A DNA stretch of 64,000 nucleotides from a virus (taxonomy: Duplodnaviria; Heunggongvirae; Uroviricota; Caudoviricetes), in IMG/VR virus record IMGVR_UViG_3300029705_000040, positions 38,209 to 102,208 of that record; one strand, given 5' to 3'. The notes beneath the pieces were generated by a model. That model made no database searches, was not told the origin of the DNA, and saw only the letters and a list, made by a program, of their open reading frames with translations. The stretch's first letter is position 1. The number at the start of each line of letters is the position of its first letter. Shown here piece after piece: positions 1 through 64,000 of this stretch. Made by a program: the position numbers and the translations under genes.

Positions 1-1
1 C

Positions 2-286
2 AGTAATACTGGCTATGTATTAGTTAGTGATATAAAGTCTGATTTAAAATATTCAATTAAGTTTGAGCATGAGCTTATTTGCTCTATAAATCTTAAGATT
101 GAAAATATAGCTAAGTATACTATTCATCATATAGATCATGTTAGATACAACAATACTATAGAAAATCTTATGGTATTTAATTCTAGAAGAGAACATCTAC
201 AATTTCATAGATCTGAATATAGTTGGCTGATATATAATCCAGAAACCCATATTTTTAGTGTTGAAATTAGAAAAATAGAATCATAA
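2..286 (+). CDS. HNH endonuclease, 3' partial (runs off window start)
   Basis: Frame 2 translation ...KYTIHHIDHVRYNNTIENLMVFNSRREHLQFH... carries an HNH signature (HH..N..H); ends TAA 284-286. Confidence 0.55.
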   Translation, partial: SNTGYVLVSDIKSDLKYSIKFEHELICSINLKIENIAKYTIHHIDHVRYNNTIENLMVFNSRREHLQFHRSEYSWLIYNPETHIFSVEIRKIES

Positions 287-462
287 TTCATTATAATATG
301 ATTAATTGATAAAACCAGCTATCAATTCCTGAGATGGCTTTAGGGTACTAGAGAGTTAGTAATTTCTCTGCAGAGGAAATGGTTTGGTGAGCAGTAACCT
401 TTAGAGCTCACAGATATATAATGAAGGGTTGCATGCACTAGTAATTATGTGTTGGGTTTTAT

Positions 463-559
463 GGCGGGATGGCAGAGTCTGGTTGATTGCGGCAGTCTTG
501 AAAACTGCAGAAGGCGTGATGAGCGTCTTCCGGGGGTTCGAATCCCTCTCCCGTCGCCA
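463..559 (+). tRNA. tRNA-Ser (anticodon TGA), type II
   Basis: Acceptor GGCGGGA/TCCCGTC, anticodon stem GCAGT/ACTGC, loop CTTGAAA, long variable arm, T-loop GGTTCGAATCC, CCA encoded. Confidence 0.8.
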
Positions 560-1312
560 ATCAAATGCTAAATTTAATTTTTAGTATTTAATACCATGCT
601 GAGGAAGCGAAAGAATCGACGCGGGCCGCCAACATATGCGGCTGACGACGTTAGCAGTAAGCCAAAAGGTAACTCGAGTAGAATATGACGCTGCTGCTTG
701 GAGTGAATTGCAGTACATAGTTTTGCCTATGCTGACAAGTATATCAAATCGTCAGGTAGAAGGTGATGTATCTCAGTGAGTATGTAGTCCTTCCCTCACA
801 ACCATAGGTTTCCTAGTTACAGGATATAATTGCGCAGACTAAGACAGAACCTAGGCAGCGACGGCAAGATAACCGTGAGTAAACTTCCAAACGTTTTGTT
901 ACTTTTCGATGAATGGTTAAATGTAAAGTAAAAAGTAACTTTTATAGAGAGTGTAGTGTAACAGTAACACATGATGTTAGGGACATCAAGTAGCGGGGCA
1001 GCACCGACATTTTCTACCATTTACTAGATTGACTATCTGACACAGTTGTGATTTTACTGCCGAATTCAGTCTATGAACTGATGTGGAAAAATCTGGGTTG
1101 ATTTTGCTTTCCATTGAAAAAAGCTTGAGGTTGAGTTAGACACCTCTAAACTAACTTGCTCATCACTAGTCATGAGATTGTGCCGTCGGGACGACTAGAT
1201 GCGACTTTATACAACTATTATAAGTCCAGAACAGTGAGGGTGCTAGTCACACAAAATAGTTGTCGGCTTATCATTTAATACATAGCTAGTATTTTGTGGA
1301 TAAGCAAAATAT

Positions 1313-1383
1313 TGACCTATGGTGAAAAGGTATCACGGCGGACTGTTAATCCGTGTTTCTCAGTTCGAATCTGAGTAGGTCAG
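1313..1383 (+). tRNA. tRNA-Asn (GTT)
   Basis: Acceptor TGACCTA/TAGGTCA, D stem GTGA/TCAC, anticodon loop CTGTTAA, T-arm CTCAG-TTCGAAT-CTGAG. Confidence 0.7.
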
Positions 1384-1532
1384 GTCTCACGAACATATAT
1401 ACTTCCACGCAGTGTGAGATGGTAATCATTTATTAAATTAAGTGAGCTAGACTATATGTAAAAATTAAATATGAGTAACTTAGCTTGGTAATGGTCGACC
1501 TACTAAGTTACCAAGCTAAGGGAAAATATTGA

Positions 1533-2306
1533 ATGAAAGAGTATCCAAAAACCTTTTGTGAATTTTGCAGTAAATTTATTTCAAACAATAATATCGAAAA
1601 ACATAAATTAAGTCATTTAAATAATCCAAATTATTAGCGACGTATAGCCGGATTTACATATCAGTTGGATCATAACGATTTATTTTGTAAATTTTGCGGA
1701 AAAGAATGTAAAAATAAAAACTCTCTTATTTAGCATGAGATAAGATGTAAAAATAACCCTGATAGGTAGACAAGTGTTCGTAATAAGTTTAATAATATTG
1801 GTAGGAATGCTTGGAACAAAGGTTTAACAAAAGAAACTGATGAGAGGGTTGTTAAAAATAGCTTAAGTGTTAAAAAATTTTATTAGGAACATCCGGAAAA
1901 GAAACCTGGTGGATACAAAAAGAGTTCAGCACGAAGCTATAAATATGGAACATATAGAGGTTTTTATTGCGACTCAAGCTGGGAATTAGCTTTCATAATT
2001 TATTGTTTAGATAACAACATTGAGGTTGTAAGGAATGAAATCGGTTTCTAGTATATTAATTCTGATGGACAACAAAAAGAATTTTATCCAGATTTTATTG
2101 TAAATAGTACTTACTATGAAATTAAAGGTGGTTATGATACTTAGACAGAATATAAGATAAATCAATTTCCATATAACTTAGTTTTACTTAATTATGAAAG
2201 CATACAACCATACTTGCAATATGCAAAAAACACATATGGAAAAGATTTTATAAGATTATATGATAGAAATTATCCATCCTGGATGGATAAAGAATCTATT
2301 GAGTAA
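1533..2306 (+). CDS. Freestanding PD-(D/E)XK nuclease with two N-terminal C2H2-like zinc fingers (homing-endonuclease-like); contains 6 in-frame TAG codons
   Basis: ATG 1533 after a GGGAAAA RBS-like stretch. Codon-by-codon check gives a 257-codon frame to TAA 2304 whose only internal stops are TAG at 1635, 1731, 1767, 1884, 2049 and 2142. Motifs C-x2-C...H-x4-H (x2) and YPDF...EIK. Paralog of 14717-15643. Confidence 0.6.
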
Positions 2307-2873
2307 TACCAAAGTGATAAGTTGCTTTGTTAGTTTTGTTAATCACTTCTTAATCGGAAATCGCAAACTAAATATTGAATACAGTATAATGTGAATATAG
2401 GCGGAGCAAAAGGTAGATACGAAATTCAACGGTCCAAAGTCTTCGTTAGGGTGAAACACGGTAACTGCTTCTATGGCTGAAGGTGCCTACTGTATCTAAA
2501 ATTATTCGAGGGTAATGGCCTGCTAAAGTTGAAATGATATATACGATAGCCGAGCTGCTTCGTAGCAGACAGTAATTTTAGCGTTATAGTCCTACAGATA
2601 CGTTAAATCTGGGAACATACATAGTGGACTAATTATATTATTTTCGTAGAATTATTAATGATTATTATGTATAATTATTTAGTAAGCTGATATGGAGGTA
2701 TGTCTGTAGTTGTTCTACGCATTAGCAGCTGAAAAGTATTTATGCAGTACAGTTAACAACGAATCTTTATAACACTTGAGGAGCGGAAGAAAATTAGGTG
2801 TGGCAACAGCGACCAACTAACAGTGTCGAAGAGTTATGTAAAGTGTTATTTAGTAGTAAGTGTTAACAGGTAT

Positions 2874-2950
2874 GGCCCCATAGACAAACTGGTAGAGTCA
2901 CCAGCCCTTCAAGCTGGAATTTGCGGGTTCGAGCCCCGCTGGGGTCACCA
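2874..2950 (+). tRNA. tRNA-Glu (TTC) with C at position 33
   Basis: Acceptor GGCCCCA/TGGGGTC, anticodon stem CCAGC/GCTGG, loop CCTTCAA, T-arm GCGGG-TTCGAGC-CCCGC, CCA encoded. Confidence 0.55.
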
Positions 2951-3053
2951 TATGAAACAAATCTTTCCTATTTTCAATAACACATACTAAAGGGTTAGAA
3001 AAATAGGTGGAGGCGCCACAACCTTCGTTAACTATCAAATCTGTGGCATAATA

Positions 3054-3145
3054 TGAGAGATTAAGCAAACGGCAAAGCTCAGACTAGAAATCTGGAAGTT
3101 ATGCGCATAACTAATTAATGTAGGTTCGAATCCTACATCTCTCAA
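3054..3145 (+). tRNA. Type II tRNA with anticodon AGA (A34; Ser UCN reader?) and A73 discriminator
   Basis: Acceptor TGAGAGA/TCTCTCA, anticodon stem TCAGA/TCTGG, loop CTAGAAA, long variable hairpin GTTATGCGCATAAC, T-arm TGTAGG-TTCGAAT-CCTACA. Confidence 0.5.
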
Positions 3146-3148
3146 GTT

Positions 3149-3224
3149 GGGGTAGTAGCTCAATTGTTAGAGTATCTGCCTTCCAAGCAGAATGTTGCGG
3201 GTTAGAGTCCCGTCTGCCCCTCCA
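3149..3224 (+). tRNA. tRNA-Gly (TCC)
   Basis: Acceptor GGGGTAG/CTGCCCC, D stem GCTC/GAGT, anticodon TCTGC-CTTCCAA-GCAGA, CCA encoded. Confidence 0.8.
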
Positions 3225-3256
3225 TTATTTTTTTTTTATTTATATAGTAAAAATAG

Positions 3257-3285
3257 TTGATTTAATAAGCATTTTATTATATAAT
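3257..3285 (+). promoter_or_regulatory. sigma70-like promoter TTGATT-N17-TATAAT (family copy 1)
   Basis: Exact 17-nt spacer between TTGATT 3257-3262 and TATAAT 3280-3285. Confidence 0.6.
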
Positions 3286-3553
3286 ATAATTAGTTAATAA
3301 GTACTATATTAATTACTCGCGATAATTATTTAGTACGTAACCACAGCTAGTGTACCTTACTTTTCTTATTTGGGCAATAGATAGTTACACAATTTAGTGG
3401 TGATATAAATATAGTAACAGCTAGTATTTCTTACTTTATTCCTGGGATCAGGGCCGAACTTTTAATTCGATATATAGGGATACCTTACGTTACAAACAAT
3501 TTAACATCTCAGCTATTAGGACTTACTTTTAATGCATTCAGGAGCCGGGTGTC

Positions 3554-3613
3554 GTTGGTTCGAGTCCAACCTCCCCTACCAATATATAGGGGAGTAGCGC
3601 AGTTGGTAGCGCA
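3554..3613 (+). pseudogene. tRNA fragments in permuted order (3' half followed 6 nt later by a 5' half)
   Basis: 3554-3581 = T-arm GTTGG-TTCGAGT-CCAAC + CTCCCCT-A-CCA. 3588-3613 = AGGGGAG-TA-GCGC-AGTTGGTA-GCGC-A (acceptor 5' strand complementary to the upstream 3' strand). No anticodon arm joins them. Confidence 0.4.
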
Positions 3614-3673
3614 CCGTATAATAGTTCTAAAATTAAAACGAATTTTTATATCTAAATGGAGGTTTTAAGATAT

Positions 3674-5755
3674 ATGATGAAAGATTTGTACAGAGATTAT
3701 TTATTTAGTAAAAACATTTTGGTTTGCGTTGATGCGAATAATACTAAACATGATGATGTTTCAGCATTTTCATCTTTATTTGCTATCGCGAAAAAGTATA
3801 ATATTAAGATTAACGCTGGTAAAAGACTAGCTGATCAAGAAATTCTCAGATATCTTGAGAAGCAAATTCCTGGTAAAGTTACCGAAGCTTTTTATCGTGG
3901 ATTCCCTGAGTCTGTAAAAAGATTGAGTCCTACAGAGTTGCTTTTTGATCAACTTCTTCATTACTTCGATACGTATGTTTGCGGTAATTTTGATGGTGAT
4001 GCAGCTCACTCTGTTTTCGAGGAAACTTTCGAAACTGTAGCTTTCAATGAAAAAACTGAGATTAAGAATTTTGATATTCTTACAGAAGAAGATGCTGAAA
4101 AAGTTTTGCTTGAAATGGCTAACAATTTGCTTGCTTCTTCTAGACCTCTCAGTCAAGCTGCTTATGATTTGATTAAAGAGCTTTCTATCGATAAAAAGTT
4201 AATTATTACTGATGGTATTGCTAGTAGAGATACTGCTATTAAGTTATTGCTTGATTTAGAAGATGCTATTTTTGCTAAATATATCCAATTAAGTGATATT
4301 CTTAAAGTTGTTGAGGAATTGTTGCATAACAAATATCCTGGGATGACTCTTAAAAAGCTTAATCTTAAAAATCAAGATAGAAAGTTTGTTACTAATATTC
4401 TTAACATTAAATTTGCTAGTGGTAAACTTTCTAAATTCCAAAAAGCACTTTGCTTCGAAAGAAGAGCTGATTGGAAAGGTTTGCTTCACCAAATTCATTA
4501 TAAAGCAAAGAATGCTGCTGCATCTGAATTTGTTAATGATATCCGCAATGCAGAGAAAAATCTTTCTGTAATGGCTGATTTTGAAAACCTTATGATTAAA
4601 GGTGAAGTTGTTGGGGCTGCTGCGGTTCTCGCGAATAATAAGGGTAGCGGTGCTATTCTTAGAAATCTCAACTATATTCTTTCCAGATGTGAAAGTGCCG
4701 CAGATGTAGCAGAAGTTGTTAAATTTATCAAATCAGATAACCCTATTCTTCTTTTCCAACTTATTATGCAGTATAAGAATTATGTGGAAGATAAATCCGC
4801 ACGTACATTTACTTTCACTAAATACTATAAGCTTAAGACTCACAGAGAAACTTATGTTGAGCAATCTGCTAGAAAGTCTTTTGTTGGTAAAGAAATAAGA
4901 GATGCTGTTGTTCCTGCACTTTGGGATAATGTAAGATCTATCTACAAAAATAAGTTAGGGAAAGTCTATATTGATGAGTCAATGAAAAATATAGCTGTAC
5001 CTATGCAAGAAACAACTGCAGAAATGGGTTTGGGTGTACTTCCTAAAGGTACCAGAATGCATATCCCTGAAGGCAAAGTTGTTCGCGCTTTCACTTATTG
5101 GGAAAAGGTTAATGATATTGATTTATCTGCTATCGGTGTAACTGCTGATGGAAAGAGCATTGAATTCTCATGGAGAAGTATGTATAACAGACAGTCTGAT
5201 GCAGTTTGCTTCTCTGGAGATCAAACCTGTGGTTATAATGGTGGTAGCGAATATTATGACTTTAATTTGGAAGCTATCAAACAAAAGTATCCTACTATGA
5301 AATATTTAGTAGTATGCAATAATGTTTATAGCAGAGTACCTTTTAGCAAATGCAACTGTAAAGCGGGCTATATGCTCAGAGATAAAGTACGTTCTGGTGA
5401 GGTTTGGGAACCTAAAACTGTAGAATCATCCTTTAAGATTACTGGTGATAGCACTTATAGTTATATGTTCGCTATTGATGTTGAAAAGAATGATTTTGTA
5501 TGGCTTAATATGTGTAAAGATAGTATGGCTAGAGTAGCTGGTGACTCAGACTTTACATTCCTTGCAAAATATATTGGTATGACCGAAATTCTCAACGTAT
5601 ATACTTTGTTTGAAATGATGGCTACCGAAATTGTTGATAATAAAGAAGAAGCTGATATTTTAGTAACTGATGATATTCTTGAACTTGGGGAAAACCAAGA
5701 ACAGGTAAAATCTACAGATACTGAAAAGCTTCTCAAATATTTGAATAATAAGTAA
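3674..5755 (+). CDS. Hypothetical protein, 693 aa
   Basis: Long ORF; GGAGG at 3658-3662 precedes ATG 3674; TAA stop; no motif recognised. Confidence 0.7.
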   Translation: MMKDLYRDYLFSKNILVCVDANNTKHDDVSAFSSLFAIAKKYNIKINAGKRLADQEILRYLEKQIPGKVTEAFYRGFPESVKRLSPTELLFDQLLHYFDTYVCGNFDGDAAHSVFEETFETVAFNEKTEIKNFDILTEEDAEKVLLEMANNLLASSRPLSQAAYDLIKELSIDKKLIITDGIASRDTAIKLLLDLEDAIFAKYIQLSDILKVVEELLHNKYPGMTLKKLNLKNQDRKFVTNILNIKFASGKLSKFQKALCFERRADWKGLLHQIHYKAKNAAASEFVNDIRNAEKNLSVMADFENLMIKGEVVGAAAVLANNKGSGAILRNLNYILSRCESAADVAEVVKFIKSDNPILLFQLIMQYKNYVEDKSARTFTFTKYYKLKTHRETYVEQSARKSFVGKEIRDAVVPALWDNVRSIYKNKLGKVYIDESMKNIAVPMQETTAEMGLGVLPKGTRMHIPEGKVVRAFTYWEKVNDIDLSAIGVTADGKSIEFSWRSMYNRQSDAVCFSGDQTCGYNGGSEYYDFNLEAIKQKYPTMKYLVVCNNVYSRVPFSKCNCKAGYMLRDKVRSGEVWEPKTVESSFKITGDSTYSYMFAIDVEKNDFVWLNMCKDSMARVAGDSDFTFLAKYIGMTEILNVYTLFEMMATEIVDNKEEADILVTDDILELGENQEQVKSTDTEKLLKYLNNK

Positions 5756-5859
5756 GATTATAGAAGCGAAAAGTTTTTTCATTTTCTCCTTTGTAAAAGC
5801 TGTTATTCAATGCGAGTAACAGCTTTTAATTTTACTTATAAGATAGTTAGCTAAATTAG

Positions 5860-5888
5860 TTGATTTATTCTGTATAGTATTATATAAT
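5860..5888 (+). promoter_or_regulatory. sigma70-like promoter TTGATT-N17-TATAAT (copy 2)
   Basis: TTGATT 5860-5865, TATAAT 5883-5888. Confidence 0.55.
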
Positions 5889-5918
5889 AGATATGTAGAT
5901 AAGATAATAAATCTATAT

Positions 5919-5995
5919 AGGGGATTGGTATAGTAGGTGATTATTCGGGTCTCCAAAACCTTGAGAAAAAAGTTCGAGTCTTTTATCCCCTGCCA
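5919..5995 (+). tRNA. tRNA-Trp (CCA)
   Basis: Acceptor AGGGGAT/ATCCCCT-G-CCA, anticodon loop CTCCAAA, T-loop TTCGAGT; resembles E. coli tRNA-Trp. Confidence 0.7.
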
Positions 5996-6132
5996 CAGCT
6001 TGATATGATAACAAATAGCGACACAAGCCCAAGTGTTTGTATAATTATACTTAAGAAATAAATAGATAATTATACAGTGCCTATCAAATAGTCAGATGTG
6101 TGGTTAGCCGACCTTAAGGTGTTTCATTTTAT

Positions 6133-6207
6133 GGCTTGGTAGTTCAGTGGTAGAACGATGGACTGAAAATCCATATGTCGATGGTTCAATCCCATCTCAA
6201 GCCACCA
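6133..6207 (+). tRNA. tRNA-Phe (GAA)
   Basis: Acceptor GGCTTGG/TCAAGCC, D GTTC/GAAC, anticodon ATGGA-CTGAAAA-TCCAT, T GATGG-TTCAATC-CCATC, CCA. Confidence 0.85.
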
Positions 6208-6354
6208 AGCCGAGTGTTGACGTTTTATAATCTTTTTCAAACGGGGCTAACGGTAGCAAAAAGAGGACTTTTTCAAATCCGTAGATAAGTAGGTTTTAAG
6301 TTGAAAAACCAAATACCATACAGTAGTAACTGGTCAAAAAGATTCTACTAATAT

Positions 6355-6463
6355 AATTGAGTGGCTGAATGGCAAGGCACACCTCCGAAAAGGTTTGGTG
6401 GTTTCCGGTTCGACTCCGGTTTAGGTTGTGGTAACTCATACAAGTTCGAGTCTTGTCTCAATT
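6355..6463 (+). other. Aberrant ~109-nt tRNA-like element (tRNA-Ser-like D-loop, two T-arm hairpins)
   Basis: Acceptor AATTGAG...CTCAATT are perfect complements. D-loop GAGTGGCTGAA is identical to E. coli tRNA-Ser. Internal hairpin CCGG-TTCGACT-CCGG plus terminal T-arm ACAAG-TTCGAGT-CTTGT. Anticodon arm ACCT-CCGAAA-AGGT has a 6-nt loop. Confidence 0.35.
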
Positions 6464-6473
6464 ATTTCTACAT

Positions 6474-6562
6474 GCGTCGGTAGCCCGTAAATAGTAGCGG
6501 ACCAGACTGTAAATCTGGTGGCCTGACGGCCTCTGGGGGTGCAAGTCCCTCACGGCGCACCA
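6474..6562 (+). tRNA. tRNA-Tyr (GTA), type II
   Basis: Acceptor GCGTCGG/ACGGCGC-A-CCA, anticodon CCAGA-CTGTAAA-TCTGG, variable arm TGGCCTGACGGCCTCT. Confidence 0.8.
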
Positions 6563-6566
6563 ACTT

Positions 6567-6643
6567 CTTTCTGTACCCGAATTGGCATAGGGGCATGACT
6601 AAGGATCATGTTTTTGGAGGTTCAAGTCCTCTCAGAAAGACCA
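6567..6643 (+). tRNA. tRNA with anticodon AAG (A34; Leu CUN reader?) with short variable arm, G37, A73
   Basis: Acceptor CTTTCTG/CAGAAAG, anticodon CATGA-CTAAGGA-TCATG, T GGAGG-TTCAAGT-CCTCT, CCA. Confidence 0.55.
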
Positions 6644-6784
6644 TTGTTAATAAATCTCAAGTATTCTACTGGGTAGTGTGGTGTAGTTAACAGTACGTTC
6701 GAGTCGTATGTAAAACTTGAGGAAAGTAGTTGAACTACATTGATGACTACTTAACAAAATTATATAATGAGGTAATAACCTGTT

Positions 6785-7531
6785 ATGAACGAACAACTTA
6801 ATTTAACACCGCAAGAATATTTTGATCAAGTAAAAGAAAAGAAACAACATGTTACCGATGAAATGCTTAATCAAGTATATGATAACTGTTTGACGCTTCT
6901 TAATAAATATAAGATTACAGGTCAAAAAACTGGTATTAAAAAATTACTTTTTCATTTAGAATGTATTGAAAAAGAGCGTGAAATCATTAAGCTAGGTGTA
7001 GATACTTTTGTATATAAAGATGATATCGAAGAATATATCGATAATGTAGCAGATGATGCAGTTAAGATTATCGAGCTCGAAAATTATGAAAGAGATATCC
7101 CTAATGAGATTGTTGAGCTTATTGATAAAGTAAAAGATAAATTCGATAGACTTTATGTTGTTTTCACTGATTATACTGGAAAAGAAGAGCGTAAAATAGC
7201 TAAAGAAAAGCATGCTAAAGATCCTATTCTTTTTGGAACATTCTTAAATGATAGTAAGCGAGTTGTTGTAGATAGATTCTATTATTTAGGCGACTGGATC
7301 GATGAGTACTGTGATCTAACTCTTGATAAGATGGTTAATGAGTATAAGCAAGAAACTGGAAAAGAGATTCGCAGAACAATTAAAACACCTGCTGATATAG
7401 AGGAATTAAAAGATCAATTGAAAGGTCTTACACCATCAACAGTAACTAATGGCTTATATTTGATCAGTAATGAGCAACCTAAAAAGTCTTTTTTCAGCAA
7501 AATAAAATCTATTTTTAGTAAAAACAAATGA
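6785..7531 (+). CDS. Hypothetical protein, 248 aa
   Basis: ORF with upstream GAGG; TGA stop overlaps next start (ATGA). Confidence 0.7.
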   Translation: MNEQLNLTPQEYFDQVKEKKQHVTDEMLNQVYDNCLTLLNKYKITGQKTGIKKLLFHLECIEKEREIIKLGVDTFVYKDDIEEYIDNVADDAVKIIELENYERDIPNEIVELIDKVKDKFDRLYVVFTDYTGKEERKIAKEKHAKDPILFGTFLNDSKRVVVDRFYYLGDWIDEYCDLTLDKMVNEYKQETGKEIRRTIKTPADIEELKDQLKGLTPSTVTNGLYLISNEQPKKSFFSKIKSIFSKNK

Positions 7532-7959
7532 AAAGAAACGTTGATTTAACAGTTAATGGAGATTTTTCAGATAGATCTACTGCATCAAATGGAAGTTTTA
7601 TATCTGTTTGGAATTTATTTCTAACTGGTGGTGATAGAATTCCTTGGAAATATTCTAAAGTTAAAGAAGTGCATTCTCAAGAAGATGCATTACACTCTGA
7701 CTTAGTAATAACTGGGAATAAATCAGATAGAGTTAGATATAGAGCTATGCAAATAGCAGAATCAACTAAACATTGCGATAGATGTGGCAAAAAATTAAAT
7801 ATAATGAATTCAGACTTAAACATGAGCTTATGCTCTAAATGCTATAAATCACTTGAAAAAGATTATGGTAAGGTAAAAATACCTTTTATAGACATAAATT
7901 TAGGTCATAAAATCGGAAATAATTACTGGACTCAATATATGAATCATAGAGCAAGATAA
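7528..7959 (+). CDS. Hypothetical protein with C-terminal zinc ribbon (CDRCG...CSKC)
   Basis: ORF; start is translationally coupled to the previous gene. Confidence 0.65.
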   Translation: MKRNVDLTVNGDFSDRSTASNGSFISVWNLFLTGGDRIPWKYSKVKEVHSQEDALHSDLVITGNKSDRVRYRAMQIAESTKHCDRCGKKLNIMNSDLNMSLCSKCYKSLEKDYGKVKIPFIDINLGHKIGNNYWTQYMNHRAR

Positions 7960-7984
7960 GGTAGTTATAATCTACCTTTAATAC

Positions 7985-8066
7985 GCCCTTATAGACGAAC
8001 TGGCCTAGTCAGCGGACTTAGAATCCGTGCGTAAGCGTCTCCGTTCAAATCGGAGTAGGGGCACCA
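7985..8066 (+). tRNA. tRNA-Leu (TAG), type II
   Basis: Acceptor GCCCTTA/TAGGGGC-A-CCA, 3-bp D stem GAC/GTC, anticodon GCGGA-CTTAGAA-TCCGT, long variable arm. Confidence 0.8.
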
Positions 8067-8151
8067 GTAAATCTTAGATGTATCGATACAGACTAAGCAG
8101 AGCGAGTGTCCCTTGCGTCCTCGGTAAAACTCTGAAAATCGCATGGACCAT

Positions 8152-8244
8152 GGTGAGATGGGTGAGTTGGCTGAAACCAGTCCCCTGCTAAGGGACCGAC
8201 CCTGGAAACGGGGTCCGCGAGTTCGAATCTCGCTCTCACCGCCA
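8152..8244 (+). tRNA. tRNA-Ser (GCT), type II
   Basis: Acceptor GGTGAGA/TCTCACC-G-CCA, anticodon GTCCC-CTGCTAA-GGGAC, variable arm ~20 nt. Confidence 0.8.
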
Positions 8245-8286
8245 CTTATAGGTTGATAACTTATCCTATAAAAGAGTTATTGAGGT

Positions 8287-8332
8287 TAGTTGTAAGCCAA
8301 AAGCAGCAATAGGTTCAAGTCCTGTACAACAA
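8287..8332 (+). other. Truncated tRNA-like minihelix (acceptor + T-arm only)
   Basis: TAGTTGT...ATAGG-TTCAAGT-CCTGT-ACAACAA; the 15-nt linker replaces the D and anticodon arms. Confidence 0.3.
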
Positions 8333-8397
8333 CAAAGGTATGTAGAGTGTACCTTAAGCACTCCGCTATGTGCGCTAACAGCGAAAGCGTACTAATT

Positions 8398-8474
8398 GTC
8401 TCTTTGGTGTAATGGATTAGCATAACTCCCTACGAAGGAGCAGATAAGAGTTCAAATCTTTTAGGGGACGCCAG
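8398..8474 (+). tRNA. tRNA-Arg (ACG)
   Basis: Acceptor GTCTCTT/AGGGGAC-G-CCA, anticodon loop CTACGAA (same as E. coli Arg-ICG), T AAGAG-TTCAAAT-CTTTT. Confidence 0.75.
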
Positions 8475-8480
8475 TATATT

Positions 8481-8768
8481 ATGAAAGAAATTACAAAAAC
8501 GATAAAACTAAATAGAGATTTAAAACAGTCTTTCTATAATAAAAGAACGGCTAAAGTTAGGTTATTTGTTTGTCCTAAATATAAGGGTAAGCAAGATGTA
8601 CGAATATTTATAGAAAGTATTGATGATTATGCTTTGTTTCTTAATAGAGAATGTTATTCAGATGAAGAAGTAGAGTTAGCTTATAATGCGTTAAAAGTAA
8701 TTTTTGATAGTATACCAAAAGTTCTAACTAGACAATGGTGTAAAGAAAATAATTTCGAACTATATTAA
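8481..8768 (+). CDS. Hypothetical protein, 95 aa
   Basis: ORF immediately 3' of the tRNA; TAA stop. Confidence 0.55.
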   Translation: MKEITKTIKLNRDLKQSFYNKRTAKVRLFVCPKYKGKQDVRIFIESIDDYALFLNRECYSDEEVELAYNALKVIFDSIPKVLTRQWCKENNFELY

Positions 8769-8775
8769 ATAATAT

Positions 8776-8849
8776 GTCCGAATAGCCAAGCGGTAAGGCA
8801 GGGGACTGCAACTCCCCGATCATCTGTTCGAATCAGATTTCGGACTCCA
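8776..8849 (+). tRNA. tRNA-Cys (GCA)
   Basis: Acceptor GTCCGAA/TTCGGAC-T-CCA, anticodon GGGGA-CTGCAAC-TCCCC. Confidence 0.85.
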
Positions 8850-8911
8850 AATAAAATATAAGGGAGGATTTCATAATGCAGCTATAAAAGATTAATTTTA
8901 GGAGAACCATT

Positions 8912-9274
8912 ATGAAACAACGTCACAAATATTTTAGAAACCAGCGTTACAGAAATAAAGCTGAGCAAAAAGCTCTTATGACAGGTTGGGGTTATGGAAG
9001 ATATTATTATTTCATAACTAAAGAACCAGATCCTGCTAATCTTAGAGAGTGGCCTTTTACGCCTGACATTAAAGCTAGAGGTAAGGATTACTATTGTTAT
9101 TATTGCAATAAACCTACTGTTCCATATACTATTATGCAGGGCCAACGTAGAAGGACTTTTCCCAAATATTATAGAAATTATTGTAATAGACGTCTTAGAA
9201 AAACTTTTAAAGATGAAATTTATAATAATTGCTTATATAAGAAGCTTACTGAATATTGGTGGACTATTGATTAA
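8912..9274 (+). CDS. Hypothetical basic protein, 120 aa
   Basis: ORF with AGGAG RBS. Confidence 0.6.
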   Translation: MKQRHKYFRNQRYRNKAEQKALMTGWGYGRYYYFITKEPDPANLREWPFTPDIKARGKDYYCYYCNKPTVPYTIMQGQRRRTFPKYYRNYCNRRLRKTFKDEIYNNCLYKKLTEYWWTID

Positions 9275-9280
9275 AAATAG

Positions 9281-9309
9281 TTGATTTTTACTTAGATTTA
9301 TATTATAAT
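9281..9309 (+). promoter_or_regulatory. sigma70-like promoter TTGATT-N17-TATAAT (copy 3)
   Basis: TTGATT 9281-9286, TATAAT 9304-9309. Confidence 0.55.
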
Positions 9310-9356
9310 ATATGTATAAAATATAGATATGATTGATATAATCATCTCTATAATAT

Positions 9357-9431
9357 GCAGGATTAGCGTAGCGGATACGCAACCGCCTTCTAAGCGGTTA
9401 CAGATAGGTTCGACTCCTATATCCTGTACCA
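9357..9431 (+). tRNA. tRNA-Arg (TCT)
   Basis: Acceptor GCAGGAT/ATCCTGT-A-CCA, D GCGT/ACGC, anticodon ACCGC-CTTCTAA-GCGGT. Confidence 0.85.
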
Positions 9432-9481
9432 CTTTTTATTCAAAACTTTCTAAATAGAAGGAAAATCTTATAGGAAAATAG

Positions 9482-9510
9482 TTGATTTATTATATAAGAA
9501 AATATATAAT
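9482..9510 (+). promoter_or_regulatory. sigma70-like promoter TTGATT-N17-TATAAT (copy 4)
   Basis: TTGATT 9482-9487, TATAAT 9505-9510. Confidence 0.55.
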
Positions 9511-9542
9511 AATAATATAAAATATCTGATGAGGTTAAAGTT

Positions 9543-9812
9543 ATGAATAAAGAACATAACTGGATGAAATTTACTCTCAAAACTATTTATAATGAAGAAA
9601 TTGTTGTTATGTATGATAGCAACAGATATCCTTCTGATAAAGAAGATGAATTAAGAAAAGCGATAGATTTGGCCGATGTCTATAGAAATTCTTATTATAA
9701 TGATAGTGGAGTTATTGTTATGGATAAGAAAACAGCTGATTTTTGGTTTGGTGTCGTAGAAGAAGTTAAATGTAAAGCATTAGAGAAATATAGAAATGAA
9801 AGTATTTCCTAA
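9543..9812 (+). CDS. Hypothetical protein, 89 aa
   Basis: ORF with GAGG RBS. Confidence 0.55.
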   Translation: MNKEHNWMKFTLKTIYNEEIVVMYDSNRYPSDKEDELRKAIDLADVYRNSYYNDSGVIVMDKKTADFWFGVVEEVKCKALEKYRNESIS

Positions 9813-10056
9813 CTATGATCTATTATATGATGGTTCTATATGGAACTTAAATGATATTATCTATATGAAAATTCTTTCTTGTAGTAAACCAGGATATAAG
9901 TTTGAATTAGAATTTAGAATAAAAGAATTAGATACTTTGCTTTACTTTAATCATGTAGATAATGAATGGGATTACAAAATAGTTCAATATGAATTCATTG
10001 ATTTCTTAGCTAAATTTGTTAATCATTTATGTAAAGATTTAATCAATTTGAAATAA
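9796..10056 (+). CDS. Hypothetical protein, 86 aa
   Basis: ORF overlapping the previous stop. Confidence 0.5.
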   Translation: MKVFPNYDLLYDGSIWNLNDIIYMKILSCSKPGYKFELEFRIKELDTLLYFNHVDNEWDYKIVQYEFIDFLAKFVNHLCKDLINLK

Positions 10057-10161
10057 GTAAGACTATTCACTTAAGTAGAGAGGAAAATCTCACTTAGAAA
10101 TATAGATTTTGATATTATCAGTAAAGGTAATACCAGATAGGTGAAAAGCCTATCAAAACAT

Positions 10162-10237
10162 GCGCCTGTAGCTCAGGTGGTAGAGCACGTGACTTTTAAT
10201 CACGGTGTCCCGAGTTCGAGCCTCGGCAGGCGCACCA
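10162..10237 (+). tRNA. tRNA-Lys (TTT)
   Basis: Acceptor GCGCCTG/CAGGCGC-A-CCA, D GCTC/GAGC, anticodon CGTGA-CTTTTAA-TCACG. Confidence 0.9.
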
Positions 10238-10255
10238 AAATCACAGAGGTGTGTT

Positions 10256-10441
10256 ATGAGTAAAATTATGGAAGAACTTAATAGAATTTCTTTATTAGAA
10301 TCTATGTGTAAAAATCCTGTTACTGTAGATGCTATTAATAACTCTTATAAAGAAGATGCTGATGATAGTTTCGGTATTTTCGATACACCTGAAGAAGCTT
10401 TTGCAGCTATGGAAGAGAGTTGGAAAAATGAAAAAAATTGA
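10256..10441 (+). CDS. Small acidic protein; candidate antitoxin of the downstream RelE/YafQ-like toxin
   Basis: 61-aa ORF starting after the tRNA (track ORF trimmed); overlaps the toxin start by 14 nt. Confidence 0.4.
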   Translation: MSKIMEELNRISLLESMCKNPVTVDAINNSYKEDADDSFGIFDTPEEAFAAMEESWKNEKN

Positions 10442-10727
10442 GCTTAAAAAGTAGTTTACCAAAGATTTTGAAAAGTTATCAAAAACTGGTAAAATCGATA
10501 AGAAAAGTTTTTCTAATATAATTAATGATATAGCTGCTGGAAAACCTCTTGATCAAAAATATAGAGATCACGCTTTAGCTAAGCACTCTCCAAAAGAACT
10601 ATAGGGCTGTAGAGACTTCCATTATAAAAGCAATATATGTGTTGTTTATAAAGTTTTAGATGATTTAATTCAGCTTATAAGGATTGGAAGTCATCAAGAT
10701 CTAGGATTAACTGAGGATTTAAGATGA
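10428..10727 (+). CDS. RelE/YafQ-family type II toxin, 99 codons including 2 in-frame TAG
   Basis: Verified frame ATG 10428 to TGA 10725. Only internal stops are TAG at 10452 and 10602. Motifs ...KDFEKLSK..., DHALAKH, CRDFH, VVYKV..LIRIGSHQDL match YafQ/RelE. The first TAG aligns with Q of E. coli YafQ SGQYSKDV. Confidence 0.6.
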
Positions 10728-11383
10728 CCGATTTAGAAATATTTATACAAAACAATCAAGAATTAATCGATCTAAATACTAAAGAAAGCTGGATAGAAAT
10801 TTATGATTTGTTTGAAAGCTCTTATTATGATGATTATCTAGCTGGAGAATTAAGCAAATTATTAATTGATATTAATGCAGATCCATGTCATATAATCGGT
10901 TTTGTTCCTAGAAGATTTTTAATGGGTCAAAGCGATTTAACTAAATATGAAATACCTAAAAATGCATCTTATATAGGAATGAGTGCTTTCGAAGATACAG
11001 CTTTAGAAGAAGTATATATACCAGAAAGTGTTAGAGAGCTAGATTTCTTATGTTTTTCAGGAACTAAATTAAAAAAAGTATTTATACCGGATACTGTGCA
11101 TAGAATAGCAAATGGGGTATTTCATTCTTGCTTAAATCTAGAAGAAGTATTGATTGGTAAAGTATCGGAATTGGGCGAAGATGTTTTTGCTAATTGTGAG
11201 AATTTAACAAAATTAATTATTTGCGATAGTGTATCTCAACTTGATTCTAGCATTGTTAAAGGTTGTAAATCACTAAAAGAAATCGATTTTTTAGGAACGA
11301 TCGAAACATTTGAAAAGATTCGAGTAGGTTATACAGAATCATCTATAAAAATAAAATGCATAGATGGTGAAATTTCTTGGTAA
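10724..11383 (+). CDS. BspA-type leucine-rich repeat (LRR_5-like) protein
   Basis: Repeats of the form IP.SV..I...F..C..L..V.I across 219 aa; ATGA overlap with the toxin stop. Confidence 0.65.
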   Translation: MTDLEIFIQNNQELIDLNTKESWIEIYDLFESSYYDDYLAGELSKLLIDINADPCHIIGFVPRRFLMGQSDLTKYEIPKNASYIGMSAFEDTALEEVYIPESVRELDFLCFSGTKLKKVFIPDTVHRIANGVFHSCLNLEEVLIGKVSELGEDVFANCENLTKLIICDSVSQLDSSIVKGCKSLKEIDFLGTIETFEKIRVGYTESSIKIKCIDGEISW

Positions 11384-11480
11384 AATAATTAAAAATTAAG
11401 AAATTAGTCCTGTATAAATAATTGTTAAAAGAAAAACATTTAATTTAAGAAATTTTTACGCTAAATTAAATGTTATAAAT

Positions 11481-11565
11481 GCTGGTGTTCCCGTAGTGGC
11501 CAACCGGAACGGATTTGTAATCCGTCGCGAAAGCTTCGTGAGTTCGAATCTCACCACCAGCTCCA
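11481..11565 (+). tRNA. tRNA with anticodon TGT (Thr ACA?) but an 85-nt type II-like architecture
   Basis: Acceptor GCTGGTG/CACCAGC-T-CCA, anticodon ACGGA-TTTGTAA-TCCGT, extra hairpin CGAA-AGC-TTCG in the variable region. Confidence 0.5.
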
Positions 11566-11645
11566 GACGTCGAAATCAAAAGTAGACAAACAGATACGTT
11601 ATCTCAGAAATAATCTGTATAAACTATAAGAGATAACATAAAAAT

Positions 11646-11719
11646 GCCTCGATGGCTCAGCGGTAGAGCAGTCGCCTAGTAAGCGACAGGTCGTCGGTTC
11701 AAATCCGACTCGAGGCTCC
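11646..11719 (+). tRNA. tRNA with anticodon AGT (A34; Thr ACN reader?)
   Basis: Acceptor GCCTCGA/TCGAGGC-T-CCA, D GCTC/GAGC, anticodon GTCGC-CTAGTAA-GCGAC. Confidence 0.6.
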
Positions 11720-11727
11720 ACAATATA

Positions 11728-11804
11728 TTGGGGATTCGCCAAGCGGTAAGGCACGGGATTTTGATTCCCGCATTTCGGGTGTTCGAATCACTCATCCCCA
11801 GCCA
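11728..11804 (+). tRNA. tRNA-Gln (TTG)
   Basis: Acceptor TGGGGAT/ATCCCCA-G-CCA (U1-A72 as in bacterial Gln), anticodon CGGGA-TTTTGAT-TCCCG. Confidence 0.8.
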
Positions 11805-12101
11805 CCAGTGTATATATTTTTCATGAAATAAGTCTTATATATACATATATGGATAGAGACTTTGTCGGAGATATTACAACGGGTATACCCATAAGGGTGA
11901 GAGCATAAGAGTTAAACCGGCTTATTGCGAACCAGTGAACTTACGGACACAGAACGGTAACTGTAGGGAACGTAGGTAGACAACGAGTTCACTCCCTAAA
12001 GAACTAATGACCGATGCTTAGTATAATTAGTAGTACTTTCCCTTTCCTGGGAGAAACATCAGTGCAATTCTGGTAGTATCGACTTAATTAAGGAAAAACA
12101 A

Positions 12102-12290
12102 ATGATTTCACTTATTCTATTATTTCTTGAACTGATATATTTATATGTATATTATATCGTAAAAAGTAAAAGTATAGAGAAGTCACTAATGTATATAGAT
12201 AATTATATTATAAATGGTAGAAAACTTCTCACTAATACTGGTTTAGAAATTATTAGAAGTAGAGTAAATTCTAAAAGAAGTAAATTTTAA
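12102..12290 (+). CDS. Small hydrophobic protein, 62 aa
   Basis: ORF with AGGAAAAA RBS. Confidence 0.4.
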   Translation: MISLILLFLELIYLYVYYIVKSKSIEKSLMYIDNYIINGRKLLTNTGLEIIRSRVNSKRSKF

Positions 12291-12300
12291 TGAGGTGTTT

Positions 12301-12669
12301 ATGTATTCGCATCTAAATGAGCAATTATTGCTAGAGATGGCTGAAATTGGTCGTATTGATGGATATAAGATACTAATTTATGGCAGTGAAGGACCTACAC
12401 AACATTTTCATGTAGAAAATAAAGAAAAGAAAATATCAAGTTGTGTAAAAATTTGTGAAGATGGTTATTTTAGTCATGGAACACATAAAGATACTTTAGA
12501 TAATAAATTAGTTAAAAAATTAAAAGAATTTCTTAATGCTCCTCATAAATTTTTTGGAAAACATGGTTATACTAATTGGCAAATAATTTGTATTTATTGG
12601 AATGATAATAACCCAGATTATTTAATTGATTTAGATACAGTTAAGATGCCTTTGTATAATAATTTATAA
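12301..12669 (+). CDS. Hypothetical protein, 122 aa
   Basis: ORF; GAGG at 12292-12295 precedes ATG 12301. Confidence 0.55.
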   Translation: MYSHLNEQLLLEMAEIGRIDGYKILIYGSEGPTQHFHVENKEKKISSCVKICEDGYFSHGTHKDTLDNKLVKKLKEFLNAPHKFFGKHGYTNWQIICIYWNDNNPDYLIDLDTVKMPLYNNL

Positions 12670-12747
12670 TTTTGAAATATTGCTCTGCTGGCTGTTTTTA
12701 GTATCAATTGATTCAGGACTAAAACTGCAACTGGAGCCTTATATTAT

Positions 12748-12822
12748 GGTGGGTTCGTATATCGGTTAGTACACAGCACTGTCACTGCTGAAGGACGGGT
12801 TCAACTCCCGTACCTACCGCCA
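12748..12822 (+). tRNA. tRNA-Asp (GTC)
   Basis: Acceptor GGTGGGT/ACCTACC-G-CCA, anticodon CAGCA-CTGTCAC-TGCTG. Confidence 0.8.
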
Positions 12823-13187
12823 TAAAACAACAGTAAGTCCAATACTTAGTAGGCTACGTAGTACTTTGATTGGCTAGTTGTTAAGTATTCGTAGTTCGTC
12901 GAAATAAAACAAACGAATTAACCGTAAGTAACGGCGAGCGAAAACGGTTAGCCAGTAGTAAGGACAATCTTGCGAAGGCACAACTGATACATATGACAGC
13001 TTCATATGTCGTAGCATAGAAAAAGTGCTCATGATGTTTTACGTAAAGTTACATCCACTGAATTCGCTCATCTAATGAGCAGCTAGTAACACTTACTTTT
13101 GATAACAGAGAACAAATAGATATTGAAACCCAGTGTTACAAATTACTTTATAAACAGCTATTGAAACTTACTTTTATCAAATTATTC

Positions 13188-13272
13188 TGCAGGGTAGCTC
13201 AGTAATCGTTAAAGAGCGCTAATCTTTGCTAAGATTAGAGGTCGTTGGTATGAAATCCATCCCCCGCCGCCA
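13188..13272 (+). other. Aberrant tRNA-Ala(TGC)-derived element with an 8-nt anticodon loop
   Basis: D-arm TAGCTCAG...GAGCG and variable AGGTC match E. coli tRNA-Ala. Anticodon stem CTAATC/GATTAG has loop TTTGCTAA (8 nt). T-loop TATGAAAT (8 nt). Acceptor TGCAGGG/CCCCGCC has 2 mismatches. G-CCA encoded. Confidence 0.4.
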
Positions 13273-13404
13273 TTTAACAGTTTCAAAATTCTGTATTAAG
13301 AATAGAGCTATTATTACTTACTTTTTGAAATGGTTATTATAGGTTCGATTCCTATACTGAGCCTTAGGCTTAGTTGTTAGTAATATAACTTATCTATTCT
13401 ATAT

Positions 13405-13481
13405 AGCTGGGTAGAGCAGTCAGGTAGCTCGCTAGGCTCATAACCTAGAGGTCCAGGGTTCGAATCCCTGCCAAGCAACCA
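13405..13481 (+). tRNA. tRNA-Met or Ile2 (CAT), with A1:A72 mismatch (initiator-like feature)
   Basis: D GAGC/GCTC, anticodon CTAGG-CTCATAA-CCTAG, T CAGGG-TTCGAAT-CCCTG, CCA. Confidence 0.65.
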
Positions 13482-13531
13482 CTCTGCGTTTTTGGCTAGT
13501 CTTCGCGAAGAAAAATAAACTAGCATAATAT

Positions 13532-13608
13532 TGGGGCGTAGCGCAGTTTGGTAGCGCGCCTGATTTGGGATCAGGAAGTCGTGGGTTCAAGTCCCGTCGC
13601 CCCAACCA
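13532..13608 (+). tRNA. tRNA-Pro (TGG)
   Basis: Acceptor TGGGGCG/CGCCCCA-A-CCA, D GCGC/GCGC, anticodon CCTGA-TTTGGGA-TCAGG (G37). Confidence 0.85.
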
Positions 13609-13856
13609 CACCAATTAACAATTATAAAACATATTTTGTACTTGTTAATTTGAGATGTACCTATAATAGGGTCGCTACTGTTGCAGCAGTAGGAAAACAA
13701 CATAAAGCGTAGTATTAAAAGAACGATTAATTAAAATAGATGCACACGGTAGCGCGCCAAAAGGCTCAGTTATAATGGTATTGAGAGACGTGGGTTTCAC
13801 TTGGAGAATCGGGAGGGTGAACGCTTTATTTTATATATTTTTAGTTGAATAATGAA

Positions 13857-13986
13857 GGTGCCACGAAGGATCTAATACCGTAACCAGTCGGTTCCTCATG
13901 TCCATATAACGCCTTTAAACTAAGGGGGTTGGAAACAGGGTTGGATTGTAAAAATAGCTGTGGTAAATGGAATGTGATGAACAGCC
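13857..13986 (+). repeat. Structured non-coding element, copy 1 (GGTGCCACGAAG...AGCTGTGGTAAATGGA..GATGAACAGCC)
   Basis: Shares its 5' 12-mer and a ~45-nt 3' block with 14296-14381. Confidence 0.5.
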
Positions 13987-14295
13987 TTTAATTATAAATA
14001 AAATAGCTGATGTACTAGTGTACAAACAGTTTCTCAGGTCGATTCGGAATCGGCTTGTGCATAAACAATTCTCTTAGGCTTACTATTGTTCGGAACTTTA
14101 GTAGCACACTTAAGAGCTTAGAGAAGTCATTGTTTGTAAGTGGAAAGATAATACGCACGTATTAAATCAAGACTCATTTTCAATAAAAGAAACTTACCAC
14201 ACCACTAACTTATTTTTAATTACCGCGGGAATCATTATTAAGTTGAGTGGAAATTTGAATTTAAGCATTTCAACAATTCAATAATCCCTATAGAC

Positions 14296-14381
14296 GGTGC
14301 CACGAAGCCGGCTGACAAGCCGAGGGGTCGCGTTGGATCTGTATAACAGCAGCTGTGGTAAATGGAGCGAAATGAACAGCC
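14296..14381 (+). repeat. Structured non-coding element, copy 2
   Basis: GGTGCCACGAAG...GTTGGATCTGTATAACAGCAGCTGTGGTAAATGGAGCGAAATGAACAGCC. Confidence 0.5.
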
Positions 14382-14716
14382 GTTAATATATTTTTTATAA
14401 GGGAGACTATTGAGATGTTTGGAATGGATCAATGGAATTTTCTTGCATATGCTTTATTAATTAATTATATGGAAGAAAATAAAAAGCTATTTGGAAGGAT
14501 TTGAGCAACTATCTTTCCAAAATATGGGCCGTTATATCATGTTAGCAGATTACCTGATTTGCACTCAGGAGGCGACCGGGGCAGCACCGGTACGGTCCAC
14601 CAGAACTAAATATAAGGTAGCAAAAGAAGTCATGAGCTTTTGAGATAACAATACTACTATTATTGAGCTTAAATTTAGTATATCGCAAATATTTTTCATA
14701 GTAGGAGAAATTATAA

Positions 14717-15643
14717 ATGCAAAGTTTTCAATGTATATGTGGAAAAATTTTTTCATCTAAACATGCTTTAAGCGGGCATCACAGTCATTGCGTAGAATAT
14801 TTAACTAATATTGGAAGATTACACATACGGCAATAGGTGGATGCTACAAATGGAGCTAAAAGTGGTGCTACACTAAAAGCAAAAAGCATAGAAAGAAAAG
14901 CGGCTAATATGCTAGCTTGGGTATAGCAGTAGAATACATGTGAAAAATGTGGTAAGATTATGCTTGAGAAATTTGGATCTGGTAGATTTTGCTCCAGAGC
15001 ATGTGCTAATAGTCATGTGAAACATGGAAAATATACAAACGAAAACGTAAAAAATAGAAAAACAAAGTCAAATAAAAAATCACACAATCAACTACTTAAA
15101 GAGTATATTTTAAGTCCACCGAAATGTTTGATTTGTGGTAAAACTCTTGCATATGAGAAACGTGCTAGAAAAACATGTTCAAAAAATTGTTGTAGTAAAT
15201 ACCTCTCGAAGTAGAAAAAAGATCTAGTTGAAAAAGTTGGCGGTAACTTAAATCAATATGGTACGCGAGGTCACGCTAGATATGGTACATATAAGGGGTT
15301 TCACTGCGATTCTTCTTATGAGCTCGCGTTCGTAATATATTGTCTAGATCATAATATTATATTTTAGAGAAACCATAAGGGATTTTCTTATAATTTTCAA
15401 AATAAAAATTATAAATATTATCCAGACTTTATTATAAATGATAAATACATAGAAATAAAAAATTACAAAAGCGATCGCGTTATTGCTAAGACTAATTAGT
15501 TTCCAATAGATAAGATTTTAGTAATTCTTTATTTATCTGATATAAAAATCTGTATAGATTATTGTATAAAGGTTTATGGTAAAAATTTTACTGAACTCTA
15601 TGATAAAGATAAACCATCATGGATGGATAAGAAAAATAGTTGA
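14717..15643 (+). CDS. PD-(D/E)XK/C2H2 freestanding nuclease, paralog 2; contains 6 in-frame TAG codons
   Basis: Verified frame ATG 14717 to TGA 15641. Only internal stops are TAG at 14834, 14924, 14930, 15212, 15365 and 15497. The C-terminus FHCDSSYELAFVIYCLDHNIIF*RN...YYPDFII...EIKNY...PSWMDK aligns with 1533-2306, and the TAG sits at the same column. Confidence 0.6.
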
Positions 15644-15681
15644 TGCAGATGCCGCGTGTTCGACTCACGTCAGCTCCACCA
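15640..15681 (+). other. tRNA 3'-half-like fragment overlapping the nuclease stop
   Basis: GCGTG-TTCGACT-CACGT + CAGCTCC-A-CCA; no matching 5' half found in the window. Confidence 0.3.
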
Positions 15682-15782
15682 TTAAATCGAATACAGGTAC
15701 TTGCGAGATGTTATACTGTTGTAAGCAGTGTTTAATAACAGTGTTAACAACAATATAACATTTTCCTGTATATTTAATAAAT

Positions 15783-15858
15783 GTGGGTGTAACTCAATTG
15801 GTAGAGTGCTAGCTTGCCAAGCTGGATGTTGCGGGTTCGAACCCCGTCACTCACTCCA
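15783..15858 (+). tRNA. tRNA-Gly (GCC)
   Basis: Acceptor GTGGGTG/CACTCAC-T-CCA, D ACTC/GAGT, anticodon CTAGC-TTGCCAA-GCTGG. Confidence 0.8.
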
Positions 15859-15983
15859 GGCCATATGTGCAAATGATTAGAAATAACCAGTGATGGCTCC
15901 AGAGATGTTTTATGGTTGAACTCATATAATAAAAACCATTATCGCCTTTATAAGTAATGCACATTGCGAAAATGAGGCTACTG

Positions 15984-16059
15984 CGAGAGTTATATCAATT
16001 GGGAGATAAGCTGCCTTACAAGCAGAAGGTTACAGGTTCAAGTCCTGTACTCTCGACCA
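15984..16059 (+). tRNA. tRNA-Val (TAC)
   Basis: Acceptor CGAGAGT/ACTCTCG-A-CCA, D TATC/GATA, anticodon loop CTTACAA. Confidence 0.8.
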
Positions 16060-16410
16060 TTAGGAAAACTACAACGGGATAGGAGACCCCCGCTACAGAG
16101 ATAACCAATGCATTCGTTGAAAAATACGTGTCATCTAGAGTTGAGTTGGTGAGTGGGAGGGCACAGAGCTAAACGATAATATGTTAAAGTAAACTGTTGA
16201 TACTTATTATTTTATGCTCCGAGACAGTGTGGTCGCAAGACGTGACATCTTAAGTGCAGAGGTATGTGGATGTTGTAGCAGATTAGGGTTTAGATGCATC
16301 CGAGAATTGGGTTTGCCCTAATCAAGTATGGGGTTGCTGGTGTAACGTTAGCACGACAGATTGTGGCTCTGTAAGACTAAGTTAGATTCTTAGGCTTCCC
16401 ACCATTAAAT

Positions 16411-16497
<87 letters not shown>

Positions 16498-16597
16498 AGA
16501 TTGTTTAGTTTCTGTGTTATACTTTTTATCAAACTTATACATAATATATATGTAGAAGATAATTCTTCTAAAATATTTTAAGTGAGGTATAAGAAAC

Positions 16598-16969
16598 ATG
16601 GACAACAAAAAAGAAACTCAAACTCAAGAAACATCATTTAGAGGAATTCCCATTCCTGAAATTGAAAAGAAGCATGATTATAAAGTAGCTGATTCTCAGA
16701 AAGTTATCGATAAGATAATGGCTATGTCTCCAGAAGAACAGAAAACAGTTACTCTTGAAAGCATCCATTACGAAGATAAAGAAATTAGCGAAGTAAAGCT
16801 CTCTACTGGTGATATTATTCCTGTAGAAGCTGCTATTGCACTTGCTGAAAGTAAATTATTAAATGGATTTAGAGCTGGTAGAAATGCTAGAGGCGACCGC
16901 ACTTTAAGAGCTACCCCTAATTATGCTGGTAAGGAAAAGAATTCTATCCACAAATTACCTGTATTCTGA
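16598..16969 (+). CDS. Hypothetical protein, 123 aa
   Basis: ORF with GAGG RBS; TGA stop. Confidence 0.65.
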   Translation: MDNKKETQTQETSFRGIPIPEIEKKHDYKVADSQKVIDKIMAMSPEEQKTVTLESIHYEDKEISEVKLSTGDIIPVEAAIALAESKLLNGFRAGRNARGDRTLRATPNYAGKEKNSIHKLPVF

Positions 16970-17012
16970 GATGAAAGGCTAGAGGAATATAATTTCTCTA
17001 GTTTACATATAA

Positions 17013-17089
17013 GCCTTCGTGGCTCAACTGGTTAGAGCGACCGGTTCATACCCGGTAGATTGGGAGTTCAAGTCTCTCCGAAGGCACCA
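17013..17089 (+). tRNA. tRNA-Met (CAT), elongator-like
   Basis: Acceptor GCCTTCG/CGAAGGC-A-CCA, anticodon ACCGG-TTCATAC-CCGGT. Confidence 0.8.
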
Positions 17090-17165
17090 GCAGGTATAGT
17101 GTAACGGATTAGCACATCAGACTACGGATCTGATAATATGGGTTCGAATCCTATTACCTGTACCA
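17090..17165 (+). tRNA. Second tRNA-Arg-like (ACG; loop CTACGGA)
   Basis: Acceptor GCAGGTA/TACCTGT-A-CCA, anticodon TCAGA-CTACGGA-TCTGA; directly abuts the previous tRNA. Confidence 0.6.
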
Positions 17166-17191
17166 GAAAAACTTTTCGGAGGAATACATAT

Positions 17192-17425
17192 ATGAGTAAA
17201 AGAGTTGATAATTTAGTAGATATGCTTGATGGGTATGTATCAGATGGTGGTCATCACTTAAATGTTAACTGTTTTGATCGTGAAACGTTACTAGATGCTC
17301 AGGCTCACCCTGAGAAATATCCCCAACTTACAATACGAGTATCGGGTTACGCAGTAAATTTTAATAAACTAACTCGCGAACAACAGGATGATGTAATCAG
17401 CAGAACAATACACACAAATATGTAA
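17192..17425 (+). CDS. grcA: Autonomous glycyl-radical cofactor (GrcA/YfiD-like spare part)
   Basis: [54 protein letters not shown] matches the C-terminal glycyl-radical domain of E. coli GrcA/PflB (RVSGY). GGAGG RBS. Track ORF trimmed out of the tRNA. Confidence 0.85.
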
Positions 17426-17451
17426 CAATTTTATAACGGAGGTACTAAGCA

Positions 17452-17661
17452 ATGTTAGTTGATCTTAGTAATGTATCTAAGGTTAAAGATTTTGTTAAAG
17501 TATCGCAGGACTGTAAAGAAGAAATTCTTATTAAATCTGGAAAATACATAGTTGATGGTAAATCAATTTTGGGGATTTTTTCTTTAGACTTGAGCAAACC
17601 TGTAGAACTTGAACTTGACGAATCTATTAAACCTCGCTTCGCTGAATTCGAAGCTAAATAA
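17452..17661 (+). CDS. Hypothetical protein, 69 aa
   Basis: ORF with GGAGG RBS. Confidence 0.55.
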   Translation: MLVDLSNVSKVKDFVKVSQDCKEEILIKSGKYIVDGKSILGIFSLDLSKPVELELDESIKPRFAEFEAK

Positions 17662-17734
17662 TATTTGCTCACAAAAATACCTCTTTCTTTTTAAGACTAT
17701 CTGGATTTATTTTCAGATGGTCTTTTATTTTTAG

Positions 17735-17763
17735 TTGATTTTTTATGTATTTTATTATATAAT
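17735..17763 (+). promoter_or_regulatory. sigma70-like promoter TTGATT-N17-TATAAT (copy 5)
   Basis: TTGATT 17735-17740, TATAAT 17758-17763. Confidence 0.55.
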
Positions 17764-17797
17764 ATATTTAACAAAAATATATTGGAGGTTAACTAAC

Positions 17798-18064
17798 ATG
17801 CCTGTAAAAGAAAATGAAAAGATTATTATTGAATTTAAATATGATGATAAGGATTACGTTTTAGAAACATGGCGAATCTATGATAGTGAGGGTGGTTATA
17901 TTTGTAACTGCGATTTTACGGGTACTAAATATTATGGCGATAGAGATCTTATGGAATTCGCTGCTAAAATGTGCTTAAGAAGCTATTTTATTGGAAAATT
18001 TGTTGGTGAGCAGGAAGGTAGATCTGATGTGCAAGAAGAATTTAAACGTGCTTTAGGATTATGA
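17798..18064 (+). CDS. Hypothetical protein, 88 aa
   Basis: GGAGG 17784 precedes ATG 17798. Confidence 0.6.
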   Translation: MPVKENEKIIIEFKYDDKDYVLETWRIYDSEGGYICNCDFTGTKYYGDRDLMEFAAKMCLRSYFIGKFVGEQEGRSDVQEEFKRALGL

Positions 18065-18220
18065 CAACTTTCTATATAAATAATAAAAAATATATTGTCG
18101 ATTATTATGATTGCGATGGATATTATCATGTAAATAAATTAGATGCTGGCTCATATAGAAACATAGCACTAGTAAACGACTTAATCGAAGCAGTAAAAAT
18201 AATTGAAAAGGATGCGAATA

Positions 18221-18694
18221 ATGAAAATTGATGTACAAAAAGTTAAGAGGGAAGTTGTAACAGTTGTAGAAGAAGATAAAACAGTTTTTATCGCTGAAAA
18301 CGGTGTAGTTTTTAATAATGAGATTGATTGCTTAGTATATGAGCATATTAGCTTAAAATTACCTATTAATAAAGATGATGAGAAACCTTTATTTAAAAAA
18401 GCTATGATAAAAGGAAAATTACATTGTTTATGCTCAACGGAAGAGGCTTTTAGAAAAGCTTTATTGACAATTTTCGAATACTATGAACCTTTATATTTTA
18501 TAACAAAAGGCTTTTTAAAACAATTTTGGGATTCTTTTCCTGCTCATAAAGATAAGTGGTTTTATGCTGAAATTGATGATTCCGGTGATAATGTTTCATA
18601 TTATCTGCATCACTCGCTTGATCTATTAGGGGAACTGAAAGAATATGTTCAAGAATATAGCGAGTTACAAAGGTTGTTTGTGGAGGAATTTTAA
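18221..18694 (+). CDS. Hypothetical protein
   Basis: AAAGGA precedes ATG 18221. Confidence 0.6.
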   Translation: MKIDVQKVKREVVTVVEEDKTVFIAENGVVFNNEIDCLVYEHISLKLPINKDDEKPLFKKAMIKGKLHCLCSTEEAFRKALLTIFEYYEPLYFITKGFLKQFWDSFPAHKDKWFYAEIDDSGDNVSYYLHHSLDLLGELKEYVQEYSELQRLFVEEF

Positions 18695-18939
18695 TGATTA
18701 AGCCTAAACATCAGCTAAAACTAATAAGAGTATTTGAGCCTAAAGTTAAATTTACATTAAGAATACTTTTTAATGATAATTCTTATTCTGATATAAAAAA
18801 TACTTATTTATTCGAAGTTAACGAAGATACTTTAAAGGTTAAATATTATTACAAAAGCATTGAAAAAGATGATATTGATGCTATAGAAGCTTATTATGAT
18901 TTGAAAGATATAAAAAAGGTAGAATGTGAGGTTAGTTAA
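18694..18939 (+). CDS. Hypothetical protein, 81 aa
   Basis: Coupled ORF. Confidence 0.5.
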   Translation: MIKPKHQLKLIRVFEPKVKFTLRILFNDNSYSDIKNTYLFEVNEDTLKVKYYYKSIEKDDIDAIEAYYDLKDIKKVECEVS

Positions 18940-18940
18940 T

Positions 18941-19213
18941 ATGCTATATGCAAAAGTAGTTAATTTAAATAACGGTCGCAAGTATGATAAAGAAAGAGCT
19001 AACGAGTATCTTAAAATTGGTGAGATTTACGAAGTATATAAAGTAGACATGGGTCGCTTCCATACAGATATATGGTTAAATGATCTAAGACTAAAAGGTA
19101 TACACTTTAATTCGGTGCATTTTAATTTTTATAAGGATAAAAGCTGTATAGAAGAGTGGGATATCTATTCTGATCCTGATCTAAATCCTTATATGGAGAT
19201 GGAGGAAGATTAA
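18941..19213 (+). CDS. Hypothetical protein
   Basis: GAGG precedes ATG 18941. Confidence 0.5.
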   Translation: MLYAKVVNLNNGRKYDKERANEYLKIGEIYEVYKVDMGRFHTDIWLNDLRLKGIHFNSVHFNFYKDKSCIEEWDIYSDPDLNPYMEMEED

Positions 19214-19569
19214 TGCTATTTCTTATGCTATTTTTACATATAGTAGATGATTATTATATGCAAGGAATCTTAGCAAACATGAAACAGAAAAGCTGGTGGA
19301 AAGAACATGCACCAGATGAGTTATATAAAAACGATTATATTTTAGCGCTCTTATGTCACGCATTTAGCTGGACTTTTATGATTATGCTACCTATTTGGGT
19401 TAGCCTTAATTTCACAGTTACACCTATGTTTGCTATAGCTTTTGTAATTAATCTAACCATACACGCTTTTGTAGATGATTTAAAAGCAAACAAAAAGAAA
19501 ATTAACTTGATAGTTGATCAAAGCATACATATCTCGCAAATTATAGTTACTTGTCTGCTTTTTAGTTGA
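19213..19569 (+). CDS. Membrane protein, 118 aa
   Basis: Multiple hydrophobic segments. Confidence 0.55.
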   Translation: MLFLMLFLHIVDDYYMQGILANMKQKSWWKEHAPDELYKNDYILALLCHAFSWTFMIMLPIWVSLNFTVTPMFAIAFVINLTIHAFVDDLKANKKKINLIVDQSIHISQIIVTCLLFS

Positions 19570-19615
19570 TCTTTTTTACGGTTTATAGTATAATAAACAT
19601 AGAGGTGATAATATT

Positions 19616-19867
19616 ATGATTATGCAGATTGAGTATGAAACTTCTTATACTGGTAGTAGTTATTATTTTTATGATGATGAAAAAGAATCTGAAGAGGAAG
19701 CTAGATATAATATCCAGGCTGATAAGTGGTCACCAAATAGCTTTTCAGTAGATGCTTTTGGCTATCAAGTGTTAGCAAAATTAATCGAGCAAGTAAAAGC
19801 TGATGCTTACGAAAAAGGTAAAACAGAAGGCTTTATTGCTGGTATGAATTTCAGTGGAGGTGATTAA
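19616..19867 (+). CDS. Hypothetical acidic protein
   Basis: ORF with GAGGTG RBS. Confidence 0.5.
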   Translation: MIMQIEYETSYTGSSYYFYDDEKESEEEARYNIQADKWSPNSFSVDAFGYQVLAKLIEQVKADAYEKGKTEGFIAGMNFSGGD

Positions 19868-19868
19868 A

Positions 19869-20123
19869 ATGCCCTGGTATGCTATTTTAGGTTTAATTTA
19901 TATATTTACACATCTTATTAGTTTAGCGGCTGGTGGGATTATAGCATGTGAAAATCCATATGATGACAATAATTTTCCATTTTTATCACCTAGAATAATT
20001 TATGAAGCGACTGAAATGAACTGGGTTGGCTGCGTTATCATGTATTTGATATATTTTGCAATCATTCCTGGTTTTGCGATTTTGAAATTTATATGGTGGT
20101 TATTCCACGCAGGAAGGGATTAA
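19869..20123 (+). CDS. Small membrane protein
   Basis: GGAGGTG precedes ATG 19869. Confidence 0.5.
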   Translation: MPWYAILGLIYIFTHLISLAAGGIIACENPYDDNNFPFLSPRIIYEATEMNWVGCVIMYLIYFAIIPGFAILKFIWWLFHAGRD

Positions 20124-20126
20124 TTT

Positions 20127-20462
20127 ATGACACAATATCTGGAAGTAGCAGGCTTTAAAATTGGATTCGCCTTTAACGAAAGTAATCCAGGCTATACTGT
20201 TTATGACTCATATAAGGCGAATGATAAGGTTACTATCCAGAAAGTCTTAAATGAGTTATGGCTAACAAAAGATTATTATGAGCTATGCAGATGCTTTAAA
20301 TACTCGAGAACAGAGAATGAGCAGCTAGAGGAATGGTTAGCCCACAACATACTTTATAATTTACATATATTAAGAAGCAGAACAAAAGATTCTGATATAC
20401 ATCAAAATGAACCTTTATTTAGAAAAGTTGGCTATAAATTGCTTTGTTTATTTCATAAGTGA
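20127..20462 (+). CDS. Hypothetical protein, 111 aa
   Basis: ORF. Confidence 0.5.
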   Translation: MTQYLEVAGFKIGFAFNESNPGYTVYDSYKANDKVTIQKVLNELWLTKDYYELCRCFKYSRTENEQLEEWLAHNILYNLHILRSRTKDSDIHQNEPLFRKVGYKLLCLFHK

Positions 20463-20468
20463 GGAAAA

Positions 20469-20849
20469 ATGAGATAGTTAGTTAGATTATCAGAAGATGG
20501 TACATATAAACCTATCTGTAAAAATTGTATAAAAAATTATCAATGTTCCGGTCAAGCAGAATGCTTATCCATAATGCTCGAACATATTTATAAACTTGAA
20601 AATGATGATAATATGTTTTTTGTAGGTCAAAAGATTCGAGTAAAAACATGGAATGACTTGCGAGATATTTGCTATTTCGATGGGGATGATTGGTTAGAAT
20701 TTTTCGATGGTAAAATATTTTATGAAGAAGGATCGAGCATTTGTGGCGAAGTGTTTGAAATTACAGACATCGAAGAAGATCAATTATACATAACAGATAA
20801 ACATGGTTATGTTCGAGCTTTATCAAAGGATTGGGTTTGGAAAGTATGA
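20469..20849 (+). CDS. Hypothetical Cys-rich protein; start probably at ATG 20469 with an in-frame TAG at codon 3 (alternative: ATG 20574)
   Basis: GTGAGGAAAAATG gives a strong RBS for ATG 20469, whereas ATG 20574 has none. Frame 20469-20849 is open apart from TAG 20475. Confidence 0.45.
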
Positions 20850-21727
20850 TTTTAGATGGAAAAAAGTTAGCAGAAGAAATTCTTGAAAATATAAAAACAG
20901 AAATTTTAGAAGAGAAAGAAAGGAATAATTTTGAGCAAATCCCTTGTAAATTAGTAGTTGTTACAGTTGGAGATGATGCTGCATCAAAAGTTTATGTGAG
21001 AAATAAACAGAAAGCGTGTGAGAAAGTTGGGATTCAATTCAAACAGGTACACTTTTCCGAGAATGAATGCTTTTCAAACATACTGAATGAATTAAAATAT
21101 CTTAACAGTTGCAAAGATGTTGCTGGCATCATTATTCAATTACCCATAGTATCAAATGTTTTAACCAAAGAAGAAAAAGATTGTTTAACAAAAAGTATCT
21201 ACGGAAGTAAGGATGTAGATGGTTTTACACCATATAGTGAGTTTGATCCTTGCACACCAAAAGGTATTATGCGACTTTTAGATTCTATCCCTGATTATGA
21301 TTTATCTGGAAAAAGCGTGTTAGTTATTGGTAGAAGTGATATTGTTGGAAAACCTGTAGCTAAGATGCTTCTTGATAGAAATTGCACAGTAACAATTGCT
21401 CATAGTAAAACTAAATACGCAGATTTGCTCGATCTATTTAATAGAAGCGAAATTGTTATCAGCGCTGTAGGTAAAAATGATGTTATAGGTTGGCAGTCAG
21501 AGGCTGACTATGGCAAATTTTCAGATGGTAAAGTCATTATCGATGTTGGTATAAACAGAAATGAACTAGGAACATTAAGAGGCGATTTTGGGGAGCTTTT
21601 CAAAGCTAATTTTTCAAATTATTACACGCCTGTACCTGGTGGTGTTGGTCCCATGACTGTTGCTATGCTTATTGAAAATACCTGGGAAAGTTATAAAAAG
21701 TTACATAACATTTATTTTCCTTTTTGA
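20846..21727 (+). CDS. folD: Bifunctional methylene-THF dehydrogenase/cyclohydrolase FolD
   Basis: MILDGKKLAEE..., VVTVGDDAASKVYVRNK, GRSDIVGKPVA, PVPGGVGPMTVAML. Confidence 0.85.
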   Translation: MILDGKKLAEEILENIKTEILEEKERNNFEQIPCKLVVVTVGDDAASKVYVRNKQKACEKVGIQFKQVHFSENECFSNILNELKYLNSCKDVAGIIIQLPIVSNVLTKEEKDCLTKSIYGSKDVDGFTPYSEFDPCTPKGIMRLLDSIPDYDLSGKSVLVIGRSDIVGKPVAKMLLDRNCTVTIAHSKTKYADLLDLFNRSEIVISAVGKNDVIGWQSEADYGKFSDGKVIIDVGINRNELGTLRGDFGELFKANFSNYYTPVPGGVGPMTVAMLIENTWESYKKLHNIYFPF

Positions 21728-21822
21728 TCTATAATAAGACTTATAAGATTTATAAACAAAATAATTTTATTTAAGAAATACGTTATATAAGAAATATATT
21801 TGGAGAATATAAAGAGAACATT

Positions 21823-22305
21823 ATGAGAATTGTTGGTAAAACATTTGCTACTGAATCCGTTCTAATTAGATGTGATTGCACAGAGCATATTATTGAGATA
21901 GGTTATCAAAATTGTCATCACAGCGAAGAAACTCTATACTATATAGATTATATTGGCTGGTATAATCATAAGAATAAGCACCCTGATTTTTACTTTAAAG
22001 ATAAGAAAGATTTTGTGGAATTTTTAGATTGGTTAATCTATTGCTGCAATTCTGAGTCTTATACTGATTCTAAATATTTCATTAGATGTGACGAAACCTC
22101 TAAAGGTACAAAACTTAGAGGTACAATAGATGTTTATGTTGATGATTTAGGTTATATGTGCTTTGAACGCTGGAAAAACTTACCTGAAAAAAGAAAAAAG
22201 AAAGAGTATTCTATGTGGCAAATTCTTATAGAAAGGGATTGGTTTGTTGAGTTAGAAGTGCAAATCAGACGCTTAAGAAATAAGGTTGTAGAGGAAGGCT
22301 TATGA
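21823..22305 (+). CDS. Hypothetical protein, 160 aa
   Basis: ORF with GGAG RBS. Confidence 0.55.
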   Translation: MRIVGKTFATESVLIRCDCTEHIIEIGYQNCHHSEETLYYIDYIGWYNHKNKHPDFYFKDKKDFVEFLDWLIYCCNSESYTDSKYFIRCDETSKGTKLRGTIDVYVDDLGYMCFERWKNLPEKRKKKEYSMWQILIERDWFVELEVQIRRLRNKVVEEGL

Positions 22306-22799
22306 TTTCAAGAGAAAAATTTATTCGAATAGTAAATTCTGCTAGAGATTTTTATAGAAGATTAGCTCTTATTGAGGAAGGTCTAGGTGTTGTTTCTGAT
22401 AAAATGTCTGATTTTCCAGGTTTAATCCTTGATGAGTTAGAAGAAGAATCAAACAGAAGATGGACGGATAAACTTTGGGATGATATTTATAACACTTCTC
22501 GAGATGCAGGCGATATCTATGATGATATTCTTGACCTCGAACCAACTCAACCTATAAAATCAGATGATATTGTTGAGGTTATTGCTTTATCTGATCTTAA
22601 GAAACTTTTCAAAGAAAAAGATGATGGAACGCTTTATTTTCAAACTGATAAAAATACATTTTATTGGATGGATGAGTTCGAACCACTTTGTGGAAAAATG
22701 TATCAGGTAGAAAATGTTTATTGGGATGATAGCTTTAGTTTAAGGGGAGTTAGAAGATTAGTACATCTACCTGCTGCTTTTGTTAAACTTATTAAATAA
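22302..22799 (+). CDS. Hypothetical protein, 165 aa
   Basis: Coupled ORF. Confidence 0.55.
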   Translation: MISREKFIRIVNSARDFYRRLALIEEGLGVVSDKMSDFPGLILDELEEESNRRWTDKLWDDIYNTSRDAGDIYDDILDLEPTQPIKSDDIVEVIALSDLKKLFKEKDDGTLYFQTDKNTFYWMDEFEPLCGKMYQVENVYWDDSFSLRGVRRLVHLPAAFVKLIK

Positions 22800-22827
22800 A
22801 TACATAAAGTCAACTATATAAAAATAG

Positions 22828-22856
22828 TTGACTTTCATTTTAATTTATATTATAAT
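22828..22856 (+). promoter_or_regulatory. sigma70-like promoter TTGACT-N17-TATAAT (copy 6)
   Basis: TTGACT 22828-22833, TATAAT 22851-22856. Confidence 0.55.
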
Positions 22857-22883
22857 AAATGTATAAATCTATAGAGGTATATT

Positions 22884-23222
22884 ATGATTGAAAGAGAATT
22901 ATTCGAAGATATAGATGATGGTGAGTTAAAATCTACAGAAGAAATCTCTATGATACTTTTGGGGGAAGAGCTTTTTAACGAAGATAGTTCTGATGATGGT
23001 ATTTTATCAGATAGTAATGATCTTTATGTGGCTTCTCAAATAGTCATACAGGCAGGTTTAGCTATCTCTACCTATGATTTCAATACATATAAAGATTCTA
23101 TTTTACAATTATTAAATGGAATTTCAGAAGCTCATAATTCTGGTCAAGAAGCAGCTGTAGATATGCTGTTAAAAATAACAAAGCAATTTGTAGCTGGAGG
23201 TATCCAATGTCAAAACTTATAA
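22884..23222 (+). CDS. Hypothetical acidic protein
   Basis: AGAGGT RBS. Confidence 0.5.
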   Translation: MIERELFEDIDDGELKSTEEISMILLGEELFNEDSSDDGILSDSNDLYVASQIVIQAGLAISTYDFNTYKDSILQLLNGISEAHNSGQEAAVDMLLKITKQFVAGGIQCQNL

Positions 23223-24214
23223 TTATGGTAGGTTTACCTGGTAGTGGTAAATCGTATGCAGCACATGTATTAAATAAAGAAAATGATTATGAGATTCTAT
23301 CCAGTGATACTTTTAGAAAAAGAATGTTTGGGGATGAAAATGATCAAGCACATAATGAGCAAGTATTTGCAGAAATGCATAAATGGTTAAGAGCTTATCT
23401 TACATATGGTAGAGATGTTATCTATGACGCTACAAATACGACAGTAAAAGCTAGAAAACATATTTTCAGTCAAATACAGGGAATCCCAGAATTAGAAGTA
23501 GAAGCTATTGTAATGAACACACCTATAGAAGAATGTATATTAAGGGATTCTTTTAGAGAAAGACATGCTGGTAGCAGCGCTATTTATAAGTTTTATTTAA
23601 GTTTTCAATTTCCACAAAAATTCGAAGGCTTTGATAGAATAAAAATTTGGGGTTATAACTGTATTCCTGAGTTTAATTTAGATTTTTACAGATCTGTTAA
23701 AAATTTAATGCTAGAAACTGATCAGAAAAATCCTCATCATATATATTCTTTAGGTCAACATTGTCAATTAGTAGCTGATAATTATGAAACACGCACTATA
23801 GAAAATATGGCTGCTACTTTCCATGATGTTGGTAAGCTTTTCACTCAGAAAATTGATGATCAAGGGATTGCTCATTATTATAGTCATGATAGTATTGGTA
23901 CATATTATCTCATAAGTCATTTACCTCTTATAGCTTACTCAGGAACTACCTGGGATGATATTTTCGAAATTCTTTTTTATGTAAACTGGCACATGAAAGC
24001 ACACAAAGAATTGCGTACAGAAAAAGCTGAAAGGAAATACAGGAAACTTTTTGGCGATGAAAGGTATGAAAAGCTTCTTAAATTTGCTGATAATGATATT
24101 ATTGCAAGTGGTACAGAATCTATCCATGATGAGCTTACTAAATGGATTAAAGAAGATAAACTCACTTTAGATGAGATCCGCAACAAAAGAAAGTTTAAAA
24201 AATTATTAAAATAA
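23207..24214 (+). CDS. P-loop (poly)nucleotide kinase fused to an HD-domain phosphohydrolase; candidate RNA-repair end-healing enzyme
   Basis: Walker A GLPGSGKS near the N-terminus; HD motifs HHIYSLGQH ... FHDVGK. Confidence 0.7.
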   Translation: MSKLIIMVGLPGSGKSYAAHVLNKENDYEILSSDTFRKRMFGDENDQAHNEQVFAEMHKWLRAYLTYGRDVIYDATNTTVKARKHIFSQIQGIPELEVEAIVMNTPIEECILRDSFRERHAGSSAIYKFYLSFQFPQKFEGFDRIKIWGYNCIPEFNLDFYRSVKNLMLETDQKNPHHIYSLGQHCQLVADNYETRTIENMAATFHDVGKLFTQKIDDQGIAHYYSHDSIGTYYLISHLPLIAYSGTTWDDIFEILFYVNWHMKAHKELRTEKAERKYRKLFGDERYEKLLKFADNDIIASGTESIHDELTKWIKEDKLTLDEIRNKRKFKKLLK

Positions 24215-24220
24215 ATTATA

Positions 24221-24267
24221 AAATCCAGGTTAAATCAGTTGATTTTTACCTGGATTTATTATATAAT
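24221..24267 (+). promoter_or_regulatory. Promoter copy 7 (TTGATT 24239-24244, TATAAT 24262-24267) embedded in hairpin AAATCCAGGT/ACCTGGATTT
   Basis: 10-bp inverted repeat whose loop contains the -35. Confidence 0.55.
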
Positions 24268-24301
24268 ATATTTGTAAATAAAAGATAGAGAGGTACATAT
24301 T

Positions 24302-24562
24302 ATGGCTAAAAAATCTGATAACAAAATGGTATGCTGCGGAACCGCACTCATGAAAGTTTTCAAAGATCTCGGTAATTATACGCAAGAATCTCAAAAGAAA
24401 GATTTACTTAATTTTGTACATAATGTATTTACTACTGAAAACGTTCCTCAAGATTATGCTAATGAAATTCTTGAGAATCTTGAAAATAAGAATGTTAAAT
24501 ATGGTGTTATATACCTTGGCGATATCGTTATGAAAGGTATGAAATTGGGAGTTATTAAATAA
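24302..24562 (+). CDS. Hypothetical protein, 86 aa
   Basis: AGAGG RBS. Confidence 0.5.
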   Translation: MAKKSDNKMVCCGTALMKVFKDLGNYTQESQKKDLLNFVHNVFTTENVPQDYANEILENLENKNVKYGVIYLGDIVMKGMKLGVIK

Positions 24563-25503
24563 TGGCTAACTTTAAGTCTATAGTTATTCCAGAAAAAATC
24601 ATTATAGTAGAAAATAGCAGCGGTCAAGGTTATGTTGTTTTACCAGATAAGCCTGATATGCTCGAATCTGCTAAAAGTTGGGCTGATGGTTGGGTTTATG
24701 GCGAGGGGGCTAATTGGACTGAAAGACATGAAAATGGATATAAGTGGGAACCTATTGTTCACGAATTCGAAAATGGAAAATTTTCTTTAACACTTTGTGA
24801 TAGTGCTGATAATTCTTATAACGGTGGTAAACTTTCTTTTTGGAATTGCATGATTAAAGCGCCTAATGGAAAAGAATTTAAGATTGGCATTAATCAAGAA
24901 CTTCTTTGTAATTTGCTTAAAGATTGCACTCTTATAAAAGGTGTTTGTCAAGAAAATATTTGGTTGGGTAAACAGCTATCTAATACAGGTGTCTATATTG
25001 ATACTATGCAAGATTTCTTGCAAGCTAAAGAAGAGCTTGAAATCAGAAAGCAGTCTAAAAGCAAAACTGTTAAATATCAAGTTGGTGATATTGTTGGTAC
25101 ACTAACTAGAAAATATGTCTATTTAGGTCAAGTTTATCGAAACTATGATGTATGCGATAATTATGACTATTCTTCTAGAGATTTTAACGCTCGAGTGTTA
25201 ATTATACGGACGCTTGCTGATCCAAAACAATATCACATGTATGTTGAAATTTTGGAAAATGGTGAGTTTTATGACTGGACAAATTGGGATAATGTGGCTG
25301 AAAATAAGCGTAAGTATACTTTGTACGGTCATATGGACATTATTCCAGAAGATGTGCTTAGTCAATTAACAGAGAAAAGAGCATATTTTTTCGGTCAGTT
25401 CTCATTTAAAGAAGAGCCGCAATTAAGTAAAGAAGCTATATTAAAAATGACGCAAGACAAATCAAATAATTATAAATATCGTCTAGCGGACATGGATTGT
25501 TAA
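24562..25503 (+). CDS. Hypothetical protein, 313 aa
   Basis: Coupled ORF. Confidence 0.6.
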   Translation: MANFKSIVIPEKIIIVENSSGQGYVVLPDKPDMLESAKSWADGWVYGEGANWTERHENGYKWEPIVHEFENGKFSLTLCDSADNSYNGGKLSFWNCMIKAPNGKEFKIGINQELLCNLLKDCTLIKGVCQENIWLGKQLSNTGVYIDTMQDFLQAKEELEIRKQSKSKTVKYQVGDIVGTLTRKYVYLGQVYRNYDVCDNYDYSSRDFNARVLIIRTLADPKQYHMYVEILENGEFYDWTNWDNVAENKRKYTLYGHMDIIPEDVLSQLTEKRAYFFGQFSFKEEPQLSKEAILKMTQDKSNNYKYRLADMDC

Positions 25504-25558
25504 ATATATTCCTGTATATACTTTATGAAAGAGTATATTTATTAACAGGATTATATAT

Positions 25559-26206
25559 ATGAAAAGTTTAACTGAATTATTTTATAATGTAGACAGGAAT
25601 GTTCCTTATATTATGGTTGGAGAAGGTGTAGACTACTGCTTTATTGAAGAAGGGTCTACACTTTATATTTATTTCGAACCTAGCGATGGTAAAATAGATT
25701 GGAAACATAATTTTATGTTTGCTAAAAGACCATATAAAGACATGAAAGAGCCTTATCGAGTACATAGAGGCTTCTTAAAATGCTGGAAATATGTCGAAGA
25801 TATTGTTATAGAAAAAATAAAAGACGCAAAATTTACTGAGATCATTATTGTTGGCTATTCTCATGGTGGTGCTTTAGCCATGTTGTGTCACGAATGCTGT
25901 TGGTATCATAGACCCGATATTAGAGAGAACATTTGGGGAATCGGTTTTGATACGCCTAGAGTATATGCAGGACTTAAGGTTAGAAAACAGCTCAAGAAAA
26001 GATGGAAAAATTTCTTAGTTATAAGAAACCACACAGATTTGGTAACACATTTACCGCCAGTTATATTTGGTTATAGCCATGTTGGTCAAATGCTAAAAAT
26101 TGGTAAAAAAGCTAAATATGGTTGCATTAAGTCTCATTATCCAGATAAAATATTAAAATCACTAGAAGAATGTCCATATAATGAAAATTGGAAATCATTC
26201 TTTTAA
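25559..26206 (+). CDS. Alpha/beta hydrolase (lipase class 3-like)
   Basis: GxSxG nucleophile elbow VGYSHGGALA. Confidence 0.55.
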   Translation: MKSLTELFYNVDRNVPYIMVGEGVDYCFIEEGSTLYIYFEPSDGKIDWKHNFMFAKRPYKDMKEPYRVHRGFLKCWKYVEDIVIEKIKDAKFTEIIIVGYSHGGALAMLCHECCWYHRPDIRENIWGIGFDTPRVYAGLKVRKQLKKRWKNFLVIRNHTDLVTHLPPVIFGYSHVGQMLKIGKKAKYGCIKSHYPDKILKSLEECPYNENWKSFF

Positions 26207-26224
26207 TAATTTGAGGAATTAATT

Positions 26225-26317
26225 ATGAAAAAATATTTTGCTATATCTGATATGCATAGCTTTTATGAGCCTATGATTAAAGCTTTATCTGATAAAGGTT
26301 TTGATAATTATTTTTAA
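26225..26317 (+). pseudogene. 30-codon fragment resembling the N-terminus of the Ser/Thr phosphatase at 27399
   Basis: MKKYFAISDMHSFYEPMIKALSDKGFDNYF versus KKWFAVSDVHSYYTELIKALDEKGFDISD. Confidence 0.4.
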
Positions 26318-26401
26318 GTAACTTATATAAGAATTATATAAAAGTTATATAATTATCCTCGCTAAATTATATAGATAATAAATATATAAGGAAATCAAAT
26401 T

Positions 26402-26536
26402 ATGGGAAATAAATTATTTAGTTTTCAGTTACCAGAAGAACTTTTAAAAAAGTTATCGGAAAAAGCAGAATAGTAGAGCTTATCTGTAGCGGCTCTCATT
26501 AGACTAATTGTATATGATTATTTGAAAAATAATTAA
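26402..26536 (+). CDS. Ribbon-helix-helix DNA-binding protein with two consecutive in-frame TAG codons
   Basis: MGNKLFSFQLPEELLKKLSEKAE-TAG-TAG-SLSVAALIRLIVYDYLKNN; TAG at 26471 and 26474 replaces the two residues before the conserved SxS of RHH proteins. Confidence 0.5.
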
Positions 26537-26572
26537 AATACATAATTACATTAAAGCGAGGATTATTTAATT

Positions 26573-27424
26573 ATGATTTTTATTTATAAACTAATGTTTC
26601 CGAATAATAAAGTTTATATAGGGTAGACAAATAATTTAGATATACGTTGGATAAATGGTGGTAAGGGGTATAAAAGGTGTCCATACGTTTGGAATGCTAT
26701 ACAAAAATACAGCTGGACTGCTATAGAAAAAAGTATTCTAGAAGTCTGCAATGACAGGGATGAAGCTAATACTAAAGAAGTTTACTGGATAGCAGCATAC
26801 AATTCAGCTGATTATAGATTCGGTTATAATATCTAGTCAGGTGGAAAGTATAGAGAACGTAGTCCAGAAGCGAATGCACGAATTAAAGAGAAGAATTCTA
26901 ACAAAATTGTAAGCGAGGAAACTCGTAAAAAGATATCAAAAGCTAATAAAGGTAAAATAAGATCAGCTGAGTATAGAGAAGCTCAATCAAACAGATTGAA
27001 AGCTTACTATCGAATGCATGAGTCAAAATCTAAAGGTAAACCTGGTCATAAGACAAAGGGTTGCTTAGGCTAGCATTGGTATAATAATGGAAAGATATCA
27101 ATTCTATGTTTTGAAGACCAAATTCCAGATGGATATGTAAAAGGAAGAATTAATGTTAAATCAGGCTATAAAATGTCTGAAGACATTAAGCAAAAATATT
27201 CTTAGAGCCATAAAGGTAAGCACATAGGAAAAAACAATAGCAATGCGAAAGCTGTTGTTAAATTAGATTTAAGTTATAATTTTATAGAAAAATATGATAC
27301 TATAAAAGAAGCTTCTGAAGCAAATAATAATATTAGCGGGATTGGGGCCTGTGCACATTACAGACAGAAATCAAGCGGAGGGTTTATTTGGAGATTTTAT
27401 GATGAATGGAAAGATACAAAATAA
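26573..27424 (+). CDS. GIY-YIG homing endonuclease with NUMOD3-like repeats; 4 in-frame TAG codons
   Basis: Verified frame. IYKLMFPNNKVYIG*TNNLDIRW, GYNI*SGG, SEETRKKISKANKGK, GCLG*HWYNNG, KYS*SHKGK; TAG at 26624, 26834, 27071, 27203; TAA 27422. Confidence 0.7.
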
Positions 27425-28304
27425 AGATTATAGTCATATAAAAAAATGGTTTGCTGTTAGTGATGTCCACTCATATTACACCGAATTGATTAAAGCCTTA
27501 GATGAAAAAGGTTTTGATATATCAGATAAATCAATGGGATTAATCTTATGTGGCGATGCCTTCGATCGCGGTGATGACACAGTTAAAGTATTCGAGTTCT
27601 TAAAAGACTTAAAAGCAAAAGATAGATTAGTATACATAATTGGAAATCACGAAGATCTTTTGTTTGATTGCATAACAGAAATGTCATATGGACACACACC
27701 TGGTTCGCATCATTTTCATAATGGTACAGTAAAAACTATATGCATGCTTTGTGGGGAGAATGAGTGGATTGTATATCGTCCAACTAATGATATTATGGAT
27801 ATGGTATATAATAAAACAGATGAGGTAAGGTCTTTTATCAGAGAGAATTGTGTAAATTATTTCACATTAGGAAATAAGATTTTTGTACATAGTTGGATAC
27901 CCTGTGTTTCTGATGACCCTAATATGTATCACAGCAGAAAAACTTATTCTAAAATCAATGATATTTGGGATAAAAATACTGATAATATGACTATTAAAGA
28001 GCTTACTGATTATAGGGATGCTTGGGAAGCTGCTCGCTGGGGTAATCCTTTTACTCAGTGGAAGCAAGGTTTTTATCCAGAAGGAAAATGCATAGTTTGT
28101 GGTCATTGGCACTGCTCATGGGGTCATAGCCATATAGATATGAAAACACCAGAATGGCCACAGAAAAATCAAGTTAAAAAATTTGAAGAAGCATTTAAGC
28201 CATACATAAAAGATAATATTATCGGTATTGATGCATGTGTTGCTTATTCTGGAAAAATAAATTGTGTTGTTTTTGATGAAAGTGGAAATGTAATAGAGGC
28301 TTAA
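27399..28304 (+). CDS. Ser/Thr protein phosphatase (calcineurin-like metallophosphoesterase)
   Basis: SDVHSYY, GDAFDRGDD, GNHE motifs. Confidence 0.75.
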   Translation: MMNGKIQNKDYSHIKKWFAVSDVHSYYTELIKALDEKGFDISDKSMGLILCGDAFDRGDDTVKVFEFLKDLKAKDRLVYIIGNHEDLLFDCITEMSYGHTPGSHHFHNGTVKTICMLCGENEWIVYRPTNDIMDMVYNKTDEVRSFIRENCVNYFTLGNKIFVHSWIPCVSDDPNMYHSRKTYSKINDIWDKNTDNMTIKELTDYRDAWEAARWGNPFTQWKQGFYPEGKCIVCGHWHCSWGHSHIDMKTPEWPQKNQVKKFEEAFKPYIKDNIIGIDACVAYSGKINCVVFDESGNVIEA

Positions 28305-28370
28305 TATGATAATTGCTATAGTATTATTATGTGTACTTTGTTTATTCGGAATAGTTGTTGGAGGTGAGTA

Positions 28371-28526
28371 ATGACTAAATATGTAGCATGCGAAGATTGC
28401 GTGTACCAAAACATATGTGAAAATTTTGACCCATTTATGCAATGCCCAGATGGTGAGTCTATTGAAATGATTAGAAAAATACCTATAACATTATTAGAGG
28501 CTGAGGATAATAAAAATGAGCTATAA
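28371..28526 (+). CDS. Small Cys-rich protein, 51 aa
   Basis: GGAGGTG RBS. Confidence 0.4.
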   Translation: MTKYVACEDCVYQNICENFDPFMQCPDGESIEMIRKIPITLLEAEDNKNEL

Positions 28527-28872
28527 TAGAATTACTGAACCAAATCAACCATTAAGCTTAGTAAGAAAAATTCCTCATGAAAATTATTATTACAGGCTTA
28601 TGCTTTTAGAAAATGAGATTGATAGTAACACTATACAGTATAGATAGAAAGCTGTTACACCTGCTTATTTAGAATACTCCAGTGATGGAAAATATTATTG
28701 CGTTTGTAAAGAATGCCGTTTCAAGCTTCCAATGAAATACAAAAGATTTTGTCCTAATTGTGGTGTACGGTTACGTGAGCCGGAAAAAGATATTGATGAG
28801 CAACTTTATGAGTCAAAAAGCATAGAAGAAACTACAGAAATAACTAGAAGAAGCGCTTTGTTTATACCTTAA
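28516..28872 (+). CDS. Zinc-ribbon protein with one in-frame TAG
   Basis: Frame open from ATG 28516 to TAA 28870 except TAG 28645; CVCKECRF...CPNCG. Confidence 0.5.
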
Positions 28873-28887
28873 TATGGAGAATTATTT

Positions 28888-29082
28888 ATGATAAAAGTAA
28901 AAATAATAGCTGCTCCACACAACACGCCTGAGCAACTGGAAGAAAATATAAATACAAAATTGAAAATCTTGCAAGAAGATCTTAAAGCTAAAATCATAGA
29001 CGTGCAATTTTCAAATTTTGAGGCTATGATAGTTTATGATGATAACACTAAAAAGAAGAAAGTTTTAAATGAGAAGGTTTAA
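28888..29082 (+). CDS. Hypothetical protein, 64 aa
   Basis: GGAG RBS. Confidence 0.5.
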   Translation: MIKVKIIAAPHNTPEQLEENINTKLKILQEDLKAKIIDVQFSNFEAMIVYDDNTKKKKVLNEKV

Positions 29083-29153
29083 TTCCTTCTCATTTTCCCT
29101 GTATAAAATAATGAAAACAGAAGTTTTCAAATAAAATTATAGCACGAGGTTTT

Positions 29154-29438
29154 ATGAAAATTATTGCTGGTGAAAATTGTACAGGTAAAACAAAACAACT
29201 AATTGAGTATTCTCTTGAGAATGACATTCCTATTTTAGCGTTCACACCATCTAAAGTGGATTCTTTAATTGAGAAATCTAAAGCTTATTTTGGAAGAATT
29301 GTGGATGTAATGTACTATAAAGATGCTTTCGATTATAGTGGAAAAGTACTTATTGATGATTTAGATGAAGTATTACCTGATATACTGCGCTTTATTTTAC
29401 CGAACGCTGATGTGGAGGGGTTTGTAGTAAATGTCTAA
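29154..29438 (+). CDS. Hypothetical protein, 94 aa
   Basis: GAGG RBS. Confidence 0.5.
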   Translation: MKIIAGENCTGKTKQLIEYSLENDIPILAFTPSKVDSLIEKSKAYFGRIVDVMYYKDAFDYSGKVLIDDLDEVLPDILRFILPNADVEGFVVNV

Positions 29439-29859
29439 CCCTATTTTTAAAATTAATGATTATGTATTTGTAAAAGGTGTAGAAAATCAAGGTTAGATAA
29501 CTGATGTCGTAGAAAATGCTGATAAAAGTTACGCTTATCGAGTACACTTCTTTTATGAAAATGGTCAATCATGTGGTTATTATTTGGAGGATAAGCTTAT
29601 GGGAGTAGAGCAACCACCTGTTTCAGAAAATAAAAAAGAAATGGTAAATCACCCTAACCATTACGCAAGTAATAAATTAGAATGTATAGAAGCTATGCGA
29701 GATATTTACGGTGACGAAGCGGTAAATACTTTCTGTATTCTAAATGCTTTTAAATATGTTTGGAGAGCTAATAAGAAAAATGGTCTAGAAGATCTTAAAA
29801 AAGCTAAATGGTATCTAGATTATTCTATAAATTTAAATGAAAATAAAGCAGAAGAATAA
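29431..29859 (+). CDS. DUF3310-like phage protein with N-terminal extension read through one TAG
   Basis: ATG 29431 is in frame with track ORF 29584-29859. Only internal stop is TAG 29494. The C-terminal HPNHYASNKLECIEAMRDIYGDE...NAFKYVWRANKKNG...KAKWYLD pattern is typical of DUF3310. Confidence 0.55.
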
Positions 29860-29875
29860 AAACTTCTGCTTTTTT
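29848..29875 (+). terminator. Rho-independent terminator
   Basis: GCAGAAG-aataaaaa-CTTCTGC followed by TTTTTT. Confidence 0.65.
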
Positions 29876-29889
29876 CTTTATATTTTTAG

Positions 29890-29918
29890 TTGATATTTTT
29901 AAAAATTTATTATATAAT
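29890..29918 (+). promoter_or_regulatory. sigma70-like promoter TTGATA-N17-TATAAT (copy 8)
   Basis: TTGATA 29890-29895, TATAAT 29913-29918. Confidence 0.5.
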
Positions 29919-29989
29919 ATATTTGCAATTATGAGATTATGCATTCTATAAATGGTATATATCTATATAAAATATTTTGGAGTACATAG

Positions 29990-30268
29990 ATGAAAGAATT
30001 TGATAATACAAATAGTATTGAAAGCATTTTAGCTAGCGCAAATGAAGGTGTTGGTGTAGAAAATATTCTAAAGGAAGCTCAAACTAACTTATACGCAGAT
30101 CTCAATTTCGGGACAAACAGATGGAAAAGTTGGTCTGGAAGCTGCCCTAAATGTGGTAGTTTAGATACAGAATATGACTCAGTTAACGTATTAACGTCTC
30201 TTCCACCTAAATATAACTGCAGATGTAAATCGTGTGAAAAATACCTGGTATGGATCAAAAAACTATGA
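29990..30268 (+). CDS. Zinc-ribbon protein, 92 aa
   Basis: CPKCG...CRCKSC. Confidence 0.5.
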   Translation: MKEFDNTNSIESILASANEGVGVENILKEAQTNLYADLNFGTNRWKSWSGSCPKCGSLDTEYDSVNVLTSLPPKYNCRCKSCEKYLVWIKKL

Positions 30269-30485
30269 TTTTCCTTCTTATGATGGAAATCTTCCATATC
30301 CATCTGGGAGAACTGGTTGGATTTGCCCTAAGTGTGGTAGAGGTATTTCACCAGATCTTAATGTTTGTCCATATTGTGATAGAAACAGCAATATTGTATA
30401 TTGCAATACTACTAATACATTAGATCAAGGATCTACTTATGCGAATATTAGCTTAAATAAGGTGAATCAAAATGAATTGTGCTAA
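30234..30485 (+). CDS. Zinc-ribbon protein, 83 aa (overlaps previous ORF by 35 nt)
   Basis: CPKCG...CPYC. Confidence 0.4.
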   Translation: MKNTWYGSKNYDFPSYDGNLPYPSGRTGWICPKCGRGISPDLNVCPYCDRNSNIVYCNTTNTLDQGSTYANISLNKVNQNELC

Positions 30486-30614
30486 TTGCTAGATTGCAGA
30501 AGATATGAAAAATAAGTTACTAGAGGAATCAGAATCAGTTTTTGATGCTGTTTATGATTATGAGAAGTTTATAGAAGAATGTAAGAAAAATTGTAAAAAG
30601 GAAAATAAATAATT

Positions 30615-31184
30615 ATGTATGTATATGGTTATGATGCTACGTTTGATGGATATTCTTCAGAAACACTTTCCGTCGATGTAGATTTGAAAATTAGAATGAG
30701 TTGCGCTGAGTTTAATGCTTTTACGAAAGTTAATCAATCAGGTGTTATTGATGAAAATGGACTTAAGAAAAGTTTGACTAATAACATGGATAATGCTTGC
30801 TCGAAACCTGTTAATCCTAGATTTGGTGGTGCATTCTTTATTGATGGAAAATATGTTTACATAAAAAATATTATTGTAAACAAGCCTGCAGTTGTTGTAT
30901 TCTGGAGCGATGGTACTAAAACTAAAGCTGTTTGTGATGAAAAAGATACTTTTGATCCTAATTTTGGTTTAACTTTAGCTACTTTAAAGAAATTTGCTGG
31001 ATCAGAAGCAACATCTAAATTATTCGAAGATTGGGGTTTAAATTCTAAAGAAGAAAAAGCTAATATAAGTCTTAAAGATCTTCGCAAAAAAGAAAAAGAA
31101 GCTAAGCAAGCAGAAAGCTTTATGGAAGGTCTCGCTAGATTTTCAGCTTTAGCAGCAGAAGTTTGCCCCGTACTTGAGGACTGA
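30615..31184 (+). CDS. Hypothetical protein, 189 aa
   Basis: ORF. Confidence 0.6.
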   Translation: MYVYGYDATFDGYSSETLSVDVDLKIRMSCAEFNAFTKVNQSGVIDENGLKKSLTNNMDNACSKPVNPRFGGAFFIDGKYVYIKNIIVNKPAVVVFWSDGTKTKAVCDEKDTFDPNFGLTLATLKKFAGSEATSKLFEDWGLNSKEEKANISLKDLRKKEKEAKQAESFMEGLARFSALAAEVCPVLED

Positions 31185-31186
31185 TC

Positions 31187-31360
31187 ATGATATTTCAATT
31201 AGGTGATGTTATCACAAATAAATTAAAACCTGGGCCTCATTTTATGATTACCGAAATCACAGATAAGGGTATTGCTGTAGGATTACAACTAGATGGCGAA
31301 GATGAGAATCAAAAAGTATATTTTTCTCTCGAAGACATGTGGGTATTTAAAAAAGTATAA
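31187..31360 (+). CDS. Hypothetical protein, 57 aa
   Basis: ORF. Confidence 0.4.
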   Translation: MIFQLGDVITNKLKPGPHFMITEITDKGIAVGLQLDGEDENQKVYFSLEDMWVFKKV

Positions 31361-31433
31361 AAATAATCAGGTTTATTCCTGTTAACATATATATAACATA
31401 TAAAAACAAAAAAGATTGGAGGTATTTTATTTT

Positions 31434-31556
31434 ATGTTGTATGGTATTTTAATTGCTGTAGTAACAATTGGGTTGCTAGTAGGTGGTATTGTTCTCGCTG
31501 TTCGAGGTTATGGTGATGGCAGTAATGGTAAACTTGCGAGTGGTGTGTGTGTGTGA
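31434..31556 (+). CDS. N-terminal transmembrane segment ORF ending in a (GT)6 repeat; probably the true 5' part of the SPFH gene
   Basis: GGAGG 31418 precedes ATG 31434; MLYGILIAVVTIGLLVGGIVLAV...; (GT)6 at 31543-31554; TGA 31554. Confidence 0.45.
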   Translation: MLYGILIAVVTIGLLVGGIVLAVRGYGDGSNGKLASGVCV

Positions 31557-32473
31557 GCATCGTCAGCTTTTTGCTGTTTTTAGCGTTACCGTTCAGTTTT
31601 CATACTATCGATTCTGGTGAAATCGCTGTTGTTAAGGAAATGGGTAAAATTATTGATACCCGAGAAGCTGGTACCCATTTCGATTTCTGGATGGTGCGTA
31701 CATATGATAAGTATGACACTAAAGTCAGACAAATTGACATAACGACAGCAGCATACACAGCTGGTGATAAAGCAACGAATGTCAATGAAGATAATAAAGT
31801 ATCAGCTACCAGTGAGACTAAAGCTCAACTTCAACCTATTGACTTACAACTGACAGTACATTATCAAATTAATAAAGAAGAAGTAAAAACTATTTCTTTA
31901 GATTACGGTAATTTATCAGCTTTAGAAGGTAGAATTTCAAGCGTTGTTACCGCAACAGTTAAAGAAGTAGTTAAGAAGTATGAAGCAGCTCAGCTTATTT
32001 CTGAGAGAGATATCTTAGCAACAGAAGTTCGAGAAGCTATTAACTCAGCTTTAGGTGAAAATTATCATGTAACGGTTAAAAACGTAGCTCTTACTAACAT
32101 TGATTTCTCTGATGCATTCGAACAATCTGTAGAACAATCGATGATTGCTCAGCAAGAATTAGTTAAGGCTGAAGCTGAAGCTAAAAAGCTCTTAATTGAT
32201 GCTGAAAATAAAGTTAAAATTGCTGAACAGGAAGCTGCTGCTAAAAAAGCTGCTGCTCAAGGTGAAGCAGAAGCTGTGAAGATTGCAGCAGAAGCAGAAG
32301 CTAATGCTTTGGCAACTATCCAATCAGCTTGGGATGCTATCGATCCAGCGGTCAAGGAAATCATGCTTAGAGAAATGGCTATTGAAAAATGGGATGGTAA
32401 ACTTCCTGACACTATGGTAGGTTCTGAATTCATTGAGTATCTTTTAGGTGCTCTTCAGAGTAGCGGTAATTAA
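31547..32473 (+). CDS. SPFH/band-7 (HflK/C-stomatin-like) membrane protein
   Basis: IDSGEIAVVKEMGKI..., Ala/Glu-rich coiled coil. No ATG start; the ORF begins with GTG inside the GT repeat, frame +2 relative to 31434. Confidence 0.7.
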   Translation: MCVSIVSFLLFLALPFSFHTIDSGEIAVVKEMGKIIDTREAGTHFDFWMVRTYDKYDTKVRQIDITTAAYTAGDKATNVNEDNKVSATSETKAQLQPIDLQLTVHYQINKEEVKTISLDYGNLSALEGRISSVVTATVKEVVKKYEAAQLISERDILATEVREAINSALGENYHVTVKNVALTNIDFSDAFEQSVEQSMIAQQELVKAEAEAKKLLIDAENKVKIAEQEAAAKKAAAQGEAEAVKIAAEAEANALATIQSAWDAIDPAVKEIMLREMAIEKWDGKLPDTMVGSEFIEYLLGALQSSGN

Positions 32474-32517
32474 AAAAAAAATATTTAAGAAAAATAAGTC
32501 TTCTAGGTTAAATCTAG

Positions 32518-32546
32518 TTGACTTATTTTTTATTTTATATTATAAT
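32518..32546 (+). promoter_or_regulatory. sigma70-like promoter TTGACT-N17-TATAAT (copy 9)
   Basis: TTGACT 32518-32523, TATAAT 32541-32546. Confidence 0.55.
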
Positions 32547-32646
32547 ATTAATGTAAAAATAATTTTTAACATAAGTCTTTTACTTTTAATTTAATGTAAG
32601 GGAAATATAATAAAATATAAAGGAAAAATACATAGAATTAACGATT

Positions 32647-33105
32647 ATGATTGTTTCAGATGTTATTGATAAAGTAATTCCAGAATTGCATGTAAAGTAT
32701 GATAAAGAAATACTTTTAACGTGCTTTAATATAGTTGAAACCGATATGGCTCTAAATTATTTTTTGCTCTTTGCGCAAGAAACTTTTGATGATGTATCAG
32801 AAGTGAAGTTCTCAGAGTTAAAACATAATATAACGTCCATAATTAAAGTAAACTGTAAGTATGTAGAAACCGAATATGGTATAAGAGCTAAAGGATCTGA
32901 TAAAATAAGCTATATAGAATATAGTTACTTACCTAAACCTAAAGGTTTTTACGATACATGTGAGTATAAAGAAGATTTATTAAATTGTTACATAAGTTGT
33001 ATTATATCTGAGTTTTTTGTTATGCAAGGCTTTTACGATGAAGCAGATTTATGGCAACGTAGATATAAAAAATATATTAAGGAATTTTGTGATGATCATG
33101 CTTGA
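32647..33105 (+). CDS. Hypothetical protein, 152 aa
   Basis: ORF. Confidence 0.55.
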   Translation: MIVSDVIDKVIPELHVKYDKEILLTCFNIVETDMALNYFLLFAQETFDDVSEVKFSELKHNITSIIKVNCKYVETEYGIRAKGSDKISYIEYSYLPKPKGFYDTCEYKEDLLNCYISCIISEFFVMQGFYDEADLWQRRYKKYIKEFCDDHA

Positions 33106-33349
33106 TTCTATGCTTTTTACTGATGTTTTTGAAAATTTAACTACTTTAATTAACACAAACGTAAAAGAAGTAAACCTTGATAAAGCTCAATATGCTTTAT
33201 CTAAAGAATATGATGAAATGGGTATTATGCACATTATTGTTTATCATGATGGTGAAAGGTTATATGGGGTAATTAATGGTTTTGAAACCTTGAAAGACCT
33301 TGCTTTATGTTTGGTGCAAATGAACACTTTATATTGTTGCTTGAGGTAA
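33092..33349 (+). CDS. Hypothetical protein
   Basis: AAGGA precedes ATG 33092. Confidence 0.45.
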   Translation: MIMLDSMLFTDVFENLTTLINTNVKEVNLDKAQYALSKEYDEMGIMHIIVYHDGERLYGVINGFETLKDLALCLVQMNTLYCCLR

Positions 33350-33355
33350 TTGAAA

Positions 33356-33697
33356 ATGAACGAAGATAAAATTAATTTAAAATTTGGTGTTGGAAAAGTT
33401 TTAATCGGTGTGCTTTGCAACAGTTTGCTTCTTGAAATATCAAAAAATTCAGTAGATGTTGGATCTAGAATGCCCTTAGATGCTGAAGTTATTGAGAAAT
33501 ACACATTACCTTTTTATAGTTTATCTGAAGTAAGTATGTTACAAAGCATGATAAGTGATGTATATAATGGTGTTGAGGTTGTTCGCTATAAAAACTTTAT
33601 TTTTGATTTTACTAATTATAATTTAGAATCAGTCAATATTTTTTATGAACAACTTACTCATGTAAAAGAAAATTTAATGCATTTAATTGCAGTATAA
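33356..33697 (+). CDS. Hypothetical protein
   Basis: GAGG precedes ATG 33356. Confidence 0.5.
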   Translation: MNEDKINLKFGVGKVLIGVLCNSLLLEISKNSVDVGSRMPLDAEVIEKYTLPFYSLSEVSMLQSMISDVYNGVEVVRYKNFIFDFTNYNLESVNIFYEQLTHVKENLMHLIAV

Positions 33698-33708
33698 TAG
33701 GTGAAATT

Positions 33709-34227
33709 ATGCAGGATTATAAAGATTACAATGAAAATTACTTTAGTGACTTAATTAAAAAAGCTAAAGCAGCTTTAGATAAAACAGTATCAAGCTTAGA
33801 TCATGAGTTACATCAAAATATTTGGGATATATATGCTGGTCTTTGCGGTTATCGACAAGCATATGTAGAATATTTCAAGAGTACGCAAGAGCTGAAAGAA
33901 AAGATTGAAAAATTAGAAGAAGAGCTTGCATTCTACAGGAAGCAAGAAATCTTCGATTCTGAGAAACATGATAAAGCGTTTAATGAGGGTGTAGAAAAAG
34001 GAAAAAATGTAGTTCTAGAAGCTCTAGCTGAGTATATTAAAACATACACACCTATTAAACCTGGAATGACTGTTCTAATAAAAGATTGTCCAGAATATAC
34101 TGGTTGCTTTGGAGAAGTTGTTATATATAACACTCAAGATGACAGTATTTTCGTAAAATTAAACCATACAGGTAAGCAGTTGCATTTATGGAAAAATCAG
34201 TACAGTATTTTAGATATGAAAATATGA
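33709..34227 (+). CDS. Hypothetical protein, 172 aa
   Basis: ORF. Confidence 0.55.
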   Translation: MQDYKDYNENYFSDLIKKAKAALDKTVSSLDHELHQNIWDIYAGLCGYRQAYVEYFKSTQELKEKIEKLEEELAFYRKQEIFDSEKHDKAFNEGVEKGKNVVLEALAEYIKTYTPIKPGMTVLIKDCPEYTGCFGEVVIYNTQDDSIFVKLNHTGKQLHLWKNQYSILDMKI

Positions 34228-34241
34228 GAGAGGAATAATCT

Positions 34242-34802
34242 ATGGATTGTATATATGAAACTTATGATGCAGAAGGTAAACACTGCTCTAAAAGCGGATT
34301 CGGACGCGGTGTAGGAAACAGATGTCACATGGATTACGCTAATTATTGCACCTGGTATACCCCAGAAAAACCTACTGTAATTGATAGCTTTCAAGGTAAT
34401 TATGCTTTCTTAAGCAACTTTTATGAAAATAGAGATCAATATGTAAAATGCGATCTAGGACTTAAATATAAATCAGTAGAAGCAGCATTTCAAGCGAGCA
34501 AAACACTTGATAAGAAAATGAGAAAAGTATTTACCGAATTAAGTCCTAGTGCAGCAAAATATCTTGGCCGACACATACAATTAAGAGAAGACTGGGAACA
34601 AATTAAAGATACGGTTATGTATCAACTTGTTATGTACAAGTTTACCCATTGTGAAGAAATAAGAGAATTATTATTAGAAACCGATGACATAGAGCTTGTG
34701 GAAGGTAATTGGTGGAATGATAAATACTGGGGAGTTTGTAATGGTGAGGGTCAAAATAAACTCGGTAAAATTCTAATGAAAGTGCGGGAGGAACTCAAGT
34801 AA
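34242..34802 (+). CDS. NADAR-domain (YbiA-like) protein
   Basis: FLSNFYEN...VEAAFQASK...VMYQLVMYKF...ELLLETDDIELVEGNWWNDKYWGVCNGEGQNKLGKILMKVR fits the YbiA/DUF1768 pattern. Confidence 0.7.
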   Translation: MDCIYETYDAEGKHCSKSGFGRGVGNRCHMDYANYCTWYTPEKPTVIDSFQGNYAFLSNFYENRDQYVKCDLGLKYKSVEAAFQASKTLDKKMRKVFTELSPSAAKYLGRHIQLREDWEQIKDTVMYQLVMYKFTHCEEIRELLLETDDIELVEGNWWNDKYWGVCNGEGQNKLGKILMKVREELK

Positions 34803-34978
34803 TGGAAGATCCTAGAATTGAAGAAATTAAAGATATTTTATACAAAAAATATATAACTAGTAGACAATACTGTGCTGATGTAGAAGTTAGCGCATGCAAC
34901 GCTTACGCTATGCTTTGCATGGCTCAAAACGGTGTATCTGATCCAATTATTAAAGTAATAGAAGAAGGTAATAAATAA
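34802..34978 (+). CDS. Hypothetical protein, 58 aa
   Basis: ORF. Confidence 0.4.
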   Translation: MEDPRIEEIKDILYKKYITSRQYCADVEVSACNAYAMLCMAQNGVSDPIIKVIEEGNK

Positions 34979-35565
34979 TGAAATATACATTTACTGTAAG
35001 TCCATTAAGCGAAGACTCCATGATAAAGGAAGCGCGTACTTTTGATTTTCAAAATGAACTTCAAGCACAAGCTGTTAAAGAAGCTTTTGATATTTGCAGA
35101 TATAAACTAGAAGCAGAAGTGTCTGATATACAGCAAGTTCTAGATGAAAAAGATAAAGTAAAATTTTTAGAAAGAATCAGTGTTAGCTTTGATGCAGAAA
35201 CAGATGGCGATTATGGCTTTAGAAATGATGATTTTTCTAAATATATGGAACGCATGTCAGGTAAAGATAAAGAATATTCTTATACTAAGCCACATTGCTT
35301 TAGTTTTTGTATTCGATATGTTTGCGATGGAAAAGCTAATGATTATGACGCCAAAATGCAGGCTAGAGACTTTATCGAAAATATCGTTAGACACATTGAC
35401 TTTGGTCACTTATACTTGATGAAACATTTCTATGATATGTATGACAAAGCTAGCAAATGGATTTTTAATAACACTTCTGAAAACGAATTTCACTGGAATT
35501 TAAGTGGTAATTACGAAGGTACAGAATTAAGAGTATATAGGGAATATATAGAATGTGCGAATTAA
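34978..35565 (+). CDS. Hypothetical protein, 195 aa
   Basis: ORF. Confidence 0.55.
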   Translation: MKYTFTVSPLSEDSMIKEARTFDFQNELQAQAVKEAFDICRYKLEAEVSDIQQVLDEKDKVKFLERISVSFDAETDGDYGFRNDDFSKYMERMSGKDKEYSYTKPHCFSFCIRYVCDGKANDYDAKMQARDFIENIVRHIDFGHLYLMKHFYDMYDKASKWIFNNTSENEFHWNLSGNYEGTELRVYREYIECAN

Positions 35566-35729
35566 ATCAAGATTGTTTTCTTTACTATAAAAAATGTGAC
35601 TTCTGTAATAGAGAATTTATTTATGATAATACAGTCATAAATAATGATAAAATAAACTGCCCATTCTGTAAAAAAGAATTGAAAGCAGAAAAATTATCTT
35701 TAAGTGAACTTTTTATTGAAATAGAATAA
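35553..35729 (+). CDS. Small zinc-ribbon protein
   Basis: CDFCN...CPFC. Confidence 0.4.
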   Translation: MCELNQDCFLYYKKCDFCNREFIYDNTVINNDKINCPFCKKELKAEKLSLSELFIEIE

Positions 35730-35754
35730 TTTTAATTATCAGGTTAAGATTTAG

Positions 35755-35783
35755 TTGATTTTAACCTGTTTTTATTATATAAT
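35755..35783 (+). promoter_or_regulatory. Promoter copy 10 (TTGATT-N17-TATAAT) within inverted repeat AGGTTAA/TTAACCT
   Basis: TTGATT 35755-35760, TATAAT 35778-35783. Confidence 0.55.
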
Positions 35784-35816
35784 AAATATATAGAAGTATA
35801 AAAGGTATTTTAATAT

Positions 35817-35975
35817 ATGCTAGATGACGAAGAATTATTAGGAAAAGAAGGAACATGCTCTTGCGGAGCACCTGGTCATTGGTGCTATAATCCTTATTGC
35901 GAAGAAATTTATGGACAATTGGTTCTTGATTGTTTGTGCGATATATGCTACAATCAGCTTTGTGATGATATTTAA
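35817..35975 (+). CDS. Small Cys-rich protein, 52 aa
   Basis: ORF. Confidence 0.4.
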   Translation: MLDDEELLGKEGTCSCGAPGHWCYNPYCEEIYGQLVLDCLCDICYNQLCDDI

Positions 35976-35992
35976 TATAGAGGTATTTAATT

Positions 35993-37072
35993 ATGCGAGT
36001 TTATAGACTTATGAAAAAGAATGCAAATAGTCCTAGCACAGAAGTATTTAAAACTTATGATTGCAGTGAGTTTGATCTTTATATAACAAAACAAATTTAT
36101 GCAGGAAATATTTCTTATGATCCTGCATGTTACTATCCGAGCAAAGAAAAGCAAGTAGATATGTTTTGCAAAGATTTATGGAAGGGCTACGAACATTTCG
36201 ATGGAATTGACCATGAGCATTGGATCGATATCCGAGACCTTGATCCAACTAAAAATAGAGATGATTACATAATGAGCGTCTTGCATGAGCATCATAAAGA
36301 AGCTAAAGAATTAGGCTATGAGGTTATGGTAACAATTTTGCAAGGCTCTCAAAATTATGGATTGGACATCTATAATGATTCTTATAAGTCTGATATTGAT
36401 TCTAAGGCTATTGTTATCCCTACTTTCGAAGATTTTGTTGTTGGTAGAAGTCCAGTAAGTCATACTCATGAGCGAGAAAATAAAGAGCATATTGATTTGA
36501 AAGATATTAGAATTATGTTTGATACTTTCAAAAAGCAGAATGTAAACTTTGTTGAAATTCTTTTTTCTGATTATTTTGTTGTTGAGCCTAAATATAAAGA
36601 CCTTTGGGAAGATTTGAGATCTTTAGCTGAAGAATTGGTGCATGCACATCCTTCTCAGACGGTAAAAACAATGAGTGGTATGAGCAAAGAAAAATATAAA
36701 GCTCTTAAACATCCATATCCCACAATTAAGTGGAAAATTGACAAATGGGGCTATGATGGAAAGCAATTACATCATATTATCCGTATAAATGATTTTATAA
36801 AAAGATATATTTATGGTTTAAGCTTTAAAGAAGCTATGCAGCCAACCGATCATATACGAGATATGCTTATCAAAGCAAAATTAAACGAGTATACGTTAGA
36901 AGAAGCCGAAGATTTGGCTAAGAAATTTGATGAGGAAACAAATCAAATTAAAGATGATTATATTAAATATCATGGCGAAAACATCACTAACGAAGCTGCT
37001 TATGATGCATTAAACAGTATTAAGGTTAAAATTTTGAAAAAATATTTTACGGAGCAACTATTAAATGATTGA
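35993..37072 (+). CDS. Hypothetical protein, 359 aa
   Basis: AGAGGT RBS. Confidence 0.65.
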   Translation: MRVYRLMKKNANSPSTEVFKTYDCSEFDLYITKQIYAGNISYDPACYYPSKEKQVDMFCKDLWKGYEHFDGIDHEHWIDIRDLDPTKNRDDYIMSVLHEHHKEAKELGYEVMVTILQGSQNYGLDIYNDSYKSDIDSKAIVIPTFEDFVVGRSPVSHTHERENKEHIDLKDIRIMFDTFKKQNVNFVEILFSDYFVVEPKYKDLWEDLRSLAEELVHAHPSQTVKTMSGMSKEKYKALKHPYPTIKWKIDKWGYDGKQLHHIIRINDFIKRYIYGLSFKEAMQPTDHIRDMLIKAKLNEYTLEEAEDLAKKFDEETNQIKDDYIKYHGENITNEAAYDALNSIKVKILKKYFTEQLLND

Positions 37073-37550
37073 TGAAAAATTTATTAAAGGCACTCAAAAG
37101 TTAATAAAAATACTCAAAAAATTAGAATATGCAGAAGATTTGGATGAGTCTACAATCGAAGCTTTGAATTTAGATATTGATTTCTGGGAAATTATTTCAT
37201 GGTCTAGATATTGCCTTGAAGAAACTCTAAAAGAAATTCTTTGGAAAAATACATCTAAAAGCACTATAAACGAAATAAAAGATAAAGTTTCTGAATTAAA
37301 AGCTTCTCAACCTGAAAATAGCGAATTATTTAATGATGTTGTTAGAGCTATAGAAGTTATGCAATGGACTGCTAAAAACTCACTTAAAGTTCACAAAAAA
37401 GAAAAACAAGAATTATGGAAAAAAGCTGTTACTACTGTATATAAAGATGCAAGAGCTTCTCACGATCTAGTGATGGGTGAAACTAAATATATATCTCTAA
37501 AAACATTAGGGGATATTCGAGATAAGCATTTAGGGGAAACTGTAAAATGA
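37065..37550 (+). CDS. Hypothetical protein, 161 aa
   Basis: Coupled ORF. Confidence 0.55.
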   Translation: MIDEKFIKGTQKLIKILKKLEYAEDLDESTIEALNLDIDFWEIISWSRYCLEETLKEILWKNTSKSTINEIKDKVSELKASQPENSELFNDVVRAIEVMQWTAKNSLKVHKKEKQELWKKAVTTVYKDARASHDLVMGETKYISLKTLGDIRDKHLGETVK

Positions 37551-37963
37551 AAAAGCGCAAGGTAGGGCCTAGTCAGTATTTTGTTTGTCACGATTCAAAA
37601 ATGTTCGAAGTATATAAAGATGAAAAACCAGGTTATTGGTGTTATTGGGCTCTTTATAGGGGTGTAGATAGAAAAGAATTCCTAATAAAGAAGAAAACCC
37701 TAAAAGAATGTTTAGAGTTTATTGAGTATGGCTACACACCTAAAAACATGGTTAAAATAGAGCAGATACCTAGACAACAGATAGATAAGAAATATCGCAG
37801 CAAAAGGACTGGAAACATTTGGTCTATAGATGATATTATCTATTCTACTGCTGATGGTAAGTGGAAAATAGAAGCTTCCTGGTATAATGATTCGATAGAC
37901 TCTGGTAATAATACTTTTACTAGCGATGAGTTTGAAATTGTTTTTGAGGAAATAGAGGAATAA
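37547..37963 (+). CDS. Hypothetical protein, 138 aa
   Basis: Coupled ORF. Confidence 0.55.
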   Translation: MKKRKVGPSQYFVCHDSKMFEVYKDEKPGYWCYWALYRGVDRKEFLIKKKTLKECLEFIEYGYTPKNMVKIEQIPRQQIDKKYRSKRTGNIWSIDDIIYSTADGKWKIEASWYNDSIDSGNNTFTSDEFEIVFEEIEE

Positions 37964-38688
37964 TGTCTTATAAGTTATATCTAGGCGACTGCTTAGAAAT
38001 TATGAAAGAAATTCCAGATAAATCTGTTGATCTTATTTGCTGTGACTTACCTTATGGTCAAACTAAAATGGAATGGGATAAAGTTATTCCTTTCGATAAG
38101 CTATGGGAACAATATAATAGAGTTTTGAAAGATAATTCTGTTGTATGTTTATTTTGTTCAGGCCTTTTTACATTAGATGTTATAAATAGCAACAGAAAAG
38201 ATTATAAATATAAACTTATTTGGAAGAAAAATGTTCCAACAGGAATGAGCTCAGCTAAATATAGACCTATGAAATATTATGAAGAAATTTGCATATTTCA
38301 AAAAGGTAAAGGTACATATAATCCACAGATGAAACCTAGAGTAGGTGTTGGAAAAGAATGTTATAATTACGATCATTATTGTGGTAAAAATAATCACATA
38401 CAGGTAGATAAAATTAAACGAAGATATGATCCAGATTTTGTACAGCCGAGTGATATTCTAGAATTTAATGTTGTTCCAAATAGAAAAGGTAAATTGCATC
38501 CTACAGAAAAGCCAGTGGCTCTTTTAGAATGGTTAATAAAGACATATAGCAATCCAGAAGGTGTTGTTTTAGATAATGCTATGGGGTCAGGATCTTGCGG
38601 AGTTGCTTGCAAAAACTTAAATAGAAAATTTATTGGTATAGAGTTTTGCGAAGATAGCTTTAAAATAGCGGAGGAAAGATTAAGATGA
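37963..38688 (+). CDS. DNA methyltransferase (N6-adenine/N4-cytosine, DPPY class)
   Basis: DLPYGQ motif and C-terminal AdoMet-binding region LDNAMGSGSCGVAC. Confidence 0.8.
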   Translation: MSYKLYLGDCLEIMKEIPDKSVDLICCDLPYGQTKMEWDKVIPFDKLWEQYNRVLKDNSVVCLFCSGLFTLDVINSNRKDYKYKLIWKKNVPTGMSSAKYRPMKYYEEICIFQKGKGTYNPQMKPRVGVGKECYNYDHYCGKNNHIQVDKIKRRYDPDFVQPSDILEFNVVPNRKGKLHPTEKPVALLEWLIKTYSNPEGVVLDNAMGSGSCGVACKNLNRKFIGIEFCEDSFKIAEERLR

Positions 38689-39197
38689 TTTATTATACTA
38701 GTGACTTACATATAGGTCATGAAAATATTATAAGATTATGCAACAGACCTTATGCAACTGTTGATGAAATGAACAATGATATTATTTCTAAATGGAATAA
38801 AAGAGTAAAACCTGATGATCATGTTTATATTTTAGGTGACATGTTTTTTAAGTTTCAAGATATACAATATGTTAAAGATGTTCTTAAAAAGCTTAATGGT
38901 CATAAACACTTAATTAAAGGTAATCATGATAAATTCTTAAAACAGATTAGTTGGAAAGATTATTTCGATTCGCTAGACCTTTACGCAGAAATAGCTGATA
39001 ATAATCGAATGGTTTGTTTATTCCATTATCCAATCGAAGAATGGAATGGTTACTATCGTAACTCATATATGGTTTATGGACATGTACATGAAAATATGAC
39101 TAACATAAAAAAGCATGAAAGAAAATTTAATGCTGGCGTAGATGTTAATGATTTTGAGCCTAAAACTTTAGATGAGTTAATCGAAAGGAATATTTAA
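38685..39197 (+). CDS. Metallophosphoesterase (calcineurin-like)
   Basis: SDLHIGHEN, GDMF, GNHD motifs. Confidence 0.75.
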   Translation: MIYYTSDLHIGHENIIRLCNRPYATVDEMNNDIISKWNKRVKPDDHVYILGDMFFKFQDIQYVKDVLKKLNGHKHLIKGNHDKFLKQISWKDYFDSLDLYAEIADNNRMVCLFHYPIEEWNGYYRNSYMVYGHVHENMTNIKKHERKFNAGVDVNDFEPKTLDELIERNI

Positions 39198-39200
39198 TTT

Positions 39201-39770
39201 ATGGAAAAATATCGAACAGTAGATGATTTAACTGATGATGAATTTCTTGATAAATATGATAAGTTAGTTTTTTTAGAATATTTAAAAGATGATTGCGCTG
39301 TTTTAATGGAGATGGCTAATGTAGTTGGAAATAAAGTAACTTTAGAAAAGCAACTACCATTTTCATTTCATTTTTGTGATAAAGAAGCTGTGCATCAACA
39401 ACATGGGATTAGATTAAAAGTCTTATGGAATCCATCTAAGGCTCCCTCTCAAGCAGATGGTTACATGAAAATGCATGGCGATTACGAATATGTGATTGGC
39501 TCTAAGAAATATAAACCTACAGAAAAAGAAATTTCAATTTTAAGAGATTTTTGTAAGAAGTATAAGGTTTTATTTGCTGCGGTTTGGGAAGATAAATTAA
39601 TTGCAGATGACGTTGCAGATTATCTTAAAGGTAGAATTTTATGGAAAGATCTAATGTATTGCTTTTATAATATATCAGCTAGTATGAAGGATTTGTTGAT
39701 ACACTGTCAAAACTTGAAAGATTTAGAATATGCAGTTAGACGGAATAAAATTTTTAATATGCATGATTGA
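39201..39770 (+). CDS. Hypothetical protein, 189 aa
   Basis: ORF. Confidence 0.55.
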   Translation: MEKYRTVDDLTDDEFLDKYDKLVFLEYLKDDCAVLMEMANVVGNKVTLEKQLPFSFHFCDKEAVHQQHGIRLKVLWNPSKAPSQADGYMKMHGDYEYVIGSKKYKPTEKEISILRDFCKKYKVLFAAVWEDKLIADDVADYLKGRILWKDLMYCFYNISASMKDLLIHCQNLKDLEYAVRRNKIFNMHD

Positions 39771-39778
39771 GGTAGCAT

Positions 39779-40243
39779 ATGAGATTCGATTTTAGTGATG
39801 ATATACAATGGTTGTATAGAGAATATGGTGAAAAAGCAGAGTTCTCTGGAACAATAGAATTATTAAAAAGAAAGCAAGATGAGTATAATAATGTTCTTAT
39901 GCAATTAACTAAAGTAATAGAAGATAGAGATAAAAAGATCGAAGAGTTAATTAATGAAAAAGTTAATTATAGGGACTTATACGAACAAACTAAAAAAGAA
40001 TTAGATCAGTTAAAAGATACAAATATTTGTTATAATGTAATAAATAGATTGATACAGCAAGTAAAAGATACTCAAGCGGCTTTAAGTAAAGTAGAAGGCG
40101 ATAACAATAAACTAAAAGCTAGGCTATGGGATATGTCCGAAACTCGATCTAGCAATATAGAAGATTTGCAAAAAGAAATTAAAGACTTGAAAAATAGATT
40201 AGGTTTTACGCTTGATTTATTAAATAAATTGCTTAAAATATAA
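39779..40243 (+). CDS. Coiled-coil protein
   Basis: ORF. Confidence 0.5.
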   Translation: MRFDFSDDIQWLYREYGEKAEFSGTIELLKRKQDEYNNVLMQLTKVIEDRDKKIEELINEKVNYRDLYEQTKKELDQLKDTNICYNVINRLIQQVKDTQAALSKVEGDNNKLKARLWDMSETRSSNIEDLQKEIKDLKNRLGFTLDLLNKLLKI

Positions 40244-40262
40244 TTATTAAGGTAATCTATAG

Positions 40263-40760
40263 ATGAAATATAAACATAAATTTGAAAAATATTATTTTAA
40301 CCCGGAGTTAAATGATCTAGAAGTTGATTTTAATTATATTATTGAAACTAAAATATCACTAAAGCGAGATAAAGATTACAGAGATTATTTCTTAGCAACT
40401 CTAGCTCAAACAATGTTATATGTAATTATTGTATTATTAGTTGGCTGGGGTATTTCATCACAATCAGTTGTTGGAGCTATTATAATTGATATCATTTTAG
40501 GATCTATAACGATTGTTGTTGGTGTATGTTTTGCTTTATTTAACTATTACTGTGATGATAAATCAATTTTAATAGATTTATATAAAGATGTTGAGGAATA
40601 TCAAAAATTGCAAGCGCATAATCTAGCAGAACTTGATGCTATGGAAAATTGGCGAGCAAGACACCCATTCGAGGAAACGGTTAGAAAAGCTATGAAATCT
40701 AAAAACTCTAATGATGTAGCTGATGTAATTAAAATGATTTTAGAGAGGGATACTATCTAA
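40263..40760 (+). CDS. Membrane protein
   Basis: Hydrophobic core. Confidence 0.5.
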   Translation: MKYKHKFEKYYFNPELNDLEVDFNYIIETKISLKRDKDYRDYFLATLAQTMLYVIIVLLVGWGISSQSVVGAIIIDIILGSITIVVGVCFALFNYYCDDKSILIDLYKDVEEYQKLQAHNLAELDAMENWRARHPFEETVRKAMKSKNSNDVADVIKMILERDTI

Positions 40761-41350
40761 TGTATTACTTGAGAAAACAATCTACTGAAAAATTAGCTGT
40801 TACAGATGGAAAATATACAGTTAAAGATGCAGAATACGAATTAGATAGAGCTTTATATAAGCATAAAAGATATAATAGATTCTATAGAAGTACTTATCCT
40901 GATTACAGTGATGACTTAAAACTGTGGACAGCAAAAGGCTTAAAAACAGCTTTGCAACAGAGGGTTCGTTTATGGTATTATTGCAACGAATGGTTTGATA
41001 TTTATGATGATAATGGAAAGGTATCAGAAGAAGTTTATCTAGAATATAAACCTAAAGCTCTCTATAAAGCTAAAACTACTCGAACACTTTATTACAGCGA
41101 AGAAGAAGGTGAAATAGTAGATGATAAACCTACTTATGGTTATTATGACCTTTATCGATCTGGAACAGTCTTAAAAATTTATAAATGGTTAGATTGGTAT
41201 GAAGAATGGGATTTCTATAAAGATATAAACGAGAGATTAGAAAAAGAAAGCCAATTAGTAGCTGTAACAAATTCTGGTAAACACCTCTTTACGTTTACAG
41301 ATGAGCAAGATTTTTTAGAGGAAAACTGCTGGTTTAAAATCTTATATTAA
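40760..41350 (+). CDS. Hypothetical protein, 196 aa
   Basis: ORF. Confidence 0.55.
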   Translation: MYYLRKQSTEKLAVTDGKYTVKDAEYELDRALYKHKRYNRFYRSTYPDYSDDLKLWTAKGLKTALQQRVRLWYYCNEWFDIYDDNGKVSEEVYLEYKPKALYKAKTTRTLYYSEEEGEIVDDKPTYGYYDLYRSGTVLKIYKWLDWYEEWDFYKDINERLEKESQLVAVTNSGKHLFTFTDEQDFLEENCWFKILY

Positions 41351-41361
41351 GTGAGGATTAT

Positions 41362-41631
41362 ATGATAAATACTTATCCTGAAACCTGGGCTATAAATGGT
41401 TATTTAATAAATGAGTGGCAGCGCAATGGTCATGATCTAGCTGTATATGAAATAAAAGAAATAAGTTTTTTAGATAAAGTTAAAAAAGTAGATAAAGAAT
41501 TTTTTGCAGTTATAGATGGATTTAAGATTCGAGGAAATGATTCTATATTTGTAAAGACTTTAGATGCAGCTATTGAGTTAGCAAATAATTTTGCTGATAA
41601 GAAAAATGGAGGGTATAAGCTTGAACAATAA
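41362..41631 (+). CDS. Hypothetical protein, 89 aa
   Basis: ORF. Confidence 0.5.
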   Translation: MINTYPETWAINGYLINEWQRNGHDLAVYEIKEISFLDKVKKVDKEFFAVIDGFKIRGNDSIFVKTLDAAIELANNFADKKNGGYKLEQ

Positions 41632-42025
41632 TGATATTAAACTGGATTTATCAGACTTTCAAACTGATTTAGAAACTTTCATGAAAGATTATGCTGTGCA
41701 ATACACTCAACCTGTAGCTGTACCTCAAGCTGCTGATGTTGTTGTTAACGTTATTGATGATTATGAAACAAACATTGCTTCTAAAGAAAAGCAGAATGAA
41801 GACTTATTAAAGCAGCAATTTCCTAATTTAAGTATTTTAGGAACAAATTTAGGCTCAATAATGCCTGCAGAAGAAATATCATCAGTTAAAATTTGCCACT
41901 TATGCTCGGAAGAATTTGCTGTTGGATTGCATGATTGGCGAACTATCTGCCCTAAATGTCAAAAGGCTTGGAAGATTTTACGTGATCAAGTTTTACACGA
42001 TCCTCTAGAACCTATTTTAGATTAA
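41606..42025 (+). CDS. Hypothetical protein with C-terminal zinc ribbon (start uncertain)
   Basis: CHLCS...CPKC. Confidence 0.4.
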   Translation: MEGISLNNNDIKLDLSDFQTDLETFMKDYAVQYTQPVAVPQAADVVVNVIDDYETNIASKEKQNEDLLKQQFPNLSILGTNLGSIMPAEEISSVKICHLCSEEFAVGLHDWRTICPKCQKAWKILRDQVLHDPLEPILD

Positions 42026-42031
42026 AATTTC

Positions 42032-42066
42032 AAGAATCAGCTGGAAACAGTTGATTCTTTTTTTAT
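42032..42066 (+). terminator. Hairpin terminator whose 3' arm is the -35 element of promoter copy 11
   Basis: AAGAATCAGCTG-gaaa-CAGTTGATTCTT followed by TTTTTT. Confidence 0.55.
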
Positions 42067-42079
42067 TTTATATTATAAT
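42051..42079 (+). promoter_or_regulatory. sigma70-like promoter TTGATT-N17-TATAAT (copy 11)
   Basis: TTGATT 42051-42056, TATAAT 42074-42079. Confidence 0.55.
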
Positions 42080-42111
42080 AATATTGTAAATAAATAGAAG
42101 AGGTATATTTT

Positions 42112-42543
42112 ATGGATAAATTAATTCATGTAAACGTAGAAGAAATGCAGAAAGATTGCCCTTATCTGGCCAGCAAGTTTCACTACAATGAAATGCCAAA
42201 GCCTTTCAGAGAAATCACTCAAGAGCAGTTTTATAATTATCTGGATACGTGGTGCTGTATGTATCAAGGCTCTGGTCAGATTTGCAGACCAAACGATCTT
42301 GAGGCTTTAACTGGTGATAGAAATCATGCTATGATCCCTGCTAGATATTATTTCTACGCAGAAAAAGGTCTTGCTAGACTTAAGTTTACTACCTGGTCTA
42401 AAGAAACTGGTCACGTAACTGTTACTAGATATTATGAGTTAGGGTGTAAGCATGAGTGGGAAACTATTGAAGCTGATAAATTCGAAACTGTATGCAAGTG
42501 TAAAAAATGCGGTTTGGTTCACAGCTTTCAAACGGGGTATTAA
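42112..42543 (+). CDS. Hypothetical protein, 143 aa
   Basis: AGAGGT RBS. Confidence 0.55.
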   Translation: MDKLIHVNVEEMQKDCPYLASKFHYNEMPKPFREITQEQFYNYLDTWCCMYQGSGQICRPNDLEALTGDRNHAMIPARYYFYAEKGLARLKFTTWSKETGHVTVTRYYELGCKHEWETIEADKFETVCKCKKCGLVHSFQTGY

Positions 42544-42545
42544 TT

Positions 42546-42728
42546 ATGGCTTGGAATATGACTAAAAAATGTTGTAACTGCAACACCCCTATAGCTAAGC
42601 TCGTTAAAGATAGAATCGATGAAAGACTTAAAAGTTTTGGAATAGATGATGGCTGGGTTTATAAGCCGCAATACAATGAAAATGCTTCTAAAACTGATTG
42701 TAATTATTGTAAGAGGTGCAGACCATGA
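42546..42728 (+). CDS. Small zinc-ribbon protein
   Basis: CCNCN...CNYCKRC. Confidence 0.4.
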   Translation: MAWNMTKKCCNCNTPIAKLVKDRIDERLKSFGIDDGWVYKPQYNENASKTDCNYCKRCRP

Positions 42729-43363
42729 AATATACTGTTCAAGAAATTTTTAATCTTATTGGTGAAGATAATATGAGTTTCGATGTGCTTGAAAAGCATT
42801 CTAAAAAGAGCAAGCAAATCGAATTAGAAGGTTTCCCTGTTTATGCAAAATCTCTCAGATACGCTACATTTTTTCAGAAAGGTTGCAAATGCGTAAAATG
42901 TGGGAAGGAAGGTACTTATTTTCAGCTTGATGCGTCTAAAGAAGGAAATAAAAATAGAAGACATCTCAATCTTTATTGCGAAGATGGTACGCTTATGACG
43001 AAAGATCACATTAAGCCGAAGAGTAAAGGTGGTCTAGATTGCGTTTCTAATATGCAGCCTATGTGTGAAATCTGCAATAAAGAAAAAGGAAATGCATATG
43101 ATGGAGAATGGACTGCTGAGCAGAAAGCACCTAGAGAGTATATTGTTTGTACAAATCAGCAAAATGGTAAAGAAGAGCTTTTCGATAGTATAGATGCTGC
43201 TATTTATAGTTTGTTACAAAGACAACATAATGGTATAGATATTAAAAAATTAGGTAGCAAAGTTGCCATTAAAATGATCATAAGATCAACACTTAAAGCA
43301 GCAGAAACTTTAGCAAATAATCAAACATATATGGGTTATAGATGGAGCACAGAAATTAGATGA
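42725..43363 (+). CDS. HNH endonuclease
   Basis: KDHIKPKSKGGLDCVSNMQPMCEICNKEKGN; GAGG precedes ATG 42725. Confidence 0.75.
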   Translation: MKYTVQEIFNLIGEDNMSFDVLEKHSKKSKQIELEGFPVYAKSLRYATFFQKGCKCVKCGKEGTYFQLDASKEGNKNRRHLNLYCEDGTLMTKDHIKPKSKGGLDCVSNMQPMCEICNKEKGNAYDGEWTAEQKAPREYIVCTNQQNGKEELFDSIDAAIYSLLQRQHNGIDIKKLGSKVAIKMIIRSTLKAAETLANNQTYMGYRWSTEIR

Positions 43364-43512
43364 GGCGTGTACAAATTAAAGTAATACAATATGGGTATGT
43401 ATCAGTCGATGATGATGCTGATGACTCAGAAATTGTTAGAGATCTTGAAACAATGGATTTAGATCAGCTAAGAAATTATTTAAATAATGATTTTGATGTA
43501 GAGGTTGTTTAA
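43360..43512 (+). CDS. Small acidic protein, 50 aa
   Basis: ATGA-coupled ORF. Confidence 0.35.
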   Translation: MRRVQIKVIQYGYVSVDDDADDSEIVRDLETMDLDQLRNYLNNDFDVEVV

Positions 43513-45656
43513 TGGAAAAATCTTTGGTAGAAAAAGTTATACTCGGTTACGAAGAGGCTACAGGAAATAAAATTGATAGTAAGAAAGTTAATCTTGCTAG
43601 CGAAGCTTCCTGGTCTGCTAAAAAAGCTTTAGATTCGCTTGAGTATGAGCCTACTGGGAATCTTGCAATTTTACTTATCCGAAAAGCTTGGGAAGAGTTT
43701 CTCAACGAAAGCCATCTCAAGATTCGCGAATTATTAAATCCTGATTTTGAAAAAGATCTTGAAACTATCAGAAATTTTAATAAAGAAATGCGAGAAGGTG
43801 AGGCTGGAAAAATTTTAGACTCTACTATCTCTACTATAAAGAAAATTTCTCAAAAATTTGGCATCAGCGATTTTGATTCTATAGATGTTACACGCTTCAT
43901 TGATATTTTCGAAGAATGCTTTTCAAATATTTATCGGAAATACGAGGTTGATAAAATTCTCTGCTCAGATAATAAAGAGGGTGAGCCTTTTATCGCTGTG
44001 CATGAGTATCATTTCAAGTCCCTAAAGGATTTTGTAGATTGCTTAAAGCGCTCTAATAATTGTATAGCTTACGCAAAAATAGATGCTTTATATGATTACG
44101 AAGAGACTGATGAGTATGATATTTTCTTCGCTTTTGGCTGTAGGTGTGGTAACTATGTTTATATAAATAGTCCTAGAGATAATCATGCTACGCCTGTTTC
44201 TAGAGATATTAAAAAGACTAGAAATCCTGGTAAGAAATTAAGAAATATGGCTGATAGCACTTACATGCCTTATTATGATCTTATTGGTAAGAAAGAAGTT
44301 AGTACTGATACTGCTTTAGTAGCTATCGATCCTAATTTAACACCTATCAATAAAATTTGTGAACTTTATGACCTTTATGCTAAGTTAGCTATTTGTACAT
44401 CTATAGCTGCTGTTTATCAAAAATATTTTATTGATAAGACTGTAGATATCAGGTATAATAGTATAGAGAGAGCTTGGGTGCCTGTTACAGATAGTTATTT
44501 TGGCGAAGAAATTAAACTTCTTCCAAATAAAAATACTACAGCCTTAGCCTTACCGGGTGAATTGCAACTTCCAGTAGTTAGCAGACATGATCTTGAAATG
44601 ATGAGCCCCGATATTTATGCTAAAAATATAGGTTTCTGGGATTGGTATGTTAAAGAATATATTAAAGATGATGAGCTTAACGAACCTGTTGCTATAAAAG
44701 AATTTATAGGAAATAAGCGAGAAGCTGAAAGGCGTGTTTGGTGGACTTATCGAAATATGGCTAAAACATTAGTCAATGAGAGACGCACTAAAGATATTGC
44801 AAAAGATTTTTATTGTATTGATACTTTCAAAAAGACTGGTAAACTAGAGGATCTTAGTGCAGAGCTCAGAGAATATGATAGTTGGGGTAAACCTATTAAC
44901 GCTTCCTGGGAAGAAATAAGTGGCTATAAGACATATTTTTTGCGTAGCTTACCTACTATCCATTTTCTTAAAAATTTCTCAGCAGCTGAAAAACTCAGCA
45001 ATAATTTAGAAGTAATTATACGTGATATTCTCACTGGTGGGACAAATTATGCTAAAAATACTGGTTGGGGACACAGCTCTACGTATTATCTCAATGATAA
45101 AATTATGGAAAGGGATGAGACTGGCTTAGAATATATTATAGCAGAAAATCTTGAGAATCCAAATTTTAGAGCTGATACTTTAGATAGAGATATTTGTAGC
45201 GCAAGTGATGCTAGAAGTGATTATAATCATCTAATAAAATATAAAAATCACAGAGAATATCAGAGAGAACTTTATAATAAAGACTTTAATGCAAGAATAT
45301 GTTATCAGTTAGATGATGATACTATTGATGTGATTATTGGCGATGCAAAAAATAAAGATTATGAATTTAAACTTAAAGCTACTACTGTTTATGATTTATG
45401 TTATCTTTTAGGTGTAAAACGTAATGAGCTTCCTAAAGCACTTCGCAGATGGTTATCTAAAAGAAGATGTTTCCATCCAGATACTGGTAATCATATACTT
45501 AATGTAACTGATCCTATGGATAGAATGTTTGATTGGGTTGACGAATGCCTTAGCTTTGAGATCTGTGTATATACATCTAAATCAGAGTTAAATAAATTAG
45601 CTAAAAAACTTAATGTTGATCTTAATATTAGAGATAGAGAATGGAGGAATGATTAA
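43512..45656 (+). CDS. Hypothetical protein, 714 aa
   Basis: Long ORF; no motif recognised. Confidence 0.7.
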   Translation: MEKSLVEKVILGYEEATGNKIDSKKVNLASEASWSAKKALDSLEYEPTGNLAILLIRKAWEEFLNESHLKIRELLNPDFEKDLETIRNFNKEMREGEAGKILDSTISTIKKISQKFGISDFDSIDVTRFIDIFEECFSNIYRKYEVDKILCSDNKEGEPFIAVHEYHFKSLKDFVDCLKRSNNCIAYAKIDALYDYEETDEYDIFFAFGCRCGNYVYINSPRDNHATPVSRDIKKTRNPGKKLRNMADSTYMPYYDLIGKKEVSTDTALVAIDPNLTPINKICELYDLYAKLAICTSIAAVYQKYFIDKTVDIRYNSIERAWVPVTDSYFGEEIKLLPNKNTTALALPGELQLPVVSRHDLEMMSPDIYAKNIGFWDWYVKEYIKDDELNEPVAIKEFIGNKREAERRVWWTYRNMAKTLVNERRTKDIAKDFYCIDTFKKTGKLEDLSAELREYDSWGKPINASWEEISGYKTYFLRSLPTIHFLKNFSAAEKLSNNLEVIIRDILTGGTNYAKNTGWGHSSTYYLNDKIMERDETGLEYIIAENLENPNFRADTLDRDICSASDARSDYNHLIKYKNHREYQRELYNKDFNARICYQLDDDTIDVIIGDAKNKDYEFKLKATTVYDLCYLLGVKRNELPKALRRWLSKRRCFHPDTGNHILNVTDPMDRMFDWVDECLSFEICVYTSKSELNKLAKKLNVDLNIRDREWRND

Positions 45657-45658
45657 TT

Positions 45659-46210
45659 ATGTTGATTTGTATCTTAGCTATAACTATACCACTTCTTTTA
45701 GGTTTATTATGGCTTATTTTCAAGATTGGTGATGTTTGTTACGATAAAGCTTATGATAATTATCATAAATTGAGATGGGAATTAAATTATAAAGAAGATA
45801 ATCCAGAATTAAAAATTGCTAGGAAAAAGCTAGATAAGCTTAATTGGACTACTAGAAATAATTGTACAGAACCTTTTGGTATCAGTTTCTTTATCAGCTT
45901 AATGCTTCCATTTTTCGCTTTTTTAATTCTTTTATGTATGAGAAGTCCATATACAGACAATAAGGAATATTTAAAAATTAAGCATGAGAAAGATGTTTTA
46001 GAATATAGACTGGAATCAGATGTAGAAATTGGAAACGAACTTCTGTATAATGATATAGTAGACTTTAATAATAAGTTAACTGATTATAAATTAGGTAGAG
46101 AAAATATTTGGGTAAGCTGGTATTTTAATCCAAAAATTTCTGATATTTCATATATAGACTACAAAAGTGGAAAGGAATCGCCAGAAGTTATTCCCGAAAT
46201 TAATTCATAA
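45659..46210 (+). CDS. Membrane protein, 183 aa
   Basis: Two hydrophobic helices. Confidence 0.5.
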   Translation: MLICILAITIPLLLGLLWLIFKIGDVCYDKAYDNYHKLRWELNYKEDNPELKIARKKLDKLNWTTRNNCTEPFGISFFISLMLPFFAFLILLCMRSPYTDNKEYLKIKHEKDVLEYRLESDVEIGNELLYNDIVDFNNKLTDYKLGRENIWVSWYFNPKISDISYIDYKSGKESPEVIPEINS

Positions 46211-46230
46211 AATTTGGAGGTACATAATAT

Positions 46231-47460
46231 ATGTTAAATGCAAGAGGTGTGCGTGAGCTCGCATATGTTGTGCAAGTAGATTCTGTAGAATCTATGGTTG
46301 GCTATGATAGTCTTGAAATAGCTACAGTAAACGGTTGGAAATGTGTAGTCGGAAAGGGATCTATGAAAGCTGGTGACCTAGCTATATATTTCGAAATTGA
46401 TTCTAAGCTTCCTGATGTTGAACCCTTTAATCTTAATTCTGCTTTAGTAAAATATAAGTTCAAGATTAAGACTCAACGTTTTGGTAGAGGTGGTATTCCT
46501 TATATCTCTCAAGGTTTGCTTATGTCTCTAACCGAATTTGGTGATAAGTTAAAGAATATTAAACTAGGCGATTTCCTAACTGAAAAACTTAATATTACAT
46601 ATTACGAAGTAGAAGATAATACTAGAAAAGCTAATAAAGATAAGTATACTTCCATGAGGGACCGTCATAAGAAGTTTTTCAAGACGAAGTTTGGTAGATG
46701 GCTCATGCGCCATGAGTTTACTAGAAAGATTTGTTTCCTATTCTTAGGTAAGAAGAAGGATAAGAAGACGGATTGGCCTAACTGGGTAGTTAAAACTGAT
46801 GAGGAAAGATGTCAGAACTGCTTTAATCAGATGAAGGCACTCAATAAGAAGTGGTTAACTACTGAAAAGATCGATGGTTCTTCTGCTACATATACGATGA
46901 AAAATACTAGAAATAAGAAAAATCGTGAGATGCTTGTCTGCTCTAGAAATGTTGTTTTCAACGCACCAGAAAAAGAAGCTAGAAATTTCTATAAAGATAC
47001 TGATGGTAACATTTGGCTAGAAATGGCTGCGAAGTATGATATGAAAACTGTTTTAGAAACTATTTTAGATAACGATCCTAATCTAGAATTTGTAACAATA
47101 CAGGGCGAAGTTTATGGCGGAAAGATTCAGAAGAGAAATTATGGTCCTGAGCATAGACTTGCTATTTTCAATGTCATACTTAAGCAAAATGGAAAAGCTC
47201 CAGTTCGTATGAATCCTGTTGAAATGGAAAATTACATTTTTGATCTCAATAGTAAGTATGAATTTAATCTAACAACAGTTCCTGTGTTAGAATCTGGGTT
47301 TGAACTTCCTGAAACTGTTGAGGAACTTTTGGAAATAGCTACTGGAAATTCTGTTATAGATGGTGGTCCTAGAGAGGGTATTGTTTTACGTACAGAAGAT
47401 GGTGTAAACAGTTTCAAAGCTGTTTCGAACCAATTCTTGTTAGATTTCCATAACAACTAA
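46231..47460 (+). CDS. ATP-dependent RNA ligase-like nucleotidyltransferase with an N-terminal OB/tRNA-binding-like domain
   Basis: Nucleotidyltransferase motif I, KIDGSS; N-terminal AYVVQVDSVESMVGYDSLEIATVNGWKCVVGKG resembles tRNA-binding OB folds. Confidence 0.65.
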   Translation: MLNARGVRELAYVVQVDSVESMVGYDSLEIATVNGWKCVVGKGSMKAGDLAIYFEIDSKLPDVEPFNLNSALVKYKFKIKTQRFGRGGIPYISQGLLMSLTEFGDKLKNIKLGDFLTEKLNITYYEVEDNTRKANKDKYTSMRDRHKKFFKTKFGRWLMRHEFTRKICFLFLGKKKDKKTDWPNWVVKTDEERCQNCFNQMKALNKKWLTTEKIDGSSATYTMKNTRNKKNREMLVCSRNVVFNAPEKEARNFYKDTDGNIWLEMAAKYDMKTVLETILDNDPNLEFVTIQGEVYGGKIQKRNYGPEHRLAIFNVILKQNGKAPVRMNPVEMENYIFDLNSKYEFNLTTVPVLESGFELPETVEELLEIATGNSVIDGGPREGIVLRTEDGVNSFKAVSNQFLLDFHNN

Positions 47461-47473
47461 AAAAAATTATTAG

Positions 47474-47505
47474 AGAATCAGCTAGAAATAGTTGATTCTT
47501 TTCTT
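47474..47505 (+). terminator. Hairpin (AGAATCA/TGATTCT) + T-run overlapping the -35 of promoter copy 12
   Basis: Inverted repeat 47474-47480 / 47493-47499. Confidence 0.4.
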
Positions 47506-47520
47506 TATTTATCATATAAT
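47492..47520 (+). promoter_or_regulatory. sigma70-like promoter TTGATT-N17-TATAAT (copy 12)
   Basis: TTGATT 47492-47497, TATAAT 47515-47520. Confidence 0.55.
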
Positions 47521-47539
47521 AATATAGAGGAATAAGATT

Positions 47540-47959
47540 ATGTTTAAATTGCTTACGGATTCAGAAAAAATAGATGTTCAAAATACTATTTTAAATGTTC
47601 AAGAGCTTATTACTAAAACAAAAGAGACTAAACTTTATGATAATTTAATAGATGCAGTAGAATGCATGCAATTATTATTAAGTTTGGTGATTAAAAGCGA
47701 AAAAATGCTGACAGAAGCTATTGATCCAGATACTAAAACAAACTATTCTGTAAAACTTTCAGAAGAAGATATTTGGGACCTTCTAGAAAGTGATGAGTTG
47801 TGTAATAATGAAATTGGTCTAAATTACATAGATGAGCTTCCAACTAGCATCGATACTATAAGTAGATTGAGAGAAATTAAAATGAAAAATGTATATCTAC
47901 AAAAAGACTTAGAAGATCTTATGTATGATATGATTGCGAGGTTATTATATGTCGAATAA
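47540..47959 (+). CDS. Hypothetical protein, 139 aa
   Basis: AGAGGA RBS. Confidence 0.55.
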   Translation: MFKLLTDSEKIDVQNTILNVQELITKTKETKLYDNLIDAVECMQLLLSLVIKSEKMLTEAIDPDTKTNYSVKLSEEDIWDLLESDELCNNEIGLNYIDELPTSIDTISRLREIKMKNVYLQKDLEDLMYDMIARLLYVE

Positions 47960-48407
47960 ATATATGGAATTAGCTAGGAAAAAAGCTTTAGAAACTAGCC
48001 AGAATAATATTGGTGGCCCCTTCGGTTGCTGCATAGTTAAAGATGGTAATGTTATTTGCGTGGCTTCTAACTCAGTTATAAGAGATAATGACCCAACTGC
48101 TCATGGTGAAATAAATGCTATCAGAGAAGCTGGTAAAATTTTAGGTACATATGATTTAAGTGGTTGCGAATTGTTCACTTCGTCTTACCCATGTCCTATG
48201 TGCTTATCCGCTATTATTTGGGCAAACATTAAAAAAGTATATTATGGTTGCACTGTTAAAGATGCTGAACAAATCGGTTTTAGAGATGATTTTATCTACA
48301 ACTATCTGCAAAATGGTGGTGACATAATTGATCTAGAAGAGGTAGATCGAGCTGAATGCTTAAAAGTCTTTGAAAAGTATCTTTTTGAAAACAAAACTAT
48401 TTATTGA
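47949..48407 (+). CDS. CDA-fold zinc deaminase, closest to guanine deaminase GuaD
   Basis: NIGGPFGCCIVKDG...NDPTAHGEINAIREAG...CELFTSSYPCPMCLSAIIWANIKKVYYG...GFRDDFIY is nearly collinear with B. subtilis GuaD. Confidence 0.8.
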   Translation: MSNKYMELARKKALETSQNNIGGPFGCCIVKDGNVICVASNSVIRDNDPTAHGEINAIREAGKILGTYDLSGCELFTSSYPCPMCLSAIIWANIKKVYYGCTVKDAEQIGFRDDFIYNYLQNGGDIIDLEEVDRAECLKVFEKYLFENKTIY

Positions 48408-48415
48408 GGTGATTT

Positions 48416-49174
48416 ATGGATTACGATTATTATTACGAAGATAGCAAAAGCGAAGCTGATGAAATAATTGAGGATGCTGTAGATAAACTTAGTAAGCTTA
48501 TCTATGATAAAGCTAAAGAAGAAATTACATATATACAGGACGCTTATGAAATTTCAAAAAAGAATTATAAAGAAGCTATGGATAAAATTGGCGAGCTAAC
48601 TAAAACGAATATTGCTAAAGATAAAGAGATCGAAAAACTTAAAGCGCAAATTAATTCTGGTGATAAAAAATCTTTAACTGAGCTTCCTATAGCTATCGGC
48701 GATAAAGTTTGGATTGTTGTTTATGATCATGATGATGAAATTACTTGCCCCGTTTGTGGCGGTACTAGATCTATTGAACGGCTCATTGAAGGTGTAAAAT
48801 ATAAAGCTGACTGCCCTAAATGTTCTTATTCTGTACCTAAAGATTCTAGAATGTCAGATAAATGTTGTTATAACTTTTATAAAGTTAAAGAATGTAAAGT
48901 AACAGAATTAGTTATAAACCTTACAAAAAATTCGAGAATAATCAGTTACTGGGCTGTTGATGCGGGTTGGAATGGTTCGACACATAAATATGATGAGGAT
49001 AAAGTCTTTAAGTTTAAAGAAGACGCGGAAGATTGTGCTGAAAAATTACATAGAATAAGCAGAGCTAAAGCTTATGAGGCTGTTGGAAGAGAACTTCCAG
49101 ATATTTTAAAACCTTATTTAGAAATAAAAGAGCATGGTAGCTCAGAAACTTGCTTACCTTATGCGGGAGATTAA
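48416..49174 (+). CDS. Hypothetical zinc-binding protein, 252 aa
   Basis: CPVCGG...CPKC. Confidence 0.55.
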   Translation: MDYDYYYEDSKSEADEIIEDAVDKLSKLIYDKAKEEITYIQDAYEISKKNYKEAMDKIGELTKTNIAKDKEIEKLKAQINSGDKKSLTELPIAIGDKVWIVVYDHDDEITCPVCGGTRSIERLIEGVKYKADCPKCSYSVPKDSRMSDKCCYNFYKVKECKVTELVINLTKNSRIISYWAVDAGWNGSTHKYDEDKVFKFKEDAEDCAEKLHRISRAKAYEAVGRELPDILKPYLEIKEHGSSETCLPYAGD

Positions 49175-49177
49175 ATA

Positions 49178-49375
49178 ATGATCGAATATAGAGAATTAGA
49201 ACGTGATGGTCATTGCAGTTTATGTGGTGATGCTATTAAGAAGAATGAAACAAAAACTACTATTGTGCATTTTTATCACAGAAGTAAAAATCCAAAAGTA
49301 AATATTTGTAGAGAGTGTGCATATAAAATTTTTTATGCACCTAGTTTAGTAGATGAGGAAGGTATTGTAGAATGA
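49178..49375 (+). CDS. Small zinc-ribbon protein
   Basis: CSLCG...CREC. Confidence 0.45.
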   Translation: MIEYRELERDGHCSLCGDAIKKNETKTTIVHFYHRSKNPKVNICRECAYKIFYAPSLVDEEGIVE

Positions 49376-49893
49376 AAAGTATAAGACGAGGCACATTTGA
49401 AACAAACAGTAGTTCGAGTCATTCCATTTCAATTGTTGACTCAGAGTTAGTAGAATCAGAATTAAATTTAGTTGACCCTTGGGAAATTGATTACTGTGAT
49501 GACCTTGATTACAACAAACAATATGTAATGATTGATTTTCATGAGTATTGTGGCTGGGATGATCACGAAAGTCAAGAAGATAGACTAGCCCTTTGTATAC
49601 AACAATTAGTAGCTGAATTAGATCTTGATTTCTGGTGTGTTAGCAATGAAAAGTGGTATGAAAATATCAAAAAGTTGTATGAGAGTGAGAAGTTTCAAGA
49701 AATTAGTGACGAAATTGCTGATTATGTTGGTAGTCATTGCGGTGGTGTAAGAATTCGAGAACTTTCTGAAGGATATATTGACCATGATAGTGATTACGGT
49801 AGTTATGATAATTTTATGAGCTGTAATGGTCTTGATTTAGTTTGCTTTGTGTTTGCTAAAGAAGCTTATGCTCATTTTGAGTTCAATGGTTAA
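49372..49893 (+). CDS. Paralog family member A (conserved N-terminus MKSIRRGTFETNSSSSHS)
   Basis: Shares its first 18 residues with 50376, 50623, 51187 and 51574; acidic, divergent C-terminus. Confidence 0.6.
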   Translation: MKSIRRGTFETNSSSSHSISIVDSELVESELNLVDPWEIDYCDDLDYNKQYVMIDFHEYCGWDDHESQEDRLALCIQQLVAELDLDFWCVSNEKWYENIKKLYESEKFQEISDEIADYVGSHCGGVRIRELSEGYIDHDSDYGSYDNFMSCNGLDLVCFVFAKEAYAHFEFNG

Positions 49894-49907
49894 TCAGAGG
49901 TAATGAA

Positions 49908-50111
49908 ATGGATTTATTTGTTGAAATAATTGAAAATGCAACTGAGCCATGGGAAGAAATTAAATGCGAAGAATGCGGAACGGTCATTCGATTTCATCCT
50001 CTCAAAGCGATGAAAAAATGTGAGTACATAGAAAATGGTTACTATCATATAAATGAATGCATTGATTGTCCGAAATGTTACCACACTGTTTTGAGATATC
50101 CGAAGAACTGA
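49908..50111 (+). CDS. Small zinc-ribbon protein
   Basis: CEECG...CPKC. Confidence 0.4.
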   Translation: MDLFVEIIENATEPWEEIKCEECGTVIRFHPLKAMKKCEYIENGYYHINECIDCPKCYHTVLRYPKN

Positions 50112-50128
50112 TGGAGTAAAAATAGATT

Positions 50129-50395
50129 ATGACGAAAATTAACAAAAAGAAACTAGCTTTTGAAATACTTTATATTATATTTAATAGCCTCACATTCTTT
50201 TTTATTGGCGGCGGTATCGGTAGTTTGATCATAACAGCTTGTACAGGTGATCCAATGACTACATATGCATATATATGCTGTTATGGAGCGTTTCCTGCTA
50301 CATGTTTTAGAGCCATTTTTCAACGGTTAGATAAGAATCAAGAACGGTACATAGAAGATAGGGAGGAAAATTTAAATGAAAACAGTAAGGAATAA
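50129..50395 (+). CDS. Small membrane protein
   Basis: Hydrophobic. Confidence 0.4.
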   Translation: MTKINKKKLAFEILYIIFNSLTFFFIGGGIGSLIITACTGDPMTTYAYICCYGAFPATCFRAIFQRLDKNQERYIEDREENLNENSKE

Positions 50396-50621
50396 TACAT
50401 TTGAAACTAACTCATCATCCACACATTCTTTCGCTATCAGAAGGGGAAGTGATAACTGGGAGGAACTACATAAAATATTTGATACTATCTTATATGGCGA
50501 CTCATTACATAATATTGATGGTGTTGATGATATTTATGACGAAGAAGGCTTGCTTAAATTACTTAAATTATTAAACGAAGCACAAACAATTCTTATAGAA
50601 GGAACGGAGGATTGGGATTAA
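50376..50621 (+). CDS. Paralog family member B (MKTVRNNTFETNSSSTHS)
   Basis: Conserved N-terminal motif. Confidence 0.55.
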   Translation: MKTVRNNTFETNSSSTHSFAIRRGSDNWEELHKIFDTILYGDSLHNIDGVDDIYDEEGLLKLLKLLNEAQTILIEGTEDWD

Positions 50622-50622
50622 A

Positions 50623-51141
50623 ATGATTACCATTAGAAAAAATACTTTTGAAACAAATAGCAGCAGCACTCATAGCATTGTGATTCCTAAGAATGTTGAT
50701 AATAAAAAAGATTTTACTAAATCTATACACTTTGGATTAGGTGAATTTGGTTGGAGTAGAGATGTTGCTGATCCAGCTGATTACTTATATACGGCTATTT
50801 GTGATGCTTATTTAGATAGTTATTATACTGCTGAACATCAAGAAAAAGGAAAAGTATACTTACAAAAAATAAAAGATATTCTCGAGAAAAATGGTATCAC
50901 ATATGAATTCGAAGAGGTAAAAAATGGGCCTTATAATTATTTTTATGTAGATCACTGCAGTGAGTTAGATACTTTTATAGAAAGGGTCTGTAATGATGAG
51001 GACCTTCTCTTGAGATATCTTAAGTATGGTACAGTTTATACTGGTAACGATAATGATGATTATGATGAAAGCTATCACTACTTCGATGCTTACCATGAAC
51101 TAGATCCAGAAAATTATGATTACTTCTATAAATCTAATTAA
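50623..51141 (+). CDS. Paralog family member C (MITIRKNTFETNSSSTHS)
   Basis: Conserved N-terminal motif; acidic Tyr-rich C-terminus. Confidence 0.6.
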   Translation: MITIRKNTFETNSSSTHSIVIPKNVDNKKDFTKSIHFGLGEFGWSRDVADPADYLYTAICDAYLDSYYTAEHQEKGKVYLQKIKDILEKNGITYEFEEVKNGPYNYFYVDHCSELDTFIERVCNDEDLLLRYLKYGTVYTGNDNDDYDESYHYFDAYHELDPENYDYFYKSN

Positions 51142-51186
51142 ATATTTCAAAAACCTCTGTATATAATTATATATGGAGGTTATTTT

Positions 51187-51558
51187 ATGTTTACTATTAG
51201 AAATAGTACATTTGAAACAAACTCAAGTTCAACGCACAGTATAGTAATTGGTACAGAAAAGCAGTTCGAAGATTGGCGAGCAGGTACGCTTTTATATAAA
51301 CATTACGCATGGTCATCTGATAAACTCGAAAAGGGTTTTTATACATTAGAAGAATTGAAGCAATATCTAATAGATGATGGCGAGTATACAAAAGTAGATA
51401 TCGAAGCTATGGATCAAGATGAGCTTTTAGATATTCTGAGAGAAGATGATATTGTTGACTATGATAACTGGTATGAGAATCTTGAGCATGATACTCATAC
51501 ATACACAACAGCTAGCGGTGAAAAGATTGTCATCGAATGTGCTTATGGTTACGATTGA
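51187..51558 (+). CDS. Paralog family member D (MFTIRNSTFETNSSSTHS)
   Basis: Conserved N-terminal motif. Confidence 0.55.
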   Translation: MFTIRNSTFETNSSSTHSIVIGTEKQFEDWRAGTLLYKHYAWSSDKLEKGFYTLEELKQYLIDDGEYTKVDIEAMDQDELLDILREDDIVDYDNWYENLEHDTHTYTTASGEKIVIECAYGYD

Positions 51559-51573
51559 TATGGAGGAATAACT

Positions 51574-51936
51574 ATGATAAGTATCAGAAGAAATACTTTT
51601 GAAACTAACTCTTCTTCTACTCATTCTTTATCTGTTGTTAACAAAGAAGATTGGGAAAAATTTAAAGCTGGCGAGCTTTATTTCGCATCAGATAATTATG
51701 ATTTAATCAGTAAGGAAGATGTCATTGAACTAGATGCTTTCGAAGATAGCTATCCAGAATTTAAAGATCAGCCAGAAGATGTTAAAAAATATTTAATTGA
51801 AAAATTTATAAAAGATAATTGCGACGGAGAATACGCACCTATATACTCTTACAGATATCTTGATCCACCTTTCAAAATTGTTTATGATAAAAATGGAAAT
51901 GAGATGGTAGCTTTTTCATTCTATTTTTATGGCTAA
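51574..51936 (+). CDS. Paralog family member E (MISIRRNTFETNSSSTHS)
   Basis: Conserved N-terminal motif. Confidence 0.55.
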   Translation: MISIRRNTFETNSSSTHSLSVVNKEDWEKFKAGELYFASDNYDLISKEDVIELDAFEDSYPEFKDQPEDVKKYLIEKFIKDNCDGEYAPIYSYRYLDPPFKIVYDKNGNEMVAFSFYFYG

Positions 51937-52046
51937 ATTAAAAGAACATAGACGCTTTAATATAGTATAATCAGCTCTAAATGCGCGCAAGAGTTTATTA
52001 TTCTGTATAATAAAGCAAATACAAAAATTTAAGGAGAATAAAAATC

Positions 52047-53344
52047 ATGGCAGGTAATAATTCTATACAACTTCTGCGTGGTAGTTCAACTGCTAGAAAA
52101 GCTAGCACTGAAAAATTGCTCTCCGGTCAACCTTTCTACGAAACAGATACAAATTTGTTTTATGTAGGGGGGGGGGCAACTTAAGCTCTGCTACACCTAT
52201 TAAGGTTAGCACTCTCACAATCTAGAGAAATGGTACAACTGTTGGTACCTTTAATGGTTAGACAGCTCAAACTATTAATATCTAGGATACTGATACTAAC
52301 ACAGACTTAAAAACAGCATCAGGAAATACTTCAAGCAAAATCTACTTAATTGGTGCTACTAGCCAATCTAGTTCTGGTCAAACAACATACTCTCATGATA
52401 CAGCATATGTTGGAACAGATGGTTGTTTATACAGTAATAGTAGTAAGGTTGCTGTAAGAACAGAAGTACCATATATTTTAAAAGATAACTCTTATTTAGT
52501 TATTTATAAAAACGATTCTTCTACATTAGAGTCAAATTGTATATATACAAATTATCCATCATACACAATAACTTTTAATGCGAATGGTGGCAGCTGTTCA
52601 ACAACATCGAGTAAGACATTTAGAGGAAAATTATCTAGCTTACCTACACCCACTATGAGTGGTGGTACATTCTTAGGTTGGGGCACGTCATCTTCTGCAA
52701 CTAGCTATGTAAGCTCTAGCAAAGTTTATAGCTCTAACACAACACTTTATGCTATTTGGAAAATTGATAGTACATCAAGTGGATCAGGTAACGATTATGA
52801 AGGTACTTATCAGTTAATAGATGATGAAAGTCCACAAAACGTGTTAGCTACTGATGATTATGTTATCATAGCCGGCACCACATCATCTGACAGTATGTTA
52901 TATTTTATGGGTAATGATTTTTCTGGTAATTATCCATATAACTATTCTTTAGATCCTTCTGACCAACTAACTTTAGATGGCTCTAGCAGTATAGCTATAT
53001 TTAAAGTTACTTATAACGATGGTTAGATAGCTTTACAACTTGCAAATGGTGAGTATTCAGGACAATATTTAGCAAATACTTCGAATAAATATTTAAAACT
53101 TCAATCAGATGAATGTTTTTGGGATATCTCAGAACATGGGTCTCCAGCGTACGGCGGTTTGCAAGTTGGTTCTAATAGAACCAAGCTCATATGTCAGGAC
53201 ACAGGCAACCTTATAGTAGTTCCTACTAGTATGCAAGCTAATAGCAACAACAGCTATAGTACAACATTCTCGTGTTATACTAATCCAAGTAGTAGTTATC
53301 TTGATACGACTCAAATATTCAGGCTGATCACAGATTCTAACTAA
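52047..53344 (+). CDS. Tail-fibre-like receptor-binding protein with Listeria-Bacteroides repeat domain. Reading frame interrupted twice near the 5' end and carrying 4 in-frame TAG codons
   Basis: N-terminus MAGNNSIQLLRGSSTARKASTEKLLSGQPFYETDTNLFYVGGG (typical tail-fibre N-terminal motif) in frame 0 up to the G9 tract 52167-52175. Body from 52184 to TAA 53342 lies in frame +2 (…KVSTLTI*RNGTTVGTFNG*TAQTINI*DTDTNT…ITFNANGGSCSTTSSKTFRGKLSSLPTPTMSGGTFLGWGTSSSATSYVSSSKVYSSNTTLYAIW…) with no ATG before 52655. TAG at 52223, 52259, 52283 and 53024. Removing one G from the G9 tract and one T from 52198-52201 would restore a single frame. Confidence 0.55.
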
Positions 53345-53360
53345 CCATAAGAAAATAAAA

Positions 53361-53397
53361 AAGATCTCAAGATTTATTTCTTGAGATCTTTTCTTTT
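53361..53397 (+). terminator. Rho-independent terminator
   Basis: AAGATCTCAAGA-tttattt-CTTGAGATCTT followed by TTCTTTT. Confidence 0.7.
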
Positions 53398-53399
53398 AG

Positions 53400-53428
53400 T
53401 TGATTTTATCCTCAAAATATTATATAAT
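53400..53428 (+). promoter_or_regulatory. sigma70-like promoter TTGATT-N17-TATAAT (copy 13)
   Basis: TTGATT 53400-53405, TATAAT 53423-53428. Confidence 0.55.
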
Positions 53429-53460
53429 ATAAATATAAAAGAAGAGGTAAAAAAAAAATT

Positions 53461-53718
53461 ATGTTGAAAATTGAACAAATCGAAAAAGACTTACTTTGGG
53501 TAATTAAACTTACAGATGGTACTAGAAAAGTTGGAACCTATGATACGGTTAAAGCTTTTTTAGATAGAAATGCTAATATGTTCGATGATATCGATCTGTG
53601 TTGTAAGCAACCTGAACATCTTCAAGAATTTGTTGATAACTGGCTTAAGCATGATTCTGATAATAAATGTTTTACTATTTTAGAAGAATACTATAAAATC
53701 TATCTTAAAAATAGTTGA
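53461..53718 (+). CDS. Hypothetical protein, 85 aa
   Basis: AGAGGT RBS. Confidence 0.5.
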   Translation: MLKIEQIEKDLLWVIKLTDGTRKVGTYDTVKAFLDRNANMFDDIDLCCKQPEHLQEFVDNWLKHDSDNKCFTILEEYYKIYLKNS

Positions 53719-53743
53719 CTTTTAACCCAAAATATACTATAAT
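53715..53743 (+). promoter_or_regulatory. sigma70-like promoter TTGACT-N17-TATAAT (copy 14)
   Basis: TTGACT 53715-53720, TATAAT 53738-53743. Confidence 0.55.
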
Positions 53744-53773
53744 TATAATATAAATAAGAGAGGTAATTTTATT

Positions 53774-54538
53774 ATGACTATGCAAGAACTTGAACTTAAA
53801 TATGAGCAAGCAAAAATAACTGAAAAAGAATTAGCTGAAAAAGCTTGCGAAGCTAGAATTGCTTTAAGTGATAAATTCCAGAAAACGTTAGAGCAATTCT
53901 TTGTAGAAGATGATTGCATTATCAGTTATTCTGACGTAAGAATAAGTTATCATGATGCAACTAAAGCAGAATTTGGTTGTGATATTGGCTTTAAAGACCC
54001 TGAAAATACTGATAGATTGGATTTTGGATCTAGCTTTTATTTTGAGTTCGAAGATAGTAAGATCAAAATAAATACTGGAAGTATTGGTGCTTATAAACTT
54101 TCTGATATATATCAACTTAAAAGAAACAATACTATATACCATCTTACTTGCGTTAATGGCGAAAAACTTGAAAAAGCTTTGTGTGATATTGATTGTAGCG
54201 AATATGTTGAAGCTACACATAAATTTTGGGAAGCTTCTACACAAACTAGAGATGCATATAAAGCTATTGAAAACGCTAGAGTAAAAAATATTTCTGAAAG
54301 TCTTAATGTGGGTAAGATTTATAAGCATTCTAACGATAGAAGTATGTCTTTCTACAAACCTTGCCTTTTTACCTTTCAAACAGACCTTATTAAGATTACA
54401 AAAATCACAAACAAATCTGTTGAGGTTGAAATTACTAATACTGACACTCAAAGATATCCTGGAATCAAGTATGAAAAAGTCAGAAAAAGTAGCTTAATTG
54501 ATGATATTTTAGCAGGAAAGTTGTTAGAGGTAGAATAA
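53774..54538 (+). CDS. Hypothetical protein, 254 aa
   Basis: AGAGGT RBS. Confidence 0.6.
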   Translation: MTMQELELKYEQAKITEKELAEKACEARIALSDKFQKTLEQFFVEDDCIISYSDVRISYHDATKAEFGCDIGFKDPENTDRLDFGSSFYFEFEDSKIKINTGSIGAYKLSDIYQLKRNNTIYHLTCVNGEKLEKALCDIDCSEYVEATHKFWEASTQTRDAYKAIENARVKNISESLNVGKIYKHSNDRSMSFYKPCLFTFQTDLIKITKITNKSVEVEITNTDTQRYPGIKYEKVRKSSLIDDILAGKLLEVE

Positions 54539-54720
54539 TGGAAAATACTAAATCATCTCTTATTGCAGCATTCTTTGAAAAGCAACCTATTGGTGATTGC
54601 ACTGATAATAAATTTGAGTTTGGAAATTTACATAGAAAAACTATCGAATGTTCATTTTGTATAAATAATAAATGTCATTATCGAGGTGACTGCGATCGGA
54701 GGAAATCATATGAAAAATAA
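54538..54720 (+). CDS. Small Cys-rich protein
   Basis: Coupled ORF. Confidence 0.4.
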   Translation: MENTKSSLIAAFFEKQPIGDCTDNKFEFGNLHRKTIECSFCINNKCHYRGDCDRRKSYEK

Positions 54721-55084
54721 AGAAGACTTTAATCAAGAAACCGCTGAGCGTGATCTTCTTGAAAAAGATATTTCAGAAAGTATCGAATATGATGACTGGC
54801 GAGCTAGAGAGTATGGTGAACTCGATGTTGATACGCACTGGACTGCTAAGCATCTCTATGATAAAGGTTGGCGAAATAAATGTTTAGAAACACCTAACAC
54901 GCCGAATACTTTTATTATTAAGGATACTGCTTATATTACATGCAAATGCTGCAATCACGCCATCAGAACTTATGATTTGAGCATATACATGCCTGATGCA
55001 GAAGTTATTAAACAATCTATCGAGGTAAATAAAGATAACATTTATCCTTATTATTGCGAAAATTGTGGTGTAAAATTAAAGTAA
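54710..55084 (+). CDS. Hypothetical zinc-ribbon protein
   Basis: GGAGG precedes ATG 54710; CKCCN...CENCG. Confidence 0.5.
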   Translation: MKNKEDFNQETAERDLLEKDISESIEYDDWRAREYGELDVDTHWTAKHLYDKGWRNKCLETPNTPNTFIIKDTAYITCKCCNHAIRTYDLSIYMPDAEVIKQSIEVNKDNIYPYYCENCGVKLK

Positions 55085-55099
55085 ATCTAGAGAAAAATT

Positions 55100-55417
55100 A
55101 TGGAAGCAAACTTAAAAAATAATTACTTCCCAAACTATGAGTGTGGTGAGTGTGTTCCACATCTTGCTTATTTGTATGATCACATAAGCAGAGATGACTT
55201 GATTAAAGATAACTGTATAAAATGTTTTTTATATAAAAAAGATATAAAAGTTTTAGATGAAAATCTGTATACATATAAGAATATATTTATAGAAAAAGTA
55301 GATTTAACTTCGCAAATAGTATCAGGTTATGGTTTCAAGGTAAAAAATAGAGAAACTATACACTTTAATATAACGAGCGCTTGCGATGAAATAGATGAGG
55401 AAATACAAAATGTTTAA
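55100..55417 (+). CDS. Hypothetical protein, 105 aa
   Basis: ORF. Confidence 0.5.
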   Translation: MEANLKNNYFPNYECGECVPHLAYLYDHISRDDLIKDNCIKCFLYKKDIKVLDENLYTYKNIFIEKVDLTSQIVSGYGFKVKNRETIHFNITSACDEIDEEIQNV

Positions 55418-55667
55418 TTTTTGGAGTCAATTAGAAGAAGCTTTAACCGACGCACTCAGAAATGGTATGGTTAATGAGGATAGTAATGCACTAATTACTT
55501 TCGCGAGCATTTCTATTCCTATCTGGGCAGCAAAATCGATTTTAGATGATCACAAAGATGAGGAAGAACATTTATCAGCACTTTTACAGCATATAGATAT
55601 GCTAGAAGATTACAACAGACTTCTCAGAAAAGAAAATGAGGAATTGAAAGCTGATGCGTTGGAATAA
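55410..55667 (+). CDS. Hypothetical protein, 85 aa
   Basis: GAGG precedes ATG 55410. Confidence 0.5.
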   Translation: MFNFWSQLEEALTDALRNGMVNEDSNALITFASISIPIWAAKSILDDHKDEEEHLSALLQHIDMLEDYNRLLRKENEELKADALE

Positions 55668-55818
55668 TGATCACCATGAAAAGATTTTAATGGCTAAACG
55701 CGAAAAGAAGCGTATAGAAAAGCTGTATAAAGAAAAATATCCGCAATATGATACATCAGTGCAGGATCTTGCGCAAGTAGATAAAAACTCTACAGTAACA
55801 AAATTTAAACAAATATGA
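55654..55818 (+). CDS. Small basic protein, 54 aa
   Basis: ORF. Confidence 0.4.
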   Translation: MRWNNDHHEKILMAKREKKRIEKLYKEKYPQYDTSVQDLAQVDKNSTVTKFKQI

Positions 55819-56051
55819 CAAATAGAGAATACTTAAACACAATAGATGTATGCGATGCTACTATAATTATCATACTTAAAAATACTGAGATTGAGAGTAA
55901 AATAAAACAAAGTATTATAGGAAGCAACGTAAGAAACAAATTGTGTGAAAAATATGGGGTAGATCCACATGATGGGGATCAATACTCAAAATTACAAAAA
56001 GCTATGTTAAAAGTGTGGTTAGCAGAGGAATGTATAAATGTTATTAAGTAA
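55815..56051 (+). CDS. Hypothetical protein, 78 aa
   Basis: ORF. Confidence 0.5.
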   Translation: MTNREYLNTIDVCDATIIIILKNTEIESKIKQSIIGSNVRNKLCEKYGVDPHDGDQYSKLQKAMLKVWLAEECINVIK

Positions 56052-56178
56052 AGAAAGTTTTGTTAAAACAATTAATTTCATGAAAGAAAGAAATGCTAAA
56101 ATGGAATAGTTAAATAAGCTTTTCACCGAAGAATTTGAAGATTCTATTTTCTTTCCTTATTTTAAGTACGAAGCTGAA

Positions 56179-56382
56179 ATGGGTAGAGTGTTGAAAGAAA
56201 TTTTCAATGATACAGAAGAATGGATAGATTATTTTTGCTATGAGCGCAATTTTGGTGCTGACTTGAAACTGGGTGATGTTAAATATGCAGATGGTACGCC
56301 TATACCAATGAGCACGCCTGAAGAGCTTTATGATTTTCTTATTATAAATATGAAAGAAAAATCAGAAGAAATTGCTGATTAA
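56179..56382 (+). CDS. Hypothetical protein, 67 aa
   Basis: ORF. Confidence 0.45.
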   Translation: MGRVLKEIFNDTEEWIDYFCYERNFGADLKLGDVKYADGTPIPMSTPEELYDFLIINMKEKSEEIAD

Positions 56383-56491
56383 CATATTTATCTAAATATT
56401 TATGTTTTACCTATAGAGGGTAATAAAATTATTACAAACAAACACTTAAACATTATATTTCATGTGTTTTGTCTTTCATACTTCTCTTCCG

Positions 56492-56523
56492 CCTCGAAAT
56501 CTTTTTGGTTTCGAGGTATTTTT
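56492..56523 (+). terminator. Rho-independent terminator
   Basis: CCTCGAAA-tctttttgg-TTTCGAGG followed by TATTTTT. Confidence 0.6.
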
Positions 56524-56525
56524 AG

Positions 56526-56554
56526 TTGATTTATTCCATAAAATATATTATAAT
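56526..56554 (+). promoter_or_regulatory. sigma70-like promoter TTGATT-N17-TATAAT (copy 15)
   Basis: TTGATT 56526-56531, TATAAT 56549-56554. Confidence 0.55.
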
Positions 56555-56585
56555 ATATATGTAAATAAAAGATAGAGGTGCTGTT

Positions 56586-57389
56586 ATGGCGAAAGTAGAA
56601 TTTATTGAAAAGCGAATCGAAGGTTGCAAGAAAAATCTTGAAAAAGCTGAAAAGAAACTTGCACGAATTCTTAAAGCAGAAGAAAGTAATTATGAGGAAA
56701 ACAATCCTTATTACTACTCAGACTATGATAAGCGGGTTACTTTGAGAGATATCGAAGATCTTAAAAAGAATCTTGAAAAATATGAGCAAGATTTAGCTAT
56801 TGCAACCGAAAAAGAAAATAGCAGAAATGTTCAGATTATTATTGACTTCTTGCAGAATTGGAAAGAAAAAGTATTTGCTGAGTATAAAAGAGATTTAACA
56901 GCAGCATATAATATGAGAGCAGAAGTAAGAAAACTTTATCCAGCTTATTATGTAAGCAAAGATAGCGCTGAGTATCATGAGTGGGAAGAGTTAAGTAAAG
57001 AATATAATGAAAGAATTAAGGGTAAATATTCTTACGAATTGCTCATGAATCCCTGGACTAAAAAAGAAGAAAAGCATAAAGTTAAAGTAGAAGATGGGAT
57101 TTGGGAATATCTTATAAACTATCTCAGTTATAATACCTTAGAAGATGCGCTTGAAAGATTGGATAAAGATTTAACTGATGAGAAGAACAGAAAATATGAT
57201 TTCATTATCGAGCGCACAAATAAGTTTGTAGGTGAAATAGAAGATGTTTCTGATTTGAGAGTTTCTTCTAATGGCGAACTTAATGGTTTCATTATTGGGA
57301 CTAGAGGAAAAGCAAAAGTTACTACTATCATTGCAAATGGTCCTATCAGAATTGCTCATTTCAGAGTTTTGGTTAAAGAGGTAAAATAA
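56586..57389 (+). CDS. Hypothetical protein, 267 aa
   Basis: AGAGGTG RBS. Confidence 0.6.
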   Translation: MAKVEFIEKRIEGCKKNLEKAEKKLARILKAEESNYEENNPYYYSDYDKRVTLRDIEDLKKNLEKYEQDLAIATEKENSRNVQIIIDFLQNWKEKVFAEYKRDLTAAYNMRAEVRKLYPAYYVSKDSAEYHEWEELSKEYNERIKGKYSYELLMNPWTKKEEKHKVKVEDGIWEYLINYLSYNTLEDALERLDKDLTDEKNRKYDFIIERTNKFVGEIEDVSDLRVSSNGELNGFIIGTRGKAKVTTIIANGPIRIAHFRVLVKEVK

Positions 57390-57390
57390 C

Positions 57391-57780
57391 ATGTTGAAAA
57401 CTAGAAATTATGTCAGAGGTAAACAAATTCTCACAGTATCAGATCTCAAAAATGCAACTAATGGATTGTTTGTTAAAGATAAAACGATGACGGAATTTGG
57501 CTGTATCGATAATCCAGTAAATAGAGAATTTTCATATTTAGGCGATGATAAGGCTATTGAAAAATGGTTAAATAGCGCTTTAAAGACTCATGACTTATAT
57601 GAGAGAATAATTGAAAATAGAGAAGTCGTATTTTCTGATAAGATTGATAATATGCTCGATGATATGTTAGCATCATTTGCGTATGAATACTCTGATACGG
57701 AATATCATAATGAAGAAATTATGGAAAAATTTCTTCGTGAACTTAAAGAAAAATTTAAAATTGAGGTGAGAGATGAGTAA
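57391..57780 (+). CDS. Hypothetical protein, 129 aa
   Basis: Coupled ORF. Confidence 0.55.
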   Translation: MLKTRNYVRGKQILTVSDLKNATNGLFVKDKTMTEFGCIDNPVNREFSYLGDDKAIEKWLNSALKTHDLYERIIENREVVFSDKIDNMLDDMLASFAYEYSDTEYHNEEIMEKFLRELKEKFKIEVRDE

Positions 57781-57976
57781 TGAAAATTTTTTCCTTATGC
57801 TGGTAGAAAAAGAAATGATTGAGTTATGCAATAACAAGCCTAAAATTGAAAATTCACTTAGAATTTATACTTTCTCATATCACAATGCATATGATGTGGC
57901 TATATATGGTACAGTTAAATTTAACCAAATCGGTGGTTTTATAGAATTTATTGAGGAGGGACGATCTGATGATTAA
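57773..57976 (+). CDS. Hypothetical protein, 67 aa
   Basis: ORF. Confidence 0.45.
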   Translation: MSNENFFLMLVEKEMIELCNNKPKIENSLRIYTFSYHNAYDVAIYGTVKFNQIGGFIEFIEEGRSDD

Positions 57977-58058
57977 ATACATACTATTAGGACTTATATG
58001 CTCTAGCTTCGGCTTTTTTATGGGTAGATGGTCTAAAAATTAAAAGAGGTGATAAAAT

Positions 58059-58406
58059 ATGACTGAGTTATCTATGAGAGAAATTAGCGAAATATTTAAA
58101 GAATACGCTGAAGAAGTTAATATTCCTGTTCGAGATATTATGTTTAGTACTGATGGTAAAAATACTATCACCATCTATACTGATATTCCAGGGCTCTTAA
58201 TTGGTAAAGCCGGCTCTACTATTGAAAAGTATAAGAAAAAATTAAATGCGTTAGTTACTGAGCACAATAATATTATTAAGCAAATAAACAGCAAGCCAGA
58301 TAGAGAGTATACTATTCCTGAGATGCCAGAAGTTAAGTTTAATATAATCGAAGTAACTAGAGCTAATTTTTGGTTAAATTATAATTCAATGGGGGAATGT
58401 TTCTGA
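58059..58406 (+). CDS. Hypothetical protein, 115 aa
   Basis: AGAGGTG RBS. Confidence 0.55.
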   Translation: MTELSMREISEIFKEYAEEVNIPVRDIMFSTDGKNTITIYTDIPGLLIGKAGSTIEKYKKKLNALVTEHNNIIKQINSKPDREYTIPEMPEVKFNIIEVTRANFWLNYNSMGECF

Positions 58407-58801
58407 TGAAAGATATCTTTAGATTTTGCATTAGTGTTGCTATAACTATTTTAAATGTTATCTGGATAGTTCATGGAGCTGTAGTTATACATAATTCTTT
58501 TGTAGAAGGTAAACAGGTAGCTTTATGGGAAGTTATTGTTATGAGCTTAGCTTTTGGTTGGTTAGGTTATTTAGCTATAAGCGAGTTTATTTGGGCTATT
58601 AAAAATATTTCTTTTCAGAGAGATAGATATGAAAACAGAGTAGCAAAATATTTAGTTAAAGCTAGACATTATACTAGATTTAAAGCTTACCGACTCATCG
58701 ATGCTAATAAAGGAATAATCAGTATGTGTATTGAAGATAACTTATCTCATAAAATTTGTGGTAGAATTTTAGATGGAGTATTTAACGTTGAAAAAGAATA
58801 A
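58397..58801 (+). CDS. Membrane protein
   Basis: Hydrophobic. Confidence 0.5.
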   Translation: MFLMKDIFRFCISVAITILNVIWIVHGAVVIHNSFVEGKQVALWEVIVMSLAFGWLGYLAISEFIWAIKNISFQRDRYENRVAKYLVKARHYTRFKAYRLIDANKGIISMCIEDNLSHKICGRILDGVFNVEKE

Positions 58802-59162
58802 ATTAATAATAGGTATCATTCTCATGATTGTTGGTTTCGCGGTTATTGCGTTAAACATCGCTTTAATGGTAAAAAATTCTGGTGTAAATATTAAATTAGA
58901 TGATGCTTTTTTCTATGTTATTATAACAATAGCTGGTTGGTGTTTTATCAAAACAGGCTTCTTTATGATTTTAGAAGCGTTTGTTACCAGTGAGCGAGTG
59001 TATAAGATTGCTTTAAAGGAAACGTTCAATAAATATAATACTAATATGTATGATTACATGACCGATGAGATGATCAAATATTGCGCAGAGCATTGCTGCA
59101 ACACAGAACATGTTTTTTATTTAGTAACTAATTCTAAATACGAACCTGAGTTTAATTTGTGA
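58773..59162 (+). CDS. Membrane protein
   Basis: Hydrophobic. Confidence 0.45.
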   Translation: MEYLTLKKNKLIIGIILMIVGFAVIALNIALMVKNSGVNIKLDDAFFYVIITIAGWCFIKTGFFMILEAFVTSERVYKIALKETFNKYNTNMYDYMTDEMIKYCAEHCCNTEHVFYLVTNSKYEPEFNL

Positions 59163-59171
59163 GGCGCTAGC

Positions 59172-59414
59172 ATGTTAACAGAAAAAGATTTAGAAGAGAT
59201 AGCTAGAGTAAAGAAAAATGTAGAAGCATGTATGGATAATGAAAATTGTAAAAATTGCTCATACAAACAATCTACAAGCAGCAGTGAGAGTTGCAAATCT
59301 AAACTACTAGCTGATTGCTTTAACGTTATGAGAAAGTATCAAATAAGCTATGATAAATTATTATCACAGAATAAAAGATTACATAAAAGGGTGATGGAGG
59401 ATTTAGGTATATGA
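59172..59414 (+). CDS. Hypothetical protein, 80 aa
   Basis: ORF. Confidence 0.5.
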   Translation: MLTEKDLEEIARVKKNVEACMDNENCKNCSYKQSTSSSESCKSKLLADCFNVMRKYQISYDKLLSQNKRLHKRVMEDLGI

Positions 59415-59596
59415 TTTGCGTAGAAGGCTATAAAGCATTTAGAGGTATTATGAAAATTACCCCAACTAACCCAAAATTTCCTGCAGAAGAAATAGAAGCT
59501 GACTGGCTTTATAAACCGGAATATGATTGTTGGTATGGGAAGGGTTGGTCTTATCCAGCAGCTATTTGTATAGTAATTTTAGATAAAACAGCTTAA
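59411..59596 (+). CDS. Hypothetical protein, 61 aa
   Basis: ORF. Confidence 0.45.
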   Translation: MICVEGYKAFRGIMKITPTNPKFPAEEIEADWLYKPEYDCWYGKGWSYPAAICIVILDKTA

Positions 59597-59602
59597 AAAC
59601 AG

Positions 59603-59631
59603 TTGATCTTTCTATAAATTTATTATATAAT
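59603..59631 (+). promoter_or_regulatory. sigma70-like promoter TTGATC-N17-TATAAT (copy 16)
   Basis: TTGATC 59603-59608, TATAAT 59626-59631. Confidence 0.5.
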
Positions 59632-59663
59632 ATTATTGTAATAAATAGTAAGAAGGTTAAATT

Positions 59664-60083
59664 ATGGCTGATTATTTTAAGGATGATTTTGGAAATTACG
59701 AAGTTACTTTCACTTATAAGGAGCCAGATAATGGGAAAACTTATGAGTTTAGAAAATATGTAAATAGTAAGAAAATTAAAGCTTTAGGTGGTATGTATGC
59801 TATCTACTGCGAAGAAGATAATAAAATTATTTTTAGAAAATCAGAATATTTGCGGGATAGAAGTTACAAAAAGTTTTCAGAAGATCAATGCGAGGATTTC
59901 ATTTATGTAAATAAAGCTACGGATGATGAAAATCCTTCTGCTTATGAGTTGTTAGAACAATTAAATAAAAGAATAAAGTCAGAATATTATTCACTTCCTT
60001 CTAAAATTGATAAAACAAAATTAACAGAAGAAGAATTTCAAACTTTGAGAGGACTGATAAAGAAAAGCTTACCATCGAGGTGA
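59664..60083 (+). CDS. Hypothetical protein, 139 aa
   Basis: AAGAAGGT RBS. Confidence 0.55.
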   Translation: MADYFKDDFGNYEVTFTYKEPDNGKTYEFRKYVNSKKIKALGGMYAIYCEEDNKIIFRKSEYLRDRSYKKFSEDQCEDFIYVNKATDDENPSAYELLEQLNKRIKSEYYSLPSKIDKTKLTEEEFQTLRGLIKKSLPSR

Positions 60084-60087
60084 AACT

Positions 60088-60267
60088 ATGAGATACGATA
60101 AATATAGAATTCTTAAGCAAGGTAAAGACTTATGGGTGATTATTGAGCCTAGCAGACAGCTTACGTTGTATGATGAAAATAATAAGTTATTGCATTTTAC
60201 TACAAAAGAATCTGCTTTAAAATATTGTGCAGATAATAATCTAGAAGTAGGTGAGGAATATGTTTGA
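60088..60267 (+). CDS. Hypothetical protein, 59 aa
   Basis: ORF. Confidence 0.4.
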   Translation: MRYDKYRILKQGKDLWVIIEPSRQLTLYDENNKLLHFTTKESALKYCADNNLEVGEEYV

Positions 60268-61558
60268 GGAATTAATTAAAGAATATACTTGCTTAAAAAC
60301 AGAAGCAGAATTTTCTGTTAGATTTGCTAACATGTTACAAAGTTTGACCTGCGCATTAAATGAAAATAATAAGAATGATGTAAGTTATTATACTAGAAGA
60401 AGCAAAGAGCTTTTGGAAGGTACTAGAGTTCCTATCCAGGTTCCTATGTTTGAAATCAGTAATACGCATCCTGATTTTGCATGGCTTACAAATGCTCTCG
60501 AATCTGTTATTAGTTCTGAAATGTGGCACCCTATGGTTAGTGCTAACGTAGGTTATGAGTATAGAAAGATTGTAAATCATTGGTATGATTTAACCTGTGA
60601 TGATTCTGCACCCAGAAGAAAAGCATTAGGTGATTTCTCTATGAGAGGTCAAGAATGTAGACACAGTGCTTATAAATCAAGCGCTGGTTGGTTGTTATCT
60701 CACGTAAACACTGCTACTGTTCCTGCAATCCCTTATCTCGAACAATATTATAATGCAGATTGTACTAAAGAAGAAGTTGGTTTTGGATCACCTAGTACTG
60801 AGCATTCTGTTATGTGCTCAAACTTCGCAGTAGATGGTGATGAAATCACAATGGTTAAACGCCTTCTTACTGAAAAATATCCTAACACTTCTTTCTCAAT
60901 GGTTTCAGATAGTTATGATTATTGGAATTTAGTTTGCAATATTCTTCCTAAATGCAGAAAAGAAATAGAAGAACATAATGGATGCTTACTAGTTAGAGGT
61001 GATAGCGGTGATCCAGTAGATGTTGTAACTAAAACAGTATTTCAATTAGGTGAGCTTTTTGGTTATAGCGTAAATAGTAAAGGCTATAAAGTTCTCAATC
61101 CTAAAGTGAAAGCTATTTATGGCGATTCTATTACAGTGACTAGAGCTGCTCAAATCTATGAAATTTTATATAAAAATGGTTGGGCTGCTAGCAATGTAGT
61201 ATTAGGTGTTGGTAGTTTCTCAATGCAATGTCTTGAGGGTGAAAATGGTAAATTAAATCCTTTTACTAGAGACACTTTTGGTATTGCTATTAAAGCAACG
61301 CATGTGCTTATGAAAGATGGAACTGAACATTTTGTATTTAAGAATCCTAAAGAAGGTGGATTTAAAAAGTCACATAAAGGTTGCTGTTTAGTTATTAATG
61401 ATGGTGGCGAACTTATTTGCAATGATGAACATAAATTTGTAGAAACATACTCAGTGTTAAACGAAATGAAAGTAGTGTTTAAAGATGGTAAGATGGTTAA
61501 AGATCAGAGCTTGAAAGAAATTAGAGACAGATTGTGGGACAATAAATTCTATGAGTAA
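60260..61558 (+). CDS. nadV: Nicotinamide phosphoribosyltransferase (NAMPT/NadV-like)
   Basis: SPSTEHSVM, SMVSDSYDYWN, LLVRGDSGDPVDVV, KAIYGDSIT, VLGVGSF are collinear with NAMPT blocks; GAGG precedes ATG 60260. Confidence 0.8.
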   Translation: MFEELIKEYTCLKTEAEFSVRFANMLQSLTCALNENNKNDVSYYTRRSKELLEGTRVPIQVPMFEISNTHPDFAWLTNALESVISSEMWHPMVSANVGYEYRKIVNHWYDLTCDDSAPRRKALGDFSMRGQECRHSAYKSSAGWLLSHVNTATVPAIPYLEQYYNADCTKEEVGFGSPSTEHSVMCSNFAVDGDEITMVKRLLTEKYPNTSFSMVSDSYDYWNLVCNILPKCRKEIEEHNGCLLVRGDSGDPVDVVTKTVFQLGELFGYSVNSKGYKVLNPKVKAIYGDSITVTRAAQIYEILYKNGWAASNVVLGVGSFSMQCLEGENGKLNPFTRDTFGIAIKATHVLMKDGTEHFVFKNPKEGGFKKSHKGCCLVINDGGELICNDEHKFVETYSVLNEMKVVFKDGKMVKDQSLKEIRDRLWDNKFYE

Positions 61559-61946
61559 TTACAGAATAACATATAAAAACTGTTTCGATGTACCAAATAA
61601 AAACAAACATATTTACTCTAAAGCTATTCTTGAAAAAGCTTTCGCACAATTAACAGAAAAACTTCCTGTTATGTATGTAGCTGATGAAAAGCAATTTCTA
61701 GAGAATAGTTTTGAAATAATTGGCGCAGTAACAGATACAACTTTCACTGATAATGATCTTATTATGGAAGTTAGCATTTGTAATGCAGATTTATATCCTG
61801 AAAGTTATCCATTATGCTTATGTGGTTGGGATGAGGTTGAGTATGAGCCATCAGAAGGTGCCTTTTGCGCAACTGAAAATTATAGATTAAATTGTTTATA
61901 TCCATGGCCAGATTGCGCTTTTGATTATGAGTTGGAGAAAATCTAA
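61551..61946 (+). CDS. Hypothetical protein, 131 aa
   Basis: ORF coupled to nadV. Confidence 0.5.
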   Translation: MSNYRITYKNCFDVPNKNKHIYSKAILEKAFAQLTEKLPVMYVADEKQFLENSFEIIGAVTDTTFTDNDLIMEVSICNADLYPESYPLCLCGWDEVEYEPSEGAFCATENYRLNCLYPWPDCAFDYELEKI

Positions 61947-62162
61947 ATGTATAAGGTAGAATTATCTATAGAAGAAATTTGCTTAATTAAATCAGCTTTA
62001 ACTGACTTAAATCAAAAATTGGAAGATAAGAAAATAACAGCAGTGCATTTTTATACTGGCAAAAAAGATTTAAAGAAAAGCTTACAACATATAGATGAGA
62101 CTAGGTTAGATATTTTTACTGTTTTAGGTAAATTAAATAATGTAACTATAAAAACAGAATAA
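61947..62162 (+). CDS. Hypothetical protein, 71 aa
   Basis: ORF. Confidence 0.45.
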   Translation: MYKVELSIEEICLIKSALTDLNQKLEDKKITAVHFYTGKKDLKKSLQHIDETRLDIFTVLGKLNNVTIKTE

Positions 62163-62230
62163 AATTTGCTAAAAGTTTAAATATTATTGATATTAAAATA
62201 TAAATAAAAATAATTGGAAGAGGAATAAAA

Positions 62231-62455
62231 ATGGATACATTATCAATAAATTATATGGAACTAGATCCAAATAAAGTTTATCATATCGCTGTTGAAGTTA
62301 GAGATATGAGTGTAAAGGATACAGAAGACCATTTAACTAGAGTTAGAGATTTATTTAGTAACTATGGAATTAAAGCAATTTATTCTGCGATGACCTACGG
62401 TGTACATTCAGTAACTATTACTGATTTACCTATGTCTATAAAGAATAACAATTAA
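62231..62455 (+). CDS. Hypothetical protein, 74 aa
   Basis: ORF. Confidence 0.45.
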   Translation: MDTLSINYMELDPNKVYHIAVEVRDMSVKDTEDHLTRVRDLFSNYGIKAIYSAMTYGVHSVTITDLPMSIKNNN

Positions 62456-62462
62456 ACAAATT

Positions 62463-62753
62463 ATGGCATTTCTTTTAATATATTTACTAGTTGCATTATT
62501 TACTATGGTTATTTCATTAGGTAAAGTGGTTTGGCAAGAAGATGAGGATTTTATATTGAATTGTACTCCATCGATGCTCTACGATAACTACCGCAGTTTA
62601 AATATGTTTGCTTGTGTTACATTATGGGTAATTATTTTACTGATAAATCCATTATGGCAAATTTTATTCAATGGTGGTACTTTTCTAATTTATAATATTG
62701 GTAAATTTTTTAAATTTATTTTTACAATTGGGAGAAAAAATGATTACTTATAA
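62463..62753 (+). CDS. Membrane protein
   Basis: Hydrophobic. Confidence 0.45.
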   Translation: MAFLLIYLLVALFTMVISLGKVVWQEDEDFILNCTPSMLYDNYRSLNMFACVTLWVIILLINPLWQILFNGGTFLIYNIGKFFKFIFTIGRKNDYL

Positions 62754-63219
62754 AACTGGAAATTTATTAGAAGCAGATGTTGACTATATTGTACATCAGG
62801 TAAATTGTCAAGGCGCGATGGGTTCAGGTATAGCTAAGCAAATTAGAAATAAATGGCCTCATGTTTACGATGAGTATAAGTGGTTTTTAAATTGCAGTAA
62901 AAATAGCTGGAAAATACCTGCTTTAGGAAGAATCCAAATTATTCTAGAAGATCCAGATAAAGAAGTTGGTAAATGTAGAAATATAGTAAATTTCTTCTCT
63001 CAGTATCACTATTTACCTAGAAATGTAGTTAACACAGATTATGATGCTTTCAGAAGTTGCTGCGAAGAGCTGAGAACAGTTGCACTCAAACATCAAACAA
63101 TCGGTTTTCCTTATAAAATTGGGTGTGGTTTAGCAGGTGGTGATTGGACAATTGTAGAGAATATTATCGCCACTGTTTTCGAAGATTATAATGTGGAGAT
63201 TTATAAATATGAAGCTTGA
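62740..63219 (+). CDS. Macro-domain protein (ADP-ribose binding / O-acetyl-ADP-ribose deacetylase-like)
   Basis: DYIVHQVNCQGAMGSGIAKQI... and GCGLAGGDW macro signatures; GGAG precedes ATG 62740. Confidence 0.8.
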   Translation: MITYKTGNLLEADVDYIVHQVNCQGAMGSGIAKQIRNKWPHVYDEYKWFLNCSKNSWKIPALGRIQIILEDPDKEVGKCRNIVNFFSQYHYLPRNVVNTDYDAFRSCCEELRTVALKHQTIGFPYKIGCGLAGGDWTIVENIIATVFEDYNVEIYKYEA

Positions 63220-63391
63220 TCTTTGTAAGAAAATATTTCTAACTATACTTTTCATTTTCTTTGGTGTACTAGGTATTTGGTATACCATTAAAACAGCGAA
63301 CCCTGCAGCTTTAATCTTAGACGCTATAATGAGCTTTATAATTGGTGTAGCGTGTGGTGTAGGAATACATAGCATATGGTTTCTTAAATAA
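63209..63391 (+). CDS. Small membrane protein
   Basis: Hydrophobic. Confidence 0.4.
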   Translation: MKLDLCKKIFLTILFIFFGVLGIWYTIKTANPAALILDAIMSFIIGVACGVGIHSIWFLK

Positions 63392-63408
63392 ATAATAGAG
63401 GTATATAA

Positions 63409-64000
63409 ATGGACGCTAAAAGAGTAGCAAATAATATAAATAACTGGTTAGAAGATTATAGAGTTATAACTGATTGTAAGGGTGTTGTATTAGGCTTAAG
63501 CGGAGGTAAAGATAGTACCGTAGTTGCTATGCTTGCTAAAAAGCAATGGGGTGATGATGTTTTCGCTATTATTATGCCTAATGGTAATCAAGCTGATATC
63601 GATGATGCTATCGAAATTGCAGAAACATTAAATATTGATTATAGAATTGTAAATATTGAAACTGTTTTCAATAATTTATTATTTAATATCGAGACTGTGG
63701 TTCGCAAATCAGACATTACTGGCGAAAAAGATTGGTTTGAAAATTGCCCTAAAATTTCAGATAAAGCTAAAACAAACATTCCACCTAGACTTCGCATGAC
63801 TATTCTTTATGCTGTAGCTCAAACATTGGGTTATAGAGTTATTGGAACAGGAAATGCTAGCGAAAGATGCATTGGTTGGTTTACAAAATATGGTGATGGG
63901 GGTTGTGATTTAAATCCTATTGCGCATCTCACTTGTTCAGAAGTAATTGAGTTAGGTACATATCTCGCTCAAGAGTTTAATTTATCTGATGTATTTATTA
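63409..64000 (+). CDS. nadE: NH3-dependent NAD+ synthetase NadE (5' part; continues past the window end)
   Basis: PP-loop GLSGGKDSTVVAML and ...GTGNASERCIGWFTKYGDGGCDLNPI... Confidence 0.8.
   Translation, partial: MDAKRVANNINNWLEDYRVITDCKGVVLGLSGGKDSTVVAMLAKKQWGDDVFAIIMPNGNQADIDDAIEIAETLNIDYRIVNIETVFNNLLFNIETVVRKSDITGEKDWFENCPKISDKAKTNIPPRLRMTILYAVAQTLGYRVIGTGNASERCIGWFTKYGDGGCDLNPIAHLTCSEVIELGTYLAQEFNLSDVFI

Follow-up and report, generated by a model that had tools for sequence, protein, structure and literature searches.

Probable glutamine decoding of UAG in a jumbo phage with two suppressor tRNA genes of its own

Results

The phage studied here very probably reads UAG as glutamine by means of two suppressor tRNAs of its own, and would carry sense TAG only in genes whose translation can wait for them. 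The window analysed is a 64,000-nucleotide stretch (positions 38,209 to 102,208 of IMG/VR record IMGVR_UViG_3300029705_000040) of a jumbo phage whose largest contig measures 258,782 bp. Window and flanks together gave ~85 kb of readable sequence, out of a genome that spans at least 259 kb; in this part no capsid, terminase or lysis module and no release factor or synthetase gene was seen.

TAG as a stop and as an in-frame codon

The DNA has 32% GC, TAA is its commonest stop triplet and all window genes lie on the + strand. In a model of the window with 116 genes, 79 end in TAA, 37 in TGA and none in TAG, which agrees with a claim of the first-pass annotation that no ordinary gene terminates with TAG. 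The only ATG-to-stop ORFs of at least 80 aa in the window that end in TAG are nuclease B and tail fibre fragments. TAG stops elsewhere in the genome had been named as evidence against recoding, and none was found across the ~85 kb read. As base composition gives TAG and TGA equal expected frequencies, the absence of TAG beside 37 TGA stops has a probability of ~7e-12. Among long ORFs in loci of distantly related phages, 12.6% end in TAG; at that share ~15 such stops would be expected in the window, and the probability of seeing none is 1.7e-7.

When TAG is taken as sense, fragments join into 10 intact + strand window genes with 28 in-frame TAG codons and no internal TAA or TGA, a count that had been proposed earlier and was upheld by a stop-to-stop ORF check. 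Three flanking genes also have TAG as their sole internal stop (18 TAG), and for the 13 genes of window and flanks TAG makes up 46 of 46 interrupting stops. The codons are clustered, three genes having at least four TAGs against 0.17 expected (P = 4.5e-4), and in-frame TAG is absent from 97 of the 116 genes in the model. Several of the other 19 have TAG upstream of the likely start; judging from sequence context, the single TAGs near gene 5' ends at 9757, 9781, 17732, 41579, 43357 and 55392 probably precede the real starts. The TAG-bearing genes are not recent foreign imports, because their GC and GC3 equal those of their neighbours.

A tandem tRNA(CUA) pair upstream

The tRNA array of the window (463..17165, + strand) comprises 28 tRNAs by ARAGORN, and Rfam contributed a further tRNA-like element and a YrlA-like match. 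Neither program found a tRNA(CUA) in the window, as had been noted before, and of the two sources suggested for a suppressor, elsewhere in the phage genome or the host, the first proved correct. The array runs on upstream of the window, where loci L001/L018 carry five further tRNAs, and a tandem pair of tRNA(CUA) genes lies ~10.8-11.0 kb upstream, one at about -10,977..-10,887 from window base 1 (L021:2964-3054) and the other at about -10,882..-10,805 (L021:3059-3136). The two score 56.2 and 33.1 bits against the Rfam tRNA model (gathering score 29). L021 overlaps L018 by 2647 nt with one mismatch, and the window starts within L018; this chain of contigs joins L021 to the window and places the suppressors in this phage. 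A terminator-like hairpin lies 5 nt upstream of the pair, and no sigma-70-like promoter was found before it.

The short tRNA(CUA) shares the acceptor stem TGGGGAT/ATCCCCA and G73 with the phage's own tRNA-Gln(UUG) (11729..11804, + strand; ARAGORN), which is its closest pairwise match (68%) when all 33 tRNAs in the region are compared, and it would be a derivative of that tRNA. It has a U1.C72 mismatch, and its T loop (GTCGGCA) is non-canonical. A weak 1:72 pair and G73 are identity elements for GlnRS. The long tRNA(CUA) has a long, class-II-like variable arm and G73; these two features are hallmarks of bacterial tRNA-Ser under the SerRS identity rules. It belongs to a widespread phage family that has members in the code-15 phage phAss-1 as well as in 22 contigs of IMG/VR and shows compensatory changes at 13 of 23 pairs, a 1:72 pair that is always weak or mismatched, a 4-bp D stem and an invariant G73. 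One 233-kb IMG/VR contig carries the same tandem suppressor pair.

Amino acid inserted at TAG

In homolog alignments covering 14 TAG columns, Q had a log-odds score of +11.6 bits and K, the next residue, -5.3, with Ser at -7.9, the Q signal being partly circular in that gene callers translate TAG as Q in Logan/ENA homologs. When homologs were limited to JGI/NCBI sources, which use the standard code, the Q signal was lower (Q +5.6, S -5.5 bits). Gln was the sole favoured residue in this check, which the first-pass annotation had proposed. The mean Q score was 0.83 at TAG columns and 0.90 at true Gln columns, values that we took as equal, and all three exchanges of TAG with Gln-family codons in close homologs involved CAG or CAA. 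Two of the 14 columns were dominated by Ser/Thr or Ser/Ala. On these alignments, the reading of UAG as Gln and not as a stop is supported in this phage; the Gln columns, the TAG/CAG swaps between orthologs and the tRNA(CUA) pair together support the earlier proposal of crAss/Lak-type TAG-to-Gln recoding as opposed to pseudogene decay.

It is unlikely, in our judgement, that TAG is sense but not Gln alone, with the long tRNA(CUA) charged by seryl-tRNA synthetase or another enzyme and decoding ambiguous or time-dependent. Such decoding would account for the adjoining of two structurally unlike suppressors, also seen in phAss-1 and the 233-kb contig, for the tRNA-Ser-like variable arm with G73 and for the two Ser-dominated columns, but Ser scored negatively in both homolog sets while Gln alone was positive, and the three Gln-family exchanges were without exception with Gln codons. 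Moreover, the weak 1:72 pair and 4-bp D stem of the long family resemble tRNA-Gln and not tRNA-Ser, and one phAss-1 tRNA-Sup-CTA (which of the three is not stated) received a Gln call from tRNAscan-SE (PMC10607447).

Glutamine decoding might instead belong to the host, with the phage mirroring the host code and no switch occurring during infection, which we regard as very improbable. The phage has two tRNA(CUA) genes of its own, and no bacterial lineage is known to read TAG as Gln. The absence of a TAG stop from every gene seen would fit a host code, and phages of code-25 hosts do mirror their hosts; such host-matched phages, however, have the recoded codon in ~90% of genes (bioRxiv 10.1101/2021.08.26.457843), whereas most genes here are without it.

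Genes with in-frame TAG

Two nuclease paralogs become intact when TAG is read as sense. Paralog A (1533..2306, + strand), delimited as a stop-to-stop ORF, has six TAGs (1635, 1731, 1767, 1884, 2049 and 2142), so that TAG accounts for 6 of the 12 Gln-type codons in this gene, compared with 7.7% across the window. Its zinc-finger N-terminus and nuclease-like C-terminus are homing-endonuclease-like, and 120 full-length homologs of paralog B could be aligned with it. Paralog B (14717..15643, + strand) also has six TAGs (14834, 14924, 14930, 15212, 15365 and 15497) and has 366 homologs, the majority full-length (about 300-330 aa); at three of its six TAG columns Gln occurs most often. A 68%-identical homolog in another phage (L087) has seven TAGs of its own, sharing TAG with nuclease B at two codons, and one of the seven aligns with CAA. 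The claim that TAG occupies the same column in both paralogs did not survive a 122-sequence alignment, in which the TAG of B aligns with Val in A and that of A with Ser in B, the two being 8 alignment columns (7 residues) apart.

The GIY-YIG/NUMOD3 homing endonuclease (26573..27424, + strand), with Pfam matches to both GIY-YIG and NUMOD3, contains four TAGs (26624, 26834, 27071 and 27203). Its 92%-identical ortholog from another metagenome (L017; nucleotides 94% identical) has TAG at three of the same codons (88, 167 and 211); at codon 18 the window gene has TAG and the ortholog CAG, and codon 265 shows the reverse. With dN/dS at 0.15 overall and 0.14-0.33 downstream of TAGs, the sequence comparison indicates that the pair is under purifying selection across and past these codons. 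Truncated relatives, or relatives with mixed lesions, had been named as evidence against recoding, and none was found; the ortholog keeps three TAGs, and the L087 nuclease retains its seven. Directly upstream of the endonuclease gene, an RHH protein (26402..26536, + strand) carries a TAG-TAG doublet (26471, 26474), both codons of which fall within its Pfam RHH_1 match (26.8 bits against a cut-off of 20.5 bits, residues 6-41).

The YafQ/RelE-family toxin (10428..10727, + strand) has TAG at 10452 and 10602, both inside a Pfam YafQ_toxin match (7.8e-19) that spans residues 3-92 of 99. It aligns end to end with YafQ-family homologs in the PDB, which have Q, S or K in the first TAG column. An acidic protein of 61 aa (10256..10441, + strand), whose gene lacks TAG and shares 14 nt with the start of the toxin gene, has no match in Pfam or PDB and is from its position a candidate antitoxin of the YafQ-like toxin.

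The remaining small genes, all on the + strand, carry single TAGs. The DUF3310 protein (29431..29859; Pfam DUF3310 7.6e-19) has TAG at codon 22 (29494), with GGAGG upstream of the ATG at 29431 and the domain at residues 72-130; because this TAG is N-terminal of the domain, translation may alternatively start at Met56, past the TAG. The zinc-ribbon protein (28516..28872; TAG at codon 44, 28645) was recognised by its ORF structure and good ribosome-binding site, its zinc-ribbon Pfam matches being weak. Two proteins gave no family match in Pfam: one of 126 aa (20469..20849; TAG at codon 3, 20475), with GAGG 7 nt 5' of its ATG and no other start in the next ~40 codons, and one of 114 aa (56038..56382; TAG at codon 24, 56107), identified by ORF structure. 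For a small zinc-ribbon protein (29939..30268), TAG 29987 was not borne out as an in-gene codon and is probably 5' of the true start, the likely ATG at 29990 lying directly 3' of it with a GGAG of its own 7-8 nt before. Neither this correction nor that of the shared nuclease column alters the conclusion on recoding.

The tail-fibre-like gene (52047..53344, + strand; Pfam Flg_new repeat 1e-13) has four TAGs (52223, 52259, 52283 and 53024), and its N-terminus (MAGNNSIQLLRG...) is paralogous to a protein of 786 aa with nine TAGs that is encoded upstream of the window. Its frame is broken by a G10 run at 52167-52176, the sole G/C homopolymer of at least 8 in the window, and given this break the gene could be inactive.

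That the TAG-bearing genes are decaying pseudogenes in which TAG is a true stop is scarcely credible: decay is frequent in homing endonuclease and toxin genes, the tail-fibre gene has its further frame break and JGI standard-code gene calls split the TAG-bearing genes, yet their interrupting stops are TAG throughout although TAA is the commonest triplet at this GC content, the GIY-YIG pair shows constraint past its TAGs, diverged orthologs keep TAGs at the same codons, no normal gene ends in TAG and suppressor tRNAs are present.

Discussion

In the explanation that we propose, UAG would be decoded by the two tandem phage-encoded tRNA(CUA) ~11 kb upstream of the window, both presumably charged via the host glutamine pathway. 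Every phage gene would end in TAA or TGA because UAG is no reliable terminator, and sense TAG would be tolerated only in genes that need not be translated before the suppressor is available. TAG-bearing genes of the region are four homing endonucleases, the YafQ toxin, two tail-fibre genes and a few small proteins, and ~100 other genes would stay readable in the host's standard code. The suppressors may be expressed later than the TAG-free genes; if so, TAG would act as a timing lock on harmful and late genes. The clustering of TAG in selfish or toxic genes and tail fibres is consistent with the model of late-gene gating in the literature.

Recoding of TAG to Gln (code 15) in gut phages is already well described, and this phage is another case. 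The E. coli suppressor supE is a tRNA-Gln body with a CUA anticodon that inserts Gln at UAG, and with its weak 1:72 pair and G73 it resembles the suppressors described here. In supE, however, suppression is partial and the cell keeps UAG as a stop, whereas here a whole gene set is without a UAG stop and the phage has two suppressor genes.

Code-15 gut phages include crAss-like, Lak, Garnet, Amethyst, Topaz and other phages (bioRxiv 10.1101/2021.08.26.457843; PMC9523058), and use the recoded stop in part of the genome, chiefly in late genes (bioRxiv 10.1101/2021.08.26.457843). The present phage shares with them low GC, an origin in gut-type metagenomes, alignment of TAG with Gln, loss of the TAG stop, in-frame TAG in only a fraction of genes, recoded structural (tail-fibre) genes and a phage-encoded tRNA(CUA); no sequence relationship to any named code-15 clade was found. 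It differs in that, within the 85 kb, homing endonucleases and the toxin are most recoded, and not lysis genes.

The tRNA pair has a counterpart in phAss-1 (proposed Phassvirus, OQ749652, PMC10607447), which reads TAG as Gln, has >30 tRNAs and likewise has short and long tRNA(CUA) types adjoining. Its short type has the U1.C72 mismatch and TGGGGA acceptor stem, and its long type shares 88% identity with the one here across the anticodon, variable and T arms. In phAss-1 the two genes stand in reverse order, the non-canonical T loop of the short suppressor is a feature of the present phage, the phAss-1 genome is smaller (136 kb; here at least 259 kb), and two large window proteins had no tblastn match in phAss-1.

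In Agate phages, the recoded stop is favoured in a group I intron homing endonuclease within an otherwise standard-code region, which was interpreted as a delay of its production until late infection (bioRxiv 10.1101/2021.08.26.457843). A homing endonuclease that prefers the recoded stop is common to both systems, but Agate phages read TGA as Trp, whereas TAG is read as Gln here, in a YafQ toxin and in four free-standing endonucleases that represent three families (GIY-YIG, HNH and the zinc-finger nuclease pair).

In-frame TAG codons interrupt ten window genes and three flanking genes

Reading TAG as sense joined fragments of the window into ten intact genes that contain 28 in-frame TAG codons and no internal TAA or TGA, as the first-pass annotation had claimed. 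Six TAGs are found in each of the paralogous zinc-finger nucleases A (1533-2306) and B (14717-15643), four in a GIY-YIG/NUMOD3 endonuclease, four in a tail-fibre gene (52047-53344), two in a YafQ toxin and a TAG-TAG doublet in an RHH protein, while a zinc-ribbon protein, a DUF3310 protein, the 20469 gene and the 56038 gene carry one each. Three flanking genes, among them those for a 786-aa tail-fibre-like protein in the upstream flank (nine TAGs) and a 350-aa HNH endonuclease (eight), bring the total to 46 TAGs in 13 genes, again with no internal TAA or TGA. The Pfam matches to YafQ_toxin, GIY-YIG and RHH_1 extend uninterrupted across the TAGs. The standard code shreds at least 13 genes in the 85-kb region, and the JGI gene calls fragment them accordingly, so translation table 15 (TAG read as Gln) is needed for annotation.

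Two details of the annotation had to be revised. It had placed a TAG at the same column in the two nuclease paralogs, but in a 122-sequence alignment these codons lie 8 columns (7 residues) apart, the TAG of B facing Val in A and that of A facing Ser in B. For the TAG at 29987, an ATG with its own GGAG directly follows the codon, which therefore probably lies outside the gene; several further 5'-proximal TAGs of our crude gene model also precede better starts.

In this crude 116-gene model, the Gln-type codons comprise 313 CAA, 104 CAG and 35 in-frame TAG, and 28 of the 35 TAGs fall in the ten robust genes. No in-frame TAG was present in 97 of the 116 genes (84%). In the two nucleases TAG provides half of all Gln-type codons, and in the GIY-YIG gene 4/9. 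A uniform rate would give 0.17 genes with at least four TAGs, against the three observed (P = 4.5e-4). Recent import of the TAG-bearing genes from another phage was considered and rejected, since their GC and GC3 equal those of their neighbours and of the remaining genome, indicating that they are not fresh arrivals.

The tail-fibre gene has a second peculiarity, a G10 run at 52167-52176 (+ strand), which is the sole G/C homopolymer of at least 8 nt in the window. It disrupts the frame 40 codons past the start, addition of one G or removal of two G would restore the frame, and the run is identical across all contigs retrieved. It looks like either a phase-variation tract or a systematic assembly error.

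TAG is missing as a terminator

The genes of the 116-gene model end with 79 TAA, 37 TGA and no TAG. Similarly, stop-to-stop ORFs of at least 100 aa on the + strand end with 46 TAA, 22 TGA and a single TAG, and the ORF ended by TAG is a fragment of a larger gene. Because TAG and TGA are equally likely by base composition, the split of 0 versus 37 has P of about 7e-12. For an empirical baseline, we used 63 loci of distantly related phages (29-48% relatives from one metagenome scan, which did not recover the phage itself), in which 12.6% of long ORFs end with TAG, or 19% at GC ≤34.5%. This baseline predicts 15-22 TAG stops here, with P(0) ≤1.7e-7. The earlier statement that no ordinary gene of the window terminates with TAG is upheld. 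No TAG-terminated gene was found in the flanks examined.

Two other phage loci were noted. L015 (Ga0310690_10000706, 66.9 kb) belongs to a different phage of similar layout, with SPFH, metallophosphatase and nuclease B homolog genes followed by 26 tRNAs; 3 of its 14 long ORFs end with TAG and none with TGA, so TAG recoding is not shared by L015, which might avoid or recode TGA instead. Reading TAG as sense lifts the long-ORF coverage of L065 (Ga0310691_10000327, 94 kb), a distant relative, from 0.85 to 0.99, versus 0.91 for TGA; this locus has no tRNAs and may represent another TAG-recoded phage.

Two tandem suppressor tRNA genes lie just upstream of the window

ARAGORN detected 28 tRNAs in the first 17 kb of the window, all confirmed by Rfam, and none of them has a CUA anticodon, in agreement with the first-pass annotation. 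No tRNA(CUA) was present in the adjoining 9.8 kb upstream (loci L001 and L018) or 7.6 kb downstream (L007) either. A homolog search with the 786-aa flanking protein returned that protein alone, as its code-15 translation in Logan, and its nine TAGs accordingly yielded no residue information. The Logan contig encoding it, L021, extends 4.1 kb farther upstream and overlaps L018 over 2647 nt with one mismatch, which assigns it to the same phage. L021 contains two adjacent tRNA(CUA) genes (L021:2964-3054 and 3059-3136), about 10.8-11.0 kb upstream of window base 1, with Rfam tRNA scores of 56.2 and 33.1 bits (gathering score 29). Of the two sources proposed for the suppressor, elsewhere in the phage genome or the host, the first was thereby confirmed.

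The acceptor stem TGGGGAT and discriminator G73 of the 78-nt suppressor are the same as those of the phage tRNA-Gln(UUG) (11729-11804), its best match among the 33 other tRNAs; this suppressor also shows a U1.C72 mismatch and an atypical T loop. The 91-nt suppressor possesses a 6-bp variable arm, a U1-A72 pair and G73. Judged from sequence, the acceptor ends of both look like those of tRNA-Gln. The conserved core of the long type was found in 23 IMG/VR stretches, 22 of which gave an ARAGORN tRNA(CUA), and the short type adjoins the long type in 6 of these 22. Across the 14 distinct sequences of the long family, 13 of the 23 base pairs have undergone compensatory changes, G73 never varies and position 1:72 holds a weak or mismatched pair throughout. 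On a 233-kb IMG/VR contig the long-plus-short tandem recurs, again with a non-canonical T loop in the short member. The conserved cassette and the compensatory changes indicate that the suppressors are real, conserved genes.

A 12-bp terminator-like hairpin with a T run (L021:2929-2958) ends 5 nt before the first tRNA(CUA), and no sigma-70-like promoter was found on the + strand between the hairpin and the suppressors.

Over the 85 kb read, 35 tRNAs were counted. A-wobble tRNAs are unusually many, comprising Ser(AGA), two Leu(AAG), Thr(AGU) and two Arg(ACG); they lie at window positions 3054-3145, 6567-6643, 11646-11720, 8398-8473 and 17090-17165 and at L001:2941-3010. At 70 and 77 nt, both tRNA-Leu(AAG) are short, without the long variable arm typical of tRNA-Leu. 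Two matches beyond the ARAGORN set came from Rfam, an odd tRNA-like element and a YrlA-like one below threshold. The former, 110 nt at 6355-6464 (+ strand) and missed by ARAGORN, scores 35.1 bits (gathering score 29), and its acceptor stem, D arm and T arm are normal; the roughly 59 nt between the arms contain a second T-arm-like hairpin (CCGG-TTCGACT-CCGG) and no recognisable anticodon loop. It was dismissed as a disguised suppressor for want of any CTA triplet in its sequence. The YrlA (bacterial Y RNA-like) match at 3525-3637 (+ strand) scores 39.6 bits, under the gathering score of 69. Directly downstream lies a 699-aa ORF (3656-5755, + strand) that had no match in Pfam and PDB searches and whose phage homologs are only hypothetical proteins of Rhodococcus, Mycobacterium, Lactobacillus and Rhodobacter phages (23-30% identical). 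The two may form an RNA-protein module.

TAG is read as glutamine

To assign a residue to TAG, Codetta-style log-odds were summed over 14 alignable TAG columns. Gln scored +11.6 bits and all other residues fell below zero (K at -5.3, S at -7.9); TAG columns averaged a Gln score of 0.83, which matches the 0.90 of genuine Gln columns. Since TAG had possibly been rendered as Q in some Logan and ENA homologs, the test was rerun with JGI- and NCBI-sourced proteins only, in which Gln (+5.6) was again the sole positive residue and Ser scored -5.5. Nuclease B has hundreds of full-length homologs, of which the closest (68%), on the Logan locus L087 from another low-GC phage, contains seven TAGs, two of them at TAG codons of nuclease B and one aligned with CAA. 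Together with TAG/CAG exchanges at two codons of the GIY-YIG gene, these data uphold the proposed reassignment of TAG to Gln.

That the long-variable-arm suppressor inserts a residue other than Gln is less probable: its long arm and G73 recall tRNA-Ser, and homologs are rich in Ser at two TAG columns, but Ser scores below zero overall and this tRNA is Gln-like in its 1:72 pair and D stem. A host code with TAG as sense from the outset is unlikely, given the phage's own suppressors and the 97 of 116 genes without TAG. Pyrrolysine, suggested by an ARAGORN 'Pyl' label that reflects only the CUA anticodon, is excluded: tRNA-Pyl has a small D loop without GG and a 3-nt variable loop and goes with pylSBCD genes, whereas both tRNAs here have a GG-containing D loop and a 5-nt or long variable region, the TAG columns fit Gln, and no pyl genes were noticed among the ORFs searched, which were part of all ORFs.

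Pseudogene decay, in which TAG would be a true stop, was examined with the GIY-YIG gene. A homolog search retrieved a 283-aa protein (92% identity) in which each of the four TAG positions reads Q, because the source gene caller (ENA) had rendered TAG as Q. At the nucleotide level, both the window gene and this ortholog (L017) have TAG at codons 88, 167 and 211; at codon 18 the window gene has TAG and L017 has CAG, with the reverse at codon 265, so that TAG and CAG swap like synonyms in this pair. By Nei-Gojobori estimates the two genes are separated by 28.5 synonymous and 19.5 non-synonymous differences, and this single gene pair gives a dN/dS of 0.15 overall and of 0.14-0.33 in the segments past successive TAGs, pointing to purifying selection over the full gene. 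Homologs were also checked for truncation or mixed lesions and showed neither. The one frame break, at the tail-fibre G10 run, would suit decay, which is excluded by the TAG-only pattern, the TAG positions conserved between orthologs and the low dN/dS. The recoding interpretation of the first-pass annotation is correct, and the suppressor is phage-encoded, just outside the window.

Recoded codons concentrate in homing endonucleases, a toxin and tail fibres

The recoded genes over 85.5 kb comprise four homing endonucleases of three families, the YafQ toxin, two tail-fibre-like genes, the RHH protein and a few small proteins. Within the 85 kb read, which contain no capsid, terminase or lysis genes, TAG use is heaviest in homing endonucleases and extends to both tail-fibre-like genes. 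The overlapping upstream partner of the YafQ toxin, a putative antitoxin without a match in Pfam and PDB searches, is TAG-free. This concentration lends support to the proposal that harmful or late functions are gated by recoding. A timing model of this kind would fit our analysis, the only hint of it being the terminator-like hairpin, with no promoter behind it, before the first suppressor. Near the nuclease B homolog on L087, an adjoining T5orf172/MUG113 endonuclease-like gene (L087:2191-2508, Logan SRR5371385) has four in-frame TAGs and other nearby genes have none or one, so the enrichment of recoded codons in homing endonucleases extends to another phage.

A more elaborate possibility, which we regard as improbable, is that TAG serves as a lock on selfish or dangerous genes, opened by a non-redundant two-tRNA cassette, with UAG dual or time-dependent in meaning. 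The locked genes would be the four homing endonucleases and the YafQ toxin, and the TAG-free putative antitoxin would be made from the start and the toxin only after suppression begins. Compared with the tRNA-Gln-derived member, the long tRNA(CUA) would differ in the amino acid inserted, in its charging or in its regulation.

The phage is an unclassified jumbo phage

The window (64 kb, 31.8% G+C) carries all its recognisable genes on the + strand, and beyond the tRNA array it encodes FolD, an RNA ligase, a kinase-like P-loop protein, a metallophosphatase, an SPFH protein and NAPRTase. Window sequence recurs at >99.9% identity on numerous contigs from JGI, ENA and Logan metagenomes, and samples that contain the phage include JGI 3300018495 and SRR7032241; the largest of these contigs, Ga0187908_10000014 (258,782 bp), ends inside the window, indicating a jumbo phage, of which 85.5 kb (window plus flanks) were read. 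A near-identity DNA search with 20 kb of the window against 50,697 phage records gave no match, tblastn with two large window proteins gave none or 23-30% matches to unrelated phages, and an IMG/VR scan with a 714-aa window protein gave none. No close relative was thus found in INPHARED, or in IMG/VR for the one protein tried. Membership of the Lak megaphages was rejected on the size of the largest contig (259 kb, versus a Lak genome of about 540 kb) and for want of near-identical DNA or strongly matching proteins in the phage collection, where the best match to a huge phage was 23% identical across half of one protein.

NAD+ salvage genes, for NAPRTase and an NAD synthase-like protein, lie at 60260-61558 and 63409-64000, with an adenylosuccinate synthetase gene farther downstream (L007:13150-13950). 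NAD+ synthesis genes have reportedly been published for gut jumbo phages (PMC11662467), with which the salvage genes here agree.

Comparison with known recoded phages

TAG-to-Gln recoding is itself a well-established phenomenon. Rumen and gut jumbo phages with code 15 and tRNA(CUA) have already been catalogued (PMC13037316), and proteomics of peptides with Gln at TAG positions is reported for crAss-like phages only (PMC9523058). The present phage, unclassified and with a largest contig of 259 kb, joins these recoders and offers a clean case of a large standard-code-compatible region dotted with heavily recoded homing endonucleases, toxin and tail fibres. Among code-15 and code-4 gut phages, recoding affects 26-71% of genes, mainly those for structure and lysis, suppressor tRNAs are detected in only about 40% of the genomes that recode TAG, and code-change accessory genes (RF2, aminoacyl-tRNA synthetase) are optional (bioRxiv 10.1101/2021.08.26.457843). 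In Agate phages of the same study, an early-region homing endonuclease is preferentially recoded, which its authors read as delayed production. The selective TAG use described here fits that pattern. The structurally distinct tRNA(CUA) pair, common to unrelated code-15 phages, is a handle for studying the code switch and possibly useful as a natural amber-suppressor pair. In phAss-1, of the NCBI 'Caudoviricetes code 15 clade', a tRNA annotated tRNA-Sup-CTA is 88% identical to the 91-nt suppressor over the anticodon, variable and T arms, and a short U1.C72 type immediately adjoins the long type, as it does here.

Follow-up and report, generated by a model that had tools for sequence, protein, structure and literature searches.

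Avoidance of TAG codons outside selfish genes in an amber-recoded jumbo phage

Analysis of 64,000 nucleotides of phage DNA (the window) identified part of the genome of a very large (jumbo), gut-type, amber-recoded phage of at least 262 kb, in which TAG is avoided everywhere outside selfish genes. Genes were taken from the window and from 25 kb of flanking sequence in overlapping assemblies (an 89.5 kb composite with 149 genes), and most genes in the region belong to auxiliary and nucleotide metabolism. Across the composite, the TAG share of glutamine-type codons was 47% in five homing-endonuclease-like genes (HEGs), 50% in a YafQ toxin plus a ribbon-helix-helix (RHH) gene, 27% in four tail-fibre paralogues, and 1.6% in the other 138 genes. 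The neutral expectation from the TTG/CTG, TTA/CTA, and CAA/CAG ratios is 53-55% (about 54%), so that the HEGs and toxin lie near it and use TAG freely while the remaining genes avoid it about 30-fold. The whole reading, that of a code-15 phage whose TAG-bearing genes need a suppressor and whose other genes have been purged of TAG for translation by the host, is given a probability of roughly 0.6; its demonstrated parts are the genetic code, the suppressors, and the existence and size of the partition.

Genetic code and suppressor tRNAs

TAG served as terminator in 0 of the 149 genes against a 24% share of TAG among off-frame stop triplets (P about 1e-18), and gene ends within the window were 80 TAA, 36 TGA, and no TAG. 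In contrast, the composite contained 55 in-frame TAGs spread over 19 genes, none of which carried an in-frame TAA or TGA, such that 55 of 55 internal "stops" were TAG (P about 1e-34). Reading through TAG raised open reading frame coverage from 71 to 82%, compared to only 73% for a TGA control. Alignment of the nuclease nucB (366 homologues, many full length) with 62 homologues gave glutamine as the top residue at three of its six TAG sites and in 24% of residues over the TAG columns compared to a 4.5% background, while "KINQFP" of the paralogue nucA aligned with nucB "KTNxFP" (x being TAG). The N-terminus of the tail-fibre paralogues likewise contains an invariant glutamine whose codon is CAG in two of them, CAA in one, and TAG in the remaining one. 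These alignments identify the phage as using code 15, with TAG read as glutamine. Within the approximately 90 kb examined, neither a release factor 2 gene nor a Gln-tRNA synthetase gene was found. In public records, where genes are called with the standard code, the TAG-bearing genes are split up or absent.

No suppressor tRNA was found within the window, and two tandem tRNA genes with anticodon CUA (Sup1 and Sup2) were located 11 kb upstream of it on assembly L028, the overlap of which with the window was checked by its first 50 bases and matching tRNA positions. The CUA tRNAs were also present in a second, independent assembly (L029). Both the recoding and the phage-supplied suppressor posited in the preliminary description were thus borne out. 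Sup1 scored 56 bits with the Rfam tRNA model and has a long variable arm that is unusual for tRNA-Gln. Sup2 is dissimilar to Sup1, and its acceptor stem and G73 are those of the phage tRNA-Gln(UUG). The E. coli supE-type amber suppressor glnV44 is a tRNA-Gln with anticodon CUA, and Gln-tRNA synthetase reads acceptor-stem features of tRNA-Gln, the discriminator G73, and a weak 1:72 position. Sup2 resembles this type in its anticodon, acceptor stem, G73, and weak 1:72 position and would probably be charged with glutamine, whereas it differs in a U1-C72 mismatch, an atypical T-loop (GUCGGCA), and a score below the Rfam tRNA threshold. The suppressors lie at the margin of a large array of tRNA genes, several of which have early-type promoters; no TTGATT-N17-TATAAT promoter was found upstream of the suppressors, which are preceded by a 12-bp terminator-like hairpin.

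Distribution of TAG among gene classes

The partition of TAG by gene class suggested in the preliminary description proved real and strongly non-random (Fisher tests against the other genes, p = 7e-23 for HEGs and p = 1e-11 for tail fibres), the other genes containing 8 TAG versus 109 CAG codons. Within the window, 12 genes with TAG were observed compared to about 25 after randomizing TAGs over codons. The first TAG of a gene was biased to the 5' end (p = 0.002; p = 0.008 without four genes of ambiguous TAG call). TAG-rich genes did not differ from the rest in GC or GC3 (Mann-Whitney p = 0.46 and 0.92, respectively) or in other synonymous codon ratios. The features are listed in Table 1.

Table 1. 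Features of the window and its upstream flank with their TAG codons
Feature	Position	Strand	Remarks
Suppressor tRNA Sup1	L028:5306-5396		anticodon CUA
Suppressor tRNA Sup2	L028:5401-5478		anticodon CUA
Freestanding nuclease nucA, 257 aa	1533..2306	+	six TAG: 1635, 1731, 1767, 1884, 2049, 2142
Candidate antitoxin, 61 aa	10256..10441	+	acidic C-terminus; overlaps toxin start by 14 nt
YafQ/RelE-family toxin, 99 aa	10428..10727	+	TAG: 10452 (codon 9), 10602 (codon 59)
tRNA-Gln(UUG)	11729..11804	+	ARAGORN, Rfam; acceptor stem UGGGGAU/AUCCCCA, discriminator G73
Freestanding nuclease nucB, nucA paralogue, 308 aa	14717..15643	+	six TAG: 14834, 14924, 14930, 15212, 15365, 15497
Promoter TTGATT-N17-TATAAT	17735..17763	+	
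Ten other TTGATT-N17-TATAAT promoters (starts)	3257, 5860, 9281, 9482, 24239, 35755, 42051, 47492, 53400, 56526	+	
Uncertain TAG gene	20469..20849	+	TAG: 20475 (codon 3); TAG-free from alternative start 20574
RHH protein (CopG/Arc-like), 44 aa	26402..26536	+	two adjacent TAG: 26471, 26474
GIY-YIG + NUMOD3 homing endonuclease, 283 aa	26573..27424	+	TAG: 26624, 26834, 27071, 27203
Zinc-ribbon protein, 118 aa	28516..28872	+	TAG: 28645 (codon 44); CxxC...CxxC motif
DUF3310 protein, 142 aa	29431..29859	+	TAG: 29494 (codon 22); Pfam DUF3310, 65 bits
Uncertain small TAG ORF	30472..30612	+	TAG: 30490 (codon 7); TAG-free from downstream ATG
HNH-domain protein, 212 aa	42725..43363	+	Pfam HNH_5, HNH; 11 Gln codons, no TAG
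Putative tail-fibre/receptor-binding protein, about 432 aa	52047..53344	+	TAG: 52223, 52259, 52283, 53024
PHROG_28377 protein, 114 aa	56038..56382	+	TAG: 56107 (codon 24)

The nucleases involved are of three types (GIY-YIG, HNH, and T7-Endo-I-like) and look freestanding, and Rfam detected no group I intron. The nucA product (PHROG_15137 "endonuclease", E = 7.8e-5) combines zinc-finger-like Cys/His motifs at its N-terminus with a C-terminal domain that resembles T7 endonuclease I, and its 257-codon frame is open but for TAG with positive coding scores on both sides of most TAGs. It is 40% identical to nucB, whose profile has a weak match to T7 endonuclease I (PDB 1m0d, E = 0.017), and the two have no TAG position in common. 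A hairpin 5' of nucA (-22 kcal/mol, z = -5.1) ends 14 nt before the ATG. The RHH gene, with near-threshold matches to Pfam RHH_5 and RHH_1 and matches to the CopG-like and Arc-like repressors of PHROG, immediately precedes the GIY-YIG gene (Pfam GIY-YIG and NUMOD3; PHROG_314 homing endonuclease, E = 3e-32), in which the first TAG falls inside the "YIGxT" motif. This cassette lies between a 30-aa metallophosphatase N-terminal remnant (about 26225-26317) and the complete gene (27399-28304). The earlier claim that nucleases bear TAG holds for several of them but not for the HNH gene of the window, which together with a second HNH gene (L020:17855-18301) constitutes a TAG-free counter-example.

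The toxin (Pfam YafQ_toxin, 67 bits; PHROG_7251 RelE-like toxin) aligns full-length with H. pylori HP0894 and other solved YafQ-family toxins across both TAGs. The preliminary description of a TAG-bearing toxin/antitoxin pair stands for the toxin only; the candidate antitoxin, which had no Pfam or PHROG match and is assigned its role from position only, has no TAG and, having no glutamine-type codon at all, is uninformative either way. Among the other small genes, the DUF3310 protein matches PHROG_1689 over residues 6-139, TAG included, and the PHROG_28377 protein matches over residues 4-104 (profile 2-103 of 105), placing the TAG inside a conserved family with a coding score that supports the frame across it. 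The zinc-ribbon gene had no PHROG family match and scored 18.1 and 20.5 for coding on the two sides of its TAG, and no PHROG family match was found for the uncertain gene at 20469-20849. The tail-fibre assignment is putative, based on Mtd_N hits below threshold in two of the paralogues together with Pfam Listeria-Bacteroides repeats and a shared N-terminal motif; the frame breaks at a 10-G run (52167-52176) right after the conserved N-terminal motif, and the flanks carry three more paralogues, all with TAG. The interval 10428-29859, to which the pattern had been assigned, leaves out nucA, the tail-fibre gene, and the PHROG_28377 gene. Exact TTGATT-N17-TATAAT sites numbered 11 in the window, all on the + strand, versus 0.12 expected by chance, and the gene 3' of each was TAG-free or a tRNA and never TAG-bearing, confirming at 11 of 11 sites that genes behind this promoter lack TAG.

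Explanations for the partition

Under the proposed explanation, TAG would be decoded by the two phage-encoded CUA tRNAs. The metabolism genes, many behind sigma-70-type promoters, would have been purged of TAG and thus be readable by the unmodified host translation system. TAG would be tolerated in the HEG-like nucleases, YafQ toxin, RHH protein, and a few small genes, and less so in the tail-fibre paralogues, all of which would thus need the suppressor tRNAs to yield full product. Sequence hints on timing are the placement of the suppressors after a terminator hairpin with no early promoter, the 5' bias of the first TAG, and the lack of TAG genes behind the 11 exact early-type promoters. Suppression may act as a timing or licensing switch that depends on when the suppressors are expressed, and the delay or dose limit may be the selected function rather than a by-product. 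However, TAG in the HEGs is at the neutral level and nothing points to positive selection for it there, such that an adaptive "switch" is not required for TAG use in selfish genes.

An unlikely alternative is that the code changed recently and mobile genes brought their TAGs from long-recoded phages with no selection or regulation. The TAG-bearing set corresponds almost exactly to classically mobile genes (HEGs, TnpB, the toxin cassette, and tail-fibre modules), the RHH and GIY-YIG cassette has left an insertion scar with a duplicated 5' end of the phosphatase gene, and close clade members differ in code, with TAG a stop in L032, which fits a recent change. Imported genes are nevertheless difficult to reconcile with GC, GC3, and codon ratios matching the rest of the genes, nuclease paralogues sharing no TAG position, and conversion of an invariant glutamine to TAG in one of four tail-fibre paralogues, two of them adjacent, that points to gain in place. 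If CAG-to-TAG change were neutral throughout, it should also be converting the CAG codons of the other genes, which hold only 8 TAG against 109 CAG.

It is still less probable that the pattern reflects translational efficiency only, with a suppressor that is always present and TAG being slow or leaky, so that TAG follows expression level instead of timing and reaches equilibrium by drift in selfish elements and other genes on whose yield selection is negligible. This would suit the graded rather than all-or-none TAG shares and the tRNA array with early-type promoters bordered by the suppressors. The suppressors themselves have no such promoter and follow the terminator-like hairpin, drift alone does not predict the 5' bias of the first TAG, and many of the 138 genes poor in TAG are small, have no assigned function, and can hardly all be highly expressed. 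Finally, decaying selfish-element pseudogenes or assembly artefacts, suggested by the frequent decay of selfish nucleases and the fragmenting or missing of TAG genes by standard-code gene callers, are effectively refuted by the all-TAG interruptions, coding potential that is continuous over TAGs, family profiles and solved-structure alignments that cross them, independent assemblies 99.94-100% identical over TAG regions, and the existence of dedicated CUA tRNAs.

Relatives and known recoded phages

In the distant relative L011, a TnpB gene carries 8 TAG and its neighbors none, while the HEG homologue of the standard-code relative L032 has no in-frame TAG. Code-15 gut phages include Lak, crAss-like, Jade, Sapphire, Agate, and others (Borges et al., 10.1101/2021.08.26.457843), and their recoding has been validated by metaproteomics (PMC9523058) and covered in a jumbo-phage survey (PMC13037316). 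The present phage resembles them in its low GC, lack of TAG terminators, in-frame TAG at glutamine positions, tRNA(CUA), presumed same-clade relatives on the standard code, and restriction of TAG to particular modules with most of the genome lacking it. It differs in having two tandem, dissimilar suppressor tRNAs and in that, within the approximately 90 kb examined, which contained no terminase, capsid, portal, or lysis gene, TAG is densest in the HEGs, toxin, and RHH gene. The pattern fits the published recoded-phage model and the timing idea is not new, having been proposed for late genes, with an intron homing endonuclease as an explicit case (Borges et al., 10.1101/2021.08.26.457843). In TGA-recoded Agate phages, a group I intron homing endonuclease is preferentially recoded and its production was inferred to be delayed until late infection (Borges et al., 10.1101/2021.08.26.457843). 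Both systems have homing endonucleases amid standard-code-compatible genes that are among the most enriched in the reassigned stop, whereas here the codon is TAG, the HEGs look freestanding and are of three types, and the TAG share equals the neutral expectation.

Homing endonucleases of phage T4 are restrained post-transcriptionally, as by hairpins that occlude the ribosome-binding site of I-TevI, which is then made only from late transcripts. Suppressor dependence would similarly keep selfish nucleases silent early and their expression late and low, and nucA also has an upstream hairpin, although the proposed restraint would be codon-based via the suppressor tRNA instead of, or besides, RNA structure. 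Each TAG would also cut the yield, so that late, low-level production would be expected of genes carrying 4-8 TAGs.

TAG as a sense codon in a jumbo phage

Many metagenome contigs carried proteins identical to those of the window, with 99.94-100% identity to it; one of these contigs, Ga0318466_10000383 of JGI 3300031555, has a length of 262,236 bp and carries the window close to its 3' end, and the virus is therefore a jumbo phage. A close GenBank phage relative was not found, as megablast matched tRNAs only and tblastn gave partial matches of at most 29.5% identity. IMG/VR relatives reached protein identities of 39-49% and none was closer, and scanning metagenomes for a protein encoded upstream yielded no match. 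Same-strain contigs were joined into an 89.5 kb composite that adds 16.3 kb on the upstream side of the window and 9.2 kb on its downstream side, and these ~90 kb of a genome of at least 262 kb contained no capsid, portal, terminase, or lysis genes. Every likely gene of the window was on the + strand (GC ~31%). A tRNA array at 463-17165 comprised 28 tRNA genes identified by ARAGORN and one more by Rfam, and the remainder consisted of auxiliary and nucleotide-metabolism genes including FolD, RNA ligase, dCMP deaminase, NAPRTase, and NADAR, along with a DNA methylase, a Band_7 protein, metallophosphatases, and many small proteins with no assigned function. The ~1.1 kb between tRNA-Pro and the nuclease gene nucB (13609-14716) lacked a convincing + strand ORF in all frames, also when TAG was treated as sense, and Rfam gave no match up to E = 0.05.

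Codon usage indicates that the phage uses genetic code 15, with TAG predicted to encode Gln. The ~116 window genes ended in TAA (80) or TGA (36) and never in TAG, and TAG terminated 0 of the 149 composite genes. Within the composite, 55 in-frame TAG codons were spread over 19 genes, none of which had an in-frame TAA or TGA. With TAG accounting for 24% of off-frame stop triplets, the probability of TAG-less terminators was ~1e-18 and that of all 55 internal stops being TAG was ~1e-34; chance and pseudogenes are therefore ruled out by these values. Standard-code ORFs ending in TAG in the window were only pieces of longer frames or overlapped tRNA genes, and in one flank gene TAG stands immediately before the terminal TAA and could be a genuine stop. 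Reading TAG through restored long frames with coding potential on either side of the codon, and family-profile and structure alignments ran across the TAG sites. ORF coverage, a crude measure, was 71% under code 11 and 73% in a TGA read-through control, compared with 82% when TAG was taken as sense. Release factor 2 and Gln-tRNA synthetase had no Pfam match among the window proteins and none in the precomputed flank annotations; both are carried by some code-15 members only and are not strictly defining.

Three lines of evidence point to Gln as the amino acid inserted at TAG. When nucB was aligned with 62 homologs, Gln was the most frequent residue in three of the six TAG columns and made up 24% of the six columns pooled versus a 4.5% background. 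The ‘KINQFP’ of its paralog nucA corresponded to ‘KTNxFP’ in nucB, and the invariant Gln of the tail-fiber N-terminal motif was encoded by CAG, CAA, and CAG in three paralogs and by TAG in the fourth. Not every site was informative, such as the two toxin TAG sites lying opposite Ser and Lys of HP0894.

Tandem tRNA(CUA) genes

A phage-supplied suppressor had been anticipated in the preliminary description, and two tandem tRNA(CUA) genes were indeed identified on overlapping contigs. Sup1 (L028:5306-5396) and Sup2 (L028:5401-5478) lie on a flanking contig of the same strain ~11 kb upstream of the window start and were also present in a second, independent assembly; within the window itself no CUA tRNA was detected by ARAGORN (default, relaxed, and with introns allowed) or Rfam. 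Sup1 scored 56 bits on the Rfam tRNA model and had U1-A72, G73, and an unusually long variable region of ~21 nt. The acceptor stem (UGGGGAU/AUCCCC) and G73 of Sup2 were common to the phage tRNA-Gln(UUG) at 11729-11804, its best match among the phage tRNAs, and Sup2 also displayed a U1-C72 mismatch and an atypical T-loop. Gln-tRNA synthetase reads a weak 1:72 pair and G73, and seryl-tRNA synthetase reads a long variable arm with G73. The weak 1:72 pair, G73, and tRNA-Gln acceptor stem make Sup2 a probable Gln acceptor; Sup1 mixes features of tRNA-Gln and tRNA-Ser, such that the amino acid it carries is uncertain.

An odd 110-nt tRNA-like gene at 6355-6464 was rejected as a TAG suppressor for its lack of a CUA anticodon. 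This gene (Rfam tRNA, 35 bits) has, in addition to a normal T-arm, a second hairpin inside it that resembles a T-arm, and ARAGORN modeled it as a tRNA with the four-base anticodon ‘cgaa’ or as an intron-bearing tRNA. A near-cognate role of tRNA-Gln(UUG) as the sole reader of TAG was rejected by reasoning only, its efficiency being judged too low for genes that have 6-8 TAGs, and became needless after the discovery of the CUA tRNAs.

Distribution of TAG among gene classes

The long frames restored by TAG read-through matched the functional classes listed in the preliminary description. The range of 10428-29859 given there left out nucA, the tail-fiber-like gene, and the PHROG_28377 gene, with the remaining TAG-bearing genes of the window falling inside it. 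A TAG-bearing toxin/antitoxin pair was correct for the toxin but not for the putative antitoxin, which lacks any Gln-type codon. Nucleases bearing TAG held for nucA, nucB, and the GIY-YIG gene but not for an HNH gene at 42725-43363 with 11 Gln codons and 0 TAG, and the start is ambiguous for two small single-TAG calls.

TAG-bearing genes of the window and poly-G tracts of the tail-fiber paralogs (L028 and L020, flanking contigs)
Feature	Position	Strand	Content
nucA nuclease	1533-2306	+	6 TAG; paralog of nucB
YafQ toxin	10428-10727	+	2 TAG
nucB nuclease	14717-15643	+	6 TAG
RHH protein	26402-26536	+	2 adjacent TAG
GIY-YIG + NUMOD3 homing endonuclease	26573-27424	+	4 TAG
Zinc-ribbon protein	28516-28872	+	1 TAG
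DUF3310 protein	29431-29859	+	1 TAG
Tail-fiber-like protein	52047-53344	+	4 TAG
PHROG_28377 protein	56038-56382	+	1 TAG
Poly-G tract	window 52167-52176		10 G
Poly-G tract	L028:9243-9252		10 G
Poly-G tract	L020:19063-19071		9 G

The flanks contained two further HNH-type endonucleases (3 and 8 TAG), three further tail-fiber paralogs (9, 2, and 1 TAG), and a second small HNH gene free of TAG. An HNH_3 domain was identified in L001:5864-6631 and an HNH-like motif was recognized by eye in the translation of L020:13287-14339, which had no family match. Both nucA and nucB matched a PHROG endonuclease, with zinc fingers and a weak T7 endonuclease I match. The combination of a nuclease domain of a homing endonuclease gene (HEG) family with DNA-binding modules that characterizes freestanding HEGs was found, e.g., GIY-YIG with NUMOD3; for the sporadic presence of HEGs, the contigs at hand all represent one strain (99.94-100% identical). 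The RHH and GIY-YIG cassette was flanked by a duplicated 5' end of a metallophosphatase gene, where a 30-aa ORF at 26225-26317 (MKKYFAISDMHSFYEPMIKALSDKGF) resembles the N-terminus encoded by the full gene at 27399-28304 (KKWFAVSDVHSYYTELIKALDEKGF), as if the endonuclease cassette had left a duplication scar when it inserted. The toxin matched Pfam YafQ_toxin at 67 bits (cut-off 30) and solved YafQ-family toxins at E = 3e-13, and the 61-aa ORF upstream, a putative antitoxin without an antitoxin-family match, overlaps the toxin start by 14 nt.

A hairpin at 1479-1520 in the folded stretch 1460-1545 (-22.3 kcal/mol, z = -5.1) had 14 nt between its end and the nucA start codon and no T-run behind it, and may occlude the nucA ribosome-binding site. 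Hairpins are known to occlude the ribosome-binding site of T4 homing endonucleases.

The poly-G tracts were situated right after a conserved N-terminal ‘FYVG’ motif in three tail-fiber paralogs, all of which are out of frame at that point and would be in frame given 11 (or 8) G. Tract length was constant among assemblies, with the L028 copy having 10 G in four and the L020 copy 9 G in four, and the length of the window copy comes from the window only. These observations are suggestive of programmed slippage, or of phase variation of the receptor-binding proteins, and not of an error in assembly. The receptor-binding genes of Campylobacter phages carry hypermutable poly-G tracts, which those described here resemble. 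At least six paralogous genes (window 49372-51936; L028:4683-5186) encode an N-terminal R-x-N-T-F-E-T-N-S-S-S-(T/S)-H-(S/C), and this family had no Pfam match.

TAG share was calculated as TAG/(CAA+CAG+TAG) for the 149 composite genes in four classes, each of the first three differing from the ‘other’ class by Fisher test (HEG-like 7e-23, toxin and RHH 1e-5, and tail fibers 1e-11).

TAG usage by gene class in the composite
Class	Genes	TAG	TAG share	TAG per 1000 codons
Homing-endonuclease-like	5	27	47%	18.6
Toxin + RHH	2	4	50%	28.0
Tail-fiber paralogs	4	16	27%	8.8
All others	138	8	1.6%	0.39

Synonymous first-position T:C ratios of 5.4 (TTG/CTG) and 5.1 (TTA/CTA), together with a CAA/CAG ratio of 3.45, predicted a neutral TAG share of 53-55%. 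TAG use by the selfish genes is about that of unconstrained mutation, and it is therefore the ~30-fold avoidance elsewhere that needs explanation. The reading favored here, with a probability of roughly 0.6, is a code-15 phage in which TAG was purged where unmodified host machinery must read and tolerated elsewhere. An imported codon signature, in which mobile genes brought TAG with them after a recent code change, is an unlikely account of the same partition, but not a negligible one. Against it, the TAG-rich genes were like the rest in GC, GC3, and other codon ratios and thus bore no compositional mark of foreign origin, such that a foreign base composition was rejected, and the TAG gains were paralog-specific.

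Promoters, timing, and related phages

Exact copies of the sigma-70-like promoter TTGATT-N17-TATAAT numbered 11, on the + strand only (0.12 expected), and mostly preceded a gene start by ~20-35 nt or stood right before a tRNA gene. The earlier claim that genes behind these promoters are TAG-free was upheld, with 0 of the 11 sites preceding a TAG-bearing gene. This promoter was absent ahead of the suppressor tRNAs, which lie directly 3' of a 12-bp terminator-like hairpin (L028:5271-5300) with a TATAAT-like element overlapping its foot, and the TAG-rich tail-fiber genes are downstream of them. The first TAG was nearer the 5' end than expected (mean relative position 0.21 versus 0.36, p = 0.002; 0.18 versus 0.32 without four ambiguous genes, p = 0.008). 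The promoter, hairpin, and 5' bias would fit suppressor-dependent delayed translation. With regard to a late-gene switch, the ~90 kb covered, devoid of capsid, portal, and lysis genes, showed TAG-free genes behind sigma-70-like promoters and 16 TAG in four tail-fiber paralogs.

The motif CTGTATA(A/T) was also over-represented (20 sites versus 8.6 expected), including window positions 11410, 11615, 15766, 25512, 29099, 51157, and 52003 and L028:5263, and may mark a second promoter class. It occurred ahead of the suppressors, two tail fibers, a peptidase, and several tRNAs; no tie to TAG content was established, the sites also preceding TAG-free genes. A sub-threshold match to YrlA (Y RNA-like family; 39.6 bits versus a gathering score of 69, E = 8e-6) at 3525-3637 follows an exact early-type promoter (3257-3285), closely precedes a 693-aa gene without a Pfam match (3674-5755), and could be a tRNA-like small RNA.

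Under the favored reading of TAG purged from host-read genes, the TAG-bearing nucleases, toxin, RHH protein, and tail fibers would be completed only after the CUA tRNAs appear, and multi-TAG genes would give a low yield. This delay or dose limit may be a selected function or a by-product. Efficiency selection alone, which would leave timing no part, is somewhat more doubtful than the imported signature. A further suggestion, similarly improbable, is that the code switch contains the phage's own genomic parasites and that the dissimilar suppressors decode TAG ambiguously. HEGs, TnpB, and the toxin stand at the full mutational-equilibrium TAG share and would then have trace, late-only translation because several TAGs multiply the yield down, with the antitoxin and all housekeeping genes remaining readable by the standard code; one suppressor is Gln-like and the other, with its long variable arm and G73, has features recognized by SerRS. 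Pseudogenes or an artefact can be dismissed as highly implausible, given that all internal stops are TAG, coding potential continues, and the contigs are 99.94-100% identical.

Two related phages differed in their TAG usage. L011, which comes from an IMG/VR contig of 233 kb, encoded a TnpB (Pfam OrfB_IS605 and Cas12f1-like TNB) with 8 TAG among 21 Gln-type codons, and its large neighbors had 0 TAG. Several gene families of L032 recur in the window region, and its HEG homolog adjoins a similar tRNA array; TAG terminated 3 of 15 L032 ORFs, 0 of 26 tRNAs had a CUA anticodon, and the HEG homolog P0038 had no in-frame TAG and itself ended in TAG. The code thus differs among related phages, and selfish-gene TAG content follows the code of the resident genome.

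Gut phages recoded at TAG or TGA and equipped with suppressor tRNAs have been described, with standard-code compatible early genes, recoded late genes, code shifts among close relatives, and, in Agate phages, a homing endonuclease of an intron that ranked with the most heavily recoded gene families and for which delayed production was inferred (Borges et al., 10.1101/2021.08.26.457843). The phage-encoded CUA suppressors identified here and the restriction of TAG to a minority of genes are features shared with those phages. A jumbo-phage survey also reported code 15 with CUA suppressors and most genome regions without recoding (PMC13037316). The present phage adds the near-neutral TAG share across several selfish-gene classes, recoding of the toxin only and not the putative antitoxin, the tandem dissimilar suppressors, and the contrast with a standard-code relative.

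Standard-code annotation breaks up or misses the nucleases, toxin, and tail fibers of such a phage, which matters for annotation pipelines and host-range prediction. The toxin, predicted to be suppressor-dependent, and its putative antitoxin, predicted to be independent, offer a testable case. The window provides a clean quantitative two-tier genetic code inside one phage genome, with selfish genes at a neutral share and ~30-fold avoidance elsewhere, for which the standard-code relative is a natural control. These features support selection rather than lack of time as what would keep early genes host-readable.

Follow-up and report, generated by a model that had tools for sequence, protein, structure and literature searches.

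A YafQ-Family Toxin Gene with In-Frame TAG Codons and Its Small Acidic Partner in a Large Phage That Reads TAG as Glutamine

Introduction

The closest described relatives of the locus analysed here are type II toxin–antitoxin systems: DinJ–YafQ of Escherichia coli and Vibrio cholerae, and the pairs HP0895–HP0894 and HP0893–HP0892 of Helicobacter pylori. In these systems a small basic toxin is encoded after a small acidic partner, with the two genes overlapping, and the toxins belong to one family (PF15738) with a common fold. Three histidines, H50, H63 and H87 in E. coli YafQ, are the catalytic residues. Toxins of the same family are also borne, and annotated as such, by temperate phages and prophages (Streptococcus phages Javan639 and Javan95, and a Helicobacter pullorum phage), where they are written in the standard code.

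Toxins that depend on the reading of a stop codon as sense are known from the laboratory: barnase with amber codons is used for the negative selection of suppressor tRNAs, and in this engineered setting only TAG-suppressing cells produce the toxic RNase. In nature, both stop-codon recoding by phages and its concentration in harmful genes have already been described. Among gut phages using code 15 or code 4, lysis genes and an intron homing endonuclease are preferentially recoded, delayed translation has been proposed for the recoded genes, and no more than about 40% of these genomes have a suppressor tRNA that can be detected (Borges et al., bioRxiv 10.1101/2021.08.26.457843). Published surveys place suppressors in only 40-60% of TAG-recoded phages, and nested or intron-bearing tRNAs have been reported for recoded jumbo phages. 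The paper of Borges et al. does not use the word "toxin" (0 times), and in the literature searched we found no toxin of a toxin–antitoxin system among recoded genes, whereas the phage described below has such a toxin rich in TAG, and a MazF-like domain with TAG codons is present in a relative too.

Results

Layout of the Cassette

The window, by which we mean the whole 64-kb stretch of phage DNA under analysis, has 32% GC and every gene on the plus strand. Within it, a presumed antitoxin ORF of 61 aa (10256..10441), which has no TAG and ends in TGA, is followed by a toxin ORF of 99 codons (10428..10727), also with a TGA stop, and the two overlap by 14 nt (10428..10441). Codons 9 (10452..10454) and 59 (10602..10604) of the toxin are in-frame TAGs, read here as Gln. 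An earlier note, made from the DNA letters, had described the 61-aa acidic ORF, the 14-nt overlap and the 99-codon ORF with two TAGs, and had placed the pair among tRNA genes. All of these details are confirmed by the coordinates: ARAGORN reports 28 tRNA genes within 463..17165, with the cassette among them, and a tRNA-Lys(UUU) gene at 10162..10237 (ARAGORN; 68 bits with the Rfam tRNA model) ends 18 nt upstream of the cassette.

The partner is acidic (computed pI 4.2, net charge -8.5) and the toxin basic (computed pI 9.4). There is no internal Met in the toxin ORF, and if TAG is not decoded only an 8-residue peptide is possible; the two in-frame TAGs thus bear out the claim that both have to be decoded for full-length toxin. 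Directly downstream follows a BspA-type leucine-rich-repeat gene (10724..11383; 219 aa, 0 TAG), whose ATG shares bases with the toxin stop in the ATGA at 10724-10727. Scans for promoters, terminators and the T4 late promoter (TATAAATA) either gave the same result as shuffled sequence or were uninformative.

Several further elements were observed in these surroundings. The tRNA array continues upstream of the window with Met, Leu, His, Met and Leu tRNAs, and a papain-like Peptidase_C1 gene (L011:3289-4143) is located inside it, about 3 kb upstream of the window start. Downstream of the cassette, 11805..12083 comprises a relatively GC-rich intergenic stretch of about 200 nt and then a "tRNA-Glu(ttc)" that is called by ARAGORN alone and is unreported by the Rfam tRNA model at E<0.1. 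A sub-threshold match to the Y RNA-like YrlA family (3525..3637; 39.6 bits, the gathering score being 69) immediately precedes a conserved ORF of 699 aa without a Pfam domain (3656..5755).

The Toxin Has the Family and Fold of YafQ

Profile and structure work was carried out with TAG translated as Gln. The toxin matches the Pfam family YafQ_toxin (PF15738) with 71.3 bits (cut-off 30; E=8.6e-20), and the match spans profile positions 2-86 of 88, crossing both TAGs. It also scores 57.1 bits against the NCBIfam RelE/StbE model TIGR02385 (cut-off 27.9) and matches PHROG 7251, "RelE-like toxin"; against the narrower model TIGR00053 it reaches 63.8 bits, which is under the cut-off of 87.25. By sequence, H. 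pylori HP0894 and HP0892 and YafQ are matched in the PDB. The structure model used is the AlphaFold (AF2) model of a database protein, P0001, which is 98% identical to the window toxin. This model (pLDDT 92.7) has the RelE-type alpha/beta fold, with two N-terminal helices on an antiparallel sheet, and its best Foldseek match is HP0894 (4ltt; TM 0.84/0.91, rmsd 1.3 Å), with YafQ of E. coli and V. cholerae (4ml0_B, 9lew_B) among the other top matches; for the DinJ–YafQ and H. pylori systems as a group, TM ranges over 0.75-0.91. The profile searches thus place the ORF in the RelE/ParE superfamily, and the YafQ/RelE identity put forward in the earlier note is upheld by PF15738, TIGR02385, the PDB matches and the structural comparison. 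The motifs that it quoted (KDFEKL, CRDFH and IGSHQDL) are present, and most of them are invariant in 24 homologues.

Toxin residues H48, H65 and H89, which are invariant or nearly so across the 24 homologues, align with H50, H63 and H87 of E. coli YafQ, so that the phage toxin has all three histidines in common with DinJ–YafQ and the H. pylori systems. Fully invariant among these homologues are R62, H65, N69, G87, H89, D91 and the tail LGLTE. Unlike E. coli YafQ, the toxin has Asn69 at the equivalent of D67 (the Asp is absent, and the Asn is invariant within the subfamily), a subfamily-specific insert and motif, SPKxYQGCRDFH...IGSHQDLGLTE, and Gln residues encoded by TAG. The toxins of temperate phages are only 30-35% identical to it and occur in temperate contexts, none of them within the tRNA array of a jumbo phage, unlike the toxin of the window. 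We infer that the product is a ribosome-dependent mRNA endonuclease; in the YafQ family such cleavage takes place at in-frame AAA codons.

The window also contains RNA-repair genes for a Pnk-like kinase, a metallophosphoesterase and an RNA ligase (23207..24214, 27399..28304, 46231..47460). In another lineage, GmrSD_N and RtcB genes stand immediately upstream of the toxin–antitoxin pair (L041:8063-9923). Such a toolkit may matter where an RNase toxin produces cyclic-phosphate ends.

The Partner Belongs to a New Small Family

The 61-aa partner has no match in Pfam, NCBIfam, PHROGs, PADLOC or the PDB, and profiles built from 8 and from 47 members likewise find none in Pfam or the PDB. A profile search yields a family of 47 proteins, 61-89 aa long, in which no Pfam domain is seen. 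The partners upstream of the toxins in relatives are mutually homologous, at 20-34% identity. An AF2 model of the window partner (pLDDT 84, pTM 0.45) predicts three helices and no strand, and Foldseek returns no fold match for it. Unlike DinJ and RelB, the partner shows no ribbon-helix-helix DNA-binding head and no detectable similarity to either of them by profiles, PDB searches, hhalign or Foldseek. We also considered that it might correspond to the C-terminal, toxin-binding part of DinJ and rejected this, with an hhalign probability of 0.5% and negative PDB and Pfam profile searches. PADLOC finds no defence-system match.

Judged by these sequence comparisons, the partner represents a previously undescribed family of small acidic proteins lacking any DNA-binding domain. 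We presume that it binds and neutralises the toxin; its position, coupling, charge and strict co-conservation, and not homology, are what point to an antitoxin role. It should be noted that the partner gene has no Gln codon at all, and its lack of TAG therefore carries little weight.

The Whole Phage Reads TAG as Glutamine

Under the standard code, the 101 plus-strand ORFs of at least 60 aa in the window end in TAA (69), TGA (30) or TAG (2), and both of the TAG stops are internal TAGs of longer ORFs. No ORF of this size truly ends in TAG, and two ORFs below 60 aa are ambiguous in this respect. Pfam domains run across in-frame TAGs, and in the zinc-finger homing endonuclease paralogues Gln stands opposite TAG in 8 of 91 residues, compared with a background of 2.8%. 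The same phage is present in more than 24 public contigs, the longest of 262 kb, and in over 20 of these the toxin is omitted by standard-code gene callers. The phage (at least 262 kb) decodes TAG as Gln, that is, it uses genetic code 15. Like the phages of Borges et al. (bioRxiv 10.1101/2021.08.26.457843), it is a large phage of low GC in which TAG is not a terminator and recoded stops are concentrated in genes that would be harmful if expressed early, homing endonucleases included.

The concentration was quantified with a 109-gene model of the window, in which four TAG-rich genes were compared with the 105 others. The four are the toxin, a zinc-finger homing-endonuclease-like ORF (1533..2306; 6 in-frame TAGs), its paralogue (14717..15643; 6 in-frame TAGs) and a homing endonuclease with GIY-YIG and NUMOD3 domains (26573..27424; 4 in-frame TAGs), all on the plus strand. 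TAG accounts for 18 of their 39 Gln-type codons (46%), against at most 18 of 404 in the 105 other genes, where many of the 18 TAGs are likely start-site artefacts (Fisher p=5e-12; for the toxin alone p=0.02). All 18 interruptions of the four genes are TAG, with no TAA or TGA.

Further endonuclease genes just outside the window show similar numbers: an HNH endonuclease gene with 3 TAGs (L011:5864-6631) and an endonuclease gene with 8 (L034:13287-14339). Five homing-endonuclease-type genes (zinc-finger/PD-like, GIY-YIG with NUMOD3, and HNH) thus contain 3-8 TAGs each while their neighbours have almost none, and several of the TAG-dense ones are inserted within the tRNA array. A few ordinary genes have a single internal TAG, namely 28516..28872 (codon 44), 29431..29859 (codon 22) and 52655..53344 (codon 124), and of these the DUF3310 gene and the gene for a 229-aa repeat protein each have a long open stretch past the TAG, consistent with read-through.

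The earlier note saw in the TAG-bearing toxin an unusual regulatory twist of this module. The toxin does contain the TAGs; they are not peculiar to the module, because TAG terminates no ORF of at least 60 aa and occurs in frame within other genes, and the whole phage lineage reads TAG as Gln.

Both Toxin TAGs Are Sense Codons in a Constrained Gene

Codons 9 and 59 of the toxin both fall on columns where the closest homologues carry Gln. Column 9 corresponds to Q11 of E. coli YafQ; it reads TAG in the window and in L017, L020, L038/L039, L040 and L041, and CAA in L018. At column 59 most of the 24 homologues have Gln, and in the codon alignment no lineage but the window and L017 has TAG there; of the other nine codon-aligned lineages, seven have CAA or CAG and two have Asn and Lys, respectively. 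The TAG at codon 59 is derived in the lineage of the window. Column 90, like columns 9 and 59, varies between TAG and CAA or CAG from lineage to lineage, and in L040 the near-invariant Gln of GSHQDL is itself encoded by TAG. We did consider the conservation of the codon-9 TAG as a sign of selection and dropped this, as shared ancestry and AT mutation bias suffice to account for it.

In the window and five diverged lineages the toxin gene is interrupted by TAG only, never by TAA, TGA or a frameshift. Pairwise dN/dS among the TAG-bearing toxins is 0.15-0.29 (dS 0.7-2), and between the window and L017, which have both TAGs in common, 9 of 11 toxin substitutions are synonymous, including changes at sites downstream of each TAG. 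Both TAGs are accordingly sense codons for Gln, and the full-length toxin is under purifying selection.

The Gene Pair Is Conserved in Diverse Phage-Like Lineages

The pair of small acidic ORF and toxin was found in at least 12 distinct phage-like lineages, and in every complete cassette examined a small ORF (61-81 aa) lies immediately upstream of the toxin. The overlap is 14 nt in four of six cassettes measured and 1 and 17 nt in the other two. A search of IMG/VR gave only two relatives, in both of which the small ORF ends at the toxin start, and a metagenome scan added only two loci. GenBank phages include no close relative by DNA or protein, and a scan of GTDB species genomes for the motif IGSHQDL[GE]L detected no copy of the toxin subfamily. 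Unlike DinJ–YafQ, the subfamily is thus seen on phage-like contigs alone. Some of these are 200-250 kb long, and several of its members lie within tRNA arrays; in L025 and L036 a tRNA-Lys occupies the same position as in the window.

The number of TAGs varies widely among these relatives. The toxin has none in L018, L025/L036, L026, L027, L028, L029 and L037, one in L020, L038 and L041, and four in L040, which indicates that TAG is unnecessary for the module to work. In L041, TAG is common in ordinary genes, such as those for SSB and LRR proteins, so the degree of recoding differs between lineages. Relatives keep the leucine-rich-repeat gene in synteny after the toxin, and its L020 version (L020:1588-2247) contains 4 TAGs vs none in the window, again a strong difference in TAG load between lineages.

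In L018 a TAG-free ORF of 57 aa (L018:7609-7782) precedes a gene (L018:7782-8474) in which a PemK/MazF-like domain with 3 TAGs (Pfam 30.9 bits) is joined in frame to a GNAT acetyltransferase. From its sequence, this is a second toxin-like gene that needs TAG decoding, an independent parallel to the YafQ-family toxin.

Individual variants of the cassette were also seen. In L013 (L013:9281-9752) the change G10412T (window position) turns E53 of the antitoxin into TAA, leaving an antitoxin of 52 aa and an intact toxin; one relative has a frameshifted toxin (L042:904-1210); and L010 has a K8N variant of the toxin (window position 10451).

Search for the Suppressor

To find a suppressor tRNA, we ran ARAGORN in default, intron-tolerant and low-threshold modes, together with Rfam. 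Across some 80 kb of this phage (the window plus 6.3 kb upstream and 10 kb downstream), we found neither a tRNA with the anticodon CTA nor other machinery for suppression, and a CTA tRNA was likewise absent from the sequences of relatives that were searched.

A tRNA-like element at 6354..6465 (Rfam tRNA, 35 bits) has a perfect acceptor stem and T arm with an extra T-arm-like hairpin inside, and ARAGORN calls it only when introns are allowed. As a suppressor candidate it was rejected, having no CTA anticodon.

Discussion

The reading that we favour, with fair though far from complete confidence, is that this code-15 phage carries a live toxin–antitoxin-like cassette in which the output of the toxin depends on the state of TAG decoding and is probably delayed or attenuated. 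Host ribosomes using the standard code would terminate at TAG, so that toxin translation would end after 8 residues unless TAG is suppressed, while the TAG-free partner could be translated at any time. TAG decoding would be supplied by the phage and be limited in time or efficiency; synthesis of the toxin would then hinge on the code switch and lag behind, or fall short of, that of its partner, and the homing endonucleases of the phage would depend on TAG decoding in the same manner. Such gating of toxin and endonucleases matches the model that Borges et al. (bioRxiv 10.1101/2021.08.26.457843) put forward for lysis genes and an intron endonuclease. The uncoupling of toxin from antitoxin synthesis that the earlier note had proposed is a reasonable mechanistic consequence if, as we suppose, there is little or no suppression in early infection and the upstream ORF encodes an antitoxin.

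Code-dependent translation of the toxin follows mechanistically from its TAGs, whether it is an adaptive gate or a tolerated by-product. The main rival to gated translation is accordingly the neutral one, which we hold to be unlikely but by no means negligible: TAG would be one more Gln codon, suppression effectively constitutive, and the toxin TAGs the product of drift from CAG to TAG under AT pressure. It would follow, with the same rather low probability, that the toxin:antitoxin balance is unaffected by these codons. The variation from 0 to 4 TAGs among relatives, with none in seven lineages, fits this explanation, since relatives do not conserve TAG as part of the toxin's design, as does the use of TAG for SSB, LRR and other genes in the L041 lineage. 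The sole viable synonymous exit from TAG is moreover a T->C change, which runs counter to the AT bias, and TAG can accordingly last without being selected for. With an antitoxin devoid of Gln codons, the asymmetry between the two genes is weak on its own. Neutral drift accounts less well for the window itself, where 105 neighbouring genes almost wholly avoid TAG and the toxin and three homing endonucleases have it at nearly half of their Gln-type codons, and where the TAG at codon 59 is derived. That TAG was purged from ordinary genes and not from these four suggests that its decoding is costly, inefficient or not always available, and limited decoding would explain both the purge and the tolerance of a new TAG in the toxin.

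The role of the upstream gene can also be questioned. It could be an unrelated coupled gene or a host-directed factor instead of a classical antitoxin, with the nuclease acting as a free RNase for host shut-off or against competitors. The partner is homologous to no antitoxin family and lacks a DNA-binding domain, and in what looks like a lytic jumbo phage an addiction function of the plasmid type makes little sense. We nevertheless find this improbable: the upstream position with overlap is strictly conserved in the 12 or more lineages with partners 20-34% identical, the acidic partner is paired with a basic toxin, and the size and the predicted extended helices of the partner are typical of antitoxin segments that wrap around a toxin.

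A decaying toxin gene, killed by two nonsense mutations and leaving only a functional antitoxin (for example as an anti-defence factor against YafQ/RelE toxins of the host), could be suspected from its omission by standard-code gene callers and from the frameshifted toxin of L042 and truncated antitoxin of L013, but we reject this reading as highly implausible on the TAG-only pattern and the dN/dS values, to which the Gln columns, the largely synonymous recent changes, the intact catalytic and family-invariant residues, and the other conserved genes that likewise need TAG as sense can be added.

Returning to a cassette whose toxin is gated by the code, the phage arrangement has the same logic as amber-codon barnase; it is natural, however, and adjoins a presumed antitoxin. 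More tentatively, and with considerable doubt, in-frame TAGs might act as a genetic-code lock on self-harmful genes of recoded phages in general, covering YafQ-like and MazF-like toxins and homing nucleases. Under such a lock, partners or targets that contain no TAG would be present from the outset, and the toxins would be inert early in infection and in any cell or genome without a suppressor. Possible uses of the toxin to the phage include host shut-off, competition with co-infecting phages and maintenance of a carrier state.

Independent of gating, our analysis defines a phage-restricted YafQ subfamily and a new small partner family without a DNA-binding domain, and it shows that gene calling with the standard code has missed such toxins, unnoticed, in more than 20 public contigs. 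If the toxin is indeed gated by the code switch, the idea of recoding as a timing device would widen from lysis genes and one homing endonuclease to the toxins of toxin–antitoxin systems, and the cassette would be a natural counterpart of the amber-gated toxins of synthetic biology; code-gating of toxins would be of higher interest still if it proved general.
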